In this document: positions 1 through 52,775 of the stretch, piece by piece
How positions within the stretch are numbered: position 1 is the first letter of the stretch
How the letters are laid out: each line of letters starts with the position of its first letter
IMG/VR virus record: IMGVR_UViG_3300032174_000008
Span: 1 to 52,775 of that record
Length of the DNA stretch: 52,775 nucleotides
Origin: a virus
Taxonomy: Duplodnaviria > Caudoviricetes
Strand: one strand, 5' to 3'
Translations under genes and position numbers: made by a program
Notes under the pieces: generated by a model
The model's database searches: none
What the model was told of the DNA's origin: nothing
What the model saw: the letters and a program-made list of their open reading frames with translations, nothing else

Positions 1-127
1 GCAACCTTGCACGCGTCCCACCATTCGATCTGGATAAACGACTGCGTACTGCTTACCCATTGGTTATGGTGTATGCGCTCGAATTCGTTGGGTAACAGCT
101 GCTGGGCTTCCGATTCATAGTAACTCG
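1..127. repeat. Terminal direct repeat (assembly overlap), copy 1
   Basis: 1-127 identical to 52649-52775; terL reads in frame across the junction, indicating a circular or circularly permuted genome. Confidence 0.97.
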
Positions 128-914
128 TAGTTTGCCACGGCAAGCGCGGCGTTGTATTCCACATGGCGAACGAACGCCCATTCGCATAGAACGGATACTC
201 ACTGCTGATGCGGTTCTCGTCTTTAACCAGTCGCTGGAACAGCGGTTCGAGGATCGGGCTTTCGCCTGAGTAGCCTGCGTAAGAATCAATCCACCGTTGC
301 GCTTTGCCAGTGAGCAAGGGGGACAGCTTTGTTTCGGTCCACATCAATTGGCTTGCCGCGTGTTTGGCAGCATGCAGTTCGGTGTATTCCACCATGTGAT
401 CCGACCCTCCGGCCTCCCCTCCAGGGTCAACCGGCACGGCCTCAATATTTGCGCCATTGCTAAGGTGAGTGATCAGGTACTTGTTGACATTGAACTGAGC
501 GCCCAACTTCTGATTCATCTGCAAACAGGTGGTAATCGAATCGAATACACGGCTGGCCGCCTGCTTCAAGTCGTTCGCCACAATCCGAAACTTGCCGCGT
601 TCCGTGTTCAGCGCCCGCCACAACACCACTGCGCCCGCAATCGTTGATTTGGCTGACTTTGCGATGTCCGACCACAGCACTAAGTCGTACTTGAAATTGC
701 CGTCTGTATCAGTTGCCAGCGCTTCTTTGAGAGCCGCGATCTGATGGGGATACAGAACCATCGGGCCGTTGAGTTCGGGAATGTAGAATTCCGACTGTAT
801 CCAGTCGACAATCGGACGCTTAGCGGATTGTGCCGACTTCGCAGCACGCCGCCGTTTGACCTCTTGCCATGCCTCAGCGTACAGCGCGTCAACCGCCTGA
901 CGGGAAAGTGTCAC
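1..914 (-). CDS. terL: Terminase large subunit, N-terminal ATPase part (continues at 52648->52093; ~489 aa total)
   Basis: Not in ORF track. GTG at 914 overlaps the terS stop (GTGA); frame is open to base 1: MTLSRQAVDALYAEAW...LYPHQ...WSDIAKSAKST...MVEYTELH...EFERIHHNQWV...WWDACKV; joins the 52093..52644 ORF in frame. Confidence 0.93.
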   Translation of the reverse strand, partial: MTLSRQAVDALYAEAWQEVKRRRAAKSAQSAKRPIVDWIQSEFYIPELNGPMVLYPHQIAALKEALATDTDGNFKYDLVLWSDIAKSAKSTIAGAVVLWRALNTERGKFRIVANDLKQAASRVFDSITTCLQMNQKLGAQFNVNKYLITHLSNGANIEAVPVDPGGEAGGSDHMVEYTELHAAKHAASQLMWTETKLSPLLTGKAQRWIDSYAGYSGESPILEPLFQRLVKDENRISSEYPFYANGRSFAMWNTTPRLPWQTTSYYESEAQQLLPNEFERIHHNQWVSSTQSFIQIEWWDACKV

Positions 915-1498
915 AAGCCCCCGTGGGATTCGTCCTTGTCGGATAACGCGGACTCGACATCGGCAATCGCTTTACCAAGCAAACTGTCAGCCGGGATATT
1001 GAGCGTCTGGGCTTCCTTGCGCCAATCAGCAATCTCAATCTGTGTGGTCAGCAGTTTGTGATACTTCGCCAGGTCACGCAGCGCCTCGTGTGCGCTGTAC
1101 AACTCGAATTCCGTGGTTTCGACTTGCGAGTCGTCTTTGGTCACGGTCACATATTTTATCTTTTTAACAAGGTGCAATTTGCCGTTGGAGGCGGCCTGAC
1201 GCAGGTCAACCGATAATGAATCGGGATCAATGAAATCGTCCATTGTGCCACCGGCAATGTCAGACAGCCGAGCCAGCACCTCATCGGCGCCCATTGTTCG
1301 CTGGCGAAGTTTAGCTTCAATCGCCTTTTTAATTAGAGGTTTTTGTAGGTTCTCTCGTGCCACCGCACTGAGCGTTAAATATTCGCCTTTGTACCCGGCT
1401 GCTTGCGCGGCCCGAACGCCGTTCATGCCGTTCTCTAAATAGGCCGCAATGAATAACCGCTGCTTGCCAGTGAGCGCCCGCGTTCTTTTACGTTGCAT
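911..1498 (-). CDS. terS: Terminase small subunit
   Basis: LTGKQRLFIAAYL...NGVRAAQAAGY...ENLQKPLIKKAI...ADEVLARLSDIA is the Terminase_2 pattern; directly upstream of terL. Confidence 0.93.
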   Translation of the reverse strand: MQRKRTRALTGKQRLFIAAYLENGMNGVRAAQAAGYKGEYLTLSAVARENLQKPLIKKAIEAKLRQRTMGADEVLARLSDIAGGTMDDFIDPDSLSVDLRQAASNGKLHLVKKIKYVTVTKDDSQVETTEFELYSAHEALRDLAKYHKLLTTQIEIADWRKEAQTLNIPADSLLGKAIADVESALSDKDESHGGL

Positions 1499-1736
1499 CC
1501 TGATTAACCTGTGCCGCCTCGTGCAGCCTCACCGTTTGCCGGTACTCCTTTTCACGCGCGATCAATTCAACGAGGCCCACCGCGTCGTGATACTCCTCCA
1601 GAAGCGGCGGCGGCAAAATGTCGCGGCTGACCTTTTGTAGAGTCTTGGCCCGCTCGATTACCGATTGCGCCTCGCGCTCAAGGCAGTTCAGCGCCACATC
1701 GGCCAGTGCCGGAAAATACCAAGTCGGAGTGTTCAT
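1488..1736 (-). CDS. Hypothetical protein
   Basis: Overlaps both neighbours, same strand as terminase operon. Confidence 0.65.
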   Translation of the reverse strand: MNTPTWYFPALADVALNCLEREAQSVIERAKTLQKVSRDILPPPLLEEYHDAVGLVELIAREKEYRQTVRLHEAAQVNQDAT

Positions 1737-1948
1737 GGCGTCGATAAATGCCTGTCTAAGAAATAGCGAGTTAAATTAGCTTGCGTATCCAATAATTGCA
1801 GTGCTCTCAAGGAGGCAATTAAATCATCAGGGTCAAGTTCGCGTGTTGTGCTGTCATCATAATGCACCACGATACCAACTACTGGATTAGATTGTTGGTC
1901 AAGCTTGTCAAGCAAGTCCTGTATCAGTTGTCTGCCCTTGGTGTCCAT
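1733..1948 (-). CDS. Hypothetical protein, probably leaderless (MDTKGRQ...)
   Basis: TATAAT at 1960-1955 puts the predicted TSS on the ATG at 1948. Confidence 0.6.
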   Translation of the reverse strand: MDTKGRQLIQDLLDKLDQQSNPVVGIVVHYDDSTTRELDPDDLIASLRALQLLDTQANLTRYFLDRHLSTP

Positions 1949-1964
1949 AAGCTCATTATAACCC

Positions 1965-2000
1965 AAAAACGCAAACGCCCAACCTTTCGATTGAGCGCTT
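1965..2000 (-). terminator. Intrinsic terminator
   Basis: AAGCGCTCAATC-GAAA-GGTTGGGCGTTT hairpin (3 G-U pairs on minus strand) followed by GCGTTTTT. Confidence 0.75.
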
Positions 2001-2175
2001 GCATGTACACTCTGCGGCCATCAGTACCACTCGGCCTATGAGTTCAGCGCTCGGTTGCCCTCCTGAACCGCCTTATCATGGCCTCACTGCTTTACGGGCG
2101 AATGAAGAACGGATAAGGATAACGCTTCATTTCCGGTGGTCCGGGCCGCGCCGTAGTAATCAGCGTTACATTGCA
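2000..2175 (-). ncRNA. Candidate ~175-nt structured ncRNA
   Basis: Extended -10 TGTGGTAGAAT (2189-2179); 5'/3' ends pair; internal stems GCGGCC/GGCCGC, ACCAC/GTGGT, AATGAAG/CTTCATT, GTTCAG/CTGAAC; terminator follows; no convincing ORF. Confidence 0.55.
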
Positions 2176-2187
2176 ATCATTCTACCA

Positions 2188-2283
2188 CAAAACAGTTAAC
2201 CCGTCCACGGGAGTAGGCGGGTCAACCAAACGGAGGCAACGACACACGAGCGATAGAATACCGCAGTGGAGGACGGTTGTCAA
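2188..2283 (-). ncRNA. Small RNA with anti-SD tracts, including its promoter
   Basis: TTGACA(2283-2278)-N17-TATTCT(2260-2255); ~60-nt transcript containing TTGCCTCCGTTT; terminator GTTGACCCG/CGGGTTAAC-TGTTTT with loop CCTACTCCC. Confidence 0.6.
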
Positions 2284-2294
2284 ATGGCGGGCGA

Positions 2295-2765
2295 TTATCC
2301 CCCACTGAGCAGCAGCGGCATAGGATCACCAGCATAGCCGCGTTCGATTTGCGGGATCAGCACTTCGCCAACCGTGCGACGTTGCGGATCGCCGGGCGCT
2401 TCCAGTTGCGCCAGAAACGCCTGATCGAGCGTCTCGATGCCACTCTGAACCGACTCCAGCTTAGCCTTGATTACCAGCAGCAGCGACCGCCAACGCTCCT
2501 GGACCGCCTGCTTGTACGCGCGATCCATCTCGTCAGGTGAGCGTTTAGTTCGTGCGTGTTGATTAACGCCCTTGAATTTCATATCAGCGAGGTCGGGCAG
2601 TGGGACCGTGAACCGAATATTACGGTTGCCAACGCGAAAGCCCAGTTGAATAGCATCGTCCGTTTCGAGCGTGCCAATAGCTTCGGCCTTGTAGCGCTTT
2701 AAGGTAGTCCTGATTTCGGTGAACGTGCGCTCAGTGCTCACCGTGGTTCCCTTAGCATATGTCAT
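2295..2765 (-). CDS. Conserved phage hypothetical protein
   Basis: 156-aa ORF, ATGA overlap with upstream gene. Confidence 0.8.
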   Translation of the reverse strand: MTYAKGTTVSTERTFTEIRTTLKRYKAEAIGTLETDDAIQLGFRVGNRNIRFTVPLPDLADMKFKGVNQHARTKRSPDEMDRAYKQAVQERWRSLLLVIKAKLESVQSGIETLDQAFLAQLEAPGDPQRRTVGEVLIPQIERGYAGDPMPLLLSGG

Positions 2766-3478
2766 GATCGTTTCGCCTCACCCCATACATTACGCCCGAT
2801 CTTGCCCCACTCATCTGTGACATTGCCCTCCAGCCAGCGAGTCGGCCTGTCACGTAATGCCACGTCGCTGTCAAGTTTGGCACGCGCCCTGGCAAGTTGT
2901 GACGGTTTGTTCGTGACGCCAACCGTTAATTCCGTGCCATTCGATTTGGCAAACGCTACCAGTGCCGTTTCCTCCTTGTTGGCAGTTGTGACAAGTTTGG
3001 CAGTTGTCGGTTTCTTTGGCTTGCCATAACTGAATGTGTACAGCAGTGTCGAAAGTGGCAGGAGTGCCGGGATAAAGAATATCGCGCTGTCACGGATGAG
3101 TGTCACAAGCGGTATCCACTCAGCACGCACGCCCGCCGACACTGCCAACGCTGGCACGTGCTCAATCATGTAGATCATCTGTAGCAGATAGGTGAATCCG
3201 GCAAACGTGGCAAACGTGGCATATTTGGCACGACTGCGTTCGCCAGATCGCAGTTCGGAACTTGTCACAATCTGACCGAGGTCCACGGCAAACGCGATCA
3301 GCGCACCTGGCACTAGCCATGCCAACCACTGCCAGGTGAACTGGATTGGCTCAATACCGCCGAATAGAGTGGCAAGTGTCCAACTTGAGTGGATAAATGC
3401 CGCCGCGCCGGTTGCCGTGACGAGCGGTTGTGCCAACATCAGCCTGATAAATGGCATACGTGACAAGAAGGTGGTCAT
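2762..3478 (-). CDS. Multi-pass membrane protein
   Basis: About four hydrophobic segments followed by a basic tail; ATGA overlaps. Confidence 0.75.
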   Translation of the reverse strand: MTTFLSRMPFIRLMLAQPLVTATGAAAFIHSSWTLATLFGGIEPIQFTWQWLAWLVPGALIAFAVDLGQIVTSSELRSGERSRAKYATFATFAGFTYLLQMIYMIEHVPALAVSAGVRAEWIPLVTLIRDSAIFFIPALLPLSTLLYTFSYGKPKKPTTAKLVTTANKEETALVAFAKSNGTELTVGVTNKPSQLARARAKLDSDVALRDRPTRWLEGNVTDEWGKIGRNVWGEAKRS

Positions 3479-3726
3479 ATCGACTGCTCCTCGTCATATG
3501 GCACGCCCGCGTTAGTCGCCAAGATCGTAATCAGTTCAGCCGGTCGCATCAGCAACCGGATCGCCTCGTCTTTGGTTTCCAGTTCGCGCTCTAACTCCGC
3601 ATTCCGTATCAACACCGCGCGCACGTCCTCGACGAACAGCGCCGTCGTGCCGCGCTGGTGCTCTGCGGCCACGGCGAGCATGCTTTTGATGCGTTCAATT
3701 GCTTGTTGTGTTATAGTTGTTGACAT
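3475..3726 (-). CDS. Hypothetical protein
   Basis: GGAG SD upstream; translationally coupled to the next gene. Confidence 0.7.
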   Translation of the reverse strand: MSTTITQQAIERIKSMLAVAAEHQRGTTALFVEDVRAVLIRNAELERELETKDEAIRLLMRPAELITILATNAGVPYDEEQSI

Positions 3727-3793
3727 ACAGTTTTCTCCCTGTTGACAGTGCCCGGATCGAAAGTGGTCCGGGCATTTGATTTACGGTTAAACG

Positions 3794-4816
3794 CTACTTT
3801 GCTTTCGGATGGATCGCCCGGATATTGCGGTACGGATTCCCTTTGCTGTTCAGCTTCTTGGACAACTCGTAATCCACCGTAGCCGGGAAGTCGTACCGCG
3901 TAGCCAGTTGCATCGCGTCCACGTTCACCAGCGCGTACACCAGTTCCTTGTCGGCGTCGCTTTTTAGATAGAACATGGCATATTGTGCCTGTTTGCCATC
4001 TTCCAGCACCGGGTACAGGTCGATTTCCACTTTGCCGTCTTTCGCTGTAACCTTCTCGATCTGGTTGATTTCGGCATGCTGAATACCGCCGGTTTGCTGA
4101 ACATCTGGATCGAATGACTTGACCGGGGATGGAGCCGGGGCCGGGGTGTTTTGCGGCAACGCTGACCCTGGAGGGACAGTCGGCGGCGCATTCGTTGGCC
4201 CAACCCGCCGGTCAGCGGTTGACGGTGCCTCATTCGGTGTACGGCTCGATGCGTACCGCCCGCCGTCGCCCAACAGGGTATCCAGTACCGTCTCCAATCG
4301 TTTCACGCCGTCACTGACCATCGAGGAACGCACGGTCAGCAACACCTCTACGTTGTACTGCTTGTGCCACACTTTGACGGTTGCCGAGAACGGCGCTTCG
4401 GCAAGGTTGTCTAGGTTGGCGTTTACCTGTTGCGCGGGTGTTGGTTGCGGTTCGGTTTTCACGGTCGACTCCTCTGGACTGACGTAATCGGTTTCGTCGC
4501 CAACTTCCTCCTCAGCTTCTTTCGTTGGTTGTGCCGTCTTTGGATTCTTGTCAATTTTGACAATGAACGCCGCGATCTTCTTTGCCCAAAAATCGGCGGG
4601 ATTCTTGTCGAACAGCGGCCTCAGTTCAGCCGTGCCGCACGCCGCTTGCAGGATCGCCTTCCGTTTGCCAGCGTTCGCGCCCGGTGCCAGTTCGTCTAAA
4701 GTCGCACTGATTTGCATCTCGAAATCGGCATACGCCGCGTCGATGTCAACTTTGCCGGTGTCGTTGCGCGGGAAGTACGTATCTAACTCGGTGTTCGCTT
4801 GATTTTGTGAAGTCAT
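3794..4816 (-). CDS. Hypothetical protein, possibly ssDNA-binding or recombination
   Basis: 340 aa with Pro-rich linkers and a beta-rich C-terminal domain; AAGGATTAA before ATG; function is a guess. Confidence 0.7.
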   Translation of the reverse strand: MTSQNQANTELDTYFPRNDTGKVDIDAAYADFEMQISATLDELAPGANAGKRKAILQAACGTAELRPLFDKNPADFWAKKIAAFIVKIDKNPKTAQPTKEAEEEVGDETDYVSPEESTVKTEPQPTPAQQVNANLDNLAEAPFSATVKVWHKQYNVEVLLTVRSSMVSDGVKRLETVLDTLLGDGGRYASSRTPNEAPSTADRRVGPTNAPPTVPPGSALPQNTPAPAPSPVKSFDPDVQQTGGIQHAEINQIEKVTAKDGKVEIDLYPVLEDGKQAQYAMFYLKSDADKELVYALVNVDAMQLATRYDFPATVDYELSKKLNSKGNPYRNIRAIHPKAK

Positions 4817-4821
4817 CTCGA

Positions 4822-5088
4822 TTAATCCTTTTTAGCCCGGCTACCGCCGTTTTTCACTGTGAACAATTCGACCAGCGCCTTCCGAGTTATCCCCTGCCGC
4901 GCTGCCGCCCTGACCACTGACGGGTTATCCGCGAGTAACCGGCGCACAATCGCGCCGAATGAGCCGCGCTCCCACGTCATCCCGTATTCGATGGCCGCCG
5001 ATTTCAGCAGCACCTCGACCGGCTCAGGAACGATAAACTGAACCAGTTCCTTGCCGATGCCGTCTTTGCCTGTTTCCCACTTTGCCAT
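4822..5088 (-). CDS. Small DNA-binding protein, ribbon-helix-helix-like
   Basis: LVQFIVPEPVEVLLKSAAIEYG...FGAIVRRLL strand-helix-helix pattern; AGGAG SD. Confidence 0.55.
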   Translation of the reverse strand: MAKWETGKDGIGKELVQFIVPEPVEVLLKSAAIEYGMTWERGSFGAIVRRLLADNPSVVRAAARQGITRKALVELFTVKNGGSRAKKD

Positions 5089-5097
5089 GATTACTCC

Positions 5098-5337
5098 TTA
5101 ATTACGCGGCGGCTGGATGCTGCCGGTATATTCATCAATGCGTGCAACGACATTTTCCAGCGCGTCGGGCAGATTTGATCCTAAGAATACTTCATCTGAG
5201 CGGCCAAATTGCTGCATAATCCAACCGCGCCGCCCATCCTCTTGCCGATAACCGCGCCAAACGCGATACGACTGCCTATGCAGTGCGCTATACTCCGCCA
5301 CCATCCCTACAAGCTGTTTACGTGTAATCCGTGACAT
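5098..5337 (-). CDS. Hypothetical protein
   Basis: AGGAG SD; fits the leftward operon. Confidence 0.7.
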   Translation of the reverse strand: MSRITRKQLVGMVAEYSALHRQSYRVWRGYRQEDGRRGWIMQQFGRSDEVFLGSNLPDALENVVARIDEYTGSIQPPRN

Positions 5338-5346
5338 TTTAATCTC

Positions 5347-5541
5347 CTATTCCATCGCTACGCGGCTGATCCCGCGTGTTACCTGCCGACTCTGTATCTT
5401 GCGCACGTTGAATTCGGCGCGCCGCTCCAACCGCGTCGCCTCGTTCACCGACCACACGCCCGAACCGCCTCCCAGCGACCGGATTAACATGGCGGTAATC
5501 GTGTCCTGGTTCGCTTTGCTGATTAACATTTGCTTCGACAT
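5347..5541 (-). CDS. Hypothetical protein, first gene of leftward early operon
   Basis: AGAAGGATCAA before ATG; strong promoter just upstream. Confidence 0.65.
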   Translation of the reverse strand: MSKQMLISKANQDTITAMLIRSLGGGSGVWSVNEATRLERRAEFNVRKIQSRQVTRGISRVAME

Positions 5542-5570
5542 CTGGTTGATCCTTCTTGGTTGATTTCACT

Positions 5571-5599
5571 ATCATATATCATAAACGAGCGTTTGTCAA
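5571..5599 (-). promoter_or_regulatory. Leftward early sigma70-type promoter
   Basis: TTGACA-N17-TATGAT. Confidence 0.8.
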
Positions 5600-5705
5600 T
5601 AAGCAGTTTTTAAAACTGGTCTAGCGGAGTATAATTACTATCTATCGAAATAGAAAAGCCCGACGCGGTTAACGTCGGGACTTTAAGCCCTGAATTGGAG
5701 GGCAT

Positions 5706-6473
5706 ATGACAGAGTCTAATTCAAACCTGCCTGTTCGTCAACCCGGACAATCGATGTTTGCCGGGTTAAAGCCATCTGGCGACATGTCCAAACCAGAGGC
5801 GTTGACATCTATAAATCAAATCAACAACAAACTGACAGCCATTGAAGGGCATCTAAGTCAAATACGGCGCTTAGTTGTTGAACTGAACGAGCGCAAAGGT
5901 TGGAAAGCGCTTGGCTATACTTCGTTTCGTGAATGCGCTGAAGCTGAGTTTGGAAAGTCAATGCGAACCATTTACAACATGCTTACTTCGGGAATTGTTG
6001 AGCGCAATGTTTTTCCGGACTCGGAGAATTTTGCAGAGTCTGCAAACATACACCCGGTAATACCTGACGTGGTAGCAAAAGAACTGAAAACGCTTGAACC
6101 CGCCGATCAGAAAGCCGTTTACGAGTTTGCCGTTGCGACTGCGCCTGAAGGCAATGTGACGGCACGGTGGGCAAAGGCGACCAGGGTTGTTTACGAGCAA
6201 GCTAAGCTGACGGGCGGCTATGTGGACATCGGCAACGGAGAGAGTACAGCATTAGAAGCTGCTGTCGCTCAAGAAGCACATGAAACAATGCTCCGCCAGA
6301 AACAGCATATTGCCGAGAGCACGAGAAAGAAGATTAAAATCTATAGCGGGCGCGGATTTGTACGCGATGACGGGCTTATCCGGCCTATGGATGACGATCA
6401 ACCTGTCCCGTTCGGGCACTACGTAAAAATAACAATATACGAGGAGGATGAGGAGGAAGATACAACCATCTGA
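5706..6473 (+). CDS. Phage DNA-binding protein (DUF3102-like motif)
   Basis: WKALGYTSFRECAEAEFGKSMRTIYNML motif; GGAGG SD; own -10 TATAAT at 5630-5635. Confidence 0.7.
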   Translation: MTESNSNLPVRQPGQSMFAGLKPSGDMSKPEALTSINQINNKLTAIEGHLSQIRRLVVELNERKGWKALGYTSFRECAEAEFGKSMRTIYNMLTSGIVERNVFPDSENFAESANIHPVIPDVVAKELKTLEPADQKAVYEFAVATAPEGNVTARWAKATRVVYEQAKLTGGYVDIGNGESTALEAAVAQEAHETMLRQKQHIAESTRKKIKIYSGRGFVRDDGLIRPMDDDQPVPFGHYVKITIYEEDEEEDTTI

Positions 6474-6484
6474 CAAATTGGTTG

Positions 6485-6513
6485 TTGACACGCCGCGCAA
6501 TATGATATATGAT
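6485..6513 (+). promoter_or_regulatory. Rightward early sigma70-type promoter
   Basis: TTGACA-N17-TATGAT; last 13 nt identical to the leftward promoter. Confidence 0.8.
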
Positions 6514-6550
6514 TGTGCGTATCGTATGTCACTCTAAAAAGGATCAACGT

Positions 6551-6778
6551 ATGGATTACGCGATCACACTGTTACCCGGCGGCAAGATAATCCGCCTGTC
6601 AACTGTACACTACTGGTGTACGGTTAGCGCGGCCTGGTGGGGCGCGCGCACGGATGCACAGCGCACGGCGTACGCCAACGGGCTGACGGCGAAGAATGCA
6701 CACGGGATCGCGCAAACGAGCGTGCAATGTGGCGCGCGGGCGTGGTCGTTTCCGATGGGAGCGTGGCTCAATGGCTGA
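6551..6778 (+). CDS. Hypothetical protein (MDYAITLL...)
   Basis: AAGGATCAA box before ATG 6551; the track start 6509 lies inside the promoter. Confidence 0.65.
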   Translation: MDYAITLLPGGKIIRLSTVHYWCTVSAAWWGARTDAQRTAYANGLTAKNAHGIAQTSVQCGARAWSFPMGAWLNG

Positions 6779-7046
6779 CAAACCGTTGAAAGTACACGTC
6801 CGTTTGGTGAAGATCGTACCCGGCCCGGCGTTTCTCGGCTGGCGGCGTATCGTGTTGTTTGAGGGCGTTCGCAGTACAGATGAAGTGCAACAAACCGCTT
6901 ACGTCTGGTTACGCGCCTTCATCAACACGCACGACGTTTACATTCCGGGTGACCCAGTATATGGACCGGGAAGGCTGTCTGACATATTCCCCGCTGATCA
7001 TCACATCGGATCGCCGTCGTATCAGGTCGAGGTGAGCTATGTCTGA
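6771..7046 (+). CDS. Hypothetical protein (MADKPLKV...)
   Basis: GGAG SD; 8-nt overlaps with neighbours. Confidence 0.65.
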   Translation: MADKPLKVHVRLVKIVPGPAFLGWRRIVLFEGVRSTDEVQQTAYVWLRAFINTHDVYIPGDPVYGPGRLSDIFPADHHIGSPSYQVEVSYV

Positions 7047-7236
7047 AAAGCTCAGCAACACCTTCGTCGGCACGATGCGACCGCGCGAATACGCGGCGTA
7101 CCAGATTGCGATTGCGGCGGGGCTGGAAGTCAAAGCGCGAATTGAGAAGCGCAAACAGCAGGAAAACAGTGAGCGCCCGGTGAATGCCGAGCGCCCGCCG
7201 ACTTCTGATCAACTGGGATGTCTACTCAATAAGTAA
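7039..7236 (+). CDS. Hypothetical protein
   Basis: GAGGTG SD. Confidence 0.55.
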   Translation: MSEKLSNTFVGTMRPREYAAYQIAIAAGLEVKARIEKRKQQENSERPVNAERPPTSDQLGCLLNK

Positions 7237-7304
7237 CCTCCCTGAATTCCTGAGGGCCAGTTATCTGGCAACGAAAAGCGTAACGCTAAACGAAAAGGAT
7301 TGCA

Positions 7305-7721
7305 ATGGGAAAACACGCAACTATCAAAGCGCTAGAGCCAGTGTACATAACGCTCAGCGACCGAACCAATCCCGACCTGGGGAACTTTCTCAAAATCAGC
7401 ATGAGCGAACAACTGTTCATCAACGCGCTGTCATACTTTGGAAAAGACTTGCCAACGCCGGTATGCGAGTTTCGATTCAATCGACCGGCAAAGCACCGCG
7501 CCGATTTCGCGTGGATGGAAGCGTGGCTGCTTGTCGAATGTGACGGCGGTACACACAAGCAGGGCGGCGGACGGCATGGCGGGGACGCTGACCGGGTGAA
7601 ACTGAACTTTGCCGCCATCCTCGGCTATCGCGTGTTACGTTTCAGCACCGACATGCTGCAATCCAATCCTGAAACGTGTATCCAGGTGGTGAGTAAAGCG
7701 CTTGCTTATGGCAATCGCTAG
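7305..7721 (+). CDS. DUF559/Vsr-like PD-(D/E)xK endonuclease
   Basis: EFRF...RADFAW...LVECDGGTH...GGRH...D..K.N.A...GYRVLRFS. Confidence 0.85.
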   Translation: MGKHATIKALEPVYITLSDRTNPDLGNFLKISMSEQLFINALSYFGKDLPTPVCEFRFNRPAKHRADFAWMEAWLLVECDGGTHKQGGGRHGGDADRVKLNFAAILGYRVLRFSTDMLQSNPETCIQVVSKALAYGNR

Positions 7722-7827
7722 AAACGAAAACGCCGCCGGTAGAAGGATCAAAACTCCGGTAGCGCTTCCGACTTCACCCAAACATACGAACCACGTTTAG
7801 AATACACGTAAATCGTGAAACTGTCAA
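7721..7827 (-). ncRNA. Small RNA with loop TTTTGATCCTT, including its promoter
   Basis: TTGACA(7827-7822)-N17-TATTCT(7804-7799); hairpin CGCTACCGG/CCGGCGGCG then TTTTCGTTTC. Confidence 0.65.
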
Positions 7828-7871
7828 CCGAGGATTAATCCTCATAATTGAGCTTATCGGAAGGAACCAGC

Positions 7872-8153
7872 ATGGACGTTGAACCAATCGGATTTTTGAG
7901 AGCGATAGAACATTCTGATAGCGCATGGGTCGTCACCGCCATGCGTCGCAATTATGGACGCCATCGCACGATAGTCATCGAACGAATGGACAGTCATTTA
8001 GCAAATGACACGACCTGGTTCATGCGCGTATTCAACAAGGGGCTACTTATGTACCAGCGCCCAGGAATCGCCACTGTCTACGATGCAATTGCCCAGGCTG
8101 AAGATTGGATAACGCGACACCCCCACCCCGATGAAGAACAGGAGGCGCAGTGA
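7872..8153 (+). CDS. Hypothetical protein
   Basis: GAAGGA SD before ATG 7872. Confidence 0.65.
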   Translation: MDVEPIGFLRAIEHSDSAWVVTAMRRNYGRHRTIVIERMDSHLANDTTWFMRVFNKGLLMYQRPGIATVYDAIAQAEDWITRHPHPDEEQEAQ

Positions 8154-8347
8154 ATACAAAGGGTCTAGGAAAACGCGAAATAGCCCTGCTCCGTGAGTTG
8201 CGCAAAGCTCCACAAACATATACCTGTTGGGATCGTCGGTTCATTGCATTGGCTGATCGCGGGCTTATTGATGGTAAAGGCGTGTATGGAAGTTGGACTT
8301 TCGCCCTTACTGAGAAGGGTCGCGCCTATGTTGATTACTCCCGATAA
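8150..8347 (+). CDS. Small winged-helix-like hypothetical protein
   Basis: GGAGG SD; LADRGLI...ALTEKGRAY. Confidence 0.6.
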   Translation: MNTKGLGKREIALLRELRKAPQTYTCWDRRFIALADRGLIDGKGVYGSWTFALTEKGRAYVDYSR

Positions 8348-8376
8348 ACGACGATCTCGGAAGTAAAGGATCAACC

Positions 8377-8556
8377 ATGACCAAAATCAAACAACCGTAC
8401 ACCGCCCGCGCCAAAGAGCCGCGAAAAACGTGCCCAGTATGCCGTGAGCTTAACCGGGACTACAGGTACCTCTTTAAGGACGAGTACGGCAACTGGTACT
8501 GTTTAGGTTGCCGGAAGCGCGATAGGTTATTGGCGCTGCACGAGGACCAACGATGA
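8377..8556 (+). CDS. 59-aa zinc-finger protein (not in ORF track)
   Basis: AAGGATCAA box; MTKIKQ...CPVC...WYCLGC...; ATGA overlap with the methylase. Confidence 0.75.
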   Translation: MTKIKQPYTARAKEPRKTCPVCRELNRDYRYLFKDEYGNWYCLGCRKRDRLLALHEDQR

Positions 8557-9269
8557 CTAAGCCGCGATTGCTCGATCTGTTTTGCGGCGCTGGCGGGGCT
8601 GGAGTGGGTTACAGCCGGGCTGGCTTCGAGGTGGTCGGTGTGGACATCGCACACCAGAAACATTACCCTTTCGAGTTTCATCAGGCCGACGCGCTGAAAT
8701 ATGCAGCAGCACACGGCCACGAATTTGACGTGATACACGCCAGCCCGCCGTGCCAACGCTACTCAGTTATGACAAAAGGCAGATGGGCAGACCGCGAACA
8801 TCCCGATTTAATTGCAAAGTCGCGCGCGGTAATCGCTTTGTTCGGTGTGCCATACGTCATAGAAAATGTCAGCGGCGCGTCAGGCGAATTGATTTGCCCG
8901 ATTGTACTGTGCGGTACGATGTTCGGGCTTTCCACAAGAAGCGGCAATCAACTACGACGACATCGGCTGTTTGAATGTGGCGGATTTTGGTGTCTGGTTC
9001 CGAACTGCCAGCACAATGACGGGTCAGCGATTGGCGTCTATGGTGGTGGACAAAACCCGCAGCGTAGACGACCCGCCACTGTTGGCGTATGGGGGCACAG
9101 TGGCGGGTCGTCTACGCGAGATAGGATAGTTCAATTCACAGCAAGCGAACGCAACCAAGCCATGGGTATCGATTGGATGACGCAAGCCGAGTTGTCAGAG
9201 GCCATTCCGCCTGCTTACACCGAGTTCATCGGCAAGCAGTTGATACCGCTAACCGCTTGCGCGCCATAG
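8553..9269 (+). CDS. DNA (cytosine-5) methyltransferase
   Basis: LDLFCGAGG (motif I), ASPPCQ (IV), YVIENV (VI). Confidence 0.9.
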   Translation: MTKPRLLDLFCGAGGAGVGYSRAGFEVVGVDIAHQKHYPFEFHQADALKYAAAHGHEFDVIHASPPCQRYSVMTKGRWADREHPDLIAKSRAVIALFGVPYVIENVSGASGELICPIVLCGTMFGLSTRSGNQLRRHRLFECGGFWCLVPNCQHNDGSAIGVYGGGQNPQRRRPATVGVWGHSGGSSTRDRIVQFTASERNQAMGIDWMTQAELSEAIPPAYTEFIGKQLIPLTACAP

Positions 9270-9285
9270 CAGGCCGGGGTATACT
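9257..9285 (+). promoter_or_regulatory. Promoter for replication genes
   Basis: TTGCGC-N17-TATACT. Confidence 0.6.
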
Positions 9286-9299
9286 CGTAAGCATCTAAA

Positions 9300-9378
9300 T
9301 AGAAAAACCGCCTGCTGGGAACAAGCGGTTTCTGCAAACCACTAAGGTTAGTATAACCCACATGGTTCGCAGTTACAA
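9300..9378 (-). ncRNA. Counter-transcribed small RNA in the rep leader, including its promoter
   Basis: TTGTAA(9378-9373)-N17-TATACT(9355-9350); terminator AAACCGCTTG/CAGGCGGTTT-TTCT. Confidence 0.65.
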
Positions 9379-9402
9379 CCCCCATAGAGAAAGCAAACCA
9401 CG

Positions 9403-10284
9403 ATGACAAGTTTACACTGGGAAGTACGTAAATACGCCCACGACCTGCGACCGGACGGACGGTTAGCGGTTCTTGTGGTGTTGATACTTCATTCCAACGT
9501 TCGATTGCGCTGCTGGCCGAGCGTTGATTTATTGGAATACGAGACGGGTTGGGGTCGCGCCTCAGTCGTTGACGCCAAACAATGGTTAATCGATCACGGT
9601 GCGATTGAACTTGTTCCACATGACAAGCGCGTGGGGGACGAACTTGAATTGCCGCCACGACAACATATTTACCAGTTGACCGGCGTAATTACAGTCAATG
9701 GCGTTCAACACCCTTATCTATACCTGAATCCTAAAGAAACCGCACCGTTGCCCAATAGTACGGTAGGCGAAAGTTCGGTAGGCGAAAGTTCGCCCAGCGA
9801 ACCTAAAGGTATTCCATTGGATCAAGGTATTCCAGAACCTAAAGATAACTATGCGCCTAACGGCGCGGAGCCGGATCTTGATGCTCCATTGACATTCAAG
9901 ACAAAGAGGGGACCGGTCAAACAACCACCGACCTATGGCGATCTGTTCGTTTCAATCCGTGACTGGCTAGGGACTGGAGAAGCGTATACTGGAAAGCTGA
10001 CTAAGGCGTTGCTTAAAGAATGCCCAGATGCTACAGCGCTCGAATTCAAGCGTTTCATTAGCTATTGGAGCGACAGAGGACTCGAAAAGCCCAGCGGCAC
10101 CGATACGCTGCCGAAGCAGTTTGGAATATGGCGCAAGGATCACGTACCTGATGTGAGTGCCGTGATCGAAGTCACGCCCCAGCCAGATGAAACTGCATAT
10201 GGTTGGCTATCAACGTACAAGGCCGCGCCCGCGCCTATCCATCACGAACCGCCCGCTGACGATGACGACATGGGGGTATGGTGA
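9403..10284 (+). CDS. Replication initiator, N-terminal HTH
   Basis: CWPSVDLLEYETGWGRASVVDAKQWLIDHGAI helix-turn-helix; internal iterons; upstream of primase-helicase. Confidence 0.75.
   Translation: MTSLHWEVRKYAHDLRPDGRLAVLVVLILHSNVRLRCWPSVDLLEYETGWGRASVVDAKQWLIDHGAIELVPHDKRVGDELELPPRQHIYQLTGVITVNGVQHPYLYLNPKETAPLPNSTVGESSVGESSPSEPKGIPLDQGIPEPKDNYAPNGAEPDLDAPLTFKTKRGPVKQPPTYGDLFVSIRDWLGTGEAYTGKLTKALLKECPDATALEFKRFISYWSDRGLEKPSGTDTLPKQFGIWRKDHVPDVSAVIEVTPQPDETAYGWLSTYKAAPAPIHHEPPADDDDMGVW
9761..9844 (+). repeat. Iteron-like repeats, putative origin
   Basis: CGGTAGGCGAAAGTT x2 tandem (9761-9790), GAACCTAAAG x2, AAGGTATTCCA x2. Confidence 0.6.
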
Positions 10285-12311
10285 ATATGGACAAGCTCAA
10301 AGCACGCGGCATTGACAGCGTAGCGCTGGACAACGAATGGCGACCGGGGCCGTGGACGCGGCATAACGACGATGGTTCAACGACTACGTTTGATGGCTGG
10401 TACGCACCGCTGTTTGACAGTATGGGTAAGCGCCTGGTAAACCACGAAAAGGGTAAGCCGGTTCTCACCTGGAAAAACGCTGATAGCAGCGCCGATCCCC
10501 ATGATACGTGGATCAACTACATCCAGGGGTATAAACCGCTGATGTTGCCCAAGCGCGGCATTCAGGATAGCGTAAAACGCGCCAACGGCACACTGAACAT
10601 GGTTGAGGGAAAGGCCGATACGCTGTCGATGTGGAGCGCCAAAATCGGGAACTGCATCGGCATATTCGGCGCCAGTTTCGTGCCTGGCGATCTACTTACC
10701 CAATTCCGGCAATGGGGCGTTGACCTGCTGCGCGTGTTCGTACACCCCGACGAGGCCGGGTTGAAATCGGCGCAAAAGATCGCCGATGCGCTGGATGATC
10801 ATCTGGATATCCATTTTCTCGTACTGCCCGAAATCGACGGCAAGAAATTCGATCTCAATGACTTCTGGGTACGCGCCGGGTTTGACAATGCGGTGTTTCG
10901 CACGGCGCTACAAAAGTTGCCCGAACGTGAATTCAAGCCGCGTCCAATTCCTCAATGGAAACCAGTACCCACCGTACCCACCGACATTCCATTGAACCGG
11001 CTACAGGCCTACGCCAACGCCGCGTTTAATCACATCCTGTCCGATTTACTGACCGTGACTAGCGCTCGTAACATCGCGCTGAATAATGCCGCGTTCAAAA
11101 CAGGCACGTTCGTCGGGTCCGGGGCGCTGGACAACAATCACGTTGAGAATGAGTTGATCCAGGCTGGAGTCAGCATCGGGCTGGGCCACAATGCCAGCGC
11201 CGCAACGGTTCTATCCGGGTTGACGGCAGGGGTTAAAAGTCCGGCTGACCTATCGCAATTGAAACCGCGTGACCGACAAACAACTACTCGCGTTCGGATA
11301 ATCGACGCGTCAACCGATGGTCTATCGACTGAAAACGCCGAACCGGATAGCGCGCAAGCCGTGACCAACATAACCACCAAGTCAGCCCTGATTAAGCAGC
11401 GCCGTGCCGAAATGGCCGCCCGGCAAGCAACCAACACACTCCCAATGCCTTTTCAGACGGTAGCCCAGAAACGCGGCTTCGCATCGGCTTTCAAGCGTAA
11501 AAAGGTGTACGCGTTTATCGCTGATAGCGGAGCCGGTAAAACATCGATGCTCGAAACGTTGATTGATTTCTACTTGCAGAACGGGTTTTCCGGTGTGGTG
11601 TACAGTCCAGAGTGGGACGGCGACGAATGGGTTATGGGAACCATTCAGCGGGCTGGCGGCCCGTCGTATATGGCTCAAGTCGAACATGACTCACGCCAAT
11701 CTTCAAACGATACTGAGCACGAGGCCGAATACATCGCTACAGTGAACGCCGTACTTGACCGGATTGACGCGTGGCCTGGTGACATTCGATTTGTCGAACA
11801 AGCCGAATCGCCGTGCGCTGAGGACATCCTTGCCGGAATGAGCGCGGCGTATATCGACAGTGAGGCTAAAGGTAAGCTGCTGTCGTTTGCCGCTGTCGAT
11901 TACGCTCAGATGTTCCTATCCCGAACCGGAAAAACTGAACTTGAGCAGATGAACCGGGCGCTGTATCAGTTCAAACGCTTTTGTATCGCGCACGATATGG
12001 TTGGGTTGGTAGGCAGTCAGATCACCAAAGAGGCCGGGCAAGCCAAAGGCAGGCCGTCGCATACCGGCATGATGGGTGCTCGGTCGGACGCTTTCAATTT
12101 TGCCGCGTTCATTATCCGCGAACGGGACACTGACGACAGTTACAAGCCGAATGCCAAACTGCACATTGTCAAGAATTCGCGCGGCAGGCTGGGCAAGTGC
12201 GAGATATACCAGCATCCCGTTACCGCCGCGTGGCACTCCGGCGTATGGCAACCGGAACCGTACACCAACGGGCGGTATATTGAACCGGAAACGGAGGCAA
12301 TACCGTTCTGA
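10278..12311 (+). CDS. Toprim primase / DnaB-like SF4 helicase fusion
   Basis: VEGKAD and HPDEAG Toprim motifs; RNIALNNAAF middle domain; ADSGAGKT Walker A, AVDYAQ, GSQ, IVKNSRG. Confidence 0.88.
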   Translation: MVNMDKLKARGIDSVALDNEWRPGPWTRHNDDGSTTTFDGWYAPLFDSMGKRLVNHEKGKPVLTWKNADSSADPHDTWINYIQGYKPLMLPKRGIQDSVKRANGTLNMVEGKADTLSMWSAKIGNCIGIFGASFVPGDLLTQFRQWGVDLLRVFVHPDEAGLKSAQKIADALDDHLDIHFLVLPEIDGKKFDLNDFWVRAGFDNAVFRTALQKLPEREFKPRPIPQWKPVPTVPTDIPLNRLQAYANAAFNHILSDLLTVTSARNIALNNAAFKTGTFVGSGALDNNHVENELIQAGVSIGLGHNASAATVLSGLTAGVKSPADLSQLKPRDRQTTTRVRIIDASTDGLSTENAEPDSAQAVTNITTKSALIKQRRAEMAARQATNTLPMPFQTVAQKRGFASAFKRKKVYAFIADSGAGKTSMLETLIDFYLQNGFSGVVYSPEWDGDEWVMGTIQRAGGPSYMAQVEHDSRQSSNDTEHEAEYIATVNAVLDRIDAWPGDIRFVEQAESPCAEDILAGMSAAYIDSEAKGKLLSFAAVDYAQMFLSRTGKTELEQMNRALYQFKRFCIAHDMVGLVGSQITKEAGQAKGRPSHTGMMGARSDAFNFAAFIIRERDTDDSYKPNAKLHIVKNSRGRLGKCEIYQHPVTAAWHSGVWQPEPYTNGRYIEPETEAIPF

Positions 12312-12601
12312 TGAGCGCGATAGCCGATTGGACTGTTGAGGATTTGCTTGTGCTGTTGACCCACGATCTTGACCGCGTGGATATTCGGCGTATAGCTGGA
12401 CGATTTGTCATCATTGACGAATGGGCCGGCGGGTTTCGGTATACTGACCTGACGCCCCTGGTCGATGAGGCGATACGCGCTAAACTGATGACAATCAATT
12501 CAAGGATGCTGTGCTTAACCGGCAAAGGTTACGACATGGCGCGTGACGCCGAACAAGAGCAGTTTATCGCGTCAATCGTATGGAATACCAAAAAGGATTA
12601 A
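12311..12601 (+). CDS. Hypothetical protein
   Basis: ATG directly abuts the upstream TGA; GGAGG upstream. Confidence 0.7.
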   Translation: MSAIADWTVEDLLVLLTHDLDRVDIRRIAGRFVIIDEWAGGFRYTDLTPLVDEAIRAKLMTINSRMLCLTGKGYDMARDAEQEQFIASIVWNTKKD

Positions 12602-12604
12602 CCA

Positions 12605-12832
12605 ATGACCGCCAAACAACTCGTAAAGGCGCTTCTCCTGGCGCTGGTGAACGGTATCACCACCGATGACCTTGACCGGATGATCGTCGCTATCTACCGC
12701 CTCGAAACAGAACGCGAATCGCTCGCTGAGCAGTTATTCATTAGCCGCGCTCAGGTGTACGTGATGCAGCACAAGGATCGGAAGCCGACGCAGTTCAAAC
12801 ACCGGGCAAATCATCTATACTCAGCCGAATGA
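12605..12832 (+). CDS. Hypothetical protein
   Basis: AAGGATTAA box before ATG. Confidence 0.65.
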   Translation: MTAKQLVKALLLALVNGITTDDLDRMIVAIYRLETERESLAEQLFISRAQVYVMQHKDRKPTQFKHRANHLYSAE

Positions 12833-12858
12833 TAGAAAGTGTAAAAAGGATCAAAACC

Positions 12859-15120
12859 ATGTCAAACATCAAATCATACGCCGAATTTCTAGAATCGAAA
12901 ACGCTGATTGTTCAGCCATCGGGCAAGGCAATCGACCCCGCGTTAGTAAATCCTGTACTGTTTCCATTCCAGCGCGATATTGTCGTATGGGCAGTACGCA
13001 AAGGGCGGGCGGCTATTTTCGCGTCTACAGGGCTAGGAAAAACCGCTATGCAGGTCGAATGGGCACGGTTGGTCGGTGAGCGAACAATCATCGTAGCGCC
13101 CCTGTCTGTAGCGCGTCAGACGGTACGTGAATCGCTGTCCTTGTTGGGTGTGACGATAAAGTACGTGCGGGGCGACTCGGAGATTGACGACAGCCACAAG
13201 TTATACATCACGAACTACGAGATGATCGAGCACTTCGATCCGGCGTTGTTTGGTGCGGTTGTACTGGACGAGTCCTCAATCCTCAAATCAATTGATGGTG
13301 CAACCAAAGATCGTCTAATTGAAATGTTCGCCGATACGCCTTATCGGTTGTGTGCCACGGCTACCCCTGCACCAAACGACATCAAGGAATTGGCGAACCA
13401 CTCCGAATTTCTCGGCATTATGAACCGCCGCGAAATGCTCAGTTGCTTTTTCCGGTACACGCAATCGAGCAGCACCGAACGCGCCGACGCGTGGCAACTG
13501 AAGGGGCACGCCGTACAAACGTTTTACGAGTGGCTGGCTTCATGGTCTATCGCTATCGTCAAGCCGTCCGATCTGGGTTACTCGGATAACGGGTACATAT
13601 TACCAAAACTGACCGTTGACCTCGTGACCGCTGAAACCGATTACACGCCGGACGGCTTGTTGCCGGGTATGCTGATCAAGGCGGTCAGCGCGATTGAGGC
13701 GAAACGGTTACGCCATCAAACGATTGCCGACCGCGCCGCGCTGGTTGCCACAACGATAAACGCCAGTGCAGAGCAGTGGATCGTGTGGGTCGGCTTGAAT
13801 GATGAGGGCGACTTGCTCGAAAAGCTGATCGGCGACAGCGTGCAGGTATATGGCAGTCAAACGCCTGAACAGAAATCAGAACTCATCGAAGCATTCCAGG
13901 ACGGTAAACACCGTGTCATGATCACAAAATGCAAGATCGCCGGATTTGGATTAAACCTCCAAAACTGCCATAACATGGTGTTTTTCGGGATCGACTATTC
14001 GTGGGAATCATATTACCAGGCCGTTCGGCGCTGCTATCGGTTTGGGCAACAATTCCCGGTCAATGTTCAGATCGTCACCTCCAGTCAGGAGATTGACGTA
14101 TATAACACTCTCATGCAAAAGGAAAAAGAGGCAACCGCCATGATCGATAAACTGGTGCAATCCGTTGCGCCCAATTCGGAATTGAACCCGTTAGCGCACA
14201 AATCGGCGGCTTACAAAACCGACAAGCAAACCGGCAACGGCTGGACACTGATGCTTGGTGACAGCACCGAACGGCTGAGCGAAATACCAGACGAGTCGAT
14301 TGACTTATCTGTATATTCGCCGCCGTTCAGCGACCTGTTTGTATACAGTGCCAGCGTGCGTGACATCGGCAACTCGAAGTCTCAAAACGAATTCTTTGAG
14401 CATTACGGGTATATCATCCGTGAAAACTTGCGCGTGACGAAACCGGGCCGCCTGTGCTGTGTTCACTGTCAGGATTTACGCGCCTACCAGAACCAGGATA
14501 ACTACATTGGCATGAAGGATTTCACTGGCGACGTTATCCAGGCCTACCGTGATAACGGCTGGGAATTCTGGCATCGGATCACAATCGACAAAGATCCGCA
14601 AGTGCAGGCCGTTCGCCTGAAGGATAGCCGGTTGCTGTTTGTGACACTGCGCAAGGATAGCACGCGGCTGGCCGGTGGGTACGCCGACTACGTGCTGATC
14701 TTCAAAAAACCGGGCGATAATCAGGTTCCGGTTGTGCCTGATGTGTCAGAGCAGGAATGGATCAATTGGGCGCGTCCGGTTTGGAACGGTATCAAAGAAA
14801 CCGCCGTGTTACCCGTTCGGCAAGCCAAGGCGTCAGATGACGAAAAGCACATGTGCCCAACGCAACTACCGGTACTGGAGCGCTGTATCCGGTTGTGGTC
14901 AAACAAAGGCGAAACGGTGTTATCTCCGTTCGCTGGGATCGGCAGTGAAGGGCACGAGTCTATCCGGTTGGGCCGTCAGTTCGTGGGGATTGAATTGAAG
15001 CCGGAATACTACAACGTGGCGCTGATTAACTTGCGCAACGCCGAACACCTCGCCGGGTCACATGACCTGTTCGCGTGGGCTGAACAGAACGCCGAACTGG
15101 AAGTGGAGGGGGAACCGTGA
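12859..15120 (+). CDS. SNF2-like helicase fused to N4/N6 DNA methyltransferase
   Basis: STGLGKT, LDESS, TATPAPN, GLNLQ, QAVRRCYRFGQ; then VYSPPF and SPFAGIGS; start 12859 chosen from the AAGGATCAAAAC box (track start 12829). Confidence 0.9.
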   Translation: MSNIKSYAEFLESKTLIVQPSGKAIDPALVNPVLFPFQRDIVVWAVRKGRAAIFASTGLGKTAMQVEWARLVGERTIIVAPLSVARQTVRESLSLLGVTIKYVRGDSEIDDSHKLYITNYEMIEHFDPALFGAVVLDESSILKSIDGATKDRLIEMFADTPYRLCATATPAPNDIKELANHSEFLGIMNRREMLSCFFRYTQSSSTERADAWQLKGHAVQTFYEWLASWSIAIVKPSDLGYSDNGYILPKLTVDLVTAETDYTPDGLLPGMLIKAVSAIEAKRLRHQTIADRAALVATTINASAEQWIVWVGLNDEGDLLEKLIGDSVQVYGSQTPEQKSELIEAFQDGKHRVMITKCKIAGFGLNLQNCHNMVFFGIDYSWESYYQAVRRCYRFGQQFPVNVQIVTSSQEIDVYNTLMQKEKEATAMIDKLVQSVAPNSELNPLAHKSAAYKTDKQTGNGWTLMLGDSTERLSEIPDESIDLSVYSPPFSDLFVYSASVRDIGNSKSQNEFFEHYGYIIRENLRVTKPGRLCCVHCQDLRAYQNQDNYIGMKDFTGDVIQAYRDNGWEFWHRITIDKDPQVQAVRLKDSRLLFVTLRKDSTRLAGGYADYVLIFKKPGDNQVPVVPDVSEQEWINWARPVWNGIKETAVLPVRQAKASDDEKHMCPTQLPVLERCIRLWSNKGETVLSPFAGIGSEGHESIRLGRQFVGIELKPEYYNVALINLRNAEHLAGSHDLFAWAEQNAELEVEGEP

Positions 15121-15500
15121 GCACCGACCCAATCTTGACTGCGATATTCGAGGACATCCAAAAGGAACTTGTTTACCAAGAAAGCAAGTTCGGCACTGAC
15201 CGCGTACACGAACCGGCGCTCTGGGCTGTCGTTCTGGGTGAGGAATACGGCGAAGTGTGCAAGGCTGTATTAGAGCACGACGGCAACGGGTATATAGCAG
15301 AACTGGTTGACGTTGCCGCTGTATGCGTTAGTGCTATACGATCAGCGTTGCTAGAGCGTGGCGGCAAGCCTGTGACGCGCACCTGTGCCACGAGCACGCT
15401 GAACCTGACCAATCAGGCGCACAAGTCAGCCAAATACCGTGTACCCATCGATTCGACGCTGTACAGGGCACTCGTTGCCGCTGGCATAGTGGACGAATAG
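15117..15500 (+). CDS. mazG: MazG-like nucleotide pyrophosphohydrolase
   Basis: LGEEYGEVCKAVL...IAELVDVAAV. Confidence 0.75.
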   Translation: MSTDPILTAIFEDIQKELVYQESKFGTDRVHEPALWAVVLGEEYGEVCKAVLEHDGNGYIAELVDVAAVCVSAIRSALLERGGKPVTRTCATSTLNLTNQAHKSAKYRVPIDSTLYRALVAAGIVDE

Positions 15501-15503
15501 CCA

Positions 15504-15542
15504 AAACAAAAACCGGAGTTCATCGCTCCGGTTTCGCTTTCT
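15504..15542. terminator. Bidirectional terminator between convergent operons
   Basis: AAAAACCGGAG-TTCATCG-CTCCGGTTTCGCTTT. Confidence 0.8.
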
Positions 15543-15562
15543 CAATCGCGCCGTTCTACTTA

Positions 15563-15772
15563 TTAACGTTCTATGTTCTTCCCCAGTATTCCAGATACCG
15601 CCTTTACGAGGTCTTCGCGCACCTCCTCAGGTAAATCGAACCATCGATCAACGTTCGGCAACCTGATGTAATAGGGCATCGTCCTGAGCAGATGTGAACG
15701 GATAGCTTTGCGGTAAATGCCGTATAGCATTTGTGCCTTTTGTGTGGCTTCATCTTCGGTTTTTTGTGTCAC
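15563..15772 (-). CDS. Hypothetical protein
   Basis: End of short leftward operon. Confidence 0.55.
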   Translation of the reverse strand: MTQKTEDEATQKAQMLYGIYRKAIRSHLLRTMPYYIRLPNVDRWFDLPEEVREDLVKAVSGILGKNIER

Positions 15773-15774
15773 GA

Positions 15775-16131
15775 TTACCGTTTCCCGTTGTCGGCAAGCC
15801 AGCGCTTCGGGCGTGCCCTGATTTTGATTAGCAGCGCGTCGTGTTTCGCTACAGCTTCGAGATATTCGGATGCACGGCGCGGCTCATACGGTTCTGGCAT
15901 CGGCGGACGGTCTATGAACGCTTGCACAATGCGCCAGGCTTGTCGGATGTTTTCGATGCTTTCTAAGCGCTCTAACTCGGTAACTGGGCCGTTGGTTGCC
16001 TCCCACCATTCGATATACCGAATACACACCGCAACCGCGTCCTGTTCGGTGGGAGCGCTGATAACCTCCTCGTGCAGGGTGCTGGGGTTGGTCACGGTTG
16101 CGACTCTTTCCAGGCTAACCACGCACGGCAC
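15775..16131 (-). CDS. Hypothetical protein (start may be ~16095)
   Basis: Fits operon; start uncertain. Confidence 0.55.
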   Translation of the reverse strand: MPCVVSLERVATVTNPSTLHEEVISAPTEQDAVAVCIRYIEWWEATNGPVTELERLESIENIRQAWRIVQAFIDRPPMPEPYEPRRASEYLEAVAKHDALLIKIRARPKRWLADNGKR

Positions 16132-16478
16132 ACGGCAAATGCTGGAGTTTCGGCTAGTCCTTGCGGAACAGGAGGCACTTTAAACCAACATTGCCAGATG
16201 TTAGGCGCTGGCGACTGTAAATGGAAATCGCCCTTTACACTGTCAATCAGCGTCAACGCGGCGTCAGTGTCCGTGCTGTATTCGCAAATTGGTTCCTGTA
16301 TCATGCCGCCTTGGACGCGGTACGGATCGTCGTCAGGACGTGTCGGGCGTGTTCCGTATAGTATCTGTGTCCAATCGCTGACCTGTAAATCTGTATAGCC
16401 GAGTTTCTCCGCTATCAGCTTGTCCAATTCGCGCCCAGCTTCCATTGTTCCCCAGTTGACGGTTTGCGTGTCAGTCAT
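16092..16478 (-). CDS. Phage ABA-sandwich domain protein
   Basis: AGRELDKLIAEKLG...YSTDTDAALTLI...ETPAFAVCRAWL. Confidence 0.75.
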   Translation of the reverse strand: MTDTQTVNWGTMEAGRELDKLIAEKLGYTDLQVSDWTQILYGTRPTRPDDDPYRVQGGMIQEPICEYSTDTDAALTLIDSVKGDFHLQSPAPNIWQCWFKVPPVPQGLAETPAFAVCRAWLAWKESQP

Positions 16479-17368
16479 CGTGTACCTCCTGTCAACAGCG
16501 GTATACCCGTCGCAATATCCAGTCCTAACCGTCTATTCAACGCCAGTACGCTTGGTCGCAAATCGTTTGTAATCATGCCCATGATGCGACAAGCCTCCTC
16601 GAATGATACGCTATCGCGCCCGCGCAACATCTCAGTACATGCAATTTCTGCCGTTCGGACAAGCCCTAAGCCAGCAGGTGTTAACCCGTTTCGTGCACTA
16701 CTTGCACCAGTCTCCGCTTTAATCTGTTTGGCTGTTCGGCTGAACAACCCCTGATATTCGATGTTGGTGAAATCGCCATAGATAATTGCACCGCTTACGA
16801 CGTTTCTCAGTACATCGGTTAAGTCAGTACGACTTACAGCGGCGTCAACCCGATCTGCAATCTGTAGCATGATGTCATCTTGGCTGTAACCCTGTTTCAA
16901 TTTGTCCTTAATGTATTGACGTGGGGTTGTGCCGAGTCGCGCGGCCTCCAAACGCGCTGCGTCTACAAACGCCCCGGCTTGTGCTAGGAATTCTTTGATC
17001 GCTTTCACCAAGGGGCGCTTTTCAGTGGAGCGGAATTCTTGTGTAATCCGATACAGTACTACATCAAGCACGTATTCAGTTTTCACGGTTTGCCCGCTGT
17101 CCGATTTTTCGTCAATCATCAAGGCGTTATTTGAAATAACACCTTTGTTTCTCAACTGTCGGATGGTTAAATCGGTTGCGCCGCCAATGCATCCGTCAAC
17201 CCACTGGCGCACATTGTAGTATTCGCGTTTTCTATGCGTGATATACGAAAGCGGAAACCCAAACTTCTTGGCAACTTGAATCGGTAAGGGTACTTTTGAA
17301 AAGCAGTCTTCACTGTTTGGCTGGTCACCAAAAAGGCTTAGTTGTGTGGTAGAATTCTTAACTGACAT
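16475..17368 (-). CDS. Antirepressor/BRO-like DNA-binding protein
   Basis: C-terminal YGDFTNIEYQGLFSRTAKQIK segment of antirepressor/DinD-like type; AGGAG SD. Confidence 0.55.
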   Translation of the reverse strand: MSVKNSTTQLSLFGDQPNSEDCFSKVPLPIQVAKKFGFPLSYITHRKREYYNVRQWVDGCIGGATDLTIRQLRNKGVISNNALMIDEKSDSGQTVKTEYVLDVVLYRITQEFRSTEKRPLVKAIKEFLAQAGAFVDAARLEAARLGTTPRQYIKDKLKQGYSQDDIMLQIADRVDAAVSRTDLTDVLRNVVSGAIIYGDFTNIEYQGLFSRTAKQIKAETGASSARNGLTPAGLGLVRTAEIACTEMLRGRDSVSFEEACRIMGMITNDLRPSVLALNRRLGLDIATGIPLLTGGTR

Positions 17369-17545
17369 CGGGTCTACTCCTTTGTCAAGCCCGCCGGTTT
17401 AGTCTTGTCCGGCGGGTTCTTTATTTACGATGCTTTTTATTATACCTCGCTTTTTCCAATTGTGATCGCATTGTAACGCCGCCGTCCGTGTTTCGCGGTA
17501 TACTGAGCGCATCAGTCGAAACCGAAAGTAAGAAGGATCAAACCC

Positions 17546-17743
17546 ATGAACAAGCAATTTGCGACCCGCGACGAATGCCTGGCAGCCCTGAAGTCGCTCG
17601 AAGACACGCTCGAAACCGCCCGCGTTGCCATCGTGGAGGCGAAAGCGACCTGCGACAAGGTGGCGGCGTACCAGGTGAGCCGCGATGAGTTGGATAAGCA
17701 CGAGGCGGAGGAACGCGCCAGGGTGAAGGCGCTGAGGTACTGA
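17546..17743 (+). CDS. Small coiled-coil protein
   Basis: Own TATACT, AGAAGGATCAAA box and downstream terminator. Confidence 0.7.
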   Translation: MNKQFATRDECLAALKSLEDTLETARVAIVEAKATCDKVAAYQVSRDELDKHEAEERARVKALRY

Positions 17744-17780
17744 AAAGAACGAAGCCCGGTGATTATCCGGGCTTTTTGTT
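17744..17780. terminator. Bidirectional terminator
   Basis: AAGCCCGG-TGATTAT-CCGGGCTT-TTTGTT with an A-rich left flank. Confidence 0.8.
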
Positions 17781-17864
17781 GGGAAACGCCTACCTATTTT
17801 AATCACCGTTGACAGACAGTGTTTTTATCGGAGGCTGTCACACTCCAACAAATCGGCGCTTCCC
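17781..17864 (-). ncRNA. 84-nt three-stem RNA with kissing loops
   Basis: TATAAT 7 nt upstream; P1 GGGAAGCGCC/GGCGTTTCCC; loops TGACAG and CTGTCA complementary; 4 G-U pairs favour minus strand. Confidence 0.7.
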
Positions 17865-17884
17865 GATGAACATTATAGCGTATT

Positions 17885-18046
17885 TCACCCGCCAACGGGT
17901 GCGACTGCCATCCCCGCGATTGCGCCGAGAAACAGCACCGCAACCAACGCCACGTCAAGGCCGCCAACGTGCAGGGCGAACAGGACCATCACCACGATAC
18001 CAACCACCCACATGATCAGTGAAATAACACGGATTACGTTACCCAT
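17885..18046 (-). CDS. 53-aa two-TM protein, holin candidate (not in ORF track)
   Basis: AAGGAG SD; MGNVIRVISLIMWVVGIVVMVLFALHVGGLDVALVAVLFLGAIAGMAVAPVGG; directly after endolysin. Confidence 0.7.
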   Translation of the reverse strand: MGNVIRVISLIMWVVGIVVMVLFALHVGGLDVALVAVLFLGAIAGMAVAPVGG

Positions 18047-18058
18047 CGTTTGAACTCC

Positions 18059-19228
18059 TTATGATCCCCACCATTTAGTCAATTCTTCCAGTGTACCATT
18101 GAATTGGCTGCGGTCATACGAATTTTGTAGTCCGGCGAACCGGCGCGGCTCAGGGCCAAGCGAACCGTCTGTATATTGGTGCAATGTCCAATTAGCCCAG
18201 CCAGCCGGAACGCGCGGATTATCGCCATACGCGGCCAGCCACAATGCGCAATTCACAAGGGCGCTGTTTCCATTCCACCCTAACCCCTGAAGTACGTAGA
18301 AACCCGTGTACAACACCGGCCAGCGCCCAGTACGATCATGCACTTGTTTGACAAACATCTCCGCTTGCACGAGCGTCATACTCGAACCATCGGGGTTGGT
18401 TTCAAGGTCTAACGCAATCAGTGTTTTGTTGTCGGGCTTCGCCGTGTTAAGGAAATGGTTGGCTTGCGCTATGCCGTCTGATCCGTCTGCATAATGATAC
18501 GCGCCCCACAGCAGTCCTTGCGCCGCCGCGTCTGTACGCCTGATAGCGTACCCGCCGTCTACAAAGGTCAAGCCCTGTGTCGCTTTGTGTATGATGGCGG
18601 TCACGCCGGCGGACTTGACGGTTGCCATATCCTCTACCATTGCACGCGCGCCATTCAGGTCAATGATCGTGTTGATTATGGCGGCCGCGACGACTGCTCG
18701 GTTGTACACCAACCCCTGCCACGGAACAGGCGATAATCGCATCGCGTCAAGAAACTGAGCGTTTGATATTTGCCAATTGTGACCATCTTCACGGGTGTTG
18801 GTTCCCTGATTCCACCAGTCGGGATCGTTTACATAAACGAATTGATCGTCTATGCCTACAATCACGACAAAATGCCCAGACGTGTCGCTTATATTTTCCC
18901 GGCCCAATAACGGCTTGTAACTTATCAACGCTAAGCAGGGTCGTCCTGCATCGATTTCGGACTGAATGTAATCTAACCCTAGTTCAACAAGTTTCAACGT
19001 TACGCCATGTCTTGCAGCCAGCGGAATAAGCGCGGTTGTTGTCAATCCGTCGTCGTTCGTTGCCAGTGTTGTTTCTGATGCGAGAGTGTCAATAGGAATA
19101 TTGGGCAGCGGTTGACCGGCTTGTTGTGCTTGGAAGTCGATGTACATGGCGACACACGCCGGACCGCAATCGTTACGGAAACGCCGGGCGTCGGGGTCTT
19201 CCTGAGATCGGTATGGTACGTTCAGCAA
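18059..19228 (-). CDS. Endolysin: C39-like peptidase + GH25 muramidase
   Basis: VPYRSQ...DCGPACVAM...GHFVVIVG...VNDP; IHKATQG...GAYHY...ALDLE...LWLAAY...HQYT. Confidence 0.9.
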   Translation of the reverse strand: MLNVPYRSQEDPDARRFRNDCGPACVAMYIDFQAQQAGQPLPNIPIDTLASETTLATNDDGLTTTALIPLAARHGVTLKLVELGLDYIQSEIDAGRPCLALISYKPLLGRENISDTSGHFVVIVGIDDQFVYVNDPDWWNQGTNTREDGHNWQISNAQFLDAMRLSPVPWQGLVYNRAVVAAAIINTIIDLNGARAMVEDMATVKSAGVTAIIHKATQGLTFVDGGYAIRRTDAAAQGLLWGAYHYADGSDGIAQANHFLNTAKPDNKTLIALDLETNPDGSSMTLVQAEMFVKQVHDRTGRWPVLYTGFYVLQGLGWNGNSALVNCALWLAAYGDNPRVPAGWANWTLHQYTDGSLGPEPRRFAGLQNSYDRSQFNGTLEELTKWWGS

Positions 19229-19229
19229 A

Positions 19230-20267
19230 TCAAAGAAACCTCTGATTGACTATAGCAGTTGCTAGTGCCCCTGCCGCGCTGTCGATAGACGACTTTTCCC
19301 AGCCACCCAAACTGCCGAACGTATAGAGATTCACCCCCACCACGTATGGCGCAACCTGATAGAGGTTTTGCATCTGACCGGCAAAGTGAATCAGCGCGTT
19401 AGCGCCCTCAAATTCGCCGTGTGCGTACTCGTGCCCACACTCACTGATCACGAGGTCAGGCCGCGCGTTGCCTGGCACGGCGGCATACAGCCGCATTGGA
19501 CGCCCCTCAAAGTCGGCTTGATCAGCGCTCAGTTGTCCAACCGGCGTCCCCTGCTGACAGTAGATATGGAGCGTTGCCAGATGTCCGTTCTCCATTGCGT
19601 ATTCAAGCGCTGGCGTCATGGTTGCCCATTGGTCAGGCTCAGGGCCACCAACTGAGTACGAACCAATCACGCCCTGCCGATTTTGCGCTTCGAGTGCCTG
19701 TAACATTCCCAGCCAGAATTGGCCGTGACCTGGCGACCACTTGATCTCGTTGACCAACTGAACCGCAACGCCATGAGGCAACGCGTTAATCCAGCCTAAC
19801 CGCTCATGCACGCACTGTTGACCAAGAGCAAACGCGGCGGCGGGATCGTCGGGGATCGAGGTTATCGTTTCGGATGCGGTGTTGCGAAACACTACATAAT
19901 TTGCACGCACAACGCCCAACAGTTTCGGCTCATTGAGGATCGTCGCGGCTGGCAATGAAACTGTGCCAAGTCCCGCCATTAACTGAGTGGCGGCGGGTAT
20001 CGCGTCCTGGAGGAAGTGCGCGCCAACGATTCGACGTGGCACTGAGGGGGGCACGGTGTTCACCAGGAAATTGGCGGCAACCCATCCAATCGTGTTATCC
20101 GCAAGTGCTATCGCTTGCCATTTGTAGGCGACGCCGTTCAGTGCAGCGTTAATCGTCGGCACATTGATAAGCGTGATCTGCACGCCGTTATTGATAACAC
20201 CGATAAACGGGCCGGCCGGGCGCGTTCTGAGGTTCACGCCACCGGGATTGGAGATAACTACACCCAT
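19230..20267 (-). CDS. SH3-domain glycoside hydrolase-like protein
   Basis: GVNLRTRP...GWVAANFL SH3b domain; TIM-barrel-like LVNE, LHIY, VISECG. Confidence 0.65.
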   Translation of the reverse strand: MGVVISNPGGVNLRTRPAGPFIGVINNGVQITLINVPTINAALNGVAYKWQAIALADNTIGWVAANFLVNTVPPSVPRRIVGAHFLQDAIPAATQLMAGLGTVSLPAATILNEPKLLGVVRANYVVFRNTASETITSIPDDPAAAFALGQQCVHERLGWINALPHGVAVQLVNEIKWSPGHGQFWLGMLQALEAQNRQGVIGSYSVGGPEPDQWATMTPALEYAMENGHLATLHIYCQQGTPVGQLSADQADFEGRPMRLYAAVPGNARPDLVISECGHEYAHGEFEGANALIHFAGQMQNLYQVAPYVVGVNLYTFGSLGGWEKSSIDSAAGALATAIVNQRFL

Positions 20268-20306
20268 TTTAGATGTCCTCTTGGTGTTGGCGCGTAACGA
20301 CTTCGA

Positions 20307-20885
20307 TCAACCGCCAGGCGCGTTTGCCGTGTCGGGCTTTGGCGGCAGGACTGCACTTTGGTCATTGATATTGGTAAACGAGGTTGAGGCATTGCCACTT
20401 TTGGGCGGCACTGGTGCGACAATCGCGGCTCGTATTGCAGCCGTTGGTGTGGTGTTGATCGCGGTGGTTAGATACGTTTCGTTCTTAAGCAAGAACGCAT
20501 GAGCCTCAGAGAATAAATCCTGTGCCCGTGCGACGAACGTAGAGAGGGGTACAAGCGATTTAATCACACCGACTGGTATTGTGATCGCCCCGATGGTCAG
20601 ACTGTCAGGAATGAGCGCATAGATTTTTGTCGCAAGGGCAACCTGATCGACGCTTGACAGTTCTGTGTCGAAATCCATAATTGCGCCGCGCGCCGTTCGT
20701 TCACCGGCTACAACTGCCATAAGCGCCCATTTTTCGAGCGCCTGGAGTACGAGTTGTTCGGTGGGCGTGATCGTTGGATTCTTGCTCAGGCGAAGCAGTT
20801 CACGGTAGCCAAGCGTGAGCAGTAACGCGGCTAATGCGCCGACGAGCAGCGCAACCGCAATCGTCAACAGGGTGGAAACGTCCAT
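20307..20885 (-). CDS. Holin-like membrane protein
   Basis: N-terminal TM helix; lysis-module position. Confidence 0.5.
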   Translation of the reverse strand: MDVSTLLTIAVALLVGALAALLLTLGYRELLRLSKNPTITPTEQLVLQALEKWALMAVVAGERTARGAIMDFDTELSSVDQVALATKIYALIPDSLTIGAITIPVGVIKSLVPLSTFVARAQDLFSEAHAFLLKNETYLTTAINTTPTAAIRAAIVAPVPPKSGNASTSFTNINDQSAVLPPKPDTANAPGG

Positions 20886-20887
20886 AT

Positions 20888-21355
20888 TCAACCTTTCATT
20901 CCGGTTGCCCGGTCAAATTCTGATTTCGATACCGAATACGCAAGGAAATGGTGTTGTCCGTATGGCGTGCCGCTGTAGGTCAAATTCATAAAGGCAAACA
21001 CCAAGAGCGTGTTATCGTTGTTCGCCTGTTTCCAGAACCACACCTCCTCGTCAGGTGCGCCGGTTGCAGCCAACTGGACTTCGGCATACCAGTCGCCGTT
21101 CGCCGGGTATGTGAAATCACCGAAGTAGTGGTTCGGCGTGCTATAACCATCGAAACCAACTGGCACGCCGCGAATAGCTAACACTGACCAGGGATCGACG
21201 TTATCAAGCCAGTTTCGCGTATGCCAATCGTAGACAAACACCACGCGGTTCGTGTCCAGCCCGGCGAAGATGTTGACAGCTCGCTGGTCGGCGTGTGCCG
21301 GCGTGATATTCAGCACGAGCAACAAAAACACCGCAATTAACAGTTTCAAGCGCAA
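20888..21355 (-). CDS. Secreted protein
   Basis: Signal peptide MRLKLLIAVFLLLVLNITPAHA. Confidence 0.7.
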   Translation of the reverse strand: MRLKLLIAVFLLLVLNITPAHADQRAVNIFAGLDTNRVVFVYDWHTRNWLDNVDPWSVLAIRGVPVGFDGYSTPNHYFGDFTYPANGDWYAEVQLAATGAPDEEVWFWKQANNDNTLLVFAFMNLTYSGTPYGQHHFLAYSVSKSEFDRATGMKG

Positions 21356-21357
21356 GA

Positions 21358-22122
21358 TTACGTTCCTTCCTGTTTAGGAGTATCCGCCGGGACAATCGGC
21401 GGCCCATTTACATTTACCGTCTGCACAGCGTCAGGCGGTCGATTTATAGCTTTGCCAAGTGCATCGGCCACGGCCACGCGTACCGTTTCCGCCTGCTCAA
21501 TGCGCATGGTTTCGACTTTGGCCGTGAGCGCTTTCATATCCGCCGACAGCGCTGTGATGATGATGTCGGGGTCGGTTTTGTTGGTGTTGATTGCGGCTTC
21601 CAATCTAGCACCCATCGCCTTGATCTCTTCGACGAGAAGCTCAAAAAGGGATTTAGTGTTGTCATTAACCATATTAACCGCCAATCCAAGTTGGTCAACC
21701 ACCTTATCGGTACTTTTATCGGTTTGCGCTTGCGTTTGTTCACCGAGACTGGCAAACTGACGCGCCCGAAGTGATGTGTCATCGGCGGTACGCGTTTTCA
21801 AATCTCCGATGTGTGCGACCAACTCCTTCAAGATTTGATCGGTTGTATCTCGTGCCGCCTCGCGCGCCTGCAATCGCGCTATTTGCTTTTGTTGTTCTTC
21901 ATACTGGCTCTGTACGATTTGAAGGTTCTTGAGGTCGGATGCGCGCACGGCCTCATCTAATTCAATGCTTGCCGCTGCCGTTTTCTGCTTAGCGATTTTG
22001 AGTTCAGCGTTTGCCGCGTCCAATTTTCGACGGTAATGAATACGAGAACCAACCCAGACGCTACCGGCAGCAATTAACATTGCGATAGCGGTATAGATTG
22101 CGCTGGAGATTTCAGGCGGCAT
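21358..22122 (-). CDS. TM-anchored coiled-coil protein, lysis-associated
   Basis: N-terminal TM helix then long heptad region. Confidence 0.65.
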   Translation of the reverse strand: MPPEISSAIYTAIAMLIAAGSVWVGSRIHYRRKLDAANAELKIAKQKTAAASIELDEAVRASDLKNLQIVQSQYEEQQKQIARLQAREAARDTTDQILKELVAHIGDLKTRTADDTSLRARQFASLGEQTQAQTDKSTDKVVDQLGLAVNMVNDNTKSLFELLVEEIKAMGARLEAAINTNKTDPDIIITALSADMKALTAKVETMRIEQAETVRVAVADALGKAINRPPDAVQTVNVNGPPIVPADTPKQEGT

Positions 22123-22132
22123 GATTAACCCT

Positions 22133-22513
22133 TTAGCAGGTCCGATTAGGATCGTAGATCAGATAGTACAACGGCGTGGTATCTGACGTTTGCCAGGCAT
22201 ATAAGTATATCTGCACGTTACCGTTCTGGCTGACAACGCCGGTCGCCCAACCGCCCTGATAGAAGTTCAGCGCCTCGTCTTGAGAATACAACCAGGCGCC
22301 ATTGGCGTTGTCGATGATAGACAGATGCAGCCCAACTGGTGAACCGGACAACGGGCCACCTTTGATGATCAATTTGGCAAGTTCGCCGCCGCCGAGTTGT
22401 GGACCGGCGCACTGGTAAATTTCCGTCCAACCGCTGGCAACAATGTTATGTGGTCGAATCGGAACGATCACGGACAACGCGATTAACGCGGTAATTAGCA
22501 GTCGTTTGAACAT
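22133..22513 (-). CDS. Secreted protein
   Basis: AGGAG SD before MFKRLLITALIALSVIVP signal peptide. Confidence 0.65.
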   Translation of the reverse strand: MFKRLLITALIALSVIVPIRPHNIVASGWTEIYQCAGPQLGGGELAKLIIKGGPLSGSPVGLHLSIIDNANGAWLYSQDEALNFYQGGWATGVVSQNGNVQIYLYAWQTSDTTPLYYLIYDPNRTC

Positions 22514-22524
22514 ACCCGATACTC

Positions 22525-23859
22525 CTACGCCCCCATGAGGCTCATTGCTGACAGGCTGATAAAATCGCCATTGCACTGCGCGGTAGCTGTACCCGCGTTC
22601 GTCTTCCATTGTATCTTGAAAGTCGTTGACACGCCCGCCGATAACCCGGTGACGATCACGCTGATTGAGATTGGAATATGCGCCGTGCTTGTCTGATCGT
22701 AACGCGCCAATCCGTTAGTTCCGCCCCACCGCACGCCGTTTACCGCAACGTCTACATTGACCGTAGCGCCGGTGGTCGTGATGGATGGAATTTGAACAGT
22801 TACCAGCGCCTTTGTACCAACCGGAACAATCGTCACAGCCAGGTTGGTGGTATCCATGTCTGTAAACGATGTGGAGGCAGTCGTATAATCCGCACCGTTG
22901 TTGAATTTGGCCTCGGCGTTGGTCAACCCTTTTTGGAAGATATAGCCCAGATTGTCAGCGTTGACGCGCGAAGCATCGACAAACGCGGGAATTAGACCGC
23001 TGCCCGATGTGGTAGACATGGCGTAGGCAAATGCGCCAATCGATCCAATCGGCCCGGTGAAACTTGCTTGTTTTGCTGTGCCGGATTGAACCAGAGCATT
23101 ACCGTTTGTTATGGCGTTGTTGGTATTTACCCACCCGATGCCTTTGACAAGTATCAGCCCGTTACGCGCCGATCCGATACGTCCCACCACAACCCCGGCC
23201 ACGTTCTGATCGGCTACCGTTGTGCTTGTCGTTACAGCCTGCTGTGCGGTTGTGTCCCATACCACCACGTCGCCAGTAACTAGCGTTTGCCCGCTGTTGT
23301 TGAGAACAGTCATGTACAACCCTTGCGGCATGGAGGCAGGCGTTGCGCGCGGGGTGATATTCGCAGTGGTAATCGTCGCCGCGCCATTGGCTACGGTGAC
23401 ATCGGCAAGCGGAATCTCCCACGTTACGCCTGCTGATTGGATGAGTGTCGGCGGCACTGGTGAGCCGGCGGGAGTGCCCTGGTTGACCTGGACGACGGCG
23501 GTTTGTGCCACGTAATCAAGGTGAATTACCACCGTGTCAATGCGGGTCAAACCGGAAACGTTCGCGCCGATAACCAGGTTGTTGATCGCCGTCGCCTCAA
23601 CAAAAGTGCCATTGACAACTGCCATTCCAGTTCCCACGTTTACGCTCATGTTCGGTGCAATGGCCTGGTACACGTCTAGCCCGAAACCAACGAGCAGCAG
23701 CGGCGGGGCCGATGATCGATTGGAGCCGAGGATAATTCCACTTTCAGCGCCAGTATTACGGTACAGTCCATCGAAAAACGCCGCGAATTGCGCCGCGCTG
23801 TACGGGCCTGCCGATCCGGGTGTTGTGCCCTGCCACGGGAACGAATTCAAAGGGGCCAT
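22525..23859 (-). CDS. Baseplate / tail fibre protein
   Basis: MSVNVGTGMAVVNG...RIDTVV...WEIPLADVTV baseplate motif; T/G/A-rich C-terminus. Confidence 0.8.
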   Translation of the reverse strand: MAPLNSFPWQGTTPGSAGPYSAAQFAAFFDGLYRNTGAESGIILGSNRSSAPPLLLVGFGLDVYQAIAPNMSVNVGTGMAVVNGTFVEATAINNLVIGANVSGLTRIDTVVIHLDYVAQTAVVQVNQGTPAGSPVPPTLIQSAGVTWEIPLADVTVANGAATITTANITPRATPASMPQGLYMTVLNNSGQTLVTGDVVVWDTTAQQAVTTSTTVADQNVAGVVVGRIGSARNGLILVKGIGWVNTNNAITNGNALVQSGTAKQASFTGPIGSIGAFAYAMSTTSGSGLIPAFVDASRVNADNLGYIFQKGLTNAEAKFNNGADYTTASTSFTDMDTTNLAVTIVPVGTKALVTVQIPSITTTGATVNVDVAVNGVRWGGTNGLARYDQTSTAHIPISISVIVTGLSAGVSTTFKIQWKTNAGTATAQCNGDFISLSAMSLMGA

Positions 23860-23869
23860 TGTTTAGCTT

Positions 23870-25078
23870 TCATATTGCAAACCATTGATTTTGATAACTG
23901 ATACTTGCCGACGAATTCGCGCCAAAACCGGGCATAACGATGTTGAACACGTTCACGCCGTTCGGCACTTCGGGGTTGCCGCGAATATTGAAGTCCACGA
24001 GGTCGGAGGTCGGTCCCAATTCGCTGAAGAAATCGTTCCCGTTCGCATCCGTGACCGACAATTGGCCCGGTGTTGTGTTGATTATCCGTGTCTGACCGTC
24101 AGCCAATGGCACGGACATCACGATATACACGCCGGTTGAAACGTTCAGGATCGTGCAAAACGTGTACCGTCCGGTCAGCGTGATGATCGGGTAGCCGTAC
24201 CATGAGCCGGGGTATGTGATTGTGCCGGTCATCAATATGCCATTTGTCCCGAACACAATCGGAAACGTGATCGGGAACACGAGATTTTGCTGTGCAGCAA
24301 CCGGGAACAACGTAACTTGAGTCGCCGGGTCAAACCAGATGGGATTGAACGCAGTGAAGTTCACTTCCTCATCCACATACCACCCAGACTCGCGTTGTGG
24401 ATCTTTGGGCAGCGACATACCGGGATCGGCCCGCACAATGATCGAGCGCTGGTTAGTCGTGCCGTTGCCGGAATACGGATACAGCGAAGAGTAGATCGCT
24501 GTTCCGATATTGTGACCCGTGGGTCCCACTTTGTTAACGAACCGTTGAACTAGGAGCGTGTTGGTTGTGTAATTGATGCCCGTAATAAGCATCTGTTCAA
24601 AATTGATTTGAATAAGTTGACCGACAAAAAAGCGCGGGGTACGGCCCCAGTAATCAACGCCGCTAGCATTGTTTACCACGAACGACGTTTGGCTAACGCC
24701 GATGTTCGGGCAAAAGTCGCCAGAATTCTGAATGACAAGCGGTTGACTGTCATCCGACCCGCCGCGAATAACGGTCAACGTCAGCGGTCCCAGCCGGTTG
24801 TGGCGGAGGAACTCATGCAGTGTGGCACGGTTTTGCCAGTACTGGGATCGGCTCTGCGCTTTGCTGTAGTGCAGCTGTAGCGTGATTGGGCGCTTTTGAA
24901 GTGTCCAACCAACTTCAGTCTCGCCATGTTGGCGGTAGCCCTGCTTAGTCGTCCACGTTACCGGCGGGGCGCCGAACCCTCCCCATGTCACAACCGATAT
25001 ATCCTGGTTGGGCATGGTCAACACAAGTCCATCGGCTGTGGTGAGGCTAAAGAAGTCGCCTATCTGTGAGCGCGTCAT
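23870..25078 (-). CDS. Distal tail protein (Dit-like) with inserted domain
   Basis: RPITLQL, FTAFNPIWF, FPITFPIVF, YPIITLTG motifs. Confidence 0.75.
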   Translation of the reverse strand: MTRSQIGDFFSLTTADGLVLTMPNQDISVVTWGGFGAPPVTWTTKQGYRQHGETEVGWTLQKRPITLQLHYSKAQSRSQYWQNRATLHEFLRHNRLGPLTLTVIRGGSDDSQPLVIQNSGDFCPNIGVSQTSFVVNNASGVDYWGRTPRFFVGQLIQINFEQMLITGINYTTNTLLVQRFVNKVGPTGHNIGTAIYSSLYPYSGNGTTNQRSIIVRADPGMSLPKDPQRESGWYVDEEVNFTAFNPIWFDPATQVTLFPVAAQQNLVFPITFPIVFGTNGILMTGTITYPGSWYGYPIITLTGRYTFCTILNVSTGVYIVMSVPLADGQTRIINTTPGQLSVTDANGNDFFSELGPTSDLVDFNIRGNPEVPNGVNVFNIVMPGFGANSSASISYQNQWFAI

Positions 25079-25392
25079 CAGTTGACCGCCTGAGCATCGT
25101 CAGTAATTCTAAGCCAATGAGATGTTGCCGGGTTCCAGTAGGCAATCACGCCGGTTCCATGTCCAGCCGATTCGCCGATCTTGCGCCCGTCAATCACCCA
25201 GTACAGATCACCGCCCGTGTTGTTTGTCGTGGGCAGGTTGGCGAGCAACAGGTTTTGAACGCCGCCCGCAACTTCAGCCCGTTCGCGCGCGGTGTTGACG
25301 AGGGTTACATTTGCTTTGAGTGCCCGTATCTCAGACTTGAGCTTTTGCCACATTAATTCTTCGAGTGAAGGCAAGTTGCTGTTTTCTGGCAT
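25078..25392 (-). CDS. Minor tail protein
   Basis: 1-nt overlaps with tail-tip genes. Confidence 0.6.
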   Translation of the reverse strand: MPENSNLPSLEELMWQKLKSEIRALKANVTLVNTARERAEVAGGVQNLLLANLPTTNNTGGDLYWVIDGRKIGESAGHGTGVIAYWNPATSHWLRITDDAQAVN

Positions 25393-26516
25393 TAGATTAT
25401 TGACACCGTGGTTTGTATGGTCTCACCCTGCTGTGAGATAAAGGCCTCAATTCCAGTGATTCTCAAATCGGCACTGTATCCCGCATACGAGACCGAGATT
25501 AGATCTCCGAGAAAATAATCTTGCTGGTACAAATTGCCGGGTTCTGTCCCTAATCCTTTAAACGTAAAACTCGGTGCATACCCATTCTTCTTGAGGCTTG
25601 CGCGCGCCGCCGTCAACAAGCCCGTTGCATCGCCCTTCTGTACGTTTGTGCTCGTGTCCGTGTACTCGATGTAATTGAATGGGCTGTCTAATGCACTGTC
25701 AGCAGCCGAGATGAGAAACTCGCGGTTCACGTCCTGCCCCTGACCAAGCGCGTACACGACGTTTTTTTCAGCTTTGCGATCCTGTAGCAAGTTCGGGTCG
25801 CTCAGATTGCCGCGTTGCGGATTGAGTAGCACGAACGGCCCCCACGGGTAATGTGTGCTTTGCCGTCTGTCCGTGCCAATGGTTGCGATGTCAAGCTCCA
25901 TTGCCGCGCCGGTTGTGCGTTGGATGTTGAAGTCCACGCCGCCGCGCGCCGTCGCGTCCTGAAACGTCTTGTACAGGTCATCGAACCGCAACCGATAACC
26001 GACCCCCAGTCCGACGCCCAACGGCACTGGAATAGATAACCCTGGACACTGACGGGCGATTGACGCACCCGGCCCCAGATTGTAATTGGCGTAATGCCAT
26101 AACACCATGTCAGCCGGGCCGGCTTGCGTGCTGTATCCACCCGCCGCGCTGGGATCATCGAATGGATTGACCACCCGCCGCGCTACGAGGTGGTTCAGGT
26201 GCAACCCGCCGATGACAAGGTTTTCAATGTTCGTTTGTCTGTAAACGTTGAAGTATCGCGCAAAATAGTAATCCTCTACTGCCAACAATCCAGTAACCGG
26301 GCTTGTGCGCATTACCTGTATGATGCTGTCCAGTTTGAAAGCTGACGCGGTTTCTGGCGTATACGGCAACGTTATCGTAATTACACCCACGTCGTTAAGA
26401 ATGCGTGAATAGCGGAGATCGAAGAATGTCACGCTATCGAAAACAGCGCTCGTCAACCCGGTGACCGGATCGGTCACGACGACTTGAAACGCGGGTTGAG
26501 TAAACGCTACAGGCAT
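25392..26516 (-). CDS. Siphovirus Gp37-like tail-tip protein
   Basis: NVVYALGQGQ...R, YQQDYFLGDLISV. Confidence 0.8.
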   Translation of the reverse strand: MPVAFTQPAFQVVVTDPVTGLTSAVFDSVTFFDLRYSRILNDVGVITITLPYTPETASAFKLDSIIQVMRTSPVTGLLAVEDYYFARYFNVYRQTNIENLVIGGLHLNHLVARRVVNPFDDPSAAGGYSTQAGPADMVLWHYANYNLGPGASIARQCPGLSIPVPLGVGLGVGYRLRFDDLYKTFQDATARGGVDFNIQRTTGAAMELDIATIGTDRRQSTHYPWGPFVLLNPQRGNLSDPNLLQDRKAEKNVVYALGQGQDVNREFLISAADSALDSPFNYIEYTDTSTNVQKGDATGLLTAARASLKKNGYAPSFTFKGLGTEPGNLYQQDYFLGDLISVSYAGYSADLRITGIEAFISQQGETIQTTVSII

Positions 26517-29495
26517 TTAATATCCTGAAACCGCCTGTAAAAACGCAAACTTGCGCACGGCGTCTTGTGCCCCTTCGACCCCATTAAACGTGATCGATTG
26601 CTGTGAGGAGTTATACGTGTTGGTGTAGTTCGCGCCGGTCGGACGGGTGAGTATGCTGGTTAGACGGTCGATTGCAGTAACGAATTGTGCAGGAAACACA
26701 CCTATCGGCGACGCTGAACCTATCAACTCCGGCCCACGTTCGCCAACACGCAGCAACCCGCCGCCGAACATACCGCCGGACGCCGCGCCTGCAATCGTCG
26801 GATACGGTATATGCGTAAATGACGATACTGCGAAAATTGGCGTAACCGCTGGCCCGCCGCCAGGTATGATCGTTCGGGCTTGGTTGTAAATGGCAATTGC
26901 GGTGTTAATCGTCGAAATCACCTGATTGATAAACGTACTGATCCCGGTCAATACCCCGTTTAGTGCATCGATAATCGGATCGACGAACGTCTTGATTAGC
27001 GACGTGCCCAGCGCCTTAAGCGCCCCCGCTGCCTTATCTGGCAACCCGCCGAGGAAGGTCATCACTTGGTGAAAAACGCCGGGTAAAGTGTTGGGGTTCG
27101 ATTCGTCCCCGTTAAGAAAATCCCATACACTACCGATCAGGTTCTGAATTTTGGTAATGAACGGCTGCACTAGAGAAGCGTCAATATTCGCGCCCAACGT
27201 CGCCAGTGCCGCCGGTAGGTCGGTTGATGCGAAGTTGGCGAGCTTTGTCCAGATTGATTTCGGGTTACCAGGAAGAAGAAACTGTACAACCTCCTGCACC
27301 TTATCTCCGAACGGCCCGACCAAATTGGTTTCAAGATTTGCCCCGAAATCGGCAAACGCCCCCGGCAACTTGCCAAGAAACACCTGTATACTGTTGGGAC
27401 CGCCATCGAATAGACCGTTCAGCGCTTTACCAATGTCAGCTACCTTATCTTTGAAAGGCTGAACCAACGCTTTATCCAGTTGCGCGCCAATGTTTCCAAC
27501 TGCGCCGCTAATACGATTACCCGCCGCCTTTAATTGCGATTCGTTGGCCGCAAACATTGCCGATCCTGTATCTCCTGCCGCGCCGGTGAACCCTTCCTGA
27601 TAGGACTGCTGTAAATCGATCCCGGCTTGCTGTGCAGCGGTTTGTTGATCAGGGGTAGGCGTCAGGTCAGGCACACCGCCGCCATCCGTACCAGGAGCCG
27701 CCCCCTTGCCGCCTTTTGGTTTCGGCGGTGCTTTTGCGACTGGCTGCTTAGTGGTCAATGAGGCGGCTTGCTGTAGCATTGCCTGTTGCGTAAGCAGTGC
27801 ATCACGTTGCGCCGATTGCTGAAGTTTCGCTAGTCCCAATTGAATTTCAGCGTTATCAACGACGATTTGCTGTTGATCGGCATAGTCGGTAAGCGCTTGT
27901 TTTTGAGCATCTAACGCCTTTATCTGATCGGCGGCTGTCGTGCTTCCCCTTGCCAGTGCCGATTGTGCCAACGCGATTTGTCGATCAATGGCGTCAAGTG
28001 CCGGTTTCGTGACGGCGGTAATGTCATCAAAGTGATTTTTAACGAGGTCAAGTTGTTCCTGAAACGGCGCAATCGCATCATCCAACGCCAATAGTTTTGA
28101 CTTGACCTGCTCAAGACTCATACTGGCAACCGTGCCCATTGCCGCGTTGACATCAGCCGCAACCTGCTTAACTGGCTCAAGACTGACGCCGGTAAAGCCT
28201 TCCATCCATGCCAGCATGACGTTCGCGCCGCCTTGATCGATGTTGTGAAGTGGCCCTAATGGAGGCGGTGATAGACCGCTAAGGAAGTCGGCAATGAAGT
28301 TCGCTATACCGATCACTGCGGGGAAAATGTAAGTATTCGCCGCGTAAGTGATACCGCCCGCCAATGCACCAAGTGCCCTAGCGCCGCCCTCAAAGAAGTT
28401 TTTAGCCAGCGTGCTGATGTCTTGTGCTACTATCTCCATAGCTGTTTTTACGTTTTTAATCGTGTCGGCTGCCTTTTGCCCTCCAGATACCATATTCGAC
28501 ATGCCGCCCGTTATCAGATTGGCGATAGCCTCAATGTACGGAGAAATGCTGCTTATCGCATCCCCGATAACGGTCACAATGGTATTTATCTGGTCTAGGA
28601 TAGCCCCAAAAATCGGCTGTATCGCTTTTGATAAATCGTCAAATATATTGGTTATGGTTGTGCCAATCTGCTGCATTTTCGTTGCGTTCGACTCTTGCGC
28701 GTTGCCAAGTTCGTCAGTCACCTGCTTACCCGCCGCCAACGTCGCATTGAGTAGCGCCTGTTCCTGATCGGCTTTGGTCATTGACTTTACGCTGATGTCC
28801 ATCGACTTCGCGTAATCGTCGTATGCCTTTTTCTGATCAACGATAATGCCAATGGCGGCCAGCCCGCGTGTTTGCCCGCGTTTAATCGCTTCGGTGATCC
28901 GGTCGAATACGCTAACCGTATCCTGTCCGGTTGCCAGCGCAATCGTTCTGGCGATCTGCATCATCTGGGGTAAATCTTGCCCGAATGACTTTTGCAGTTC
29001 AGCGTTCACGCCCAGCAGCGCGTTGTTACTGATGGTCATCAGTTGAATGTCGTCAATCGTGCCTTGCGAGGCTGTGTGCAGTTGGCTCAGCAACGTATCA
29101 GCCGTAACACCCGCCGCTGCTGTCAGGTGAGCGAACCCGTTTTCAATATCTGAGAAACCGGCGCCGCGTTCAGCTAGCGCAAAGAACGCCGCTAATGCTG
29201 CAATCGCCACGCCGATAGGGATCGCAATCTCGGCTATCTGCGCGCCGGTCATGCCAAACGCCGGGCCGAGATTGGTGATTGCGGATTGAGCTTGACCAAT
29301 TTGGGGAACAAATTGCTTGAGGGTATTCGCCGCACCCTGGAGGGACTGATCCATTGCGCCGACGTTGGTTGCCGCGCCTTTGATGCCTTGTCCAGCGGCG
29401 TTAGTCTGGCTGACCATCTGCTGGAGCGCGGTTTGGTATTGCGCCGCGCCCTGCACCACAGCGGCCACGCCGATTTTTGGAAAGTTACCGGGCAT
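26517..29495 (-). CDS. Tape measure protein
   Basis: 992-aa Ala/Gly-rich helical protein after the chaperones. Confidence 0.9.
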   Translation of the reverse strand: MPGNFPKIGVAAVVQGAAQYQTALQQMVSQTNAAGQGIKGAATNVGAMDQSLQGAANTLKQFVPQIGQAQSAITNLGPAFGMTGAQIAEIAIPIGVAIAALAAFFALAERGAGFSDIENGFAHLTAAAGVTADTLLSQLHTASQGTIDDIQLMTISNNALLGVNAELQKSFGQDLPQMMQIARTIALATGQDTVSVFDRITEAIKRGQTRGLAAIGIIVDQKKAYDDYAKSMDISVKSMTKADQEQALLNATLAAGKQVTDELGNAQESNATKMQQIGTTITNIFDDLSKAIQPIFGAILDQINTIVTVIGDAISSISPYIEAIANLITGGMSNMVSGGQKAADTIKNVKTAMEIVAQDISTLAKNFFEGGARALGALAGGITYAANTYIFPAVIGIANFIADFLSGLSPPPLGPLHNIDQGGANVMLAWMEGFTGVSLEPVKQVAADVNAAMGTVASMSLEQVKSKLLALDDAIAPFQEQLDLVKNHFDDITAVTKPALDAIDRQIALAQSALARGSTTAADQIKALDAQKQALTDYADQQQIVVDNAEIQLGLAKLQQSAQRDALLTQQAMLQQAASLTTKQPVAKAPPKPKGGKGAAPGTDGGGVPDLTPTPDQQTAAQQAGIDLQQSYQEGFTGAAGDTGSAMFAANESQLKAAGNRISGAVGNIGAQLDKALVQPFKDKVADIGKALNGLFDGGPNSIQVFLGKLPGAFADFGANLETNLVGPFGDKVQEVVQFLLPGNPKSIWTKLANFASTDLPAALATLGANIDASLVQPFITKIQNLIGSVWDFLNGDESNPNTLPGVFHQVMTFLGGLPDKAAGALKALGTSLIKTFVDPIIDALNGVLTGISTFINQVISTINTAIAIYNQARTIIPGGGPAVTPIFAVSSFTHIPYPTIAGAASGGMFGGGLLRVGERGPELIGSASPIGVFPAQFVTAIDRLTSILTRPTGANYTNTYNSSQQSITFNGVEGAQDAVRKFAFLQAVSGY

Positions 29496-29763
29496 GTTGG
29501 GCTTTCCTTGCGGAGGCCTCGGCGTACACGGCTGAAATCAGCGTCTTAGCACGGAAAGCGGCGATCACATCGGCTTTGCTTAATTGAAGTGTATCTGATG
29601 TTATCCAGTCCGATGTGCCGGGCATTCTGTCCCATTCCTCAACGCTGATATGTAACTCTGACCTGGCCTCTAACTCCTCCAACACGCCCCGATGGATGAT
29701 ATTGATCGGCGGATCGGGCAACCGAAACAGATCGATGTCTTCACCGTTCGCCGTTATCTGGAA
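29485..29763 (-). CDS. Tail assembly chaperone, frameshift extension (GT-like)
   Basis: +1 frame relative to the upstream chaperone; no good independent start; ends overlapping the TMP start. Confidence 0.65.
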   Translation of the reverse strand, partial: FQITANGEDIDLFRLPDPPINIIHRGVLEELEARSELHISVEEWDRMPGTSDWITSDTLQLSKADVIAAFRAKTLISAVYAEASARKAQHAR

Positions 29764-30283
29764 ACGCGCCCATCGCTTGCGAGATCGCTTCCTCCGTTGG
29801 CGTGTTCTGCGAGTTAATCGCCTCAACAAGGGACGCAATCTCATCGGCTGAAATGAGCGAAGTCAGGTAGTAGTACCGCAATTCGTTTTCCGTAGCATCG
29901 GGATATTCGCTGCGATACTGATCCTGAAACTCGGCTGGCACTTCGAGTTCCACGCCATTGCCCAGACAGTACACCGTCGCGCGCATTTGGTTAGATTGCA
30001 ACCATTCCGTCTTTTGTTCGATGTACGCCGGGTCATTCGGATTGGCCTCAGTGCCGATGTGCCCTTCACCGTAGCTGACGACGGTTTGCGGGATCATCGG
30101 CTTACCGCGATTGTCGGACAACATGCGCTGCACCATGCCGCTTGATATGCGCTTGAGCGTGAACGTAAAACCGCCCTGACTTGTCCAGGTGCGTTGTACG
30201 GCGTTGATGCCCGGCTTATTGCCGTTTGCGCCGGGCTTGCGGATGGGAGCGACTTTAACCGCGTCAACCATTCGTGGCCTCAT
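29741..30283 (-). CDS. Tail assembly chaperone (G-like)
   Basis: Between tail tube and TMP. Confidence 0.75.
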   Translation of the reverse strand: MRPRMVDAVKVAPIRKPGANGNKPGINAVQRTWTSQGGFTFTLKRISSGMVQRMLSDNRGKPMIPQTVVSYGEGHIGTEANPNDPAYIEQKTEWLQSNQMRATVYCLGNGVELEVPAEFQDQYRSEYPDATENELRYYYLTSLISADEIASLVEAINSQNTPTEEAISQAMGAFPDNGER

Positions 30284-30512
30284 CAGCGGGCGTGAAGTCC
30301 ACGTAGTACGATTTGTCCAGTTCGAACTGCGTGTAGGCGTCAGGATTCAAAATCTGAATATTGATGTTTCCGGTCGGGGTTGTCCCGAAGAAAGCCTTGT
30401 TTTCGGCACTGTCGTTTACAACCGGGTGCATTTCGATTGCCACTATCTGCTTGCCGGTTGACCACTTACGATACGTAATCTGATCAACCGTGAATTTAGC
30501 CCGTACTGCCAT
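30264..30512 (-). CDS. Conserved small phage protein
   Basis: VRAKF...ENKAFF.TP.G.I.I.I.NP...F......YVDFTPA; AGGAGG SD. Confidence 0.75.
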   Translation of the reverse strand: MAVRAKFTVDQITYRKWSTGKQIVAIEMHPVVNDSAENKAFFGTTPTGNINIQILNPDAYTQFELDKSYYVDFTPADEATNG

Positions 30513-30523
30513 TCAGCCTCCTG

Positions 30524-32035
30524 TTAGTTCGGATTCCTTGCCAACGCCATGTACCCAACACCGCCCGCCGTCTTACGCCCAACGGATAGACAAGTATTGG
30601 CCCCGCATGGTGCTAACACGTCAACACGCGCCGGAGCGCCCGGCAAAATGCCAATTTCGCTTGACGGGCTGTAACGCCACGAATTGCCGCCATCGACCGT
30701 GCGGTATACGCGCGCCGCGCCCGCGACTTCGGTTGCCAGATAGCCGACGTTCTCGTCGAACATCTGCAAATCGTCGATGGTCGTGATCCCGCTGTCCAGT
30801 GTGATCCGCGTCCAGCTTGACCCGCTGTTGGTCGTGTACCACAACTGCCCGTTGCCGGTTGCGACAAACCACGTAATCGCGCTCACACACCACACGGCGC
30901 TGAGGTTCTGACCAACAAGCGGTCCCGTAACCAGCGCCCACGAATTGCCCTCGTTGATGCTCACCAAAACGCCGTTGTTGTTCTGAACCGCCACAATCGT
31001 GCGCCCGTAGTAGTGAATATCGTTGATGTCCTGAGCGGAGAGTGAGCCATCCTGAACCACCGATACTGCCGCGCCAACCGAAGTCAGGCTGTAGATAACG
31101 CCGCCTTGTGCGCCGATAAAGCACGAGTTCGGATTACGCGTAACGATGCAGCGCGGCGATTTGCCAACGGTGAACCCGGTTGTGATCTGTGTCCAGTTGA
31201 CGGTTCCGACTTGAATGTCGGTGAACTTCGCAAAGTGATACGCGCCCTGGAGATTGCTTACCACGATGCAGTACAAGCCCATCGGGGCCATACGCGACGC
31301 GCTCAACCCGCCGAGTGTCGGGATGTCGATCCCGGCCCACGTGTACCCGCCGTCTGACGCGTACAGCAGTTGACTGGACAAGCCCGGCGATCCGGCGTTG
31401 GCTATTTGCAACGCATACGCTTTCTGACAGCCGTCTGAGGCAGGTCCGCAATCGCCGCACTGGATTTGATCGTAGAAAAACGCGTCAACGATTTCAGCCA
31501 GCGTGATAACCGACCCAACTTGCTCGAAAACCATCGGCAACACGACAGTCATCGATTCGGCGCTGAAATCGCCGTTAATATCGACAATCGCGTTCTTTGA
31601 TGCTTCCAACGGATTGAACAGCGAAAAGCCGAACTTCTCCAACCGCGTGCGTCCCAAGATGATCTGGCTGTCCCATTGATCTGGCTGATCGGGCCGTGCG
31701 CAATTCGAGTTGATTACCTTGAGATTGAAATCGCAGCCGCGCGCCCGCAAACTCTCCCAGCGATCAGACAGAAAACGGTTAGCGTGCTGAATGAAACCGG
31801 ACGTAATCAGCGCCGGGGATGCAATGATCGCGTCCACGATGTCCCAGCGGTTGCGTACGTCGCTTGACGGTATCCAAACCGGCGTCTTCTTGCCCAGGTC
31901 TTGATCGGTTTTCTGCAATTCGACCAAGCCTTGATAGTTGTACGATACGCCGGGATTGGCGTAACCTTCCTGAAGCCAAACACGGCTTTTGCCAGCCTGT
32001 AATAGGCTTGGATCGTTTATCTGACCGACTGCCAT
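30524..32035 (-). CDS. Major tail (tube) protein with C-terminal BNR/Asp-box beta-propeller
   Basis: Position before chaperones; SDGGYTW, SINEGNSW, TTNSGSSW, TVDGGNSW repeats. Confidence 0.65.
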   Translation of the reverse strand: MAVGQINDPSLLQAGKSRVWLQEGYANPGVSYNYQGLVELQKTDQDLGKKTPVWIPSSDVRNRWDIVDAIIASPALITSGFIQHANRFLSDRWESLRARGCDFNLKVINSNCARPDQPDQWDSQIILGRTRLEKFGFSLFNPLEASKNAIVDINGDFSAESMTVVLPMVFEQVGSVITLAEIVDAFFYDQIQCGDCGPASDGCQKAYALQIANAGSPGLSSQLLYASDGGYTWAGIDIPTLGGLSASRMAPMGLYCIVVSNLQGAYHFAKFTDIQVGTVNWTQITTGFTVGKSPRCIVTRNPNSCFIGAQGGVIYSLTSVGAAVSVVQDGSLSAQDINDIHYYGRTIVAVQNNNGVLVSINEGNSWALVTGPLVGQNLSAVWCVSAITWFVATGNGQLWYTTNSGSSWTRITLDSGITTIDDLQMFDENVGYLATEVAGAARVYRTVDGGNSWRYSPSSEIGILPGAPARVDVLAPCGANTCLSVGRKTAGGVGYMALARNPN

Positions 32036-32047
32036 TAATAGCGCTCC

Positions 32048-32347
32048 TTAATCCAACATTGAACGGGCTAAACTGATGATACTCAAGGCGTCCTCACGCA
32101 CACAATCAAGCACAGCGTCCCGCGTCAATTCATGGCCACCAGGACGTAGAAAATCTCGCGGCTCAACGAGTCCGCGCGAAAATAACGCGCTGCTCAATTG
32201 TGCCACGAAATCAGGCGGGGCGTGCTCGTACAGGTGGTCTAGGTTGAGCGACAAGGGTACGCCCTCCTCAGGATTGGCGTCATCGTGTGGCAAGAGGACA
32301 CGGCGCATAATACCGCGCTCGTCACGGAAGTCTTTGGTGACGGTCAT
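32048..32347 (-). CDS. Hypothetical protein (tail region)
   Basis: ATGA overlap. Confidence 0.7.
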   Translation of the reverse strand: MTVTKDFRDERGIMRRVLLPHDDANPEEGVPLSLNLDHLYEHAPPDFVAQLSSALFSRGLVEPRDFLRPGGHELTRDAVLDCVREDALSIISLARSMLD

Positions 32348-32628
32348 TCTCTGCCCCGAAGATCGAAGTTGTTGAAAATGAAGTCGATAACTTGCGCCAT
32401 TTGCGCGATTATCATTAGCTGGTTATGTCCGGTTGTTCCGTGGTGAAAATTAGCGGCGTAATAGTCGGCAAACTCAATTTCCTTTTGCTGGCGTTCGTCA
32501 AAGTATTCGCGCCAATCGTGTTCGATGTCCGTGTCGCTATCTAAGGTAAACATCCGCTCATCGTCAGCTTGCTTAGATAGAATCTCATATAAACGCGGTG
32601 CGCCGTCTTTCGTCACTGGAGCAGGCAT
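32344..32628 (-). CDS. Hypothetical protein
   Basis: Translationally coupled. Confidence 0.65.
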   Translation of the reverse strand: MPAPVTKDGAPRLYEILSKQADDERMFTLDSDTDIEHDWREYFDERQQKEIEFADYYAANFHHGTTGHNQLMIIAQMAQVIDFIFNNFDLRGRE

Positions 32629-33881
32629 TAGTTTATTGACACTCCCTCAAAAATTCTAAGTCTTTTAATCCTTTGCCATGCCCACAACGCCCCGGCGCGC
32701 GGCTCAAATGGACAATCTGAAACTTCCTCAGGCAACAATGATCTTTCGGTTCCTAAGCCGTCGGTTGGGTAGCTCCTCCACTCCCGGATAATGCGCTGAG
32801 AACGTTCACAGCCACATTTATCTGAAGGTAAGAATGAAGTCGCCAACCGTGCGACGATGTCAGCCATAGTCCGATCCATGCGCCCGTCCGCTTGACGCGG
32901 CATACCGGCTACGTAATTCACCACAACTCGATCCGGTTCCCGGCCCTGACTCGGCTGGTTCTGACCGCCCAACAGGTAATCAATCGCGGCCTGCCCCATC
33001 TCCCAGTTCCGATCCCCAACGCACACCGGCCACACTTCGACCTGGCACGGCGTAATCGTACACGGCGTCAGAATACCGCCGCTCATGGTTCCTTCCCACT
33101 CCGCTTGCCCTTGCGCGGGGTCGCTTGTCGTCGTGCTCGTATCCAGCACAAGCGAGTAGACTTCGAGTTGCGCGACAAAGTTCCCGGCAACCGTCACGTC
33201 AAGCGGCACAGCGGCATAGGCTGATTGCAGTTCGGGCTTAACGCACAGCGACCGATGTCCGGTGATCGTCGCCGTACCCCCTGCAATCGAAACGCGCACG
33301 GGCCGCAAGCGCCATGTATCATCGAATGGCGCGTTGTCCCGGTCGGACAGCGTAAAGTACACAGCAAGCTGTGTCGGGTCGGTAATCGTCGTGGCAAAGG
33401 TGATTGTGAACGTGTCCAGTATACCGTTCGCCGCGTTGACGCTGTTGGCTGAGGAGTAGGCGACGTTTTGCGCGCCGAGGTCTGTGGCGACGATGGAGCC
33501 AGCGCCCTGCACCATGCCGTACTTCAGTTGCACAGACTTATTTTGGCCTCGTTTATTTGTGCCAGCGCCGAACAGGTAGCGCTCAGCCGGACGGGGGTAT
33601 TTGATCTCTTCTGAGGAGATATAGCGCGGGGAAGGCCAGAATCCGAGTTCTTCTTGTACAGCCTCCTCGCTGCGCTGTATTGCGTTGCCGACTTCACTCC
33701 TGCTTAAGAAGTCCTGTTGCCAGGAATACTGGTAAAACACGTGCTCGCACGCGGCCAGAGCAGTGTTGGAACTGCCAACCGGGAAGCCATAGCTAACCTG
33801 ATTGAGTTCATAAGGCTCGATTCCCATCAAAGCGCCCCACTCATCGATTCCTAACCCCGAGATCGCGTCGCTTCGGGCCAT
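32628..33881 (-). CDS. Probable head-tail adaptor
   Basis: 417 aa; VVVNYVAG...IVARLA; lies between head and tail modules. Confidence 0.55.
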   Translation of the reverse strand: MARSDAISGLGIDEWGALMGIEPYELNQVSYGFPVGSSNTALAACEHVFYQYSWQQDFLSRSEVGNAIQRSEEAVQEELGFWPSPRYISSEEIKYPRPAERYLFGAGTNKRGQNKSVQLKYGMVQGAGSIVATDLGAQNVAYSSANSVNAANGILDTFTITFATTITDPTQLAVYFTLSDRDNAPFDDTWRLRPVRVSIAGGTATITGHRSLCVKPELQSAYAAVPLDVTVAGNFVAQLEVYSLVLDTSTTTSDPAQGQAEWEGTMSGGILTPCTITPCQVEVWPVCVGDRNWEMGQAAIDYLLGGQNQPSQGREPDRVVVNYVAGMPRQADGRMDRTMADIVARLATSFLPSDKCGCERSQRIIREWRSYPTDGLGTERSLLPEEVSDCPFEPRAGALWAWQRIKRLRIFEGVSIN

Positions 33882-33895
33882 ATCATAGTTCCCTA

Positions 33896-34549
33896 TTATT
33901 CAGCATAACGACACTTCCAACCTTTATGATTAGAGTACTCGCCCCTAGCCACGCGGCACATGCTGCCTGCTGTTAAACCCCGACTTTCGCTAAACCCCTT
34001 TAGATTGACAAATTCAAATTCTTCGCCATCGGGAGAGGTAGCTATCCAATGTAAACTGTGTTTTAGTCTACATTCATCAGACATCTTAACGCCCTTGCGC
34101 GCTTCGCTCATGCGCTTTCGTGCCTCGGGTGAAGGGATTTTACCTTTATGGCTATCGCTCAATTTCTGACGCATCCCGGGCAAGTTAATTCTTTCTTTTG
34201 CAGCGTCACTTATTTTCTTGCGTGTTTCGGGAGAATGCTCACAACCGTTAGCTTTAGGGCAAATATTAAAGCCCCGATTCCCAAAAGGCTTAAGCTTTTT
34301 GAACCAATACTGCTCGCGCTCAAGAACGTTCCAGGGCATAACCAACTCAAGCACTTCAAACCTAAAAGCATCAATGCCGTATTTGTTATAAGCGTTTTGG
34401 AGATGTGCGTTGCCGTGTTTACCAAGCTTAAGCTTGCTAAAATGCGTATGCCGACGTGCTTGCAAATTTACGGCACTACCGATATAGATTTTTCCATTTG
34501 CCGTACACGTTATCATGTAAATCCCGGATGTTGTTGGTATACTTGCCAT
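33896..34549 (-). CDS. GIY-YIG homing endonuclease (NUMOD3 repeats, NUMOD1-like end)
   Basis: SGIYMITC...IYIGSA...REQYW...HSPETRKKIS...HKGW. Confidence 0.92.
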   Translation of the reverse strand: MASIPTTSGIYMITCTANGKIYIGSAVNLQARRHTHFSKLKLGKHGNAHLQNAYNKYGIDAFRFEVLELVMPWNVLEREQYWFKKLKPFGNRGFNICPKANGCEHSPETRKKISDAAKERINLPGMRQKLSDSHKGKIPSPEARKRMSEARKGVKMSDECRLKHSLHWIATSPDGEEFEFVNLKGFSESRGLTAGSMCRVARGEYSNHKGWKCRYAE

Positions 34550-34632
34550 TGGCTGTGCGGTCCTTTCGCATAGTGCCGTCGGCGGTTTGCCCCGCGTGGA
34601 CGGCGTTTACATTGCCGCTAATTATAACTCAT

Positions 34633-34944
34633 CTAAGGGTTATCGGCCTCAAACGGATTAATCACGCTGTCGGCTAATTCAACCTTTGCCTTGAGCCATT
34701 CAATGTAGTGTGCCATCCACGACGGATGCCGGAACTCTATGATATGCGGACTTATGTTGCCATTGAACTCCTTAGGCTCATGCAACAAAGCCTCAAACAA
34801 TTCCTTCTCCATGTCCGCACGGTACTTGACCCACGCCGCGTCAAGTGACGCCTTTGCGATTTCGACCTTGCGCTTGCCAGCGTCACGCGCCTCTATTTCG
34901 GCGTCGTTTATATCCATAAGCACACCGAATTTCGATTTACCCAT
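34633..34944 (-). CDS. Hypothetical protein
   Basis: ATG overlaps the upstream gene end. Confidence 0.55.
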   Translation of the reverse strand: MGKSKFGVLMDINDAEIEARDAGKRKVEIAKASLDAAWVKYRADMEKELFEALLHEPKEFNGNISPHIIEFRHPSWMAHYIEWLKAKVELADSVINPFEADNP

Positions 34945-35248
34945 GATGCACCACACTTTCCACGATAATCGCCCCGGCACTGAACCCAAACCAATCGAGC
35001 GCGGCGATCAGCCAGCTATCGCCCCGGTACAGCGCCACAGCCAGTGCCACAACAGCACTAACCCACAACGACATGCAAAACACGCAGCAAAAAGCACCGG
35101 CCAATCCATGCCCAACGCACTGACTATACTCATCGTGTCTAACCCCCACGGCATGCCGTAACTTGGCAAACACGTCACCCGGCCCGGCTTCGGTTACGAT
35201 GAGTGAGCTAATTCTGAACGTAACTAACATACATAAAACCTCAAGCAC
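34937..35248 (-). CDS. DUF1360-like membrane protein
   Basis: LVTFRISSLIVTE.GP...F..LR...CVFCMSLWVS; start uncertain. Confidence 0.7.
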   Translation of the reverse strand: MLEVLCMLVTFRISSLIVTEAGPGDVFAKLRHAVGVRHDEYSQCVGHGLAGAFCCVFCMSLWVSAVVALAVALYRGDSWLIAALDWFGFSAGAIIVESVVHHG

Positions 35249-35945
35249 GTCTACACTTCCAGCCTTTATGGTGTTTGGCATAACCGTATGCCACTTGTCC
35301 CATAGCGCTACGATTAAGATTATGCTCGAGACAAAAACGCTGTAAATTTACAATTTTCGCCTCATGCCCATCAGGATCGATAACAACCCACTCGAGCGAT
35401 TTTGAGGCACTCATCTTTTCGCGTATCTCGAGTGAAGGATTTTTGCTTGCGGCACTAAGCTTCGCACGTGTTTCTTCGGTAGGATGCTTTCCCTTGTTCG
35501 CTGGTGATTGTCCTTTGTGAGATACGCTCAGTCTTTCTCGAGTTTCGGCTGAATGATGCTTTCCTTTATTCCATGCCGGTTTTCCAATATTCGAAGCGCT
35601 AATCCTTTGGCGTACTTCCAAAGGAGCGTTAAGCATTGGAGATTCGGCATTACGTGAAACATTAAAACCACGTGGCTCGAATGGTTTTAATTTGTCGAGC
35701 CAATATTGCTCTCGAGCCAATAATGCAAACGGAAAAACGTATTCTAGAACCTTAAACGTGAAACTTTCTTCGCCATACTTGTTCCAAGCGCTTTGCAAAT
35801 GGCGATTACCGTGTTTATTGTGACGTAAGTTAGAGCAATGCTGCTGCATACGCGTGCGCAGATTTGCCGTGCTACCTATATAAATTTTCCCATTTGCAAT
35901 GCACGTGATCATGTAAATTCCCGAAGTTGACGATATACTTTCCAT
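35241..35945 (-). CDS. GIY-YIG homing endonuclease (paralog)
   Basis: SGIYMITC...IYIGST...REQYW...HSAETRERLS...HKGW. Confidence 0.92.
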   Translation of the reverse strand: MESISSTSGIYMITCIANGKIYIGSTANLRTRMQQHCSNLRHNKHGNRHLQSAWNKYGEESFTFKVLEYVFPFALLAREQYWLDKLKPFEPRGFNVSRNAESPMLNAPLEVRQRISASNIGKPAWNKGKHHSAETRERLSVSHKGQSPANKGKHPTEETRAKLSAASKNPSLEIREKMSASKSLEWVVIDPDGHEAKIVNLQRFCLEHNLNRSAMGQVAYGYAKHHKGWKCRRA

Positions 35946-36029
35946 AGCTGATGCACCTCTACTGCATTAGAACCGTTGGCGGTGGCGACCGCGCGAACGG
36001 TATTATCGTTGATTGATATTATACCCCTT

Positions 36030-38702
36030 TTAAAGCGCAGCTACAGGCTGACGCTGAATTGTTGGTGGGGGCGGCGGGATAGGAGTAGATTGCTTTTCCT
36101 CGGCTATTTCTGCTATGGGAGTAAAGCGCTGATCGTTTTGAAGATCTGCCAATTTTACGTAGAATGTCGCACCGCCCATTCGGTATCCATAGTTTGTTTT
36201 TGTTATTGGCCCGTACACTTGCGTTTGTCCGGGCGGCCCGTTGTACACGATCCTCACCAGTTGATCGGGCGTTGGCGGTTGGCCGTTGACGCCCTGGATA
36301 ACCTGCTTGCTGGTTGGCGCATTGTTTTTGCAGCCGCACATTTTGCCTCCTGAGATGTACTCGCCATACTTCTGATTGAACGCTGCGATAATTTCAGCCT
36401 TGATCGTTTCGCCCCGTTCACGCCGCTGGCCGGTCAAATATCGGTATATGAATAATGGCTCAGCCACGCGCGCGCCGCAAATATCGGCCTTCGCAAGATC
36501 CATGAAATATTGGACGTCCTCCCAGGATACCATCGATTCATCGAAGCCGCCGATTTGTTCGTGCCACGCCTTCTTAAGTAGGATGTTCACGGCATGACCT
36601 ACCGGCTTTTGGAACACATCCCCCGTCACAAACTCCGGCGTTTCGTGCCCTTCGAGCATGCCCTCTTTGTTCACCGATAGCCAGTCGGTGTACACGTACC
36701 GCCCGGTTCGCTGGTACATGCGCAACGTCTTTTCGAGGAACGTCGGCATCAAGATGTCATCGGCATCGAGAAACGTCACGAACGGCGCTGTAGCGTGTTT
36801 GACGCCCAGATTACGGGCTGCCCCTGCACCAACGTGCCCCGCCGTATCGATTACGCGCGCCCACGGGAACGGCGCAAGTCCGGGTAGCGGTTCGCCGGTA
36901 TCGTTGACAATGATCGCTTCCCAGTATCGCTCAGTCTGGCGTTCTATGCTGTCAAGGGCTTGCGCTAGATAAGGAATGTGGTATCCGGCCACTGGCACAA
37001 TAACCGATACCTTAGGCCGATCGTAGTTGCGTACCGGGCGCGCAATGCCAGCGGCGGCCAGCGGGTATTGCTTGTCATTTATAAATGGCTTGTCTCCAAC
37101 CCAGTCCGGTTCGGTTTGTTTTCCAGTTCGCACACCTTCAGATAAACTCCCGCTGTGAAGGCGATAATGAAACCATCCGGCATCAGTGACCTGTTTGGCA
37201 CGGAAGCCAAGCGAGACAATGCGCAAGAATAACTCTGCATCCTCAGCCGGTTGATACTGCGAGCGATAGCCTCCCGCTCGACGCCACGCATCACGACGAA
37301 ACATGCAGCACGTTGGCACTTGGTTATGGCGGTCAACTTGTTTCTCCCACGAAAATCCTTTAGGCCACTCGCTGACAGCGCCTAACTTGCCGTCAGCATC
37401 AATCGTCTGCAATCCGGTGAATGCAATGCCCAGCCCGCGATCAGCGTCTAGAGCATCGGCTAACGTTTGCAGAAAGCGCGGATCACCTAACTTGTCATCG
37501 GCATCCAGACAACAGATATAGTCGCCCTTTGCCTCTTTGATGCCGCGATTGCGCGCGTTGGCGACGCCGGAGTTTGGCTGATCGATAACACGCGCGTCAT
37601 ACAGAACCTGGTTTGTATCGAAGCCGGAAACGCTAAGTGCTTCGATTATCGCGTCATGCGACCCGTCGGTTGATCCGTCGTTGACTATAATTAATTCGAC
37701 ATTCCATCCTGTAGTCGGTGCTTTTAACGACTGTTTAGAAACGCTGGCTATCGCCTCACCGACATATTGCGCGTAATTGTGGCACGGAATAATGACGCTA
37801 ATTTTTGGATGTGAATGCGTGTCGAATAGGCTATCGTAAACTTCAGCAATCGAAGCCGCCACGCCCTGCCACGTGAACAGCCGTGCGACTTCGCGGGCGT
37901 TCGCGCCCAACGTTTCGCGGTGCTTGAGACAGTACGCCAACCCTTCAATTAGCCCGTCAATGTCGCCTGGTTCGCACAAAAAACCGTTAATGCCGTGTTT
38001 GACAAGATTCGGCATGTTGCCGTGTGCGTAGCCAAGTATTGGCACTCCTGCAGCCATGAATTCTAGCGCCCCAATGCAAAACGTTTCCTTCGTGGTACAC
38101 AATCCGATAGACGCGCCTCGAATTAGACCTTTCATCACGTCAAAAGTTTGACGCCCGATGACGCGCAAGTTCGGAGTCGCCGCCTGCCCGAACGTGCTCA
38201 GGAAGTGCATCTGTGGCACTTTCTTTGCCAGTTCGGTGATCGGCGTCGGGTCGCACACCGGATCGCTTCGGGTCTTATTCCACAACACATACCCTTGATT
38301 GTTGCCCGGTTCCCACTCGTCAAAGTCGATGGCCCACGGGATCACCGTCGGATTGATGTGGCAATCGCGCCTCAGCAGATCGGCAACCCATTCGCTGGGA
38401 GCGGTTACGACACGCGCCGACATAAAAGAATTCACAACTCCCTGATTGGCACTGACCATCCACGGTTCAATCAGGTGCGGGTAAGCGCTTGGGTATAAAC
38501 CATGGAGATGTGCCACGTCGGGCTGTCTGTCGTTGTGTTGCCCTGCATGTCCAGCAATTAAATCGGCTTCATTTATATTTTCGGTGAGTTGATACCCCCA
38601 CTCGGGTAAAGACTTCTCGAGATGGATTGTTATCGCGTTTATGCTGTTGGTCAGATCGTTTCTCGCATGAGATGGCAATGGCATCATGTAGCATTTACGC
38701 AT
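36030..38702 (-). CDS. Multidomain glycosyltransferase (GT4 + GT2 + GT2 + C-terminal extra domain)
   Basis: ETFCIGALEFMAAGVP (GT-B); ISVIIPCHN...VNDGSTD...ARNRG...LDADD; VSVIVP...ARNLG...LDADD; start 38702 preferred over track 38753. Confidence 0.9.
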   Translation of the reverse strand: MRKCYMMPLPSHARNDLTNSINAITIHLEKSLPEWGYQLTENINEADLIAGHAGQHNDRQPDVAHLHGLYPSAYPHLIEPWMVSANQGVVNSFMSARVVTAPSEWVADLLRRDCHINPTVIPWAIDFDEWEPGNNQGYVLWNKTRSDPVCDPTPITELAKKVPQMHFLSTFGQAATPNLRVIGRQTFDVMKGLIRGASIGLCTTKETFCIGALEFMAAGVPILGYAHGNMPNLVKHGINGFLCEPGDIDGLIEGLAYCLKHRETLGANAREVARLFTWQGVAASIAEVYDSLFDTHSHPKISVIIPCHNYAQYVGEAIASVSKQSLKAPTTGWNVELIIVNDGSTDGSHDAIIEALSVSGFDTNQVLYDARVIDQPNSGVANARNRGIKEAKGDYICCLDADDKLGDPRFLQTLADALDADRGLGIAFTGLQTIDADGKLGAVSEWPKGFSWEKQVDRHNQVPTCCMFRRDAWRRAGGYRSQYQPAEDAELFLRIVSLGFRAKQVTDAGWFHYRLHSGSLSEGVRTGKQTEPDWVGDKPFINDKQYPLAAAGIARPVRNYDRPKVSVIVPVAGYHIPYLAQALDSIERQTERYWEAIIVNDTGEPLPGLAPFPWARVIDTAGHVGAGAARNLGVKHATAPFVTFLDADDILMPTFLEKTLRMYQRTGRYVYTDWLSVNKEGMLEGHETPEFVTGDVFQKPVGHAVNILLKKAWHEQIGGFDESMVSWEDVQYFMDLAKADICGARVAEPLFIYRYLTGQRRERGETIKAEIIAAFNQKYGEYISGGKMCGCKNNAPTSKQVIQGVNGQPPTPDQLVRIVYNGPPGQTQVYGPITKTNYGYRMGGATFYVKLADLQNDQRFTPIAEIAEEKQSTPIPPPPPTIQRQPVAAL

Positions 38703-38811
38703 GGCGGCACATCCAGTGACGATGATGGTTACGCCTACCGTTGGCAACTGCACACATTTTCGTTGTACTTAGTCCGTTCTGACGGCAAAATTCAGTTAAG
38801 TTGTGCACTTC
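38695..38811 (-). pseudogene. Remnant of a third GIY-YIG endonuclease C-terminus
   Basis: EVHNLTEFCRQNGLSTTKMCAVANGRRNHHRHWMCRHA* aligns with the ends of both intact GIY-YIG proteins. Confidence 0.75.
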
Positions 38812-39100
38812 GTTCAATGTCTTCTTGCTCCTGAACAAATCTCATACGGGCATACAGGTTCGCGCTGCCATAATTTCGATACTCAGGTTTGCGCTCCCAA
38901 CCTAAAAAACTGACGGGTTGCCATTTTCCGGGAACATCCCGATTTAGCATTAGTTCGACTTCGCGAACGGCGTCTTCTTTTGTTGCATAGTCGAATTTCT
39001 GGCAATATTCAAAATCAACAATCCCCCACGGATTGTAGTAGATACGATAGACAGTCGGGACCGTAAGGTCTACAACCAAGTGGGGATTTTCGGCTTTCAT
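38792..39100 (-). CDS. Hypothetical protein
   Basis: ATGA overlap with the methyltransferase. Confidence 0.65.
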   Translation of the reverse strand: MKAENPHLVVDLTVPTVYRIYYNPWGIVDFEYCQKFDYATKEDAVREVELMLNRDVPGKWQPVSFLGWERKPEYRNYGSANLYARMRFVQEQEDIERSAQLN

Positions 39101-39702
39101 GCCGTTCGCTCCAAAACCAGCATCGTATGAACCACCTTGACCGACTTCCAGCTATCGGGATTCTCCGCCTTCCAATCTGCCACGGCCTTGCTCACTTCAA
39201 CGTGTAGCGGGTGCGCAACGTGCCCTGGATGTGCGTCGCTAGCGGTCACGGCGTTATCGTGTACCAGCACAAAGCCGCCAACCTTAACCAACGGCGTGTA
39301 CAGCGATAAGTCGGCAAGTGCATCAGTATACGAATGCCCGCCGTCAATGAACAAAACGTCAATAGCTTTGTTGCGCAGTTTCTTCTTCAGTTGAGCGAGC
39401 GTCGCCTTGTCGCTCGAATTGCCGACAATTAGCGGCGGCGGTACTAACCCGGCCTCGGTCAGGTTCGCCGAGTACGCGTCAAGTGGGTTGATCTCAATGC
39501 CGTATACGGTTGCGGTGGGCGCGTATTTCACAAACGCCGCCATTGAGCGTCCGAATTCCACGCCGACATTAACGATTACGCCGCCTTCGGGTACGGTTTT
39601 CGCGTACTCGATCAGCGTATCTTCCTCATCCGTTTCAAGCCAGCCGGGTACATCCGTGTACGGGCTGTACGGTGCATTACCGATCATCGTACCCCCTTTC
39701 AC
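39097..39702 (-). CDS. Class I SAM methyltransferase (Methyltransf_24-like)
   Basis: IVNVGVEFGRS...DVLFIDGGHSY...VKVGGFVLVHD. Confidence 0.88.
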   Translation of the reverse strand: MKGGTMIGNAPYSPYTDVPGWLETDEEDTLIEYAKTVPEGGVIVNVGVEFGRSMAAFVKYAPTATVYGIEINPLDAYSANLTEAGLVPPPLIVGNSSDKATLAQLKKKLRNKAIDVLFIDGGHSYTDALADLSLYTPLVKVGGFVLVHDNAVTASDAHPGHVAHPLHVEVSKAVADWKAENPDSWKSVKVVHTMLVLERTA

Positions 39703-39998
39703 TGCAATCGATTGATAAGCAAGTCGAAGTGGCCTTCTATGGCGGTGCTAGCCCCTTGCGGTGCGCCAAACAACAACGCCACGTACTGCCAAGCGCCGTA
39801 CACCGCCGCCCCTTGCCCGGCAGCCCAGCCGTATCGCGCTTCCAAGTTTGTGAAAGTAGCGCCGTCGGTTTGGTGTTGCAGTAAACCGTATACTGAAAGC
39901 ACTTGCGAAACGGCTTGACGCATCGCATCGCGCGCGTTACCGAGTGCTTGCGCGTCCGAGTTCGCGCTCCGGTTAGTGATTATCTCGTCTGATGCCAT
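39699..39998 (-). CDS. Hypothetical protein
   Basis: AGGAG SD. Confidence 0.7.
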   Translation of the reverse strand: MASDEIITNRSANSDAQALGNARDAMRQAVSQVLSVYGLLQHQTDGATFTNLEARYGWAAGQGAAVYGAWQYVALLFGAPQGASTAIEGHFDLLINRLQ

Positions 39999-40037
39999 CG
40001 TTCATACTCCTATTCGTTAGTTGTCCGTTTCATTCTA

Positions 40038-40769
40038 TCATAGAGGCGTACTCAACGTCGTGATCGCCGCGCCCGACTTCACGTCGCTGAATAGGCTGAA
40101 GCCCGCGAGCCAGCCTTTCCAGTAGGTGCCGCCATTAAGGCGAGCCAGTGTGCAAAGTGCGTTAGTCAGCGAACCTGTCCACGCACCGGCTAGAGTGTGC
40201 GAACTAGGCGCACCGCCGTCTATGTACAATTTAAGCGCATTGCCTGCCTGATCCCATGTCTCAATTATGTTATGCCAACCAGCAGTCACCGCAAGCGATA
40301 CGGTTATCGATGAAATTGACCCGCCTTTTTTGTCATAGATAATGACTGTACTTGCTGTTTCCTTACCGCCCACAACGAAATTATTGGTGTCAACTCCTAT
40401 CGAATAGAAATACTCTGTTGTAGGCCAACTTCCATTGGTGTTTATCCAGATTGAGATCGTACCCTTGGTTGGATCAAACACGCTATTCAACGCCACCGCT
40501 GGCAACTGCCCAAATCCGGTCGTGCCATCAAACAACGGCGCATTGCCCATGCTTGCGCCCGGCCCGGCAAGGTTCGCCAGTGCCACGCCGCCGTTGTATG
40601 TGCCGTTGAGTCCACTGTTGTTCGGGCAAACTATCGTTGTACCGGCGTTCTCGTTCAGCGGGTAGTAGGCAATCAGGTTGCCAAGTCCCTGAACCGCCGA
40701 CTGATACGCCGGAACGCCAGTGCCTCCGCGCCTGAGAAGATACTGGCCTAGAAGATGGTGGAAACTCAA
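40038..40769 (-). CDS. LamG/ConA-like lectin-fold protein
   Basis: LIAYYPLNE...FDG...GTISIWI...WHNIIETWD...LYIDG. Confidence 0.85.
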   Translation of the reverse strand: MSFHHLLGQYLLRRGGTGVPAYQSAVQGLGNLIAYYPLNENAGTTIVCPNNSGLNGTYNGGVALANLAGPGASMGNAPLFDGTTGFGQLPAVALNSVFDPTKGTISIWINTNGSWPTTEYFYSIGVDTNNFVVGGKETASTVIIYDKKGGSISSITVSLAVTAGWHNIIETWDQAGNALKLYIDGGAPSSHTLAGAWTGSLTNALCTLARLNGGTYWKGWLAGFSLFSDVKSGAAITTLSTPL

Positions 40770-40770
40770 C

Positions 40771-41145
40771 TCAGCTTGTCCAGTAGTATTGCAGCGAGTA
40801 GCCGACTTGCACGCCGGTTGACAGGTTGATGATCAGCGCATTGCCATTCTGAGCCTGATCAAAACCTAGACTAATCCCGCGCCCCGGCACGAGCGGCAAG
40901 CATACGCCGTCGCCTTGATTCTGTGCCAACGTTCGCCAAAATGGGGAACCGCCCGCCTTGACGATAATCGTAACCGGCGTCGCGCTTTCGTTTTGCACCT
41001 GGAGCGCGGTGATTACCAATCGTTGCGGTACGTTCGGCTGGGCAATAACCACGTTATCGCCGTTGCCGTTAATGGTTCCGGTTTTGAACAGAAATCCGCC
41101 GGGCACTTGCGGATCTTGCGTGACAACCACATATTCCATTGGCAT
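40771..41145 (-). CDS. Small beta-sandwich, probably virion protein
   Basis: All-beta composition; head-region position. Confidence 0.55.
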   Translation of the reverse strand: MPMEYVVVTQDPQVPGGFLFKTGTINGNGDNVVIAQPNVPQRLVITALQVQNESATPVTIIVKAGGSPFWRTLAQNQGDGVCLPLVPGRGISLGFDQAQNGNALIINLSTGVQVGYSLQYYWTS

Positions 41146-41146
41146 G

Positions 41147-41707
41147 TTAGATTGTTCTCCGTTGCTCTGCCATTGAATATAATGCGAACTTGCTCAAATT
41201 CGCCTCTTTGAACTTCTTCGGTCTACGTGCTTTGATGAACACACCCGGTTCAGACGGATCATCCATCAGCGCGAGTATCTCAAAGTCGGCAAAGATCGCC
41301 CGCATGTCATCACAATTGTAGCGCCAGGCGTCTATCGGGTATTCGTGATATTGAAATCCTTCCGACCGCGTGGTAATGAATAACACGCCGCCCGGTTTCA
41401 ACACGCGTTTGTAATTGCTGATCACCGCGCGCCAGTCGCTAACATGCTCGATTACCTCAGTCGATACCAGCACGTCAAACGAGCGCGCGCCGAACGTTTT
41501 TACAAGATCCTCAGCCGCGCAAATGCGATCAACACAGATACCCGGTACGATGTCCGTGCCAACGTATCGATTACAACCCAGCCGCTCGAAATGCCAGCGT
41601 GCCGAACCGTTCACGTCCTGCGAACCGCTTTCGATAATGTCCTTGCCGAATGCCTCGTCTTTAGCAAGGTTGTCGCGCACGAATTCAAGGCAACGTATAT
41701 TACACAC
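41147..41707 (-). CDS. Class I SAM methyltransferase (Methyltransf_11-like)
   Basis: IESGSQDVNG...FDVLVSTEVIEHV...RVLKPGG...HEYPIDAWR. Confidence 0.9.
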   Translation of the reverse strand: MCNIRCLEFVRDNLAKDEAFGKDIIESGSQDVNGSARWHFERLGCNRYVGTDIVPGICVDRICAAEDLVKTFGARSFDVLVSTEVIEHVSDWRAVISNYKRVLKPGGVLFITTRSEGFQYHEYPIDAWRYNCDDMRAIFADFEILALMDDPSEPGVFIKARRPKKFKEANLSKFALYSMAEQRRTI

Positions 41708-42470
41708 TGATCGTCGTCTTTTCCGTGTCGAGTGTCGAGTGTTGGTAACTTTTGCCGATGTGATCGAAGTACGTGTTTATCCACTCTGGCAACACAGTAA
41801 TCACTGGCGACTGAGGCTCACTCCGCATTTTATCAAGTACCATGTGACTGTACGCCTCCTCAGTCGCGCCCAACTTCAGCCCTTCGGGATAATACCCGTA
41901 GAATTGCGGGTGAAACGTTGCGCGCTTGAGGTGCGGCGTGTTGCTATAAATCCAAAGTGTCGGGGAACCGCTATCCAAAAGTAAGTAACACAGCTTGCCG
42001 AACAACCCCATGCCCTCACGGTAATCGGGTATCCAGTGCGATATGTCGGCCTCCATTTGATGGAGAATACACTGAGTACCACTTGTGCCGCCGAACCGCA
42101 TCATGCCGATTTCCGGCTTGACCTCCATACACGCAATCGCCGCCTGAAGGTCAAGTTCCTTCTGTAGAATTCGGTCATCTTCGACCTGAATTACGAAAGG
42201 TGCACTACTATAACGAAGTGCACGATTTACATTAAACCCCCACCCGCCGTTAACGCCTCGATGTGGCACAAACTCATAGTTTATGAAATTAAATATGTAT
42301 GACTTTGCAAGTTTAGATTGATAATCACCTGGGGAAGCATCATCCGCAATCAAGTATCGAAGTTTATCCTTCGGATAATCAATTTTTTTATGGAGGGCCT
42401 CCATTGTGAGGATTATCTCATTCAAACGATCGTACGTGACGACTATAATATCAACGCGGGGCCACTCCAT
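41700..42470 (-). CDS. GT2-family glycosyltransferase
   Basis: VDIIVVTYDR...IADDAS...NVNRAL...QVEDD...FDHIG. Confidence 0.85.
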   Translation of the reverse strand: MEWPRVDIIVVTYDRLNEIILTMEALHKKIDYPKDKLRYLIADDASPGDYQSKLAKSYIFNFINYEFVPHRGVNGGWGFNVNRALRYSSAPFVIQVEDDRILQKELDLQAAIACMEVKPEIGMMRFGGTSGTQCILHQMEADISHWIPDYREGMGLFGKLCYLLLDSGSPTLWIYSNTPHLKRATFHPQFYGYYPEGLKLGATEEAYSHMVLDKMRSEPQSPVITVLPEWINTYFDHIGKSYQHSTLDTEKTTISV

Positions 42471-43209
42471 TTATTTCAACGCTCCGAACGTGGCTAAAGA
42501 ACTCCAGAATGCTGGACTGTTTTTTGAGAGCCACGCGTTTTCCATATTCTTCAACAAGCCACCCCATAGCATTCTTTTTGCCTTTACTATTGTTGCATCC
42601 ATCGATTCCGTGACAAAGGGGAACAATATTGCCGGGGACTGTATTGCCCCCGTCGCAAACAGGTATCCAGTGGTCAAGCGCCAATGTGTGCCAAAAGCCA
42701 ATAGTACGCCCGCAAATAGCGCAGCGGTTACGCCAATAATCAAGAGCAAATAACCAGTCGTCTTTGGTGAAATCAACAACGGTTTCCAGTTTCTTTGCGC
42801 GCCGTCGCTCAACGGCGATCTTTTGGTTAAGTTGTATTGTTCCTTTATCTCTCCGCCGAATATAAGACTCGCGCGAGCGCTCACGAAAAACATCCCGGTT
42901 ATCTTGATAACGCTTCTTGTGATAGAGCGCACTTTCGGCCTTATGCCTTCGGTAGCGCATTTTATTGGCAGCGCCATATTGCTCTCGGTGTTGTTCGTAA
43001 TGATGATGCTTGTACTCAGGGTTTTTATCAAACCACGCCTTCTTAGATGCCTTAACACGGTCCTTGTGAGTTTCGGTGTACCGATGTTGGTTGACTTTTC
43101 GACAAGCCTTGCACTGTTTATCAAGCCCGGTTGACTTGTTCCGGTAGAACCATTCGGCTGTTGCTGGAAACTCTTGCTTGCACTTCGAACAACGTCTATA
43201 CTCTTCCAT
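42451..43209 (-). CDS. HNH endonuclease with N-terminal zinc ribbon
   Basis: CSKC...CKAC; CAICG...LDHWIP...GGN...NIVPLC...CNNSKG. Confidence 0.9.
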   Translation of the reverse strand: MEEYRRCSKCKQEFPATAEWFYRNKSTGLDKQCKACRKVNQHRYTETHKDRVKASKKAWFDKNPEYKHHHYEQHREQYGAANKMRYRRHKAESALYHKKRYQDNRDVFRERSRESYIRRRDKGTIQLNQKIAVERRRAKKLETVVDFTKDDWLFALDYWRNRCAICGRTIGFWHTLALDHWIPVCDGGNTVPGNIVPLCHGIDGCNNSKGKKNAMGWLVEEYGKRVALKKQSSILEFFSHVRSVEINGVAPR

Positions 43210-43276
43210 AGTGCCTCCTGTTCAGGCGCTCAACCCCCGGTTGTTTTCAGCAACGCGGGGACTTCAATTCAGCTTA

Positions 43277-43885
43277 TTATACCTCAGCACTCGCCATTTT
43301 CTTGATCAGCGCCAGGGTCGCAATGCAATCGCTGAGGGCCGTGTGTCCCCCGCCCGGCAACCGTTGCCATTTAAAATTGCCGTGATACTCGTTGTACTCA
43401 CCAACGAACTCGGCATACGGATTCATGATGTCGATAGTCCGCACTCCGCCTTGAATTAATGAGACATCGGCCCACGTTCCGTCGTTTTTCATGTGGTGCG
43501 ACTTGATGCCAACATGCTTAGCCGACTGCTCAACAATCCGTGTGTCGAAATCGGCATTGTAAATAGCCACATGCAAACCGTCTGTTAAAAGCTGCACAAG
43601 GCTATCCCACACCTGGTCAAACGTCGGCGCGTCCTTGACCATCTCGTTGCTTATGCCGTGAACCGCAAACGCGCGCCCGCGTTCGTCAATCGGCTTGCTC
43701 GGCTTAACCAGCGTGTCAAGTAGCACGTTGCCGTCACTGTCGATCACGGCGATCTGCACGACTTCGGCGCTGTCGTCGAGACCGGTTGTCTCGGTATCCA
43801 AAATAAGGAACTTCTTTGCCGCAAGCTGTTTCATGGCGGCTATCGCGTCGGCGCGAGCACTCAGATAATCAACTTCACTTTGCAT
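43277..43885 (-). CDS. DEDDh 3'-5' exonuclease
   Basis: LDTETTG, VHGI, YNADFD, HTALSDC; start MQSEV after AAAGGA (track extension to 44203 overlaps another gene). Confidence 0.9.
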   Translation of the reverse strand: MQSEVDYLSARADAIAAMKQLAAKKFLILDTETTGLDDSAEVVQIAVIDSDGNVLLDTLVKPSKPIDERGRAFAVHGISNEMVKDAPTFDQVWDSLVQLLTDGLHVAIYNADFDTRIVEQSAKHVGIKSHHMKNDGTWADVSLIQGGVRTIDIMNPYAEFVGEYNEYHGNFKWQRLPGGGHTALSDCIATLALIKKMASAEV

Positions 43886-43973
43886 CACAAATATCCTTTT
43901 TAGGTGGGACTGTGACCCACGGGACACAGCCCCCAACCGTCTCAGCAAGAACAGTTCACAGTGTACCATAAAA

Positions 43974-44240
43974 TCAAGGTATAGGTAGCGGTCTGTTGTA
44001 ATCCGCCCAATCCTTGAGTACTGCCTTTTGGTCAACCCCAAAGTAAGCGCTGATATGCTCCAACAGAAACAACCACCAGTCCGATTTGTCGGTAATTGTC
44101 GATTGAAATTGGCGGGGTACAGGTTCATTGCGAAGGCGGTCGAACGTAAACATGGCGAACATGACATTTTCATCGGCATTGTCGGACGGATTACCTTCAA
44201 CACGGAAAGCGTAATTGTCGATAACCATTATTCCGCTCAT
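43974..44240 (-). CDS. Hypothetical protein
   Basis: AAGGA SD; follows the Cys-rich gene. Confidence 0.65.
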   Translation of the reverse strand: MSGIMVIDNYAFRVEGNPSDNADENVMFAMFTFDRLRNEPVPRQFQSTITDKSDWWLFLLEHISAYFGVDQKAVLKDWADYNRPLPIP

Positions 44241-44241
44241 G

Positions 44242-44880
44242 TTAGTTTCCTTTCAGGCTGTTGAAGTGAGCTACCATGTACTCGTTCATGATACCAGCAG
44301 TAATTTCAGCGTTTTTCCTCATGTCGATTTCAACCTGATGCCAACCATAAGCATCGTCGCTAGACCAATCCTCATCCTTAGCGCCAAGTTCGCGTAGTGG
44401 ATTGTCGGGATCAGGCATTAGCGGTATCTGCTCACCACGCACCAATGCGTCACCATCAATCAGCCGCATTATCTGCCTATAGCAATCCTTGCAAATAACT
44501 TCTTTGCGCATATCAGGCTGAATATACCGCATCCAATCAGCACCCCGAACGGCAAAGAACTTGCGTTCCTCGTTGCCACACCGCACGCAACGCACTGGAT
44601 AGCGAATATAAGGTATTCGTCCCTTATTGGTCAACATCAACTCCCATCGAGCCGCGTCAATTACTGACAGCCCTTTCGTATATACATCGAGCGGCAAGTA
44701 GGATGTTTCAAGTGTGTATTTGGCTCTATCCATTATGCCAAGTTGCACGTATTTGCAGAAACATGAAAGAAGTTGCCCGCCGCAAAACGGGCATATCTCA
44801 TGATCGCAATTCGGAAAAAATTTATGCAACTGACCTTCTCGGCAACCGCAGTCACCGCATGTGTGGATTTGTGGAGACAT
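44242..44880 (-). CDS. Cys-rich zinc-binding protein
   Basis: CGDCG...H...CDHEICPFCGGQLLSCFC; CVRC...CKDC. Confidence 0.75.
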   Translation of the reverse strand: MSPQIHTCGDCGCREGQLHKFFPNCDHEICPFCGGQLLSCFCKYVQLGIMDRAKYTLETSYLPLDVYTKGLSVIDAARWELMLTNKGRIPYIRYPVRCVRCGNEERKFFAVRGADWMRYIQPDMRKEVICKDCYRQIMRLIDGDALVRGEQIPLMPDPDNPLRELGAKDEDWSSDDAYGWHQVEIDMRKNAEITAGIMNEYMVAHFNSLKGN

Positions 44881-44913
44881 ACCCCGTTTACCTCAAGTTG
44901 GTTTACCTGATGG

Positions 44914-44964
44914 GTGTGGCGACCGCCGGTAAAAAGCGGTATTCGGGAATGACCCTAGCCACAC
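44914..44964 (-). ncRNA. C4-antisense-like three-way-junction RNA
   Basis: GTGTGGC-TA-GGG(TCATT)CCC-GAAT-ACCGC(TTTTTACCG)GCGGT-C-GCCACAC just after extended -10 TGGTACAAT. Confidence 0.65.
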
Positions 44965-44979
44965 AAGAATTGTACCATC

Positions 44980-45009
44980 AAACAGAACCGGGCGCAACGT
45001 TGCGCCCGG
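44980..45009 (-). terminator. Terminator after major capsid gene
   Basis: Perfect 22-bp palindrome CCGGGCGCAACGTTGCGCCCGG then TTCTGTTT. Confidence 0.8.
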
Positions 45010-45031
45010 AGTAATCGCTGAATTGCGAACT

Positions 45032-46663
45032 TTACGCAATGACCACGGGTGGGCTGCTTTGCCAGTCCACATAATAGGAAGTCTGCGCAGGCGCCGAGGT
45101 CCTCCCGCCGTCTTTGAAGTATTGTGAATTCGGATCGTATGACGCCACGTGCTGGAGCGGAGCGTATCCGACATTCTGAAGGCGACCTGCCAACTGTGGC
45201 ATATGCGTACGCACCCTAAAGCGGGTAACCGTGTCCCACTGAACGCAAGGTCCATTGTAGTATACGTACCAGCGGAAAATCCCGCCGTCGGTCGTGAACG
45301 TGTGCAGCAACCCGCCCTGCTGTACGACGTCATCCATGATCCCGTTCTCCCAGTTGAATGGCTGGATATACGATATTGGCATTTCGCCAAGCACACGGTA
45401 CGGCATGAAGTAGATACCACTGGCGTACTGTCCGGCGCTCAATTTGTTATTGTTGGTGACGTTGGTTTCGGTGATCGTGTCGTCCTGGATGACCTCGTAG
45501 GGCACGCCGCGAATCGGCAGGTACGACCCTTGCCGCATAGCGTTGCGCAAGTCAACGGTTTCCTTGCCGTCGATGGTCACGCGCCCGTTGTTGAAAGCGC
45601 CGATTGCGGTTAGGGCTTCGGTGTACTCGTACACCGGCCACACCTTGACGATTTCGTCAAACAAGTTCGGGTGAACGACGAACTTCCAGGTGCAGGGCAG
45701 CAGCCCCTGACGCTGGGCGTTCCACCAGCACGAGCGAACCATCATATCCATACGGCTGTAGAACGACTGCCCGTTTGAGCCGCTCGATACGATGGATGAT
45801 CCGAAGTCGTCAAGGTACGAGTCCAACGCGGTACACACGTTCTGGCTGAACACGTCCTTGTGATTGCCCTGGTTGATCTGAAGATCGAACCCTTCGATCT
45901 GCTGGTAGTTTTGCGACGTGCTGCTGTTTGCCGGGTTGCCCGCGTACGTCTGAGTGGCAAGCAACCGCTTGAGGCCAACGGCCATCACAAACGCGCGCTT
46001 TGAAAACTCATTCAAGAGGATTTGATTGCCGCCGCCCTGCCCCAACATTTGCGGGATCAGGTTGGTTTGTGGCGGGGCCATATTCATCAACTGGAGGTAC
46101 GTCGGGTCGGCGCGGTCACGCAATGTAGCGATGTTTTCGAGGTTCATTGAGAACGAACCGCGATACTTGCCAAACGGCATTGTCACCGTGCAAGCCTTGA
46201 GCAGTCCGGCTTCCGGCCCAACGGCGCATTGGGTAGTCGGTTGATTGGCTACCGAGTCCAGGTTGCCGGACGTTACACCGGTGATATAGGTGTGCAGCGG
46301 AGCCGAAAAGCCGCCGAACCCCTGATCGCCGCCGTCAAACTCCTGACCGAGTCCCTCGAAGATGATCGGCAAGTCGTCAATCAGCCCTTGCATCGGCAAC
46401 ATCATCGCGCTGAAGATTTGCGGCATTTGACCGGGCACGGAAAAGAGACCGCCATTACCATGGACATATGGTCCTACTGGATTTGCGCCAACACCCGTTG
46501 GATTGTTTTTGAAGCCGGTCATCTGGTCATCAGTTCCGGCCAGTTGTTTCTGCTGGAAGCTGAGCGGGATGTTTTTCGCGTTCTTGTTGGTAACGTGATA
46601 CGGATTATCGAACGGCGAAAACGGATTGAAACGGTGCGGTTGCTGTTGAACTTGTAGTGTCAT
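45032..46663 (-). CDS. Major capsid protein
   Basis: 543 aa, follows protease/scaffold, strongly biased codon use, downstream terminator. Confidence 0.8.
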   Translation of the reverse strand: MTLQVQQQPHRFNPFSPFDNPYHVTNKNAKNIPLSFQQKQLAGTDDQMTGFKNNPTGVGANPVGPYVHGNGGLFSVPGQMPQIFSAMMLPMQGLIDDLPIIFEGLGQEFDGGDQGFGGFSAPLHTYITGVTSGNLDSVANQPTTQCAVGPEAGLLKACTVTMPFGKYRGSFSMNLENIATLRDRADPTYLQLMNMAPPQTNLIPQMLGQGGGNQILLNEFSKRAFVMAVGLKRLLATQTYAGNPANSSTSQNYQQIEGFDLQINQGNHKDVFSQNVCTALDSYLDDFGSSIVSSGSNGQSFYSRMDMMVRSCWWNAQRQGLLPCTWKFVVHPNLFDEIVKVWPVYEYTEALTAIGAFNNGRVTIDGKETVDLRNAMRQGSYLPIRGVPYEVIQDDTITETNVTNNNKLSAGQYASGIYFMPYRVLGEMPISYIQPFNWENGIMDDVVQQGGLLHTFTTDGGIFRWYVYYNGPCVQWDTVTRFRVRTHMPQLAGRLQNVGYAPLQHVASYDPNSQYFKDGGRTSAPAQTSYYVDWQSSPPVVIA

Positions 46664-46666
46664 GAT

Positions 46667-48817
46667 TTAACCCCTGTGCCCGTTCTGGAATGCCGTGGGC
46701 AGTCCGATAAACGCCGCCATGTCAACCGCCTTGATGTTTTCGACGGGCGTGTTTGGTGCGGTATTGCCGCCGATACCTTCCATGCGTGCCTTGATTGACA
46801 CCAACGCCGGATCGTCGGGTGGCACTTGCGTATACGGCGAACGACTGGCCGGCGTCGGGTTGTACAACTCCTTTGCCAGCGCGTTGATACCCGCTTCAAG
46901 CCCGGCCTGTTTTTGATTGATAGCGACCAACGCCTGAGACACTTGACCCAACGCGTCACCAATAGCCTTATAGCCGGTTGCCAGTTCCTTCAGCCCGGTT
47001 TCGGGAGTGCGCGCTTTGCGTCGCGCCTTCTTTGCCGGTGGGGTGTCGTCTTCCTCATCCTCACCATCTTCGCCGTCGTCCTCACCGTCTGACGCGGCAG
47101 CGGCTTTTGCCGCTTTCAGTTGGCGCTTGAGCTTGGCGACTTCCTTCTTGAGCCGCCCGAATTCCTCGTCCTCATCCTCGTCGGTTTCCGGCTCGTCTTC
47201 GGGATTATTCTGTTCTTCTTCGGTGACTGGTTGACCTTGACGCCCGGTTTTGGGCAGCGGCTCATCAGTCTTGGTCTTCTGACCGGCAAGGATCAAAACG
47301 GCGTTCTTGAGAGCCTTCACGTCTGAGGCAAGGTCGCTTTCCTCTGCGTCAACCTCCTTAAAGCTCGTTTCGATCTGGTCTAAGGCACGCGATTTCGTGC
47401 CAGCGGTTGCAAGCAGTTGTTTGGCTAGGGCGGGGCCTAAACGCCGTTCCAACTCCTTGCGCTTTTGCGCGGTTACTGTCATTTCCTTGAACTCCTCTAA
47501 GTTTGCAAACCCCGTCCATAAGTTCGCCGCCATATCGCTAGGCAACGGCGAAATTTCAAACGGCGTGTAATCGTGGTACACACCATCGACCAAAGCTGAT
47601 CGCGGGTAGAGATACCCGAATGAAACCAAATCATCGTCAGGCGCGGCGTTGACGTAGTATTCTTTCATAGCCTGGCTGAACTCGTCAGGCCAGAATTCGC
47701 CCGCCGCCATAACCACATGCCCCTCACGTCCCAACCAGAACGCCTCACCGTGATATGCTTTGCAGTGCCAGTAATCAAGTTTGGGCATAGGCGCCAGTCC
47801 GCTATCGATACGCTCAATCGCTTTGTCATGCGCCTTTTCAGCGAACCATTCGCCGTCACGGTCTTGCGCGTTATTCGAGTAGAACGCGACCCAGTACTGG
47901 TTGTCCGGCCCGAACGTCTTGAATCCGGTGGTGATGTCTAACGGCGGGTTGTGCCACTCAACTATGCCAAGCGCCTGTTTGACCGCCGTCTTGATGACTT
48001 CAATCAGTCCCGGTCGGTCAACTTCCTTGCCGCCGTCTACCACCGTTACCGGCTGTGCGTTTGCCGCGTCTTCCTCGTCGTCGTCTAGTTCGCGCAACCA
48101 CAGATTGCAAAGTCCCGGCGCTACGATGTCCCCAGCAACCAATCGGCAAGCTGCGTCATCAGCATCGAAGAATGCACAGTTCGCGCAAGCCGATGTCTTG
48201 TCGCCGCCCGTCGGCTCATACTGCACACGCGGATCATCGGGATCGAGTTTCGGTGTGAGTGTGTCACCCAGATAATCGTCACCATCATCGTCGAATTGCA
48301 CCGGGCTAGGATTGGACTGTTCAGCGAGTGGCGACCAACCGCCGCCGAATAGCGACTTTTTACCGTGCTTGGCTAACTCGGCGTGCAGGTCGGCTTTGTC
48401 GCTTTCGTCGTTTGCCAGTCGTCCGATACGCGCGTGGATGCGACTGAGCGCCTGCTTGCGATCTTCCGGTGACAAATCGGCGGCATGACCATGTGGGGCG
48501 CTAGCGTCAGAACCAAGCGCGGCAATGGCTAAGCCGAGGTGCTTACGGTCCTGGATCGGCAGCTTCCACGTTGACGGCTTATCCGGGTCAGGCACAACCG
48601 CGTAATCCTCACTCGAAGTCGGACGGCCCGCGCCCTGCTTAAAATCAAGTTCCTTCTTTTTCGGCTTGGTCGACTCGTTGGCGTACAGCGCCTTGATTTG
48701 AGCCGCCGCATGATGTCGGCTCGGATGTGTGCCGAGTGCCGGGCCTGACGGCTTGCCATCAGCGCCTTTTTTATGCACCTTAAACTTGTCGCCATGAGGA
48801 ACAATCATATATGGCAT
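46667..48817 (-). CDS. Prohead protease/scaffold with extra N-terminal domains
   Basis: DRDGEWF...YWH...VSFGY...EISPLP..AAN protease motifs; acidic coiled-coil C-terminus. Confidence 0.75.
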   Translation of the reverse strand: MPYMIVPHGDKFKVHKKGADGKPSGPALGTHPSRHHAAAQIKALYANESTKPKKKELDFKQGAGRPTSSEDYAVVPDPDKPSTWKLPIQDRKHLGLAIAALGSDASAPHGHAADLSPEDRKQALSRIHARIGRLANDESDKADLHAELAKHGKKSLFGGGWSPLAEQSNPSPVQFDDDGDDYLGDTLTPKLDPDDPRVQYEPTGGDKTSACANCAFFDADDAACRLVAGDIVAPGLCNLWLRELDDDEEDAANAQPVTVVDGGKEVDRPGLIEVIKTAVKQALGIVEWHNPPLDITTGFKTFGPDNQYWVAFYSNNAQDRDGEWFAEKAHDKAIERIDSGLAPMPKLDYWHCKAYHGEAFWLGREGHVVMAAGEFWPDEFSQAMKEYYVNAAPDDDLVSFGYLYPRSALVDGVYHDYTPFEISPLPSDMAANLWTGFANLEEFKEMTVTAQKRKELERRLGPALAKQLLATAGTKSRALDQIETSFKEVDAEESDLASDVKALKNAVLILAGQKTKTDEPLPKTGRQGQPVTEEEQNNPEDEPETDEDEDEEFGRLKKEVAKLKRQLKAAKAAAASDGEDDGEDGEDEEDDTPPAKKARRKARTPETGLKELATGYKAIGDALGQVSQALVAINQKQAGLEAGINALAKELYNPTPASRSPYTQVPPDDPALVSIKARMEGIGGNTAPNTPVENIKAVDMAAFIGLPTAFQNGHRG

Positions 48818-49318
48818 CTAACTCACCTTTGCCGCTGCTTGATTAATCAGCGATACGATCAACGCTTCAAATCCGGCTTGCCGCTTATCGACAATCGCCT
48901 GATCAAATTCACGCCCTTCGCTACCCGGATGATGCACCCCAGCGCTAAACACGTCGTTGCCAAATGCCCCGCCGGATTGCGAACCGACCACGCGCTTAAC
49001 CGTTTTTGCCGTGTAACCGCTCATGAAGTGCAGTTTTTTGGCTTTAACCGGGAATATGTCATGCGGGATTGTGCCATTGTTCACATATCCGTACACTTCG
49101 TTATCGGTCCACACAGAGCCGACAATATCCGATCCCTGGTATGCGGCCCGGTCAACGTTGAAGTCCGGTGCTGATTTCCACGTAGCGGTTGTGCTGTCGA
49201 AGTCCGGTTTGATCATCGTGCTGGTTGCCTGATCGACTGCATCCATCAGCAACGACTCGCCAAGCGCCAGCCACGCCGCCGCCATATCAGGAGGTACGAT
49301 AGCGGTAAACTGAGTCAT
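48818..49318 (-). CDS. HK97 gp10-like head-tail protein
   Basis: YVNNGT.PH.I.P...KKLHF...VHHPG. Confidence 0.65.
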   Translation of the reverse strand: MTQFTAIVPPDMAAAWLALGESLLMDAVDQATSTMIKPDFDSTTATWKSAPDFNVDRAAYQGSDIVGSVWTDNEVYGYVNNGTIPHDIFPVKAKKLHFMSGYTAKTVKRVVGSQSGGAFGNDVFSAGVHHPGSEGREFDQAIVDKRQAGFEALIVSLINQAAAKVS

Positions 49319-51489
49319 GATACGTCCATTCCCCAGCTAACGGTACACCGACAATTCGACCCGCAATCATCCGAGCCGTCCCCTGGAACACCCACGCTAT
49401 TCGCCATATCTTCCCAACTATCGTATACCCCCGCCTTGTCAGGACACGTTGCGCAATGTTCAGCCGTCGGGTCTAAGTGCCGTTCGACTTGCTGGTTATC
49501 GCCGTCTTGTCTGAAGAAGTCGCCAACACCCTGCCACAACGACTCCCAAAAATGCCCGGCATACTGGCCTATCCGGTTCACAAACCCCGCCGCAAGGTCG
49601 CTAAACGCCTTGTTGCCGACTTCCTTTGTGTTGCTGAGGACGGCGCTTTTCAGGTCGTCCAACATGCCGTCAAAGTAATCGTTCGACTTGTTCTTAATCA
49701 ACTGTAGCTTGCGCTTGCCGAGTGCCGATGCACCTGGCGAATTGCCGCCGCTACCGTGGTCGAGTCCGGTGTTGAACGCCGCCGATAGCCCGCTGTTGGC
49801 AAGGGTCAGGTAATTGGCGCGCAGTTCGGCTAACCGGCTGTCAAGGTCACTTTCGCTTGACGGTGTGCCGCCATCGAAGAAGTCCTGCATCAGTCCCTTG
49901 AGCCGATCCTGGTAGGCGTTTGTGCGCGCGTGGAAGCGGGTTACATCGGGTTGCTTGCTTGCCGCCTTCTTAGCGGGTTTCATATCGCTAGTCGCCATAC
50001 GCGGCGTTGGTTTCGGCTGCTGTGGCGGCGGCGGCTTGATACCACCGGGCGGCACTGGCGACGTTGCACCAAGCGCGGCTGGCGGTTTCGCTAATTGTGG
50101 TGGGCCTTGTTGGGCGGGTACGGTAGTCTGTTGCACCGGCACTTGTTCTTCGGTGTACGGTTGCTCAGTGCTGGCCGGCTCTGCGCTTTCGGCTGACTGC
50201 ACGTTCTCAATAACATCTGGGTCAATCACGCCCGCGTTAACGAGCAGTGCCGTACCTTGCTCTGTGCTGATGTTCCCGGCTTGCTGCATCGTGCTCACGT
50301 TGGTAATGACCTGGAAATGGTATTGCGCCGTTGCCATTTGTTCGGCGTCGTCGGTGTAATCGAATTCCACCTCGCAGCCCAGCGCGTCAAGCACACCCCA
50401 GTTCAGCGCCCGCTCAATAGTGCTGGTAACATCGGCAATACCCTTGCCGCGCGCCTTTTCGTGCTGTACGGTTGCATCGGCTTTGGTTGCACCGCTACCC
50501 TGCCCCGGCCAGAACTCGCGCACATCAGTGCCGAACGCCAGCGCCAGGACGTTAACGTATGTTTCGGTGTCCGTCTTGGCATCAAATCCATCGGGCAAAT
50601 GGGCCAGGTCAATAATACTGGTTTTAATCTCCTGATTGACCGACACAAGCCACGGGATACCACGATACCGGGTAAACCCCTGGTTATCGTCAACTTCTTT
50701 GCTGGCGTCAATCGACGCGTTGAACTGTTTCGGCGTTAAACCGGAAGCAGTGCCGAGTGCCCTCGTGAACCGCCCGCCCACCTTCTCATGCTTAAAAATC
50801 TCAATATCACGTTCGATCTGGGCAAAACGCAAACAACGGCTCACTGCACAGAAGCCGATCCCGCGTGCCAGTTCGTCGGGTTGCGGACAACTTGACCCGG
50901 TGATAATCCGGCTGTAGTGCATTTTGTGGTAGGCGCCAGTGTATGGGTTAATGTAGATGACTGGGTATTCGGGATCGAACGTGCGCCACACCTGTTGGCT
51001 GTCCATTGTCGATAAATAAGTAACCAATCGCGGGTTGAGCGGCTTGTCCGGTCTACCGGGGCCAACACGCTCAATGAAAAACCCGTTGTCGGTGGTCAAC
51101 ATGTCGATCACGAGCTTTTGCAAGTCCAGCGCGTGCAACATGTCGGTCGCTTTAGCTTTGTTGCGCGGCGGCCCGTTGATCTTCGCTGGCAACGCTGATA
51201 TGCGCGCGCTGAACGAGTACACGCCGCCACTCAGGATCGCTTCAGTTTTCCAGAACGCGCGCAACTGCCGATCCCGCCGCATAGGGTAGTATCCCCACTG
51301 CACAATCTCGTCGGCAGCCTGCTGAAGCCCAAGAAACAGCGTACCGCCGCCCCACCATGCGCCCTCGAAACCGGGGCCAATGCCGGGCGCTGATGAACTG
51401 TCCCAGGGTGATTTTCGGGCGCGCGCTTGTACCGACTGCTGTTGTAAATCGGTTAAAACCGCATCTTCGATAGTGGCGTCTGCTGGCAA
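49315..51489 (-). CDS. Portal protein with C-terminal MuF-like domain
   Basis: Downstream of terL; ALAFGTDVREFW portal-like segment; C-terminal HCATC...CGSNCRC. Confidence 0.8.
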   Translation of the reverse strand: MPADATIEDAVLTDLQQQSVQARARKSPWDSSSAPGIGPGFEGAWWGGGTLFLGLQQAADEIVQWGYYPMRRDRQLRAFWKTEAILSGGVYSFSARISALPAKINGPPRNKAKATDMLHALDLQKLVIDMLTTDNGFFIERVGPGRPDKPLNPRLVTYLSTMDSQQVWRTFDPEYPVIYINPYTGAYHKMHYSRIITGSSCPQPDELARGIGFCAVSRCLRFAQIERDIEIFKHEKVGGRFTRALGTASGLTPKQFNASIDASKEVDDNQGFTRYRGIPWLVSVNQEIKTSIIDLAHLPDGFDAKTDTETYVNVLALAFGTDVREFWPGQGSGATKADATVQHEKARGKGIADVTSTIERALNWGVLDALGCEVEFDYTDDAEQMATAQYHFQVITNVSTMQQAGNISTEQGTALLVNAGVIDPDVIENVQSAESAEPASTEQPYTEEQVPVQQTTVPAQQGPPQLAKPPAALGATSPVPPGGIKPPPPQQPKPTPRMATSDMKPAKKAASKQPDVTRFHARTNAYQDRLKGLMQDFFDGGTPSSESDLDSRLAELRANYLTLANSGLSAAFNTGLDHGSGGNSPGASALGKRKLQLIKNKSNDYFDGMLDDLKSAVLSNTKEVGNKAFSDLAAGFVNRIGQYAGHFWESLWQGVGDFFRQDGDNQQVERHLDPTAEHCATCPDKAGVYDSWEDMANSVGVPGDGSDDCGSNCRCTVSWGMDVS

Positions 51490-51492
51490 CTG

Positions 51493-51538
51493 AAAAACTC
51501 CTAAGCATAAGCATAGGAGTCAAGCGTTATCTTGTGAA
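51493..51538 (-). promoter_or_regulatory. Overlapping promoter, terminator and SD in the portal leader
   Basis: TTCACA-N17-TATGCT; ACTCCTA/TAGGAGT hairpin plus T-run containing the SD. Confidence 0.55.
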
Positions 51539-51557
51539 GGTGGACAGTTGTACGAGT

Positions 51558-51884
51558 TTAACGGTTGCCGGGAACCGGGATTATCGCGGCACTACGCCAT
51601 GCGTTAGCCGATAGATCGACTTCACTCATCGGCGGATTGATGTTATCAAGGTACCACTGCGGCGGTAAATACTGAGCGCCGACGATACACAGTTTGCCGT
51701 TCAGCCGTTCGGCAATGCCATAGCGGAACATATTTTGTATGTGATGCTCAACGCCTGAGTGAGCTTTATTGAAGTGTTCGCCAATTTCACGTAATGTCGG
51801 ACTGTTGCCGCCATGCTCGATAGCGTATGATACGCACCATGCGGAGATTGAGAACATTACATGCGGGCGTCTGATTGAATTCAC
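51558..51884 (-). CDS. LexA-type winged-helix DNA-binding protein
   Basis: GNSPTLREIGEHF...SGVEHHIQNMFRYGIAER; no peptidase domain. Confidence 0.75.
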   Translation of the reverse strand: MNSIRRPHVMFSISAWCVSYAIEHGGNSPTLREIGEHFNKAHSGVEHHIQNMFRYGIAERLNGKLCIVGAQYLPPQWYLDNINPPMSEVDLSANAWRSAAIIPVPGNR

Positions 51885-52090
51885 GTTTTATCTAAAACTT
51901 TTTCCGGTATTTGCAATCCGCAACGATAACAACGCCAACCGCCAACGAGATGCACGAACTGATGCTGGCAGTCGTTGAATAGTTCAGAAGGTACACCCAA
52001 CGACAATGCGACATACTCCCGCGCTATTTTATCTAGTTCGATCCACTTCTTATCGGCTTCACTTGGTTCAATCGGCTTAAACTCAGCCAT
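51881..52090 (-). CDS. Small zinc-ribbon hypothetical protein
   Basis: CQHQF...CYRCG; GGAG SD. Confidence 0.55.
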   Translation of the reverse strand: MAEFKPIEPSEADKKWIELDKIAREYVALSLGVPSELFNDCQHQFVHLVGGWRCYRCGLQIPEKVLDKT

Positions 52091-52092
52091 TC

Positions 52093-52775
52093 TCACTCCG
52101 GCAAATAGAATCTTGCTCTGTCGTCGCACATCGACAATGCTACCGCCAAATCGATTTTTAAGCTAAGCGACCGCTTGACAATGCGCAATGTGTTCTTGTC
52201 CTCAGCCGTGCTGTTGGCGTTCTGAAGATGTTCCCGCATATCGGGAAAGTCGCCGTTGTGGACAATCCGCCGTGCCATAATGTTATCGTACAGCGCCTTG
52301 TCAGCGATCAAGCGCGGCTTTTCCTGCTGGAATTCCTCAAACGCCGCCAACCCTTCAATCGACAAATCAGTAACAAAGCTATGTAGCTGATACGGGTCAT
52401 AGCAAACGATCACCACGTTGTACTCAGTACACAGCCAGCGCAACACGCCCTCAGGGTAATCGCGGTCAGCAGGATCGGCGGGGTTGCGATATTGGATCTT
52501 GCCATTGACCGGCAACCAGCGCCGGGCATAGCGCAGTGCCGTTTTATCGTCATGCCGTGATAGACAACATATGGCGAAACAATCATTACTTACCGCCGCG
52601 TCCAGAGCAACCACAACCTCCCTGTAACGGTTGAGCGCTGGCAACTCGGCAACCTTGCACGCGTCCCACCATTCGATCTGGATAAACGACTGCGTACTGC
52701 TTACCCATTGGTTATGGTGTATGCGCTCGAATTCGTTGGGTAACAGCTGCTGGGCTTCCGATTCATAGTAACTCG
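52093..52775 (-). CDS. terL: Terminase large subunit, C-terminal nuclease part
   Basis: VVALDAAVSNDCFA...YDPYQ...HNGD...HLQNA...KIDLAVALSM RNase H-like motifs. Confidence 0.92.
   Translation of the reverse strand, partial: SYYESEAQQLLPNEFERIHHNQWVSSTQSFIQIEWWDACKVAELPALNRYREVVVALDAAVSNDCFAICCLSRHDDKTALRYARRWLPVNGKIQYRNPADPADRDYPEGVLRWLCTEYNVVIVCYDPYQLHSFVTDLSIEGLAAFEEFQQEKPRLIADKALYDNIMARRIVHNGDFPDMREHLQNANSTAEDKNTLRIVKRSLSLKIDLAVALSMCDDRARFYLPE
52649..52775. repeat. Terminal direct repeat, copy 2
   Basis: Identical to 1-127. Confidence 0.97.

Follow-up and report, generated by a model that had tools for sequence, protein, structure and literature searches.

Six gene starts in a soil phage combine a structured leader with an opposite-strand promoter-like site just past the start codon (Table 1). 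We read these as six cassettes of convergent promoters that would yield antisense RNAs of 56–65 nt, of the IS10 RNA-OUT, SymR or P22 sar kind, and assign this reading a probability of about one half. In the window, which is the whole stretch of 52,775 nt that was analysed, the sequence elements co-occur non-randomly and the structures are biased towards the antisense strand; for all six sites, we infer that transcripts are made, where they begin and end, and what they do. At the sequence level, the layout recurs and predicts a short RNA antisense to the SD and the start codon, which retains this part of the original prediction. Two of the genes (cases 4 and 5) are paralogues, so that the six genes, which had been thought unrelated, represent five independent cases, all in one genome.

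Elements at the six gene starts

Every motif that the original prediction had named for the six-case layout was recovered in place. An exact TATAAT lies upstream of five of the six genes and is lacking in case 1, as had been proposed for the sense -10, and RNAfold gives both hairpin 1 and a hairpin 2 around the SD in all six leaders. The antisense -10 is separated from the start codon by 6, 4, 10, 3, 3 and 4 nt in cases 1–6, respectively, within the 3–10 nt expected, and 7–9 nt lie between its end and the base of the 5′ stem-loop in cases 2–6. A second promoter element is present as a TG in cases 1, 3 and 4, the last of which had been overlooked (TGGTATACT, 34535–34543, with the hexamer TATACT), and case 5 has no TG. 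The -35 hexamer has five of six matches at 17 bp in case 2 and only three of six in cases 4–6. On the opposite strand, the T tail scores 3.04, 3.47, 4.33, 2.85, 3.35 and 2.10 in cases 1–6, with a T-rich tail on the antisense side in cases 1–3 (in case 1, the + strand value compares with 1.91 on the other side); the weak U-tract ascribed to all three endonuclease genes holds for cases 4 and 6 but not for case 5. All promoter scores come from a matrix of E. coli frequencies, which may not match the host of the phage.

Table 1. Features of the six gene starts; promoter scores and ranks refer to the matrix described in the text, and antisense RNAs are predictions.
Feature	Coordinates	Strand	Remarks
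Case 1 gene	3475..3726	-	83 aa, no family
Case 1 hairpin 1	3749..3774	-	between two genes of one operon
Case 1 hairpin 2	3721..3747	-	loop holds SD GGGAG; 3′ arm holds start codon
Case 1 antisense extended -10	3709..3717	+	TGTTATAGT; score 8.6, rank 97 of 105470
Case 1 predicted antisense RNA	3724..3786	+	~58–63 nt, z -3.44
Case 2 gene	5706..6473	+	255 aa, phrog_464 (function unknown); opens rightward arm
Case 2 sense -10	5630..5635	+	TATAAT
Case 2 hairpin 1	5655..5685	+	then tail CTTTTCTATTT on - strand
Case 2 hairpin 2	5687..5703	+	GCCCT..AGGGC around SD
Case 2 antisense promoter-like site	5713..5741	-	TTGACG-17-TAGACT; score 13.2, rank 7 of 105470
Case 2 predicted antisense RNA	5648..5706	-	~56–59 nt, z -5.22
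Case 3 gene	16475..17368	-	297 aa, no family
Case 3 sense -10	17439..17444	-	TATAAT
Case 3 hairpin 1	17390..17416	-	+ strand tail TTCTTTATTT
Case 3 hairpin 2	17362..17388	-	SD in loop, start codon in stem
Case 3 antisense extended -10	17345..17355	+	TGTGGTAGAAT; score 7.8, rank 158
Case 3 predicted antisense RNA	17362..17426	+	~63–65 nt, z -5.32
Case 4 gene	33896..34549	-	GIY-YIG homing endonuclease, 217 aa
Case 4 sense -10	34621..34626	-	TATAAT
Case 4 hairpins	34552..34604	+	hairpin 2′ 34552–34574, hairpin 1 34575–34604
Case 4 antisense promoter-like site	34515..34543	+	ATGTAA-17-TGGTATACT; score 10.3, rank 30
Case 4 predicted antisense RNA	34550..34614	+	~63–65 nt, weak T tail
Case 5 gene	35241..35945	-	GIY-YIG homing endonuclease, 234 aa, case 4 paralogue
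Case 5 sense -10	36018..36023	-	TATAAT
Case 5 hairpins	35948..36001	+	hairpin 2′ 35948–35970, hairpin 1 35972–36001
Case 5 antisense promoter-like site	35911..35939	+	ATGTAA-17-TATACT, no TG; score 8.3, rank 117
Case 5 predicted antisense RNA	35946..36010	+	~63–65 nt
Case 6 gene	42451..43209	-	HNH / endonuclease VII-like homing endonuclease, 252 aa
Case 6 sense -10	43276..43281	-	TATAAT
Case 6 hairpins	43210..43260	+	hairpin 2′ 43210–43230, hairpin 1 43235–43260
Case 6 antisense promoter-like site	43174..43202	+	TTGCTT-17-TATACT; score 10.5, rank 24
Case 6 predicted antisense RNA	43209..43272	+	~64 nt, z -3.70, poor T tail

The three endonucleases expected among the genes are indeed present in cases 4–6, but the two DNA-binding proteins did not emerge: no Pfam family was found for the proteins of cases 1–3, and case 2 alone has a PHROG, of unknown function. 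The case 3 protein gave weak language-model leads to antirepressor or Bro-like proteins. Searches for relatives of the phage genome, for conservation comparison, and for RNA runs containing the phage found none. Between the leaders of the paralogous cases 4 and 5, all 13 pairs are kept, with three compensatory changes and one one-sided change, while loops and tails have diverged; from the kept pairs and compensatory changes, the leader structure appears to be under selection, which we count in favour of the antisense reading.

Comparison with homologues limits two further claims. In cases 4 and 5, the "-35" ATGTAA consists of the I-Y-M codons of a conserved G-I-Y-M and the -10 falls within a Ser-Ile pair; Ser-Ile and Gly-Ile-Tyr are kept in the closest homologues with other codons, which indicates that the protein itself supplies much of the motif and speaks against the idea that the promoter constrains the N-termini. 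Among 61 GIY-YIG homologues from elsewhere, 11 starts match the weakest claimed score, and none of the 61 leaders is as stable on the antisense strand as those described here. Apart from the two paralogues, the leaders have no sequence in common, and this, with the lower antisense stability of the homologue leaders, leaves the portability of the module unsupported.

Co-occurrence and strand bias

The window contains 153 promoter-like sites with a score of at least 7.8, compared with 151–179 in shuffled sequences, so that no single site carries much weight. An antisense TAnnnT matching at four or more of six positions occurs at 14 of 64 genes (column shuffle mean 7.4, p = 0.007); first codons are AT-rich, and the shuffle already accounts for 7.4 of these 14 weak matches. 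In other phages the motif reaches up to 13.8% of 673 gene starts, and 28/667 external starts score at or above the weakest claimed site. For the genes behind an exact sense TATAAT, a set chosen a priori with one paralogue dropped (n = 6), local shuffling gave p values of 0.001, 0.005, 0.007, 0.0625, 0.28 and 0.90, with a Fisher's combined p of 2.6e-5. When codons were recoded synonymously according to the usage of the gene concerned, the six cases had p values from 0.004 to 0.042, and p ≤ 0.05 was reached at 8/64 starts versus 7/192 internal windows. Equal -10/-35 pairs, which should not be as frequent at starts lacking the hairpins if the original prediction is right, are found at none of the 58 other genes of the window and at one of 20 TATAAT-led genes in other phages. 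Loosely defined promoter–terminator pairs number 23, versus 22 in a wrong-strand control. Other promoter-then-terminator units of 45–70 nt lie on the - strand at 2283–2185, 7827–7719 and 9378–9298.

The combination of the two features is what sets the six genes apart. Ranking all 64 genes by the antisense-strand fold energy of positions -62 to +3 puts the six cases, and no others, in the first six places (-29.6 to -21.4 kcal/mol), and the same six genes have the highest antisense promoter scores at a gap of 3–10 nt (13.2, 10.5, 10.3, 8.6, 8.3 and 7.8; best score among the other 58 genes, 7.5). The fold and promoter measures are drawn from non-overlapping sequence, and the hypergeometric probability of identical top sixes is 1.3e-8, or ~1.4e-7 with the paralogues counted once (5 of 63), for a gap window that was set after seeing the data. 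Across window choices the overlap of the top sixes ranges from 1 to 6, falling to 3–5 with other windows and to 1 with a 90-nt fold window. The promoter-like site and the structured leader do not occur together by chance. Among the external genes, 26 match this stability of the antisense leader, and 2 of these reach such a promoter score; the co-occurrence is not a general phage property, and this counts in favour of the antisense reading.

The structures themselves favour one strand. Their hairpins contain 14 G.U pairs on the antisense strand versus two on the sense strand, and 10 of 12 fold better on the antisense strand; for example, hairpin 1 of case 1 has 12 pairs with two G.U on the + strand and nine pairs with no G.U on the - strand, and hairpin 2′ of case 4 has nine pairs with three G.U on the + strand and only six pairs on the - strand. 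For whole leaders, the antisense-minus-sense energy is -4.9, +0.4, -4.0, -5.8, -6.2 and -3.5 kcal/mol in cases 1–6, meaning that the antisense fold is more stable in five of six cases, against the opposite trend in the other 58 genes (mean +1.7, Mann-Whitney p = 0.0028), the 667 external genes (+1.78) and the 61 GIY-YIG homologue leaders (+2.8). G.U pairs and folding energy thus place the structure on the antisense strand.

Alternative readings

The cassettes might serve the mRNA alone, much like PeSL cassettes and the leaders of T4 homing endonucleases; promoter, stem-loops and SD hairpin would then act in stability, read-through attenuation, or SD presentation or masking, and the antisense hexamers would simply result from the AT-rich first codons of low-GC genes acquired recently. 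The five TATAAT promoters and the hairpins do exist, five of the six cassette genes have a lower GC content (0.44–0.49), and the closest GIY-YIG homologues likewise have boxes resembling TATAAT or TATAGT, together with a hairpin whose loop holds the SD; antisense -10-like hexamers are, moreover, frequent at gene starts generally, and the total of promoter-like sites is at chance level. We still consider this explanation rather unlikely, because it accounts neither for the excess of antisense G.U pairs and the five antisense-stable folds against the trend, nor for the antisense-side T tails of cases 1–3, the exact match of the two top-six lists and the low p values under gene-specific synonymous and local-composition nulls. 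Very improbable, in our estimate, is a sense-strand signal in which AGTNTA at +7/+8 would be recognised, as mRNA or DNA, by a factor such as a nuclease or a RegA-type phage translational repressor, and would resemble an antisense -10 only since its reverse complement is TANACT. AGTNTA is absent from cases 1 and 3, leaves the TG and -35 elements and the antisense hairpin bias unexplained, and is only borderline after correction in an unbiased k-mer scan of ~233,000 tests (AGTATA and AGTTTA, each 3 observed versus 0.01 expected), even though it stands at offset 6 or 7 in 7/64 genes versus 0/673 genes of other phages, has 58 sites in the whole window, is found in two reading frames and includes carriers, starting at 49318 and 52090, that have no upstream intergenic leader.

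The antisense bias of hairpins and tails would fit any RNA from that strand, and the structures could therefore be insulators, that is, antisense-facing terminators that shield the sense promoters from stray opposite-strand transcription, belong to no dedicated antisense gene and stand next to incidental promoter-like sites just inside the genes; among mapped terminators in Pseudomonas phages, 9% are described as antisense to genes (PMC10914365). The second stem-loop, which lies over the SD and is not a terminator, is also antisense-biased in case 4 and likewise in cases 5 and 6, and neither the link to promoter scores nor the 7–9 nt from -10 to stem base in cases 2–6 would follow from insulation. 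We judge it somewhat less probable than a role in the mRNA alone.

Known systems and proposed mechanism

The preferred reading, antisense RNAs from convergent promoters, can be compared with several known systems. IS10 RNA-OUT is described as a 69-nt antisense RNA from the strand opposite the transposase gene. Through complementarity of its first 35 nt to the translation initiation region, it prevents ribosome binding; its far end overlaps the sense promoter region, with RNA-OUT ending at nt 47, and it is destabilised by pIN mutations (PMC5006887). The phage cassettes resemble IS10/Tn10 in predicted RNA size, convergent promoters and the SD/start target, but IS10 has one copy per element and mainly a multicopy effect, whereas the phage has six sites at different genes. 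Unlike RNA-OUT, the predicted phage RNAs span the whole leader and have a separate 5′ stem-loop with the anti-SD, as far as sequence tells. SymR is reported to be transcribed from a promoter within the symE reading frame, to repress symE translation and to be abolished by two silent -10 mutations (PMC1891008). The target of this E. coli type I toxin-antitoxin-like pair is nuclease-like and potentially harmful, as are three of the six phage genes, but SymR/symE is a chromosomal, SOS-regulated single locus without homology to the phage cassettes. The P22 sar RNA is ~68 nt long and covers the ant ribosome-binding site. It is described as a small phage antisense RNA that inhibits antirepressor synthesis (PMC5415839). 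It resembles case 3 in the weak antirepressor-like leads of the latter and case 1 in its intercistronic target; unlike the phage cassettes, it occurs just once, in the immI region.

Other comparisons concern phage leaders and endonuclease genes. PeSL of T4-type phages are described as small intergenic cassettes in which a sigma-70-like promoter is combined with a GC-rich stem-loop, SD and start codon, and which precede ORFans and variable genes (PMC2839356, PMC4122927). They have full -35/-10 promoters with an AT-rich tract upstream, in contrast to the phage sense promoters, which have no -35; their stem-loop, inside the promoter or next to it, stops sense transcription that arrives from upstream, whereas that of the phage lies ~20 nt downstream of the -10; and they are recombining repeated sequences, whereas the phage cassettes have no common sequence except between paralogues. 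The tail on the opposite side and the added antisense promoter-like site further distinguish the phage cassettes. Antisense RNAs tied to endonuclease genes, as predicted here, are reported for cyanophage S-PM2, where CfrI is flanked by psbA and a homing endonuclease gene (PMC12197685), and for EcoRI (PMC3141266). Both differ from the phage cassettes in size, position and architecture, and neither is a repeated module.

In the proposed mechanism, sense transcription would start at a -10-only TATAAT promoter in five cases, with case 1 read through from its own operon, and the 60–70-nt mRNA leader would contain a GC-rich hairpin and a short hairpin presenting the SD. On the opposite strand, a host sigma-70-type promoter in codons 3–14 of the gene, whose -10 is extended by TGn or accompanied by a -35 at 17 bp, would produce an RNA whose 5′ end lies only a few bases from the start codon. 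This RNA would cross the whole leader and stop at the GC hairpin and a T-rich tract which, read in reverse, is the A-rich stretch that opens the sense leader. It would consist of a 5′ stem-loop whose loop, of ~7 nt, contains or adjoins the anti-SD, together with a terminator hairpin and a U tail. It may pair with the leader of its own gene, so that ribosome binding is blocked or the duplex is cleaved, and transcription interference from head-on polymerases may contribute. All three homing endonucleases of the phage would be restrained in consequence, as would the gene that opens the rightward arm, a small ORF and a protein that may be antirepressor-like.

Leader layout and genome context

Six genes of this uncultivated phage, here called cases 1 to 6, carry a structured leader and, past the start codon, a promoter-like site on the opposite (antisense) strand. 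Three of them encode the homing endonucleases, and the other three have no Pfam family (table below). The original prediction had described some of the latter as DNA-binding proteins, an assignment that could not be upheld: case 3 has language-model leads only (antirepressor or Bro-like), and the leads for case 2 name no family. On the sense strand, an exact TATAAT lies upstream of five of the six genes, as had been predicted, without a usable −35 (the best hexamers match 1–4 of 6). Each TATAAT is followed by an A-rich stretch and then by a GC-rich hairpin, the leader stem-loop beginning ~20 nt 3′ of the sense −10. In every one of the six leaders, RNAfold also folds the sequence around the SD into a second, short hairpin, which had been described as usual.

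The antisense −10 lies 3–10 nt beyond the start codon in 6/6 cases, and the six promoter-like sites rank, as sequence matches, between 7 and 158 among 105470 positions. Every motif quoted in the original prediction is present where it was placed. An extended TG is found at three antisense sites, among them that of case 4, for which the promoter had been correctly located and the TG overlooked. One antisense site has a −35 at 17 bp with a 5-of-6 match, and three others have just 3-of-6 hexamers. The predicted antisense RNAs are 56–65 nt long. Counted from the start codon, they would begin at approximately −1 to +7, with 5′ ends expected within 3 nt of 3724, 5706, 17362, 34550, 35946, and 43209; because of this geometry, each would be a perfect complement of its target's SD and start codon. 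In cases 2–6, the antisense −10 ends 7–9 nt ahead of the base of the 5′ stem-loop, and with a normal start site the RNA would therefore begin with this stem.

The module had also been proposed to be portable. Its layout is common to the cases and its sequence is not: an alignment of 7 leaders has a mean column identity of 45% with 6 invariant columns, and BLAST similarity between the paralogous cases 4 and 5 ends at the start codon. The cassette is found on all three homing endonucleases of the window, and a comparable leader in 0/61 GIY-YIG homologues of other phages, so that a cassette travelling with this family was rejected. (These 61 are the usable ones of 80 loci; the rest stopped short of the N-terminus, had no upstream sequence, or were duplicates.) In the closest homologues (viral contigs L079 and L080), a TATAAT- or TATAGT-like box is likewise present, the leader forms related hairpins, and the SD sits in the loop of a short hairpin beside the ATG, without the strong antisense-strand bias found in the window. 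Nor did the suggestion that the embedded promoter shapes the N-termini hold for cases 4 and 5, whose cited residues are family features. Their “−35” ATGTAA corresponds to the catalytic motif's I-Y-M codons, and the antisense −10 overlies a Ser-Ile pair that the closest homologues keep as TCT ATC and TCT ATA.

The virus record is complete (52775 bases, with a terminal repeat of 127 bases) and looks like a tailed phage, with PHROGs matches to terminase subunits, tape measure, tail proteins, endolysin, a helicase-methyltransferase fusion, and the three homing endonucleases. GC content is ~0.53 and drops to 0.47–0.49 near the endonucleases. Rfam returned 0 matches, and no tRNAs were found. No close relative of the phage was present in any collection searched (phage records, viral contigs, metagenome scan). 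Megablast and tblastn against phage records gave no match; viral contigs contained no close relatives of cases 2 and 3, of 3794–4816, or of 36030–38753 (a single match, 23%). The 73 loci compared have just the helicase in common with the window, with case-gene orthologues in 0–2 of 73, and the metagenome scan with 43277–44203 reached a best identity of 38–45%. An archive search with 33850–43350 matched two soil-metagenome DNA runs and no RNA runs. The first of the two probably contains the contig from which the record derives; in the second soil run, short pieces over 24501–44500 showed no differences from the window (8 of 38 pieces compared).

Strand preference and promoter score

A G·U pair on one strand becomes a C·A mismatch on the other, which makes the two strands distinguishable. 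RNA structure in these leaders fits selection on the antisense strand: the 12 hairpins contain 14 G·U pairs in their antisense folds vs 2 in their sense folds, and 10 of them fold more stably as antisense RNA. As controls, the sense terminator 1969–2004 and three other small units fold better on their own strand, and the three remaining control terminators differ little between strands. Across whole leaders, the antisense-minus-sense energies of cases 1–6 are −4.9, +0.4, −4.0, −5.8, −6.2, and −3.5 kcal/mol, favouring the antisense strand in 5/6, vs a mean of +1.7 for the other 58 genes (Mann–Whitney p=0.0028). The mean is +1.78 for 667 external genes (31% negative) and +2.8 for the 61 GIY-YIG homologue leaders. 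Though diverged, the leaders of cases 4 and 5 keep 13/13 consensus pairs, with three compensatory changes. Antisense T-tail scores are 3.04, 3.47, 4.33, 2.85, 3.35, and 2.10 for cases 1–6. The antisense side thus has a T-rich tail in cases 1–3; the weak U-tract predicted for the endonucleases applies to cases 4 and 6, case 5 being borderline. Sense-side tails score 1.91–2.36, with the exception of case 5 (3.42). Unusual stability of the leader hairpins as such was discarded, since in a loose hairpin scan they did not stand out among 90-nt upstream windows.

A single promoter-like site is weak evidence. Using E. coli-type sigma-70 position frequencies, we found 153 sites scoring ≥7.8 in the real genome vs 151–179 in shuffled copies, with some excess above 12 (14 vs 7–9). 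First codons are AT-rich. In the interval past the start codon named by the original prediction, antisense TAnnnT hexamers with at least 4 of 6 matches occur in 14/64 genes (gene-body rate 3.9%), vs a mean of 7.4 in shuffles that keep positional composition (p=0.007); for 5-of-6 matches, 6 were observed vs 2.1 expected (p=0.0185). The same interval holds 93 such hexamers (at least 4 of 6) across 673 gene starts of other phages, and therefore at most 13.8% of those genes carry one. The weakest claimed promoter score is reached by 28/667 external starts and by 11/61 GIY-YIG homologues, the latter because Ile-Tyr codons spell −10-like hexamers.

In contrast to single sites, the combination of promoter score and antisense leader fold is not due to chance. 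The two properties, which use non-overlapping sequence, were ranked over 64 genes: the best antisense promoter score at a gap of 3–10 nt from the start codon, and the fold energy calculated for the opposite-strand RNA from −62 to +3, the first window tried. The top six promoter scores belong to the six cases (13.2, 10.5, 10.3, 8.6, 8.3, and 7.8; next gene 7.5), as do the six lowest fold energies (−29.6 to −21.4 kcal/mol). The probability that the two top sixes coincide is 1.3e-8, or ~1.4e-7 for five of 63 with paralogues merged. The overlap is 3–5 of 6 with other antisense windows of 50–75 nt, 2–3 with sense folds, and 1 or 0 with a 90-nt window. In a set defined independently of the claim (genes behind an exact sense TATAAT, one paralogue kept, n=6), local-composition shuffles gave p = 0.001, 0.005, 0.007, 0.0625, 0.28, and 0.90 (Fisher's combined 2.6e-5). 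When genes were recoded synonymously according to their own codon usage, p was 0.004–0.042 for the six cases, and ≤0.05 at 8/64 starts vs 7/192 internal control windows.

The gene set consists of 71 greedily chosen ORFs minus seven that lie opposite the local coding strand without a family match (297–647, 1999–2199, 8165–8374, 15731–16183, 17809–18015, 32076–32375, and 34739–35161); starts were assigned automatically by an SD rule, with doubtful assignments at, e.g., 10629 and 23625. External sets were limited to ORFs that begin with ATG and have an SD of ≥4 nt: 673 qualified out of 1422, and 667 of these had enough flank. In these other phages, promoter scores of this strength occur in 1/20 TATAAT-led genes and 2/26 genes with an equally stable antisense leader, an association thus being absent from the phages examined. 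There is also no peak at gaps of 3–4, and enrichment of antisense −10 elements as a general feature of phage gene starts was abandoned.

Other small units and promoter-like sites

Coordinates of the six cases and of further sites are collected in the following table.

Case genes, small transcription units and promoter-like sites in the window
Feature	Position	Strand	Details
Case 1	start 3726	−	no Pfam family
Case 2	start 5706	+	no Pfam family
Case 3	start 17368	−	no Pfam family
Case 4, GIY-YIG homing endonuclease	33896–34549	−	paralogue of 35241–35945
Case 5, GIY-YIG homing endonuclease	35241–35945	−	paralogue of 33896–34549
Case 6, HNH / endonuclease VII-like homing endonuclease	42451–43209	−	
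TATAAT 1960–1955	1946–1960	−	6 nt ahead of ATG 1948–1946, straight after strong terminator 2004–1969
Predicted small transcription unit	2185–2283	−	TTGACA-17-TATTCT, then hairpin and T tract ~20–30 nt on; RNA ~62 nt
Predicted small transcription unit	7719–7827	−	TTGACA-17-TATTCT, then hairpin and T tract ~20–30 nt on; RNA ~70 nt
Best two genome promoters	5571–5599 and 6485–6513	− and +	TTGACA-17-TATGAT, 11 of 12 matches, identical hexamers
Promoter-like site	9298–9378	−	TTGTAA-17-TATACT, score 12.0; faces hairpin, then TTTTTCTATT; predicted RNA ~45 nt
Promoter-like site	12838–12865	−	TTGACA-16-TACACT, score 13.6, rank 6; antisense at helicase-methyltransferase gene start
Promoter-like site	42444–42449	+	TTCAAA-17-TATAAT, score 12.9; antisense, 18 nt inside start of 41700–42470

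The units at 2185–2283 and 7719–7827 share identical promoter hexamers (score 14.0, genome ranks 3 and 4). In the RNA predicted for the former, the unpaired 5′ part contains CCTCC; the latter opposes the rightward operon, between 7305–7721 and the next gene. At 9298–9378, the predicted RNA would lie antisense to the leader that precedes the next gene, 9403–10284. This leader has its own sense box GGGGTATACT, the A-rich motif TAAATAGAAAAA also found in cases 2 and 3, and TAAACT directly past the start codon. At 12838–12865, the −10 lies 6 nt beyond ATG 12829 and the −35 overlaps an alternative ATG 12859. The antisense site 42444–42449 is directed into the 3′ end of the HNH endonuclease gene.

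Some sites bear on gene calls. The mRNA from TATAAT 1960–1955 may be leaderless. The promoter 5571–5599 overlaps ATG 5575, and the real gene start is therefore more likely ATG 5541 (64 aa). A 135-aa ORF without a family, 17399–17806, crosses the bidirectional terminator 17754–17772 and the case 3 TATAAT and reaches the case 3 hairpin loop; it is probably not a gene. In the same region (17399–18058), TATAAT 17877–17872 followed by this terminator would yield an RNA of ~110–120 nt. A general enrichment of promoter–terminator pairs was rejected (23 vs 22 in the control).

Candidate mechanism, alternatives, and known systems

From these sequence features, we infer, with a probability of about 50%, that the six sites are convergent-promoter antisense cassettes. 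Each would hold a promoter pair ~95–100 bp apart, with the inner promoter within codons 3–14 giving rise to the 56–65 nt RNA. This RNA is predicted to contain a 5′ stem-loop with an anti-SD in or beside a ~7-nt loop, followed by a terminator hairpin with its U tail. Because the first, A-rich part of the sense leader would double as the antisense terminator tail, the RNA would be complementary to the leader over its full length. On the model of RNA-OUT and SymR, it may repress translation or trigger cleavage, and head-on transcription may contribute interference.

An unlikely alternative is that the leaders act on the sense strand only and the antisense hexamers are incidental. Such hexamers are abundant in general and homologue leaders share a similar sense-side design, but neither the strand bias of the structure nor the coincidence of the two rankings fits this explanation. 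Less likely still are antisense-facing terminators that insulate the sense promoters; the tails would suit this role, whereas the antisense-biased SD stem-loop and the association with promoters would not. Very improbable is a signal on the sense strand, the motif AGTNTA at +7/+8, which at offset 6 or 7 occurs in 7/64 genes here vs 0/673 in other phages, yet is only borderline in an unbiased scan and is missing from cases 1 and 3. Its carriers (starts 5706, 9403, 34549, 35945, 43209, 49318, and 52090) use two reading frames, and two have no upstream intergenic leader.

Textbooks describe individual cis-antisense RNAs whose promoter lies inside the target gene (IS10, SymR, P22 sar), and the kind of antisense RNA proposed for the six cassettes is already known from RNA-OUT, SymR, and sar. 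The opposite-strand promoter inside or beside the target 5′ end that marks this type is matched, at the sequence level, in 6/6 cases, and the transcript complementary to SD and start codon by the predicted geometry. RNA-OUT blocks ribosome binding (PMC5006887), the SymR promoter is embedded in the reading frame (PMC1891008), and antisense RNAs and antisense-facing terminators mapped in Pseudomonas phages carry no assigned function (PMC10914365). Type I toxin–antitoxin pairs provide an analogy only, for the nuclease genes.

The sense half of the cassettes resembles PeSL, but lacks three of their four defining features (PMC2839356, section 13). PeSL have a strong sigma-70 promoter with −35, −10, and an upstream AT-rich tract, whereas the cassette −35 hexamers match 1–4 of 6. 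The PeSL stem-loop lies within or beside the promoter and stops upstream sense transcription; that of the cassettes starts ~20 nt 3′ of the −10, with low sense tails except in case 5. PeSL are repeated, recombining sequences, whereas the cassette leaders differ (45% mean column identity). Both are placed before ORFans or variable genes and end in SD and start codon. Our literature search, which covered texts outside supplementary tables (the 20 antisense RNAs of PMC10914365, for example, could contain similar cases), turned up general accounts of antisense RNAs and of antisense-facing terminators in phages, and no repeated antisense module of this kind.

A broader reading, which we consider tentative and rather unlikely, is a genome-wide layer of small antisense RNAs, consisting of the six cassettes and at least three further promoter–terminator units of 45–70 nt, that the phage itself would have built onto invading or risky genes. 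Selfish nucleases would be tamed by an antitoxin-like domestication, convergent at each site and not brought in with the gene.

If the cassettes are real, the novelty would lie in one architecture occurring six-fold in a single 52.6-kb phage, with none of its homing endonucleases left out. Uncultivated viruses could then be searched for such RNAs from sequence alone, by antisense promoter score, antisense-strand fold, and G·U strand bias. Silencers would have been assembled repeatedly from a leader hairpin, an A-rich leader start that also forms the opposite strand's terminator tail, and a few codon choices, which would provide a concrete mechanism for limiting how strongly selfish nucleases are expressed in a phage.

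What the first reader, a model, noticed from the sequence alone, without database searches (positions are those of the whole stretch)
7721..7843. Trans-acting sRNA complementary to an AAGGATCAA box shared by many early-gene start regions (candidate master translational switch)
Seen: a near-consensus promoter (TTGACA-17-TATTCT) would drive a ~70-nt minus-strand RNA whose terminator loop is GTTTTGATCCTTCT. Its complement AAGGATCAA lies just before five start codons: 5541 (11-nt match, 5546-5556, minus), 6551 (6539-6547), 8377 (8366-8374), 12859 (12-nt match, 12846-12857) and 17546 (12-nt match, 17531-17542). The G-U-compatible AAGGATTAA precedes 4816 and 12605. Targets include the first gene of both divergent early operons and the SNF2-methylase. 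Inference: one loop-presented anti-RBS RNA co-represses a regulon and may stand in for the missing CI-type repressor. It resembles P4 CI and P1 C4 RNAs in logic but has dispersed targets. A perfect palindrome GAGGATTAATCCTC (7830-7843) abuts the promoter.
Basis: partly seen in the sequence, partly recalled or inferred. Interest (0 to 1): 0.85.

Follow-up and report, generated by a model that had tools for sequence, protein, structure and literature searches.

The report
Candidate phage small RNA against shared ribosome sites
A soil phage seems to encode a roughly 70-base RNA whose hairpin loop is the exact complement of a ribosome-binding motif shared by seven unrelated early genes, which suggests one RNA could switch their translation off together, though no expression data exist.

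Summary
AAGGATYAA occurs 10 times against 0.56 expected. Seven copies lie 2-5 nt before ATG starts of seven unrelated early genes.

The motif goes beyond the Shine-Dalgarno core. TYAA follows 7 of 16 AAGGA-type ribosome sites but only 3 of 69 other AAGGA (p=2e-4). It marks 7 of 29 early and 0 of 40 late genes.

An eighth copy (7743-7751) fills the 11-nt loop of a minus-strand hairpin with a U-tract. A TTGACA-17-TATTCT promoter ends 30 nt upstream. Promoters this good are enriched in intergenic DNA: 5 seen, 0.28 expected.

The best reading is a trans-acting anti-RBS sRNA, at confidence 0.45. There are no relatives and no RNA data, so transcription and repression are inferred.

The box resembles the start-associated sequences (SAS) of cluster K mycobacteriophages, whose function is unknown. 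In those phages I found the lone reverse SAS in the loop of a hairpin supported by covariation. That is an independent parallel.

The idea that the RNA replaces a CI repressor is unsupported.

The parts
7822..7827 (-). -35 hexamer TTGACA of the candidate sRNA promoter
   Evidence: minus strand 7827..7799, TTGACA-17-TATTCT, 10 of 12; 5 such promoters lie in intergenic DNA against 0.28 expected.
7799..7804 (-). -10 hexamer TATTCT
   Evidence: The hexamer ends 30 nt before the hairpin.
7722..7792 (-). Predicted sRNA of about 70 nt. The start is inferred at about 7 nt after the -10, and the 3' end within the U-tract.
   Evidence: fold. No ATG/GTG/TTG follows the + strand box (read directly). Only shadow ORFs overlap the gap. 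No Rfam family matches.
7731..7764 (-). Terminator-type hairpin: 4+4 G-C-rich pairs plus 2 closing pairs.
   Evidence: -11.4 kcal/mol, followed by TTTTCGTT; whole-RNA MFE -24.4.
7743..7753 (-). 11-nt loop UUUUGAUCCUU. Its 9-mer UUGAUCCUU is the exact complement of the AAGGAUCAA box.
   Evidence: unpaired probability 0.91-1.00.
7723..7730 (-). U-tract UUUUCGUU. It reaches the stop codon of the + gene 7305-7721.
   Evidence: The + strand has no T-run after the hairpin.
7830..7843 (.). Perfect palindrome GAGGATTAATCCTC, 2 nt upstream of the -35. It also lies inside the spacer of a weaker + strand promoter-like site.
   Evidence: unique exact copy.: + 7821..7848, CTGTCA-16-CATAAT, 9 of 12.
5546..5554 (-). 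Box AAGGATCAA, 4 nt before ATG 5541 (64 aa, first gene after P_L 5599-5571).
   Evidence: 11-nt match to the 7743 locus. Pairing energy -11.1 kcal/mol, rank 3 of 69.
6539..6547 (+). Box, 3 nt before ATG 6551 (75 aa, first gene after P_R 6485-6513).
   Evidence: Rank 6 of 69.
8366..8374 (+). Box, 2 nt before ATG 8377 (59 aa).
   Evidence: Rank 8 of 69.
12846..12854 (+). Box, 4 nt before ATG 12859 (SNF2 helicase / N6-N4 methylase fusion, 753 aa).
   Evidence: 12-nt match. Rank 1 of 69, -12.8 kcal/mol. The start is supported.
17533..17541 (+). Box, 4 nt before ATG 17546 (65 aa, a lone + strand gene with its own terminator at 17751-17775).
   Evidence: 12-nt match. Rank 2 of 69.
4822..4830 (-). 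Box variant AAGGATTAA, 5 nt before ATG 4816 (340 aa). Its TAA is the stop of the upstream gene 5088-4822.
   Evidence: Rank 5 of 69 with a G-U pair.
12593..12601 (+). Box variant AAGGATTAA, 3 nt before ATG 12605 (75 aa). Its TAA is the stop of gene 12311-12601.
   Evidence: Rank 4 of 69.

Best explanation
A sigma-70-type promoter (TTGACA-17-TATTCT) in the 150-nt gap between two rightward early genes drives a leftward non-coding RNA of about 70 nt. The RNA ends at an intrinsic terminator.

The 11-nt terminator loop, UUUUGAUCCUU, is single-stranded. It is the exact complement of AAGGAUCAA, an extended ribosome-binding motif that sits 2-5 nt before the AUG of seven unrelated early genes. As the RNA accumulates, its loop pairs with 9-12 nt of these leaders. 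That covers the Shine-Dalgarno core and the spacer, keeps 30S subunits off, and lowers translation of the box genes together. The result would be an RNA-based early-gene shut-off.

Because the RNA is also fully complementary to the rightward polycistronic mRNA at 7722-7792, it would pair there in cis as well.

Shown:
- the motif, its position before starts, its restriction to early genes and its excess over chance;
- the promoter, the hairpin, the U-tract and the open loop.

Inferred:
- transcription;
- termination at this hairpin;
- pairing in vivo;
- repression rather than activation.
For: 1. Box statistics. There are 10 copies against 0.56 expected. TYAA follows 7 of 16 AAGGA-type RBS but only 3 of 69 other AAGGA, Fisher p=2e-4. 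It marks 7 of 29 early genes and 0 of 40 late genes, p=0.0014. All 7 starts are ATG. The 7 proteins show no pairwise similarity below E=1, so the box is not a by-product of gene duplication.

2. Promoter. It scores 10 of 12. Of the 11 sites this good in the genome, 5 lie in the 5.2% that is intergenic, against 0.28 expected. None of 100 Markov simulations reached 4.

3. Geometry. The -10 ends 30 nt before the hairpin. A second unit with the same two hexamers (2283-2255) has 28 nt.

4. Terminator polarity. The U-tract lies on the minus strand only. No minus-strand gene lies upstream that would need a terminator.

5. Loop. The anti-box fills 9 of the 11 loop bases, each unpaired with P>0.9. Apart from the self-match, exact complementary 9-mers of the RNA that fall in ribosome-site leaders all come from the loop region.

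6. Energies. The box leaders rank 1, 2, 3, 4, 5, 6 and 8 of 69, at -12.8 to -4.8 kcal/mol, against a median of -1.0.

7. Precedent for the mechanism. Terminator-loop and hairpin-loop CU-rich motifs of LhrC bind an SD region (PMC4132741, passages).

8. Independent parallel. In cluster K mycobacteriophages the single reverse-oriented SAS lies in the apical loop of a conserved hairpin. The loop reads CCUCCUAUCCC on the strand on which the neighbouring genes are annotated. Compensatory changes support the hairpin: 7 of 9 outer-stem pairs changed on both sides, and for the whole structure 10 of 39 pairs did so, a count that 0 of 500 shuffles reached.
Against: - No transcript evidence exists. No RNA run holding this phage is listed.
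- No relative could be examined, so there is no conservation or co-variation.
- The hairpin is modest (-11.4 kcal/mol), and its 11-nt loop exceeds the 3-8 nt allowed by the terminator scan, which did not flag it. The whole-RNA fold has z of only -1.85, and 11 of 200 shuffles fold as well.
- The flanks of the targets do not extend the match beyond chance. By my count, there are 8 extra matched bases over 14 flanks, where about 4.7 are expected.
- The copy at 7743 has the same orientation as the surrounding genes and resembles true RBS boxes in its flanks (GTAG-box-AAAC). It could therefore be a relic or a cis element of the + mRNA.
- This genome has at least five other intergenic hairpins whose U-run lies on the antisense strand. 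Such a hairpin alone therefore does not prove an sRNA.
- In the cluster K parallel the loop diverges in 6 of 16 sequences and is lacking in 2 more. Unicorn, one of the 6, keeps the same SAS consensus, so clean co-variation is not seen there either.
- The energy ranking (point 6 of the evidence for) follows from the complementarity itself and is not independent evidence.
Confidence: 0.45

Rival explanations
1. The box is only an extended ribosome-binding and spacer motif, like the SAS of cluster K phages, selected for translation of early genes. The copy at 7743 is a relic RBS or a cis element of the rightward mRNA that happens to sit in an intercistronic hairpin. No trans regulation by RNA takes place.
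For: - All seven functional copies are in RBS position.
- The 7743 copy is in the sense orientation and shares flanks with true boxes.
- AAACGAAAA occurs both in the leader of gene 7305 (7288-7296) and just before the hairpin (7722-7730). This hints at duplication of leader sequence.
- Five other intergenic hairpins with an antisense U-run lie 15-30 nt upstream of ribosome sites, where they may simply be 5'-leader structures.
Against: - No start codon follows the 7743 copy. The three frames stop after 2, 15 and 19 codons (read).
- It does not explain why the relic is centred in an 11-nt loop between a promoter that is unlikely to be chance and a U-tract on that promoter's strand.
- The hairpin is 92 nt from the next SD, unlike the leader hairpins.
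Confidence: 0.25
2. The small RNA is made but acts only in cis. It pairs with the perfectly complementary stretch of the rightward early mRNA. This triggers cleavage between gene 7305-7721 and the downstream methylase and replication genes, or interferes with converging transcription, as lambda OOP does with cII mRNA. On this view the loop resembles the box because of its origin, not its function.
For: - Complementarity in cis is complete by construction.
- The location is opposite-strand within the rightward early operon, upstream of an O-like replication initiator at 9403-10284. This recalls OOP (PMC12197685, section 4).
- The promoter and terminator evidence is the same as for the best explanation.
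Against: - The RNA overlaps no coding sequence or ribosome site apart from the stop codon of 7305-7721, so the benefit of cleavage there is unclear.
- A loop of arbitrary sequence would serve a purely cis function. An exact 9-12-nt match to five leaders is then a coincidence of order 1e-5 per loop, by my estimate from base composition.
Confidence: 0.15
3. A phage or host RNA-binding protein recognises the box in early leaders, as T4 RegA represses about 30 mRNAs. The hairpin-presented copy at 7743 in the rightward mRNA is an extra operator or decoy.
For: - RegA-type repression of many early and middle mRNAs at their initiation regions is established (PMC3014915, passages).
- Most early proteins here have no known family, so a binder could be hidden among them.
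- The SAS paper leaves open whether the ligand is RNA or protein (PMC3203893).
Against: - No RegA family match was found. That search rang in no control genome, so it is uninformative.
- It does not explain the minus-strand promoter and U-tract.
Confidence: 0.1
4. The motif works at the DNA level. The palindrome GAGGATTAATCCTC and the AGGATYAA boxes are whole and half sites for a DNA-binding regulator of early transcription.
For: - The palindrome contains AGGATTAA on both strands and abuts two back-to-back promoter-like sites.
- The boxes at 5546 and 6539 lie 10-30 nt downstream of P_L and P_R.
Against: - The strict spacing of 2-5 nt from ATG, and orientation with the gene in 7 of 7 cases, are properties of an RNA signal.
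- The palindrome is unique.
- No partner half-site lies beside the boxes.
- Four of the seven boxes are far from any promoter-like site.
Confidence: 0.05

Closest known systems
Start-associated sequences (SAS) of cluster K mycobacteriophages (Pope et al. 2011, PMC3203893; passages read)
   Same: Both are asymmetric conserved motifs that contain the SD core and lie a few nt before start codons. In both, conservation extends beyond what can pair with 16S rRNA, starts are mostly ATG, the motif is confined to non-structural genes of unrelated families, and it sometimes overlaps the stop of the upstream gene. Function is unknown, and an RNA or protein ligand was left open as late as 2024-2025 (PMC11373665; PMC12699233).
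   Different: The sequence differs (AAGGATYAA versus GGGATAGGAGCCC) and there are fewer copies (7 versus 11-19). There are no extended inverted repeats (ESAS). The host and phage lineage are unrelated. Here the complementary copy has its own opposite-strand promoter and terminator.
Anti-SD hairpin-loop sRNAs of Gram-positive bacteria: LhrC (PMC4132741, passages), RNAIII and 6C (PMC2837412 and PMC6486639, search listing and abstract starts only)
   Same: A C/U-rich motif presented in a hairpin loop, including a terminator loop in LhrC, pairs with the SD region of mRNAs and blocks initiation. Several targets share the complementary motif.
   Different: Those are chromosomal RNAs that use short UCCC-type motifs against generic SDs. 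Here a phage RNA would use a longer, specific 9-12-nt match to a private box carried by the phage's own early genes.
Phage antisense and immunity RNAs: P22 sar, lambda OOP (PMC12197685, section 4); P1 c4 / P4 CI (Rfam C4, RF01695)
   Same: These are short phage RNAs of about 70 nt with their own promoter and terminator. They act by base pairing at or near ribosome sites (sar, c4) or lie on the opposite strand in the early operon (OOP).
   Different: sar and OOP overlap their target gene in cis. That c4 and CI RNA act on sites within their own operon is recalled, not checked here. This candidate overlaps no gene, and its matches are spread over 13 kb on both strands. No C4 model match was found.
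T4 RegA translational repressor (PMC3014915, passages)
   Same: One factor competes with the ribosome at the initiation regions of many early and middle mRNAs and shuts them off together.
   Different: RegA is a protein that recognises loose A/U-rich sites. Here the proposed factor is an RNA and the site is an exact shared motif.

Membership tests
Rfam C4 antisense RNA (P1 c4 / P4 CI RNA, RF01695) | Match to the family covariance model | tested here: not met
   There was no Rfam family at gathering score over the whole window. Nothing was found at the locus at E<=1 over 1-18500. A direct RF01695 search of the genome gave 0 matches at E<=10.
Independent bacterial-type sRNA gene | Own sigma-70-type promoter | tested here: met
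   TTGACA-17-TATTCT scores 10 of 12. Intergenic enrichment is 5 observed against 0.28 expected.
Independent bacterial-type sRNA gene | Intrinsic terminator (G-C-rich hairpin plus U-tract) on the same strand, within about 50-300 nt | tested here: met
   Hairpin 7764-7731 at -11.4 kcal/mol followed by UUUUCGUU. Caveat: the loop is 11 nt, so the stricter scan did not list it.
Independent bacterial-type sRNA gene | No plausible ORF | tested here: met
   Only shadow ORFs of 48-50 aa overlap the gap, and the codon-usage gene caller did not select them.
Independent bacterial-type sRNA gene | Detected transcript | not testable with these tools
   No RNA run is listed for this phage. The host is unknown.
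Independent bacterial-type sRNA gene | Conservation or covariation in relatives | tested here: inconclusive
   No relative was found in INPHARED, IMG/VR, JGI metagenomes or GTDB genomes. The single primase relative, P0002 at 41% identity, lies on a contig that could not be fetched.
Start-associated sequence (SAS)-type motif | Conserved asymmetric motif with the SD core within a few nt of start codons, oriented with the gene | tested here: met
   7 of 10 copies lie 2-5 nt before ATG, all oriented with the gene.
Start-associated sequence (SAS)-type motif | Conservation beyond the SD core | tested here: met
   TYAA follows 7 of 16 RBS-type AAGGA and 3 of 69 others, p=2e-4.
Start-associated sequence (SAS)-type motif | Restricted to non-structural genes of unrelated families | tested here: met
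   7 of 29 early genes against 0 of 40 late genes, p=0.0014. No similarity among the 7 proteins.
Start-associated sequence (SAS)-type motif | Sequence GGGATAGGAGCCC (the cluster K family proper) | tested here: not met
   The box is AAGGATYAA. It is an analogue, not a member.
cis-antisense RNA (OOP / sar / RNA-OUT type) | Overlaps the coding region or ribosome site of a gene on the other strand | tested here: not met
   The predicted RNA 7792-7722 ends just before the stop codon TAG (7719-7721) of gene 7305-7721. It is still complementary to the intercistronic mRNA.
Anti-SD loop sRNA (RNAIII / LhrC / 6C type) | C/U-rich motif in an accessible loop, complementary to SD regions of several mRNAs | tested here: met
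   Loop bases are unpaired with P>0.9. There is 9-12-nt complementarity to 5 leaders and 9 nt with one G-U pair to 2 more.
Anti-SD loop sRNA (RNAIII / LhrC / 6C type) | Demonstrated binding and translational repression | not testable with these tools
   Needs gel shift, toeprint or reporter assays.
RegA-type protein repressor | RegA homologue (Pfam PF01818) encoded by the phage | tested here: inconclusive
   There was no match, but the search rang in none of the control genomes either.

The most novel reading that the evidence does not exclude
Start-associated boxes paired with a loop-presented anti-box RNA are a recurrent phage device for timing translation. One structured RNA carries the complement of a private ribosome-site motif and thereby controls a whole set of non-structural genes. 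The device would have arisen independently in this orphan soil phage (AAGGAUCAA boxes and the 7792-7722 RNA) and in cluster K mycobacteriophages (GGGAUAGGAGCCC SAS and the conserved right-end hairpin RNA with loop CCUCCUAUCCC). That would give the SAS, unexplained since 2011, a ligand.
Probability: 0.3. Interest if true: 0.85.

Novelty: new variant of a known kind. Interest (0 to 1): 0.66.

Why it matters
Known phage regulatory RNAs act on one neighbouring gene or on host mRNAs. An RNA that represses a dispersed set of the phage's own early genes through a shared ribosome-site box would be an RNA counterpart of T4 RegA. It would also be a compact early-to-late switch.

The finding would give a testable ligand for start-associated motifs, whose function in cluster K mycobacteriophages has been open since 2011. 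The box and anti-box pair would also be a portable, orthogonal translational switch for engineering.

Tried and rejected
**Relatives (all blank)**
- megablast and blastn of the locus and of 24 kb of the late region against 50,697 phage records gave one irrelevant 128-bp methylase match.
- tblastn of the primase gave no match.
- IMG/VR was searched with both flanking proteins, with the exact 24-mer of the hairpin and with a primase alignment. JGI metagenomes and GTDB genomes were also searched.
- A protein search found one 41% primase relative on a contig I could not fetch.

**Expression**
- No RNA holder is listed.
- Laying the two DNA runs showed only the same phage. The second run had no cover over 7338-8004, so it gave no variation at the locus.

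**Families**
- No Rfam match and no tRNA or tmRNA.

**Ideas dropped**
- The GATC inside the box as a methylation or restriction signal. GATC is not depleted: 265 observed, 308 expected.
- The boxes as a by-product of paralogous genes.
- The boxes sitting in hairpin loops of their mRNAs. They are only moderately open, with mean P(unpaired) of 0.43-0.73 against 0.50 for all SD regions.
- A second seed in the 5' tail of the RNA. Its complementary 9-10-mers fall on non-transcribed sense or inside coding sequence.

**Methods discarded**
- Unrestricted duplexfold of the whole RNA gave meaningless long duplexes.
- My loose terminator scan called 135 sites. Its promoter-terminator pair count therefore does not discriminate.

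**Other**
- Supplementary tables and figures of the SAS papers were not seen. They list all SAS sites and may already mark the reverse site's context.

Full report
**What the window is**

The 52,775-bp window is a whole phage genome. It is an IMG/VR record with terminal repeats and 100% estimated completeness, and it came from soil metagenomes.

It is nearly an orphan:
- There is no DNA match and no primase match among 50,697 phage records.
- There is nothing in IMG/VR, JGI metagenomes or GTDB genomes.
- There is one 41% primase relative among 5.8 billion proteins.

A codon-usage gene call and family scans give this map:
- A leftward early operon runs from 5541 to 2295.
- A rightward early operon runs from 5706 to 15500. 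It holds a DUF559 protein, a C5 methylase, an O-like initiator, a primase, an SNF2/methylase fusion and a MazG-like protein.
- A small leftward operon runs from 17368 to 15563.
- A lone rightward gene lies at 17546-17743.
- The late genes lie on the minus strand. They wrap round the ends: TerS is at 1498-911 and the C-terminal part of TerL is at 52644-52093.
- No tyrosine integrase and no HTH_3 protein was found.

AAGGATYAA occurs 10 times against 0.56 expected, with a maximum of 3 in 100 shuffles. Seven copies lie 2-5 nt before an ATG that opens an ORF. These are the ATGs at 4816, 5541, 6551, 8377, 12605, 12859 and 17546.

In the two T-variants the TAA is the stop codon of the upstream gene.

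The two best promoter matches in the first 20 kb are the divergent pair at 5599-5571 (-) and 6485-6513 (+). Both are TTGACA-17-TATGAT, 11 of 12, and they share ATGATATATGAT. The first gene after each carries the box.

For the SNF2/methylase fusion, 15 of the 15 listed tblastn alignments start at residue 2 or 6 of the box-preceded start.

**The box is more than a Shine-Dalgarno sequence**

- Of 16 ribosome sites of the AAGGA type, 7 continue with TYAA. Of the 69 other AAGGA in the genome, 3 do (p=2e-4).
- The box marks 7 of 29 genes that start at or before 17800 and 0 of 40 later ones (p=0.0014).
- The seven proteins are unrelated.
- GATC is not depleted.

This is the profile of the start-associated sequences of cluster K mycobacteriophages (PMC3203893, passages). 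It is an analogue, not a member, because the sequence differs.

**The eighth copy**

The + strand 7743-7751 has no start codon after it. On the minus strand it is the centre of the loop UUUUGAUCCUU of a hairpin (7764-7731, -11.4 kcal/mol) that is followed by UUUUCGUU. On the + strand no T-run follows.

The -10 of a TTGACA-17-TATTCT promoter (7827-7799) ends 30 nt before the hairpin. Promoter matches of 10 of 12 or better number 11 in the genome. Five of them lie in the 2,724 intergenic bases, where 0.28 are expected, and none of 100 simulations reached 4. This promoter is therefore probably real.

The predicted 71-nt RNA keeps every loop base open (P 0.91-1.00). Apart from the self-match, its exact complementary 9-mers that fall in ribosome-site leaders all come from the loop region.

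With opening energies included, the seven box leaders rank 1, 2, 3, 4, 5, 6 and 8 of 69. Their energies run from -12.8 to -4.8 kcal/mol, against a median of -1.0. This ranking follows from the complementarity and is not independent evidence.

**Context inside the genome cuts both ways**

A second unit has the same two hexamers (2283-2255). Its -10 ends 28 nt before a stronger hairpin with a U-run. The RNA it predicts has CCUCC in its 5' tail and a UCCC apical loop. This unit sits at the early/late boundary.

Five more intergenic hairpins have their U-run on the strand opposite to the flanking genes. They start at 3747, 5684, 17388, 34575 and 35964. Each has a -10-like element 24-32 nt upstream.

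These five lie 15-30 nt upstream of ribosome sites. On the antisense strand, four of them would give small RNAs with the anti-SD in the loop region of a first hairpin. They may be cis-antisense RNAs, or they may be plain 5'-leader hairpins preceded by an A-rich start.

So an antisense-oriented terminator alone is not proof of an sRNA here. The 7743 hairpin differs from these in three ways: it has a full consensus -35, it lies 92 nt from the next SD, and it carries the box itself in the loop.

**An independent parallel**

In Anaya I found 16 forward copies and that one reverse copy. The reverse copy lies in a 385-nt unannotated gap after an intrinsic terminator. On the + strand, the strand on which the neighbouring genes are annotated, it reads CCUCCUAUCCC. 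It forms the apical loop of a hairpin with stem GCGCGG/CCGCGC inside an outer stem of about 10 bp.

The region is conserved in 182 cluster K records. I fetched 15 of the 60 listed records, chosen to span 72-90% identity, and aligned them with Anaya.
- The consensus structure has 39 pairs, and 94% of cells are paired.
- Ten pairs changed on both sides, a count that 0 of 500 shuffles reached. Slid controls give 0-6 such pairs.
- Seven of the nine outer-stem pairs of the anti-SAS hairpin are compensatory.
- Frequent G-U pairs put the structure on the + strand.

The loop is the exact anti-SAS in 8 of 16 sequences. It is a C/U-rich variant in 6, and it is lacking in 2 (Marshawn and Yuna).

Unicorn has a variant loop but keeps the standard SAS consensus. 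Loop and box therefore do not co-vary cleanly. By my reading, its loop still matches 8 of 10 SAS positions.

No Rfam family covers the region. In the passages I read from three SAS papers, and in the listings, no such RNA is mentioned. I did not see the supplements.

**Mechanism and odds**

I put about 0.75 on the RNA being transcribed. I put 0.45 on the full reading, in which the loop pairs with the box leaders and lowers their translation. Pairing in cis with the rightward mRNA would be an unavoidable second activity.

| Rival | Confidence |
|---|---|
| SAS-like motif with a relic or cis copy | 0.25 |
| Purely cis, OOP-like RNA | 0.15 |
| RegA-like protein ligand | 0.10 |
| DNA operator | 0.05 |

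The suggestion that the RNA replaces a CI repressor has no support, because nothing indicates lysogeny.

**Verdict**

This is a new variant of known kinds: phage antisense RNAs, anti-SD loop sRNAs and start-associated motifs. The decisive tests are simple: a Northern blot, and reporter assays with compensatory mutations.

Noticed in passing
window 2183-2283 (-), with 2179-2207 (-) and 1962-2002 (-): A second TTGACA-17-TATTCT promoter is followed, 28 nt after the -10, by a -17 kcal/mol hairpin and a U-run. The predicted RNA of about 60 nt has CCUCC in its 5' tail and a UCCC apical loop. An extended -10 (TGgTAGAAT) then overlaps the U-run, and a -21.5 kcal/mol terminator lies just before the late genes. 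The 328-nt gap at the early/late boundary looks like a promoter-proximal termination or antitermination region, or a second anti-SD RNA.
   Followed up: partly
window 3747-3790 (+), 5645-5684 (-), 17388-17430 (+), 34575-34620 (+), 35964-36020 (+): Five intergenic hairpins have their U-run on the strand opposite to the flanking genes. Each has a -10-like element 24-32 nt upstream, inside the first codons of the gene. For four of them the predicted antisense RNAs of 60-70 nt have the anti-SD of that gene in the loop region of a first hairpin. This may be a set of RNA-OUT-like cis-antisense RNAs, or just 5'-leader hairpins.
   Followed up: partly
L001:34830-34930 (Mycobacterium phage Anaya, record 59829-59929) and alignment A2: The single reverse-oriented SAS of cluster K1 phages sits in the apical loop of a conserved hairpin supported by covariation. 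The hairpin belongs to a structured region on the strand of the neighbouring genes, preceded by a TAGACT conserved in the 13 of 16 aligned rows that reach it. The region is unannotated in most records and called a hypothetical protein in some.
   Followed up: partly
window 47288-47299 (+): The 12-mer AAGGATCAAAAC, identical to the copies at 7743 and 12846, occurs a third time, antisense to the late gene 48817-46667. That late mRNA therefore carries the same anti-box sequence as the sRNA loop. Chance expectation for a given 12-mer is about 0.006.
   Followed up: no
window 7288-7296 and 7722-7730 (+): The 9-mer AAACGAAAA flanks the DUF559 (Vsr-like) gene 7305-7721 as a direct repeat. One copy lies in its leader and the other just after its stop, where it forms the A-tract of the hairpin. 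This may be a trace of insertion or of leader duplication.
   Followed up: no
window 9062-9082 and 9097-9117: A perfect 21-nt inverted repeat with a 14-nt spacer lies inside the 3' part of the C5 methylase gene 8553-9269.
   Followed up: no
window 2179-2193 (-) and 17341-17355 (+): Two sites share a 15-mer with an extended -10 (GTTKTGTGGTAGAAT, 14 of 15 identical). Each lies about 30 nt upstream of a hairpin. A match of this size alone is within chance for 18.5 kb.
   Followed up: no
window 5567-5583 and 6501-6517: The divergent early promoters share ATGATATATGAT around the -10. The sequence is quasi-palindromic, so each also reads as a weak -10 on the other strand. Gene 5706-6473 (255 aa, no family) lies between them.
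   Followed up: no
window 1-910 and 52093-52775 (-): The large terminase gene appears to run across the ends of the record, so the assembly is circularly permuted. No integrase was found in the complete genome.
   Followed up: partly

Follow-up and report, generated by a model that had tools for sequence, protein, structure and literature searches.

A putative antisense RNA unit in the leader of a lambda-O-like replication initiator gene of a soil phage

The window analyzed here, the whole 52,775-nt stretch of DNA of an uncultured tailed phage (IMG/VR record IMGVR_UViG_3300032174_000008), contains a gap of 133 bp between a cytosine-methylase gene and a lambda-O-like replication initiator gene, rep, and a putative antisense unit lies inside this gap (Table 1). 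Read from the sequence, the upstream methyltransferase ORF stops at 9269 and the ATG of rep is at 9403. Rep matches phrog_270 (8.9e-6) and phrog_678, annotated as replication initiation O-like (1.3e-4), and a primase/helicase gene follows downstream. The N-terminus of Rep aligns with its homologues, HTH_36 is present in 15 of 19 family members, and tandem repeats lie 355–399 nt into the gene; repeats of other sequence occupy the same relative position in 8 of the 13 family loci. Neither a sequence-based search of the PDB with the family profile nor a search of NCBIfam with Rep returned a match. The rep Shine-Dalgarno (SD) sequence is weak relative to those of this phage's other genes. Two sequencing runs contain the phage, both of soil DNA, with no RNA run listed; their contigs agree fully wherever they cover it, the second run having no piece over 9342–10009.

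Table 1. Features of the rep leader and of the second, similarly arranged unit in the window (transcript ends and regulatory roles are predictions).
Feature	Coordinates	Strand	Remarks
Candidate sense promoter, rep operon	9257..9285	+	-35 TTGCGC (9257-9262), 17-nt spacer, -10 TATACT (9280-9285); predicted start ~9292
Leader 10-mer AAATAGAAAA	9297..9306	+	minus-strand reading is the antisense terminator U-tract UUUUCUAUUU
Predicted ~47-nt antisense RNA	9297..9343	-	free 5′ tail (A)GUGGUUUGC; both ends predicted
Terminator hairpin of antisense RNA	9303..9333	-	14 pairs, 3 of them G.U, then U-run
41-nt imperfect palindrome (sense-leader hairpin 2)	9332..9372		embeds antisense -10 and spacer; abuts -35 (9373-9378)
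Copy 1 of GCAAACCAC	9334..9342	+	left palindrome arm; RNA tail predicted to pair here in cis
Predicted antisense promoter	9350..9378	-	-35 TTGTAA (9378-9373), 17-nt spacer, -10 TATACT (9355-9350); predicted start ~9343; scan tool 9/12
Third copy, GCGAACCAT, inverted and degenerate	9363..9371	-	internal anti-seed; predicted pairing with copy 1 or alternatively copy 2
Copy 2 of GCAAACCAC	9393..9401	+	spans -10 to -2 relative to the rep start codon; G9402 and the ATG (9403) follow
Replication initiator rep	9403..10284	+	lambda-O-like, winged-helix N-terminal domain; iteron-like repeats 9757-9850
Similarly arranged, possibly paralogous unit	5607..5741		over the ribosome site of the first early gene

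An initial annotation, made from the sequence, had described a sense promoter facing an antisense promoter in front of rep, and both are present as described. Scored against the sigma-70 consensus, an assumption that may not suit the host, the sense site reaches 8/12 (3/6 and 5/6 for its -35 and -10), which is under the threshold of the scan tool, hence its absence from the tool's list. The antisense site is the only one listed by the consensus scan in 8500–10000; with 1 site found and 1.4 expected by chance, promoter-like sites are not enriched in this interval. A relaxed scan of both strands of 9200–9440 found two TATACT hexamers, one per strand, as the sole -10-like elements. Elsewhere in the phage, a divergent control region carries two copies of TTGACA-17-TATGAT, supporting the use of canonical promoters. 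An alternative antisense promoter found by eye, TTGTCA (9409–9404)-17-TATGGG (9386–9381), would give an RNA of ~80 nt with two hairpins and was judged unlikely because its -10 is without the final T. No minus-strand gene needing termination was found here; a 147-aa minus-strand ORF at 9215–9658 has no family match and is therefore taken as spurious.

Transcription from the antisense promoter would produce an RNA of ~47 nt, a length that assumes a start 7 nt past the -10 and a 3′ end set by the U-tract. The minus-strand RNA 9343→9295 (49 nt) folds at -17.2 kcal/mol (z -3.57; 1/200 shuffles as good), and the centroid fold leaves its 5′ AGUGGUUUGC unpaired. The stability of the structure is strand-specific: hairpin 9303–9333 alone reaches -17.1 kcal/mol on the minus strand (z -4.36, 0/200 shuffles) and -9.9 kcal/mol on the plus strand (z -0.99, 34/200 shuffles), and the wobble pairs of this hairpin and of the palindrome are G.U on the minus strand in 6/6 cases and in none on the plus strand (one-sided chance 1/64). 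The terminator scan of the tool does not list the hairpin, probably since the maximal stem absorbs part of the U-run, and our own scan recovers it as a 14-pair stem. Applied genome-wide, our scan found 2 promoter-to-terminator units in total, at rep and at 5607–5741, where ~0.68 would be expected by chance from site densities (p about 0.15). Rfam gave no family at gathering score, only two chance-level matches with E-values of 2 and 5.6. With a promoter-like site, a strand-specific hairpin and a U-tract all present, the short RNA of the initial annotation (~45 nt, ~47 nt here) is plausible in silico.

The tail of this RNA had been said to match both its own locus and a second site 1 nt before the rep ATG, and both copies of GCAAACCAC were confirmed; these are its only exact copies in the 52,775 bases. 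Because two or more copies appear somewhere in 17/100 shuffles, the count alone is not significant. The position of the 9-mer at the rep start is significant; the predicted duplex between the RNA tail and the rep start (-15.9 kcal/mol) is the best of the 61 gene starts tested, and just 0.19% of 7,032 genome windows equal its strength. The second copy may be a relic of a 59-nt duplication because of the in-register similarity of 9334–9392 to 9393–9451, which agree at 21 of 50 positions beyond the 9-mer, a level that 0.5% of genome windows reach.

The earlier description of a duplicated seed holds for two exact direct copies, but there are really three copies (-> <- ->), two of them forming the 41-nt palindrome, and the third, inverted copy together with the palindrome opens other readings of the leader. 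The palindrome (9332–9372) folds at -14.4 kcal/mol on the plus strand (z -3.70) and at -23.8 kcal/mol on the minus strand (z -7.17, 0/200 shuffles). The 47-nt RNA does not account for this large excess of minus-strand stability, the palindrome being located upstream of where the RNA is predicted to start. In the free sense leader, copy 1 has a mean unpaired probability of 0.26 and copy 2 one of 0.78, the latter dropping to 0.51 with the sRNA site blocked. When 9297–9343 is blocked, the minimum-energy fold pairs 9363–9370 with 9393–9400; this alternative hairpin of anti-seed and copy 2 is weak (-5 kcal/mol, z -0.6). A 14-codon ORF at 9362–9406 overlaps the rep ATG as ATGA. Its nearest SD-like sequence, AAGG, is 14 nt upstream and it has no usable SD, so that its translation as a leader peptide is doubtful.

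The second unit, at 5607–5741, combines a plus-strand promoter (TTTTTA-17-TATAAT, 5607–5635) and a minus-strand promoter (TTGACG-17-TAGACT, 5741–5713) with the 10-mer AAATAGAAAA at 5648–5657 and a hairpin at 5659–5679; on the minus strand, the scan tool lists the promoter as well as the terminator. The predicted RNA of ~57 nt folds at -23.8 kcal/mol (z -5.23, 0/200 shuffles) and covers the SD GGAGGG and the ATG (5706) of gene 5706–6473. The 10-mer has two exact copies in the window (5648 and 9297), each 12–13 nt past a plus-strand -10 and with a hairpin directly after. Allowing up to one mismatch there are 3 matches, and 56/100 shuffles have as many; this count is not above chance, and position alone argues for paralogy of the two units. 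Because 5607–5741 sits on a non-replication gene, the antisense device looks like general early-gene control and not like replicon copy control.

Relatives of rep were sought for comparison of the leader. Single-protein searches of viral contigs gave none, and profile searches gave 6 viral loci, 8 metagenome loci and 1 genome locus, corresponding to 12 non-redundant ones (L009 equals L003, and L011 overlaps L015). These are 35–52% identical in the N-terminal domain only. The closest relative found (P0002, on a 29-kb contig) has 52% identity across 54% of the protein, and the sequence upstream of rep could not be aligned for any of the 12. Counting the window, 2 of 13 non-redundant loci show a clear antisense unit, namely the window itself and L015, and L005 shows a weak one; the remaining 10 have none, and most of these are without any gap before rep. 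In L015, the sole promoter-like site (10/12, with TG) and the sole terminator (12 pairs) in 1,015 nt form an antisense unit abutting the rep start, matching the window's unit in layout and unrelated to it in sequence. A 14-codon ORF of L015, which has a strong SD and stops 2 nt short of rep, lies under the predicted antisense RNA of that locus. Searches for the motifs themselves found no further case: GCAAACCAC-N45-72-GCAAACCAC occurs at 80 loci in viral contigs, none resembling the region (blastn) or encoding a rep relative (tblastn), and these are chance matches, while the pattern of a -10 plus the common 10-mer occurs at 9 loci (7 at 25–30% GC, 2 at 42% GC), none similar to the region. In a blastn search of 8500–12400 against 50,697 phage records, the best 30 of 94 records cover the methylase gene alone and never the gap.

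Judged from these sequence features, the unit before rep may be an antisense regulator of rep of the lambda OOP or P22 sar kind, an explanation to which we give moderate confidence, at about even weight for and against. We infer that the sigma-70-like minus-strand promoter (9378–9350) would fire toward the weaker sense promoter (9257–9285), and that its transcript would end at the strand-specific intrinsic terminator (9333–9297). The product of ~47 nt would be complementary to the rep leader over its first ~50 nt and could damp rep expression by up to three routes: formation of an RNA/leader duplex along with mutual interference of the convergent promoters; pairing of the free 5′ tail with copy 2 of the 9-mer, just before the rep start codon (-10 to -2), which would block the ribosome; and capture of copy 1 by the RNA, which would free the internal anti-seed (9363–9371) to fold onto copy 2. 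A more elaborate proposal, which we consider rather unlikely, is that the three 9-mer copies make the rep leader a two-site RNA switch which, with the 5607–5741 unit, would be part of a phage-wide antisense timing circuit. In the free mRNA, a hairpin with the anti-seed would then lock up copy 1, and copy 2, at the start codon, would be accessible; the 5′ tail of the RNA would take copy 1 and release the anti-seed to close copy 2, and could also bind copy 2 directly, like a trans-acting small RNA.

Three further explanations have to be weighed against antisense regulation. It is unlikely, although not negligibly so, that the minus-strand hairpin/U-tracts at 9333–9297 and 5679–5650 are insulators against stray leftward transcription, with no dedicated small RNA. 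Transcription from late-operon read-through or from internal antisense promoters such as 12865–12838 and 7827–7799 would be halted just short of the two rightward promoters, and the promoter-like matches and second 9-mer would be products of chance or relics of duplication. In both units the distance between terminator end and predicted sense start is indeed only 5–10 nt, antisense promoter-like sites of higher score (10/12) occur further to the right, the co-occurrence of promoter and terminator is not significant alone (2 units against ~0.68), and the signs of a 59-nt duplication could explain the second 9-mer. However, a strong minus-strand terminator at 15535–15509 already closes the late operon, a promoter-like site lies <60 nt upstream of the terminator in both units, a layout that L015 repeats, and insulation does not account for a 9-mer that stands at the extreme 5′ end of the predicted RNA and recurs at the ribosome site of rep.

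Less probable still, and in our view quite improbable, is a signal at the DNA level, in which three copies of GCRAACCAY (-> <- ->, centers 29–30 bp apart) and the 41-bp palindrome serve as sites for autorepression by Rep or for another regulator, or the palindrome forms a hairpin in single-stranded DNA during replication. Initiators of iteron plasmids repress their own genes at inverted partial iterons, and here GCRAACC occurs four times in 9334–9803, where ~0.28 would be expected from its genome density (32 per 52,775). The copy at 9797 lies in the iteron-like origin region of rep as CAGCGAACCT and resembles the palindrome arm CTGCGAACCA, and the palindrome covers the antisense promoter. On the other hand, the 41 nt are complementary in nested fashion throughout, including an inner GGTTA/TAACC pair, as a folded strand needs and protein half-sites do not, and the three imperfect positions of the palindrome are all wobble-compatible on one strand. 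Moreover, the main origin repeats (AGTTCGGTAGGCGAA, GAACCTAAAGGTA and AAGGTATTCCA) are unlike the 9-mer, and the chance of one copy landing in the origin region is about 0.06.

The initial annotation had also taken replication to be dosage-controlled, consistent with an episomal or carrier state, for which we found no support. A constitutive, unstable counter-transcript that tracks genome dosage and so fixes the copy number of a phage kept as an episome or in a carrier state is very improbable. Its geometry is like that of R1 CopA/tap/repA, with a 14-codon ORF (9362–9406) overlapping the rep ATG and one of the same length, with a strong SD, ending 2 nt before rep under the antisense RNA of L015, and the plasmid mechanism is summarized in PMC8053102. 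Nevertheless, the mini-ORF of the window has no usable SD, the 5607–5741 unit lies on a non-replication gene, the rest of the genome, which encodes terminase, tape measure and endolysin, is typical of a tailed phage, and no gene for partition, an integrase, a repressor or another maintenance function was detected. Integrase, recombinase, resolvase, ParA/ParB and repressor families were absent from 64 ORFs searched with PHROGs and 52 searched with Pfam, many ORFs being without family. The sole hint is a sub-threshold LexA_DNA_bind match at 51558–51884. Lambda itself has the layout of OOP without any need of a plasmid state (PMC3349717).

Antisense control of rep can be compared with three known systems. 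Lambda OOP, of 77 nt as against ~47 nt predicted here, targets the mRNA of cII, which it overlaps at the 3′ end, whereas the RNA predicted here ends ~28 nt past the methylase ORF and overlaps no CDS. Sequence homology to the conserved oop/pO block of lambdoid phages was not found among the best 30 of 94 blastn records or at Rfam thresholds. The phage also differs from OOP in the second target copy at the rep start, an arrangement that, to our knowledge, has not been described for OOP. The likeness is one of layout: lambda, a phage and not a plasmid, carries pO, oop and tO next to gene O (PMC3349717), and in both phages a short self-terminating RNA (predicted here) is directed against the early rightward transcript. 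In both, its place is immediately before an O-like initiator gene that has an iteron origin inside and is followed by a helicase or helicase-loading gene. In lambda, pO activity modulates pR transcription and replication (PMC3985674); the two phages are alike, too, in that the antisense promoter (predicted here) converges with the one driving transcription of the initiator gene (PMC3985674).

In plasmids, the counter-transcripts of R1 (CopA/CopT-tap-repA) and IncI/IncB (Inc RNA-repY-repZ) are likewise cis-antisense to the leader of an initiator mRNA and consist of a hairpin and a single-stranded tail, as predicted here, a comparison that depends on the sense promoter 9257–9285 (8/12) or on upstream read-through. 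The similarity to plasmid counter-transcripts that had been drawn initially is mechanistic and supported in silico. In these plasmids, too, the start codon of rep is adjoined by a short ORF; here it is a mini-ORF without an SD. The IncI antisense RNA also prevents long-range pairing of the leader with the ribosome binding site (PMC8053102), which is conceptually close to the arrangement of copy 1, anti-seed and copy 2. However, the IncI pairing activates translation, and the pairing predicted here would repress it. R1 and IncI are, in addition, maintained replicons, in contrast to a 52.8-kb tailed-phage genome in which no plasmid maintenance genes were detected.

In P22, Pant and Psar are facing promoters, and sar covers the SD and ATG of ant. 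The 5607–5741 unit can be likened to it, as its predicted RNA covers the SD and ATG of the target, whereas the rep-side RNA (9343→9297) differs in stopping short of the rep ribosome site (9386–9405), which it matches via the repeated 9-mer only. The target of sar is an antirepressor and here it is a replication initiator. Like the RNA predicted here, sar is a small antisense RNA (PMC5415839). In both cases the antisense promoter and the sense promoter of an early gene point toward each other.

The rep unit would thus be of a known kind, phage antisense control, with the predicted two-site arrangement as its twist, and it gives no evidence on a plasmid or carrier lifestyle. If the switch and the timing circuit were true, early and replication genes would be shut off in a phage without detected lysogeny genes. 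If the RNA is real, it would provide one more lambda-type replication module with an antisense unit at the initiator gene, in a soil phage very distant from the lambdoids, and the repeated 9-mer would make it a clean case for asking whether a cis-antisense RNA can also use a short seed to reach a second site in its target mRNA.

The sequence elements that the initial annotation placed in the leader of rep, the lambda-O-like replication initiator gene, were all found on direct reading of the sequence (see table). A consensus scan of the 1.5 kb around the leader returned one promoter-like site against 1.4 expected by chance; in a relaxed scan of both strands of 9200-9440, the two TATACT hexamers of the facing promoters were the sole -10-like elements. 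The hairpin between these promoters, absent from the tool's terminator scan and detected by our own, has 14 pairs on the minus strand, including three G.U, followed by UUUUUCUAUUU (-17.1 kcal/mol; z -4.36; 0/200 shuffles). Its plus-strand counterpart has C.A mismatches in place of the three wobbles, and its tail is UUUCUGC (-9.9 kcal/mol; z -0.99). Given a start 7 nt past the -10 element, an antisense RNA of ~47 nt is predicted, running from 9343 to about 9297, and its first ten bases, AGUGGUUUGC, are unpaired on folding.

Coordinates of features at the rep leader, the sister unit, the early block and the related locus L015 (positions in L015 are those of that locus)
Feature	Position	Strand or direction	Details
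Sense promoter	9257-9285	plus	TTGCGC-17-TATACT; 8/12, under scan tool's threshold
Terminator hairpin	9303-9333	minus	between the two promoters; good terminator on this strand only
Imperfect palindrome, 41 nt	9332-9372		left arm, 9-mer copy 1; right arm, inverted degenerate copy GCGAACCAT, 9363-9371
Antisense promoter	9378-9350	minus	TTGTAA-17-TATACT; consensus scan 9/12
Sister sense -10	5630-5635	plus	TATAAT; exact 10-mer AAATAGAAAA follows 13 nt later
Sister hairpin	5659-5679	minus	terminator; listed by tool
Sister antisense promoter	5741-5713	minus	TTGACG-17-TAGACT; 9/12
Early block	5706-15500	rightward	contains methylase, initiator, primase/helicase
Cytosine methylase gene	8553-9269		early block; family scans
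Initiator rep, 293 aa	9403-10284		phrog_270, 8.9e-6; phrog_678 'replication initiation O-like', 1.3e-4
Iteron-like repeats	9757-9850		350-460 nt into initiator gene, linker after winged-helix domain
Primase/helicase gene	10278-12311		overlaps rep end; family scans
L015 promoter	833-806	minus	GTTACA-16-TATAAT with TG; 10/12; abuts rep ATG at 835
L015 terminator	748-718	minus	12 pairs; sole terminator in 1,015 nt

The seed of this RNA had been described as duplicated at the rep start codon. Two exact copies of GCAAACCAC are indeed present, at 9334-9342 (copy 1) and 9393-9401 (copy 2), and nowhere else in the genome, but the 9-mer is in fact triplicated, with a third copy (the anti-seed) that is inverted and degenerate. 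Two copies arose somewhere in 17/100 shuffles, so that the count by itself is unremarkable; unlike the count, the position of copy 2 at the rep start is remarkable. The duplex between the RNA tail and the rep start site (-15.9 kcal/mol) is the best among 61 gene starts and is matched by 0.19% of 7,032 genome windows. The palindrome formed by copy 1 and the anti-seed contains the -10 element and spacer of the antisense promoter and abuts its -35. It folds more stably as minus-strand RNA (-23.8 kcal/mol; z -7.17) than as sense RNA (-14.4 kcal/mol; z -3.70) because on the minus strand G.U pairs fill its three imperfect positions. This strong minus-strand stability is unaccounted for by a 47-nt RNA starting at 9343; a longer RNA of ~80 nt would require a promoter with a poor -10 (TATGGG), found by eye. 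Left unbound, the sense leader keeps copy 1 mostly paired and copy 2 open (unpaired probability 0.26 and 0.78). When 9297-9343 was blocked, mimicking bound antisense RNA, the minimum-energy fold paired the anti-seed with copy 2, whose unpaired probability fell to 0.51; this alternative hairpin is weak in isolation (-5 kcal/mol; z -0.6).

The 9-mer copies may have other origins and roles. Aligned in register, 9334-9392 and 9393-9451 match at 30/59 positions, and at 21/50 beyond the 9-mer, a level reached by 0.5% of genome windows; a 59-nt tandem duplication of the rep start, since decayed, may therefore be the source of copy 2. Against about 0.28 expected, 9334-9803 contains four GCRAACC sites, one of them within the origin repeats; the copies might therefore be protein-binding sites instead. 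A 14-codon ORF, MVRSYNPHRESKPR (9362-9406), also lies here, and its stop codon TGA shares bases with the rep ATG (ATGA). Translation of this ORF is doubtful, given that no SD-like sequence comes closer than an AAGG 14 nt upstream.

A sister unit at 5607-5741, in a divergent control region, has the same architecture as the rep unit. The 10-mer of its sense side recurs 12 nt after the rep-side -10, and these are its only exact copies in the genome. The predicted sister RNA of ~57 nt (-23.8 kcal/mol; z -5.23; 0/200) would span both the SD (GGAGGG) and the ATG of gene 5706-6473 (phrog_464), the first of the early genes. Our own scan found 42 promoter-like sites and 12 terminators in the window, and only these two units place a promoter before a terminator within 120 nt. 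By our arithmetic, the scan densities would give ~0.68 such units by chance, so co-occurrence carries little weight by itself; it is strengthened by the 10-mer and layout common to both units and by their antisense orientation where there are no minus-strand genes. Elsewhere in the window, a promoter-like antisense site whose -35 is perfect (TTGACA-17-TATTCT, 7827-7799, 10/12; region 7720-7850) stands back-to-back with a plus-strand site at 7821-7848 and has a leftward hairpin with UUUUCGUUUCU, whose fold is not significant (z -1.24). A third face-to-face pair (12794-12865) consists of plus-strand TTCAAA-16-TATACT (12794-12821) and minus-strand TTGACA-16-TACACT (12865-12838), with predicted starts ~3 nt apart, just before a SNF2-helicase/methylase gene (likely start ATG 12859).

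No close relative turned up in the collections searched; 25 metagenomic proteins share the conserved N-terminal winged-helix part of the initiator, the best with 52% identity over 54% of the query, and HTH_36 was found in 15/19 aligned family members. The N-termini of homologues back ATG 9403 as the rep start. In most of the 12 non-redundant related rep loci, there is no gap between rep and the gene before it. A clear unit of minus-strand promoter and terminator precedes rep in 2/13 loci, the window and L015, a phage-type contig whose positions 700-835 are the same sequence as 1-147 of locus L011; a weaker version occurs in L005. The L015 promoter is the sole promoter-like site in 1,015 nt, and the predicted RNA of ~90 nt (fold z -3.64) would span both the SD and the ATG of a 14-codon ORF whose end lies 2 nt ahead of rep, a layout resembling R1 CopA-tap. 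The layout thus recurs in loci of unrelated sequence, yet it is not conserved across the rep family.

The window, 52,775 bases recovered from soil metagenomes, makes up a complete IMG/VR virus record with tailed-phage gene content (terminase, tape measure, minor tail proteins, and endolysin; PHROGs). Its 127-base terminal direct repeat (1-127 and 52649-52775) lies within a large-terminase ORF that is continuous across the junction, and is therefore an overlap left by assembly of a circular or permuted genome rather than a repeat at physical ends. Tandem and dispersed repeats lie inside rep, 355-450 nt from its start, and TRF found repeats of different sequence at the same relative position in 8/13 family loci (the window and the rep ORFs of L004, L007, L008, L010, L012, L014, and L016); the replication origin is probably inside rep, in a lambda-O-style iteron arrangement. 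The episomal or carrier state proposed in the initial annotation is not supported: scans of 64 ORFs (PHROGs) and 52 ORFs (Pfam) detected no family for integrase, partition, resolvase, or repressor functions; many ORFs are without known function, so these missing families are not proof of absence. A low-GC patch contains paralogous genes for two GIY-YIG homing endonucleases (33896-34549 and 35241-35945; overall 33896-35945), adjoined by a glycosyltransferase/methyltransferase cluster (36030-38753, 39097-39702, 41147-41707, and 41700-42470; overall 36030-42470). Taken with the three DNA methylase domains of the early region, these genes may point to functions in DNA or surface modification.

By position, the known system closest to the rep unit is lambda tO-oop-pO, a 77-nt self-terminating RNA opposite to pR, located between cII and O; lambdoid phages share the gene order cII-oop-O-P (PMC3349717). 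Its promoter pO lowers pR transcription and affects replication (PMC3985674). The rep unit departs from OOP on two defining points: its predicted RNA overlaps no upstream gene, and no sequence homology appeared in Rfam or among the matches listed by blastn against phage records. By target, it would work more like plasmid counter-transcripts on rep leaders such as R1 CopA-tap-repA and IncI Inc RNA-repY-repZ, the latter including leader-to-RBS pairing (PMC8053102), and also like P22 sar (PMC5415839). It is a further, putative OOP-like antisense unit before a phage initiator, set apart by its sister unit at the first early gene and by the three copies of the 9-mer.

The rep SD is weak relative to the extended ribosome-site motif of other genes, AAAGGATYAA, so rep should be sensitive to occlusion at its ribosome site. 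This motif, missing from rep, has six copies against 0.13 expected (4822, 6538, 8365, 12592, 12845, and 32665), 5/6 of them just before start codons, including those of the first genes after three promoters, and may act as a common translational operator or enhancer. Sequence and folding properties are what the analysis shows, and every regulatory step that follows is inferred. By forming a duplex with the rep leader and by promoter interference, the antisense RNA could lower expression of rep. A further possible route is the 9-mer at the rep ribosome site, which the RNA could pair with directly or which the anti-seed could close once RNA binding has released it. The best-supported reading is a short antisense RNA that terminates itself, runs convergently with the rep promoter and would lower expression of the phage's replication initiator.

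What the first reader, a model, noticed from the sequence alone, without database searches (positions are those of the whole stretch)
17781..17877. Compact kissing-loop ncRNA at the end of the lysis module
Seen: TATAAT places +1 on the first G of a 10-bp closing stem. Inside are two hairpins (TTTGTTGGAG/CTCCGATAAA and CACTGT/ACGGTG) whose loops TGACAG and CTGTCA are exact complements. All four non-Watson-Crick pairs are G-U on the minus strand. A terminator and a convergent gene follow, so it is unlikely to be a riboswitch leader. Inference: a folded trans-acting RNA such as a protein decoy, tRNA-shape mimic or antitoxin mimic.
Basis: seen in the sequence. Interest (0 to 1): 0.75.

Follow-up and report, generated by a model that had tools for sequence, protein, structure and literature searches.

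The report
Orphan folded RNA after phage lysis genes
An 85-base stretch just after the last lysis gene of an uncultivated soil phage folds into an unusually stable three-armed RNA shape that matches no known RNA family, but with no relatives or RNA data to hand its function remains a guess.

Summary
On the minus strand, 17865..17781 folds into a three-way junction (P1 10 bp, P2 10 bp, P3 6 bp; 22 Watson-Crick + 4 G-U pairs). MFE is -35.4 kcal/mol, z -5.0, with 0 of 200 shuffles as good; the plus strand gives only -23.3. The fold survives 122-501 nt contexts and 25-55 C, and only 4 other places in the 52.8-kb genome are more structured after composition correction. The loops (UGACAG/CUGUCA) are exact complements (p about 0.001-0.003 for loops of this size). 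The stretch is non-coding. It lies 19 nt after a conserved 53-aa membrane-protein gene that follows the endolysin, and 6 nt before a terminator shared with a convergent 65-aa gene.

It matches no Rfam family, is not a tRNA, and has no second copy. The TATAAT has no -35 box and lacks the G-rich prefix found at five of the six other intergenic TATAATs. A full 6-bp kiss within one molecule looks sterically unlikely. No homologue could be fetched, so covariation is untested, and no RNA run was listed.

Best reading (0.4): a structured 3'-terminal RNA module of the late/lysis transcript, possibly also made alone as a ~120-nt RNA. It is an orphan candidate of moderate interest.

The parts
17781..17865 (-). 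85-nt three-way-junction RNA domain (P1, P2, P3, junctions of 2, 2 and 13 nt)
   Evidence: MFE -35.4, z -5.0, 0 of 200 shuffles. Robust to context and temperature. Fifth most structured place in the genome after composition correction.
17855..17864 (-). P1 5' strand (pairs with 17781..17790); 10 bp, one G-U
   Evidence: Pair probability 1.0; pair list.
17824..17852 (-). P2 hairpin: 10-bp stem (two G-U) and 9-nt loop UGUGACAGC (17842..17834)
   Evidence: The MFE adds 2 weak pairs inside the loop.
17804..17821 (-). P3 hairpin: 6-bp stem (one U-G) and 6-nt loop CUGUCA (17815..17810), exact complement of UGACAG in the P2 loop
   Evidence: Loop-loop duplex -7.6 kcal/mol.
17791..17803 (-). J3/1, a 13-nt A/U-rich single strand AUUAAAAUAGGUA
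   Evidence: Unpaired in the MFE and the centroid. No phage mRNA target above background.
17872..17877 (-). TATAAT hexamer, 7 nt before P1; a possible -10 element
   Evidence: One of 11 TATAAT in the window. No -35 box. Lacks the GRGK prefix of the phage's other -10 elements.
17742..17774 (.). Bidirectional intrinsic terminator: 8-bp hairpin 17752..17774, with a U-tail on the minus strand (CGUUCUUUUC) and on the plus strand (UUUUUGUU)
   Evidence: minus strand; the plus-strand hairpin aligns to terminator parts of Rfam models. Pair probability 0.86-1.0.
17885..18046 (-). Last gene of the late/lysis block: a 53-aa protein with two hydrophobic segments
   Evidence: Positive coding score. Three homologues at 55-60% identity (alignment). 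No Pfam or PHROG family.
18059..19228 (-). Endolysin: C39-like peptidase plus GH25 muramidase
   Evidence: Pfam PF13529 3.9e-13 and PF01183 8.7e-28. PHROG endolysin families.
17546..17743 (+). Convergent 65-aa gene that ends at the shared terminator
   Evidence: Best coding score of the local ORFs, GC3 0.82. The antisense 135-aa ORF scores negative.

Best explanation
The 85 bases are a real RNA-level element read from the minus strand. They form a compact three-way-junction domain that is the 3'-terminal module of the roughly 40-kb late/lysis transcription unit. It begins 19 nt after the stop codon of the last gene and ends 6 nt before the intrinsic terminator hairpin.

Proposed mechanism. All of it is inferred; only the fold and the layout are shown.
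1. Late transcripts, and perhaps a short transcript started at the TATAAT 7 nt upstream, end at the shared terminator.
2. The 26-bp junction domain plus the terminator hairpin give a doubly locked 3' end. This would resist 3'-to-5' exonucleases and keep late transcription from running antisense into the convergent 65-aa gene and the operon behind it.
3. What survives decay would be a stable RNA of about 120 nt.
4. Its two exposed loops, its 13-nt A/U-rich junction strand and its A-rich linker would be free to bind something else. Because P2 and P3 are tied by 2 nt, the complementary loops would more plausibly pair between molecules than within one.
For: - Strand-specific stability: -35.4 kcal/mol, z -5.0, 0 of 200 shuffles on the minus strand, against -23.3 and z -2.6 on the plus strand.
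- All 4 non-Watson-Crick pairs are G-U on the minus strand.
- The fold is kept in 122-501 nt contexts and at 25-55 C.
- Only 4 other places in the genome are more structured after composition correction.
- The stretch is non-coding; ORFs crossing it score -0.24, -0.27 and -0.04 per codon, against +0.18 and +0.20 for the flanking genes.
- Position: directly after the last minus-strand late gene, a 53-aa protein with homologues, which follows the endolysin, and directly before a terminator hairpin with a U-tail.
- For a separate short transcript: an exact TATAAT ends 7 nt before P1. All 6 minus-strand TATAATs of the genome lie between genes, one of them overlapping a gene end by 5 nt, and 4 of them sit 67-73 nt before a start codon (arithmetic coordinates).
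- From the 14.15 hexamers expected genome-wide, about 0.02 would fall on one strand of this 141-nt spacer (my arithmetic).
Against: - No homologue of the element was found, so there is no covariation evidence at all.
- There is no expression evidence of any kind.
- A terminator hairpin alone normally protects a 3' end, so the elaborate junction is not explained by this role.
- The promoter is incomplete. It has no -35 box, and it has ACGC where five other intergenic TATAATs and two intergenic TATACT sites have GRGK.
- The minus-strand U-tail is poorer than the plus-strand one, so the hairpin may mainly serve the 65-aa gene.
- Four other places in this genome fold as well or better, two of them inside genes. 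Strong folds therefore arise here without an obvious RNA role.
- Loop complementarity of 6 nt or more occurs at about ten other places in the genome.
Confidence: 0.4

Rival explanations
1. A free-standing, trans-acting small RNA. It would be transcribed from the TATAAT, start at or next to the first G of P1, and end at the terminator (about 120 nt). It would act through its loops or the J3/1 strand on a host or phage RNA or protein, with the loops kissing within the molecule to lock the fold.
For: - An exact TATAAT lies 7 nt before P1, and the other same-strand intergenic TATAATs look like working promoters.
- A terminator follows.
- Layout typical of a small RNA: a structured body, a 13-nt A/U-rich single strand, an A-rich linker, and a terminator with a U-tail.
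- No ORF.
- Exact 6-nt loop complementarity, p 0.001-0.003.
Against: - No -35 box and no GRGK prefix.
- No phage translation-start region pairs with L2, L3, J3/1 or the linker better than background. The best is -14.4 kcal/mol, against a background 1st percentile of -15.5 for L2; one L3 match at -13.2 is at the 1% level among 240 tests.
- Host targets could not be searched because the host is unknown.
- The 2-nt P2-P3 linker makes a full intramolecular 6-bp kiss sterically doubtful (inference from recalled kissing-complex structures).
Confidence: 0.2
2. No function of its own. On this reading the fold is a by-product of imperfect inverted repeats in a spacer between convergent genes, for example decayed or duplicated terminator-like sequence, and the loop complementarity and the TATAAT are coincidences noticed after the fact.
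For: - Single genome with no conservation data.
- Four other places fold as well or better, two of them inside genes.
- Loop complementarity of 6 nt or more occurs in 25 of 9,844 windows at about ten places.
- 8-9-nt perfect inverted repeats are about as common in this 800-nt region as chance predicts (my estimate is 3 expected and 6 seen, one being the terminator).
- The segment after P1 (CCCAACAAAAAG) resembles the P2 3' arm (CUCCGAUAAAAAC), which hints at local duplication (reading, repeat I9).
Against: - The joint occurrence is unlikely by chance: z -5, all four mismatches as G-U on the transcribed strand, an intergenic position, a hexamer at the right distance, and a terminator.
- 0 of 200 shuffles reach the fold energy.
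Confidence: 0.2
3. A self-associating RNA.
For: - A three-way junction carries two hairpin loops that are exact 6-nt complements.
- The loop-loop duplex is -7.6 kcal/mol.
- The 2-nt tether disfavours pairing within one molecule (inference).
- pRNA multimerises through 2-5 loop-loop pairs from a roughly 75-nt three-way-junction domain (PMC4201828, passages read; PMC5066667, passages read).
Against: - No Rfam hit to the pRNA model or any other.
- The genome is a 52.8-kb phage with terminal repeats, TerS and TerL, not a phi29-like phage.
- The gene lies at the end of the late block.
- The MFE partly closes the P2 loop.
- No tool here can model RNA-RNA assembly.
Confidence: 0.07
4. A riboswitch-like or attenuator leader. 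The junction would be a sensor that decides whether transcription stops at 17774..17752 or reads on, antisense through the 65-aa gene and into the 297-aa operon on the same strand.
For: - The order promoter-like hexamer, junction, terminator is that of a transcriptional riboswitch.
- A 9-nt perfect complement links the P3 3' arm plus J3/1 (17808..17800) to the terminator loop and 3' arm (17765..17757), as an anti-terminator would (repeat I4).
- Minus-strand genes lie further downstream.
Against: - Forcing that helix gives -31.4 against -50.6 kcal/mol for the junction-plus-terminator state, a 19 kcal/mol penalty.
- About one such 9-nt match is expected by chance in the region (my estimate).
- No riboswitch family matches.
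- The next same-strand start codon is about 385 nt away and has its own GAGG-TATAAT promoter.
Confidence: 0.05
5. A DNA-level site. The inverted repeats, including TGACAG..CTGTCA, would bind a protein or mark a recombination or replication site.
For: The repeats are inverted repeats in DNA as well. The region lies at a boundary between transcription units.
Against: - The four G-U positions are mismatches in DNA, and the plus strand folds far worse.
- No integrase or recombinase was found among the 61 proteins scanned against Pfam.
- The sequence does not recur elsewhere in the genome.
- A 19-nt spacing between the half-sites is atypical for a dimer operator (recalled knowledge).
Confidence: 0.05

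Closest known systems
phi29-family prohead RNA (pRNA)
   Same: A phage-encoded non-coding RNA whose core is a three-way junction bearing two loops complementary to each other. The loops pair between molecules. The multimerisation domain is about 75 nt (PMC4201828 and PMC5066667, passages read).
   Different: - No match to the Rfam model.
- 6 potential loop pairs instead of 2-5.
- No bulged helix A.
- The host genome is a 52.8-kb terminase-packaging phage, not a phi29-like one.
- The gene lies at the end of the late block.
Purine-riboswitch-type three-way junction with an L2-L3 loop-loop contact
   Same: A closing helix P1 and two hairpins whose loops can touch.
   Different: - No hit to any riboswitch model at E<=10.
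- Junction strands are 2, 2 and 13 nt and the arms are unequal (10 and 6 bp). The purine aptamer has long J1/2 and J2/3 and equal arms (recalled).
- Not in a 5' leader of a same-strand gene.
Terminator-ended bacterial and phage small RNAs, including 3'-UTR-derived ones
   Same: Sits at the 3' end of an operon and ends in an intrinsic terminator. It has single-stranded A/U-rich segments and may have an own promoter just after the stop codon.
   Different: No expression data. No target with complementarity above background in the phage. The body is an unusually closed junction rather than an open seed region.
3' retroregulators such as lambda sib and stabilising 3' stem-loops (recalled, not looked up here)
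   Same: A structure downstream of the last gene of a phage transcription unit that could set mRNA stability from the 3' side.
   Different: Those are single long hairpins cut by RNase III, or simple stabilising stems. This is a branched domain, and no long duplex for RNase III is present.
Kissing-loop homo-oligomeric RNAs (ROOL, GOLLD, OLE)
   Same: Natural RNAs that assemble with themselves; ROOL and GOLLD are recalled as phage-associated. Only the search listing and the start of the abstract of PMC12286853 were seen.
   Different: Those are several hundred nucleotides long and are in Rfam. This one is 85 nt and matches none.

Membership tests
Any Rfam 15 family | Covariance-model score at or near the gathering threshold over the element | tested here: not met
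   (E<=10, 1001 and 146 bases). All 8 and 17 listed matches are far below gathering. They either cover only the terminator hairpin or are weak whole-model alignments (best on the minus strand: asX2, 16.8 bits against 70). None models the junction.
tRNA / tmRNA | Cloverleaf recognised by ARAGORN | tested here: not met
   0 genes in the whole window.
phi29 pRNA | Match to the family's sequence/structure model | tested here: not met
   No pRNA row.
phi29 pRNA | Three-way junction with two mutually complementary loops | tested here: met
   loops UGUGACAGC and CUGUCA with 6 complementary bases.
phi29 pRNA | Loops pair between molecules to form multimers | not testable with these tools
   Needs native gels, analytical ultracentrifugation or chemical probing. 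Only the duplex energy of -7.6 kcal/mol was computed.
phi29 pRNA | Encoded by a small phi29-like phage that uses the RNA on its packaging motor | tested here: not met
   52,775-bp record with terminal repeats. A TerS and a TerL nuclease domain are present.
Transcriptional riboswitch / attenuator | Anti-terminator fold energetically competitive with the terminator fold | tested here: not met
   -31.4 against -50.6 kcal/mol.
Hammerhead and other small self-cleaving ribozymes | Conserved catalytic core (for hammerhead, CUGANGA and GAA at the junction) | tested here: not met
   There is no CUGA in the 85 nt (reading). Junction strands are GA, AA and AUUAAAAUAGGUA. No ribozyme family appears.
Sigma-70-type promoter | -10 hexamer plus a -35 hexamer at 16-18 nt | tested here: not met
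   The -10 is exact, but one search lists no promoter here. Reading, no hexamer with 4 or more of 6 matches lies at the right spacing.
This phage's own GRGK-TATAAT promoter class | G-rich GRGK directly upstream of the -10 element | tested here: not met
   GRGK at 1960, 17444, 34626, 36023, 43281, 9280(+) and 9355(-). Site 5630(+) has GGAG. The element has ACGC.
Intrinsic terminator | G+C-rich hairpin followed by a U-run | tested here: met
   8 pairs, 6 of them G-C, 7-nt loop, tail CGTTCTTTTC on the minus strand. The plus-strand tail is TTTTTGTT.
Base-pairing small RNA | Complementarity to a target mRNA beyond background | tested here: inconclusive
   60 phage translation-start regions by 4 segments, none beyond the background tail. 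Host mRNAs are unknown.

The most novel reading that the evidence does not exclude
The element is a self-assembling phage RNA. The three-way junction holds two loops that cannot reach each other within one molecule, so L2 of one copy pairs with L3 of the next. It would be made late in infection together with the lysis genes.
Probability: 0.07. Interest if true: 0.8.

Novelty: new member of a known kind. Interest (0 to 1): 0.35.

Why it matters
If it is real, it would be a new small structured RNA from a phage lineage with almost no described relatives. Few of its genes have PHROG or Pfam matches, and no GenBank phage matched by blastn or tblastn.

Small RNAs or structured 3' ends attached to lysis cassettes are little studied. 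They could bear on how late and lysis mRNAs are timed or protected. The exact loop-loop complementarity on a tightly tethered junction is a cheap, clear test case for natural RNA self-association outside the phi29 family.

If it is only a spacer fold, the case shows that a z of -5 and a 6-nt loop match can arise in a single genome without comparative support.

Tried and rejected
**Homologue searches that found nothing usable**
- blastn of 17500-18100 against 50,697 phage records: no match.
- tblastn of the 345-aa and 297-aa neighbours against the same records: no match.
- IMG/VR scans: endolysin; a 19-nt exact pattern from P2 and its loop; the 345-aa alignment A1; the 53-aa alignment A2; the 444-aa protein; the 297-aa protein. 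All found no relative.
- GTDB genome scans with A1 and A2: none.
- JGI metagenome scan with A2: 205 pattern matches, of which 1 was confirmed. That locus (L002, 38% identity) is on a 2.1-kb contig with no similar downstream fold.

**Relatives found that do not cover the region**
- The 724-aa late protein at 49315-51489, whose function was not established, found two related fragments (L003 at 68% and L004 at 81% identity). Their records are 14.3 and 4.5 kb and hold no match to the model.
- The helicase-methylase found 73 loci. 0 of 73 match model R1 at E<=0.01. Two loci with the same sequence score 16.3 bits at E 0.76, with P2 broken. The one locus inspected, L007, is not syntenic.

**Relatives that exist but could not be fetched**
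- P0126, P0127 and P0128 (53-aa homologues) and P0122 (345-aa homologue, 70% identity) are known. Their contigs could not be fetched, and no accessions were given.

**Sequencing runs**
- Two soil-metagenome DNA runs hold the stretch. No RNA holder is listed.
- The contigs laid on the window show no variant, and the second run has no listed piece over the element.

**Readings rejected**
- Anti-terminator reading: rejected on energy.
- Nested-helix alternative using the two loop sequences: 6.4 kcal/mol above the MFE. It was not pursued.
- Target search in phage mRNAs: nothing beyond background.
- attP or tRNA-fragment reading: no tRNA and no integrase.
- Coding reading: the ORFs across the element score negative.

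**Other**
- Literature: 2 full-text searches listed no paper on a kissing-loop or three-way-junction RNA at the end of a phage lysis cassette. Only the listings were inspected, apart from the two pRNA papers, where passages were read.

Full report
**Setting**

The window is one complete IMG/VR virus record of 52,775 bp with direct terminal repeats.
- A long minus-strand block of late genes includes tape measure, minor tail proteins, Sipho_Gp37-like and head proteins, two GIY-YIG genes and one HNH homing endonuclease.
- That block runs down to a lysis cluster: an unknown 345-aa protein (19230-20267), an endolysin made of a C39-like peptidase and a GH25 domain (18059-19228), and a 53-aa protein with two hydrophobic segments (17885-18046).
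- A 65-aa gene on the plus strand (17546-17743) converges on this block.
- Behind it lie four more minus-strand genes (17368 down to 15563), then the plus-strand replication block.
- The finding occupies most of the 141-nt spacer between the 53-aa and 65-aa genes.

**Observation**

- RNAfold of the minus strand 17865..17781 gives the same three-way junction as both MFE and centroid: -35.4 kcal/mol, z -5.0, 0 of 200 dinucleotide shuffles as good.
- The plus strand gives -23.3 kcal/mol, z -2.6, 4 of 200.
- The 26 pairs are 22 Watson-Crick and 4 G-U or U-G. All four imperfections are therefore tolerated only in minus-strand RNA.
- With the downstream hairpin added, the fold is -50.6 kcal/mol, z -6.5.
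- With 35 nt of the upstream gene added, it is unchanged.
- Mean helix probabilities stay between 0.84 and 1.00 in contexts of 122, 301 and 501 nt at 25, 37 and 55 C.
- Among 21,076 windows of 85 nt on both strands, it ranks 140th by raw energy.
- After regression on base composition its z is -4.3. Only 17 of 13,174 windows, at four other places (9041-9125, 14265-14349, 9289-9373, 35569-35653), are more extreme.
- The stretch is non-coding. The three ORFs that cross it score -0.24, -0.27 and -0.04 log-likelihood per codon, while the 53-aa and 65-aa genes score +0.18 and +0.20.

**The loops**
- L2 (UGUGACAGC) and L3 (CUGUCA) share an exact 6-nt complement.
- Random loops of 9 and 6 nt with genome composition do so with p = 0.001, and permuted loops with p = 0.003.
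- In this genome, 25 of 9,844 windows with two or more hairpins reach 6 nt. The 15 rows printed fall at about 11 places, one of which is the element.
- The match is therefore unusual but is not proof by itself.
- The loop-loop duplex is worth -7.6 kcal/mol.
- Two cautions apply. First, the MFE closes two extra pairs inside L2. Second, P2 and P3 are joined by only two bases. From recalled structures of fully paired six- and seven-base kissing complexes, which are roughly coaxial, a complete kiss within one molecule seems sterically unlikely. Pairing between molecules, or a partial contact, is easier to picture. This is inference; no tool here models it.
- A nested alternative that uses the two loop words as an ordinary helix lies 6.4 kcal/mol above the MFE.

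**What it is not**
- Rfam 15 at E<=10 over 1001 and then 146 bases lists only weak rows far below gathering. Nearly all are the terminator hairpin aligned to the terminators of unrelated models, and none models the junction.
- ARAGORN finds no tRNA or tmRNA in the window.
- A covariance model built from the element alone (R1) finds only itself (116.2 bits) and its own reverse strand (17.3 bits) in the window. It finds nothing in L002-L004.
- There is no hammerhead-type core in the junction strands (reading).

**Promoter question**
- TATAAT occurs 11 times in the window, no more than chance (14.15 +/- 3.43 expected). Its placement, however, is not random.
- All six minus-strand copies and one plus-strand copy lie between genes; one of them overlaps a gene end by 5 nt. 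The intergenic share of the genome is about 10%.
- Five of these seven (5630+, 17439-, 34621-, 36018-, 43276-) end 67-73 nt before a start codon. Each is followed by a G+C-rich leader hairpin (distances coordinates).
- Five of the seven carry GRGK directly upstream, and 5630+ has GGAG. Two intergenic TATACT sites (9280+, 9355-) carry GRGK too.
- The hexamer in front of the element has ACGC instead, and no -35 box, so the consensus scan does not call it. The other sites also lack good -35 boxes on reading.
- An own promoter is therefore plausible but weaker than the phage's evident promoter class. I put it near 40-45%.

**Terminator and the riboswitch idea**
- The hairpin 17774..17752 with tail CGUUCUUUUC passes the terminator scan on the minus strand. 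It has a better U-run on the plus strand, so it serves both convergent units.
- A 9-nt perfect complement links the P3 3' arm plus J3/1 to the terminator loop and 3' arm. This would make an anti-terminator.
- Forcing it costs 19 kcal/mol (-31.4 against -50.6). By my estimate, about one such match is expected by chance in the region. I rate this reading at 5%.

**Targets**

The four single-stranded segments were paired against the translation-start regions of 60 phage genes. The best energies (-14.4 for L2; -13.2 for L3) lie inside or at the edge of the background distribution from 1,500 random windows. Host targets cannot be searched.

**Comparative evidence: attempted and not obtained**
- The phage has almost no relatives in the collections available. 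There was no blastn or tblastn match in 50,697 phage records.
- The endolysin has no full-length homologue. Of the 120 best of 481 hits, none but itself covers more than 64% of it.
- IMG/VR, JGI metagenome and GTDB scans with the neighbouring proteins found nothing usable.
- Fragments of related phages exist. The 724-aa late protein at 49315-51489 matched two fragments at 68% and 81% identity, but they do not reach the lysis end and hold no match.
- The helicase-methylase gene is shared with 73 other viral contigs. None has the element, and the one inspected is not syntenic.
- Three homologues of the 53-aa protein and one of the 345-aa protein are known, on contigs that no open tool could fetch. 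These are the key to a covariation test.
- Two soil DNA runs hold the phage. The laid contigs show no variant.

**Reading**
- *Shown:* a strand-specific, context-independent, statistically exceptional fold in a non-coding spacer, at the 3' end of the late/lysis unit, followed by a terminator, and belonging to no known family.
- *Inferred:* that it is transcribed, which is near-certain if late transcription reaches the terminator; that it matters as RNA; and what it does.
- *Best reading (0.4):* a 3'-terminal structured module that, with the terminator hairpin, closes and protects the late transcript and insulates it from the convergent gene. It would leave a stable RNA of about 120 nt, which may also be made from its own hexamer.
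- *Rivals:* a free-standing trans-acting small RNA (0.2); no function (0.2); a self-associating pRNA-like RNA (0.07); an attenuator (0.05); a DNA site (0.05).

**Comparison with known systems**
- In two-dimensional design, the closest is the multimerisation core of phi29-family pRNA: a three-way junction with two complementary loops that pair between molecules, 2-5 pairs, about 75 nt (passages of PMC4201828 and PMC5066667). Membership fails on the family model, on helix A and on the type of phage.
- It also recalls purine-type junction aptamers, but there is no model match, and the junction lengths and position differ.
- In position it resembles terminator-ended 3'-UTR small RNAs and 3' retroregulators; the latter comparison is from memory.
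- Two full-text searches listed nothing on such an RNA at the end of a lysis cassette (listings only).

**Verdict**

The element is an orphan candidate RNA of a known general kind, and its interest is moderate (0.35) until covariation or a transcript is shown.

Noticed in passing
window 5630-5635(+), 17439-17444(-), 34621-34626(-), 36018-36023(-), 43276-43281(-), 1955-1960(-); also 9280(+), 9355(-): A phage-specific promoter-like class: GRGK (or GGAG) directly before TATAAT or TATACT, with no clear -35 box. Five of the sites end 67-73 nt before a start codon and are followed by an A-rich stretch and a G+C-rich leader hairpin. On the opposite strand, at least two of these hairpins (at the 5630 and 17439 leaders) read like intrinsic terminators. 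The three homing-endonuclease genes each have one of these sites.
   Followed up: partly
window 9041-9125 and 9289-9373: The strongest folds in the genome: a hairpin of about 22 bp at the end of the C5-methylase gene (z -7.7), and twin hairpins in the spacer before the replication-initiator-like gene (z -5.9). Divergent GGGGTATACT and GGGTTATACT sites lie next to them. This may be an origin or a regulatory region.
   Followed up: no
window 14265-14349(-) and 35569-35653(+): Two further very stable 85-nt folds (z -6.0 and -5.0) lie inside genes: the helicase-methylase gene and a GIY-YIG endonuclease gene. The second is on the antisense strand.
   Followed up: no
window 18059-19228(-): The endolysin is a fusion of a C39-like peptidase and a GH25 domain with no full-length homologue among 481 hits. 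Its N-terminal half is 57-68% identical to roughly 606-aa C39-family proteins, one of them named as Chloroflexota. This is a hint to the host.
   Followed up: partly
window 911-1498(-), 52093-52644(-) and the record ends: TerS lies at 911-1498, and only the nuclease domain of TerL is at 52093-52644. The TerL gene apparently runs across the record's ends, so the record is a circularly permuted assembly and its 'terminal repeat' is the overlap.
   Followed up: no
window 1955-1960(-): GGGT-TATAAT is followed 6 nt later by ATG, which may be a leaderless small ORF. Two strong hairpins lie just upstream (the 1929-2013 window, z -4.0).
   Followed up: no
window 17757-17765 / 17800-17808 and 17775-17782 / 17845-17852: Two perfect 9- and 8-nt complements link the element to the terminator and to the linker after P1. 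The linker CCCAACAAAAAG resembles the P2 3' arm, which suggests local duplication.
   Followed up: yes
window 33896-34549, 35241-35945, 42451-43209 (all -): Three free-standing homing endonuclease genes (two GIY-YIG with NUMOD3, one HNH) are inserted in the late block, in regions of lower G+C (0.47-0.49).
   Followed up: no
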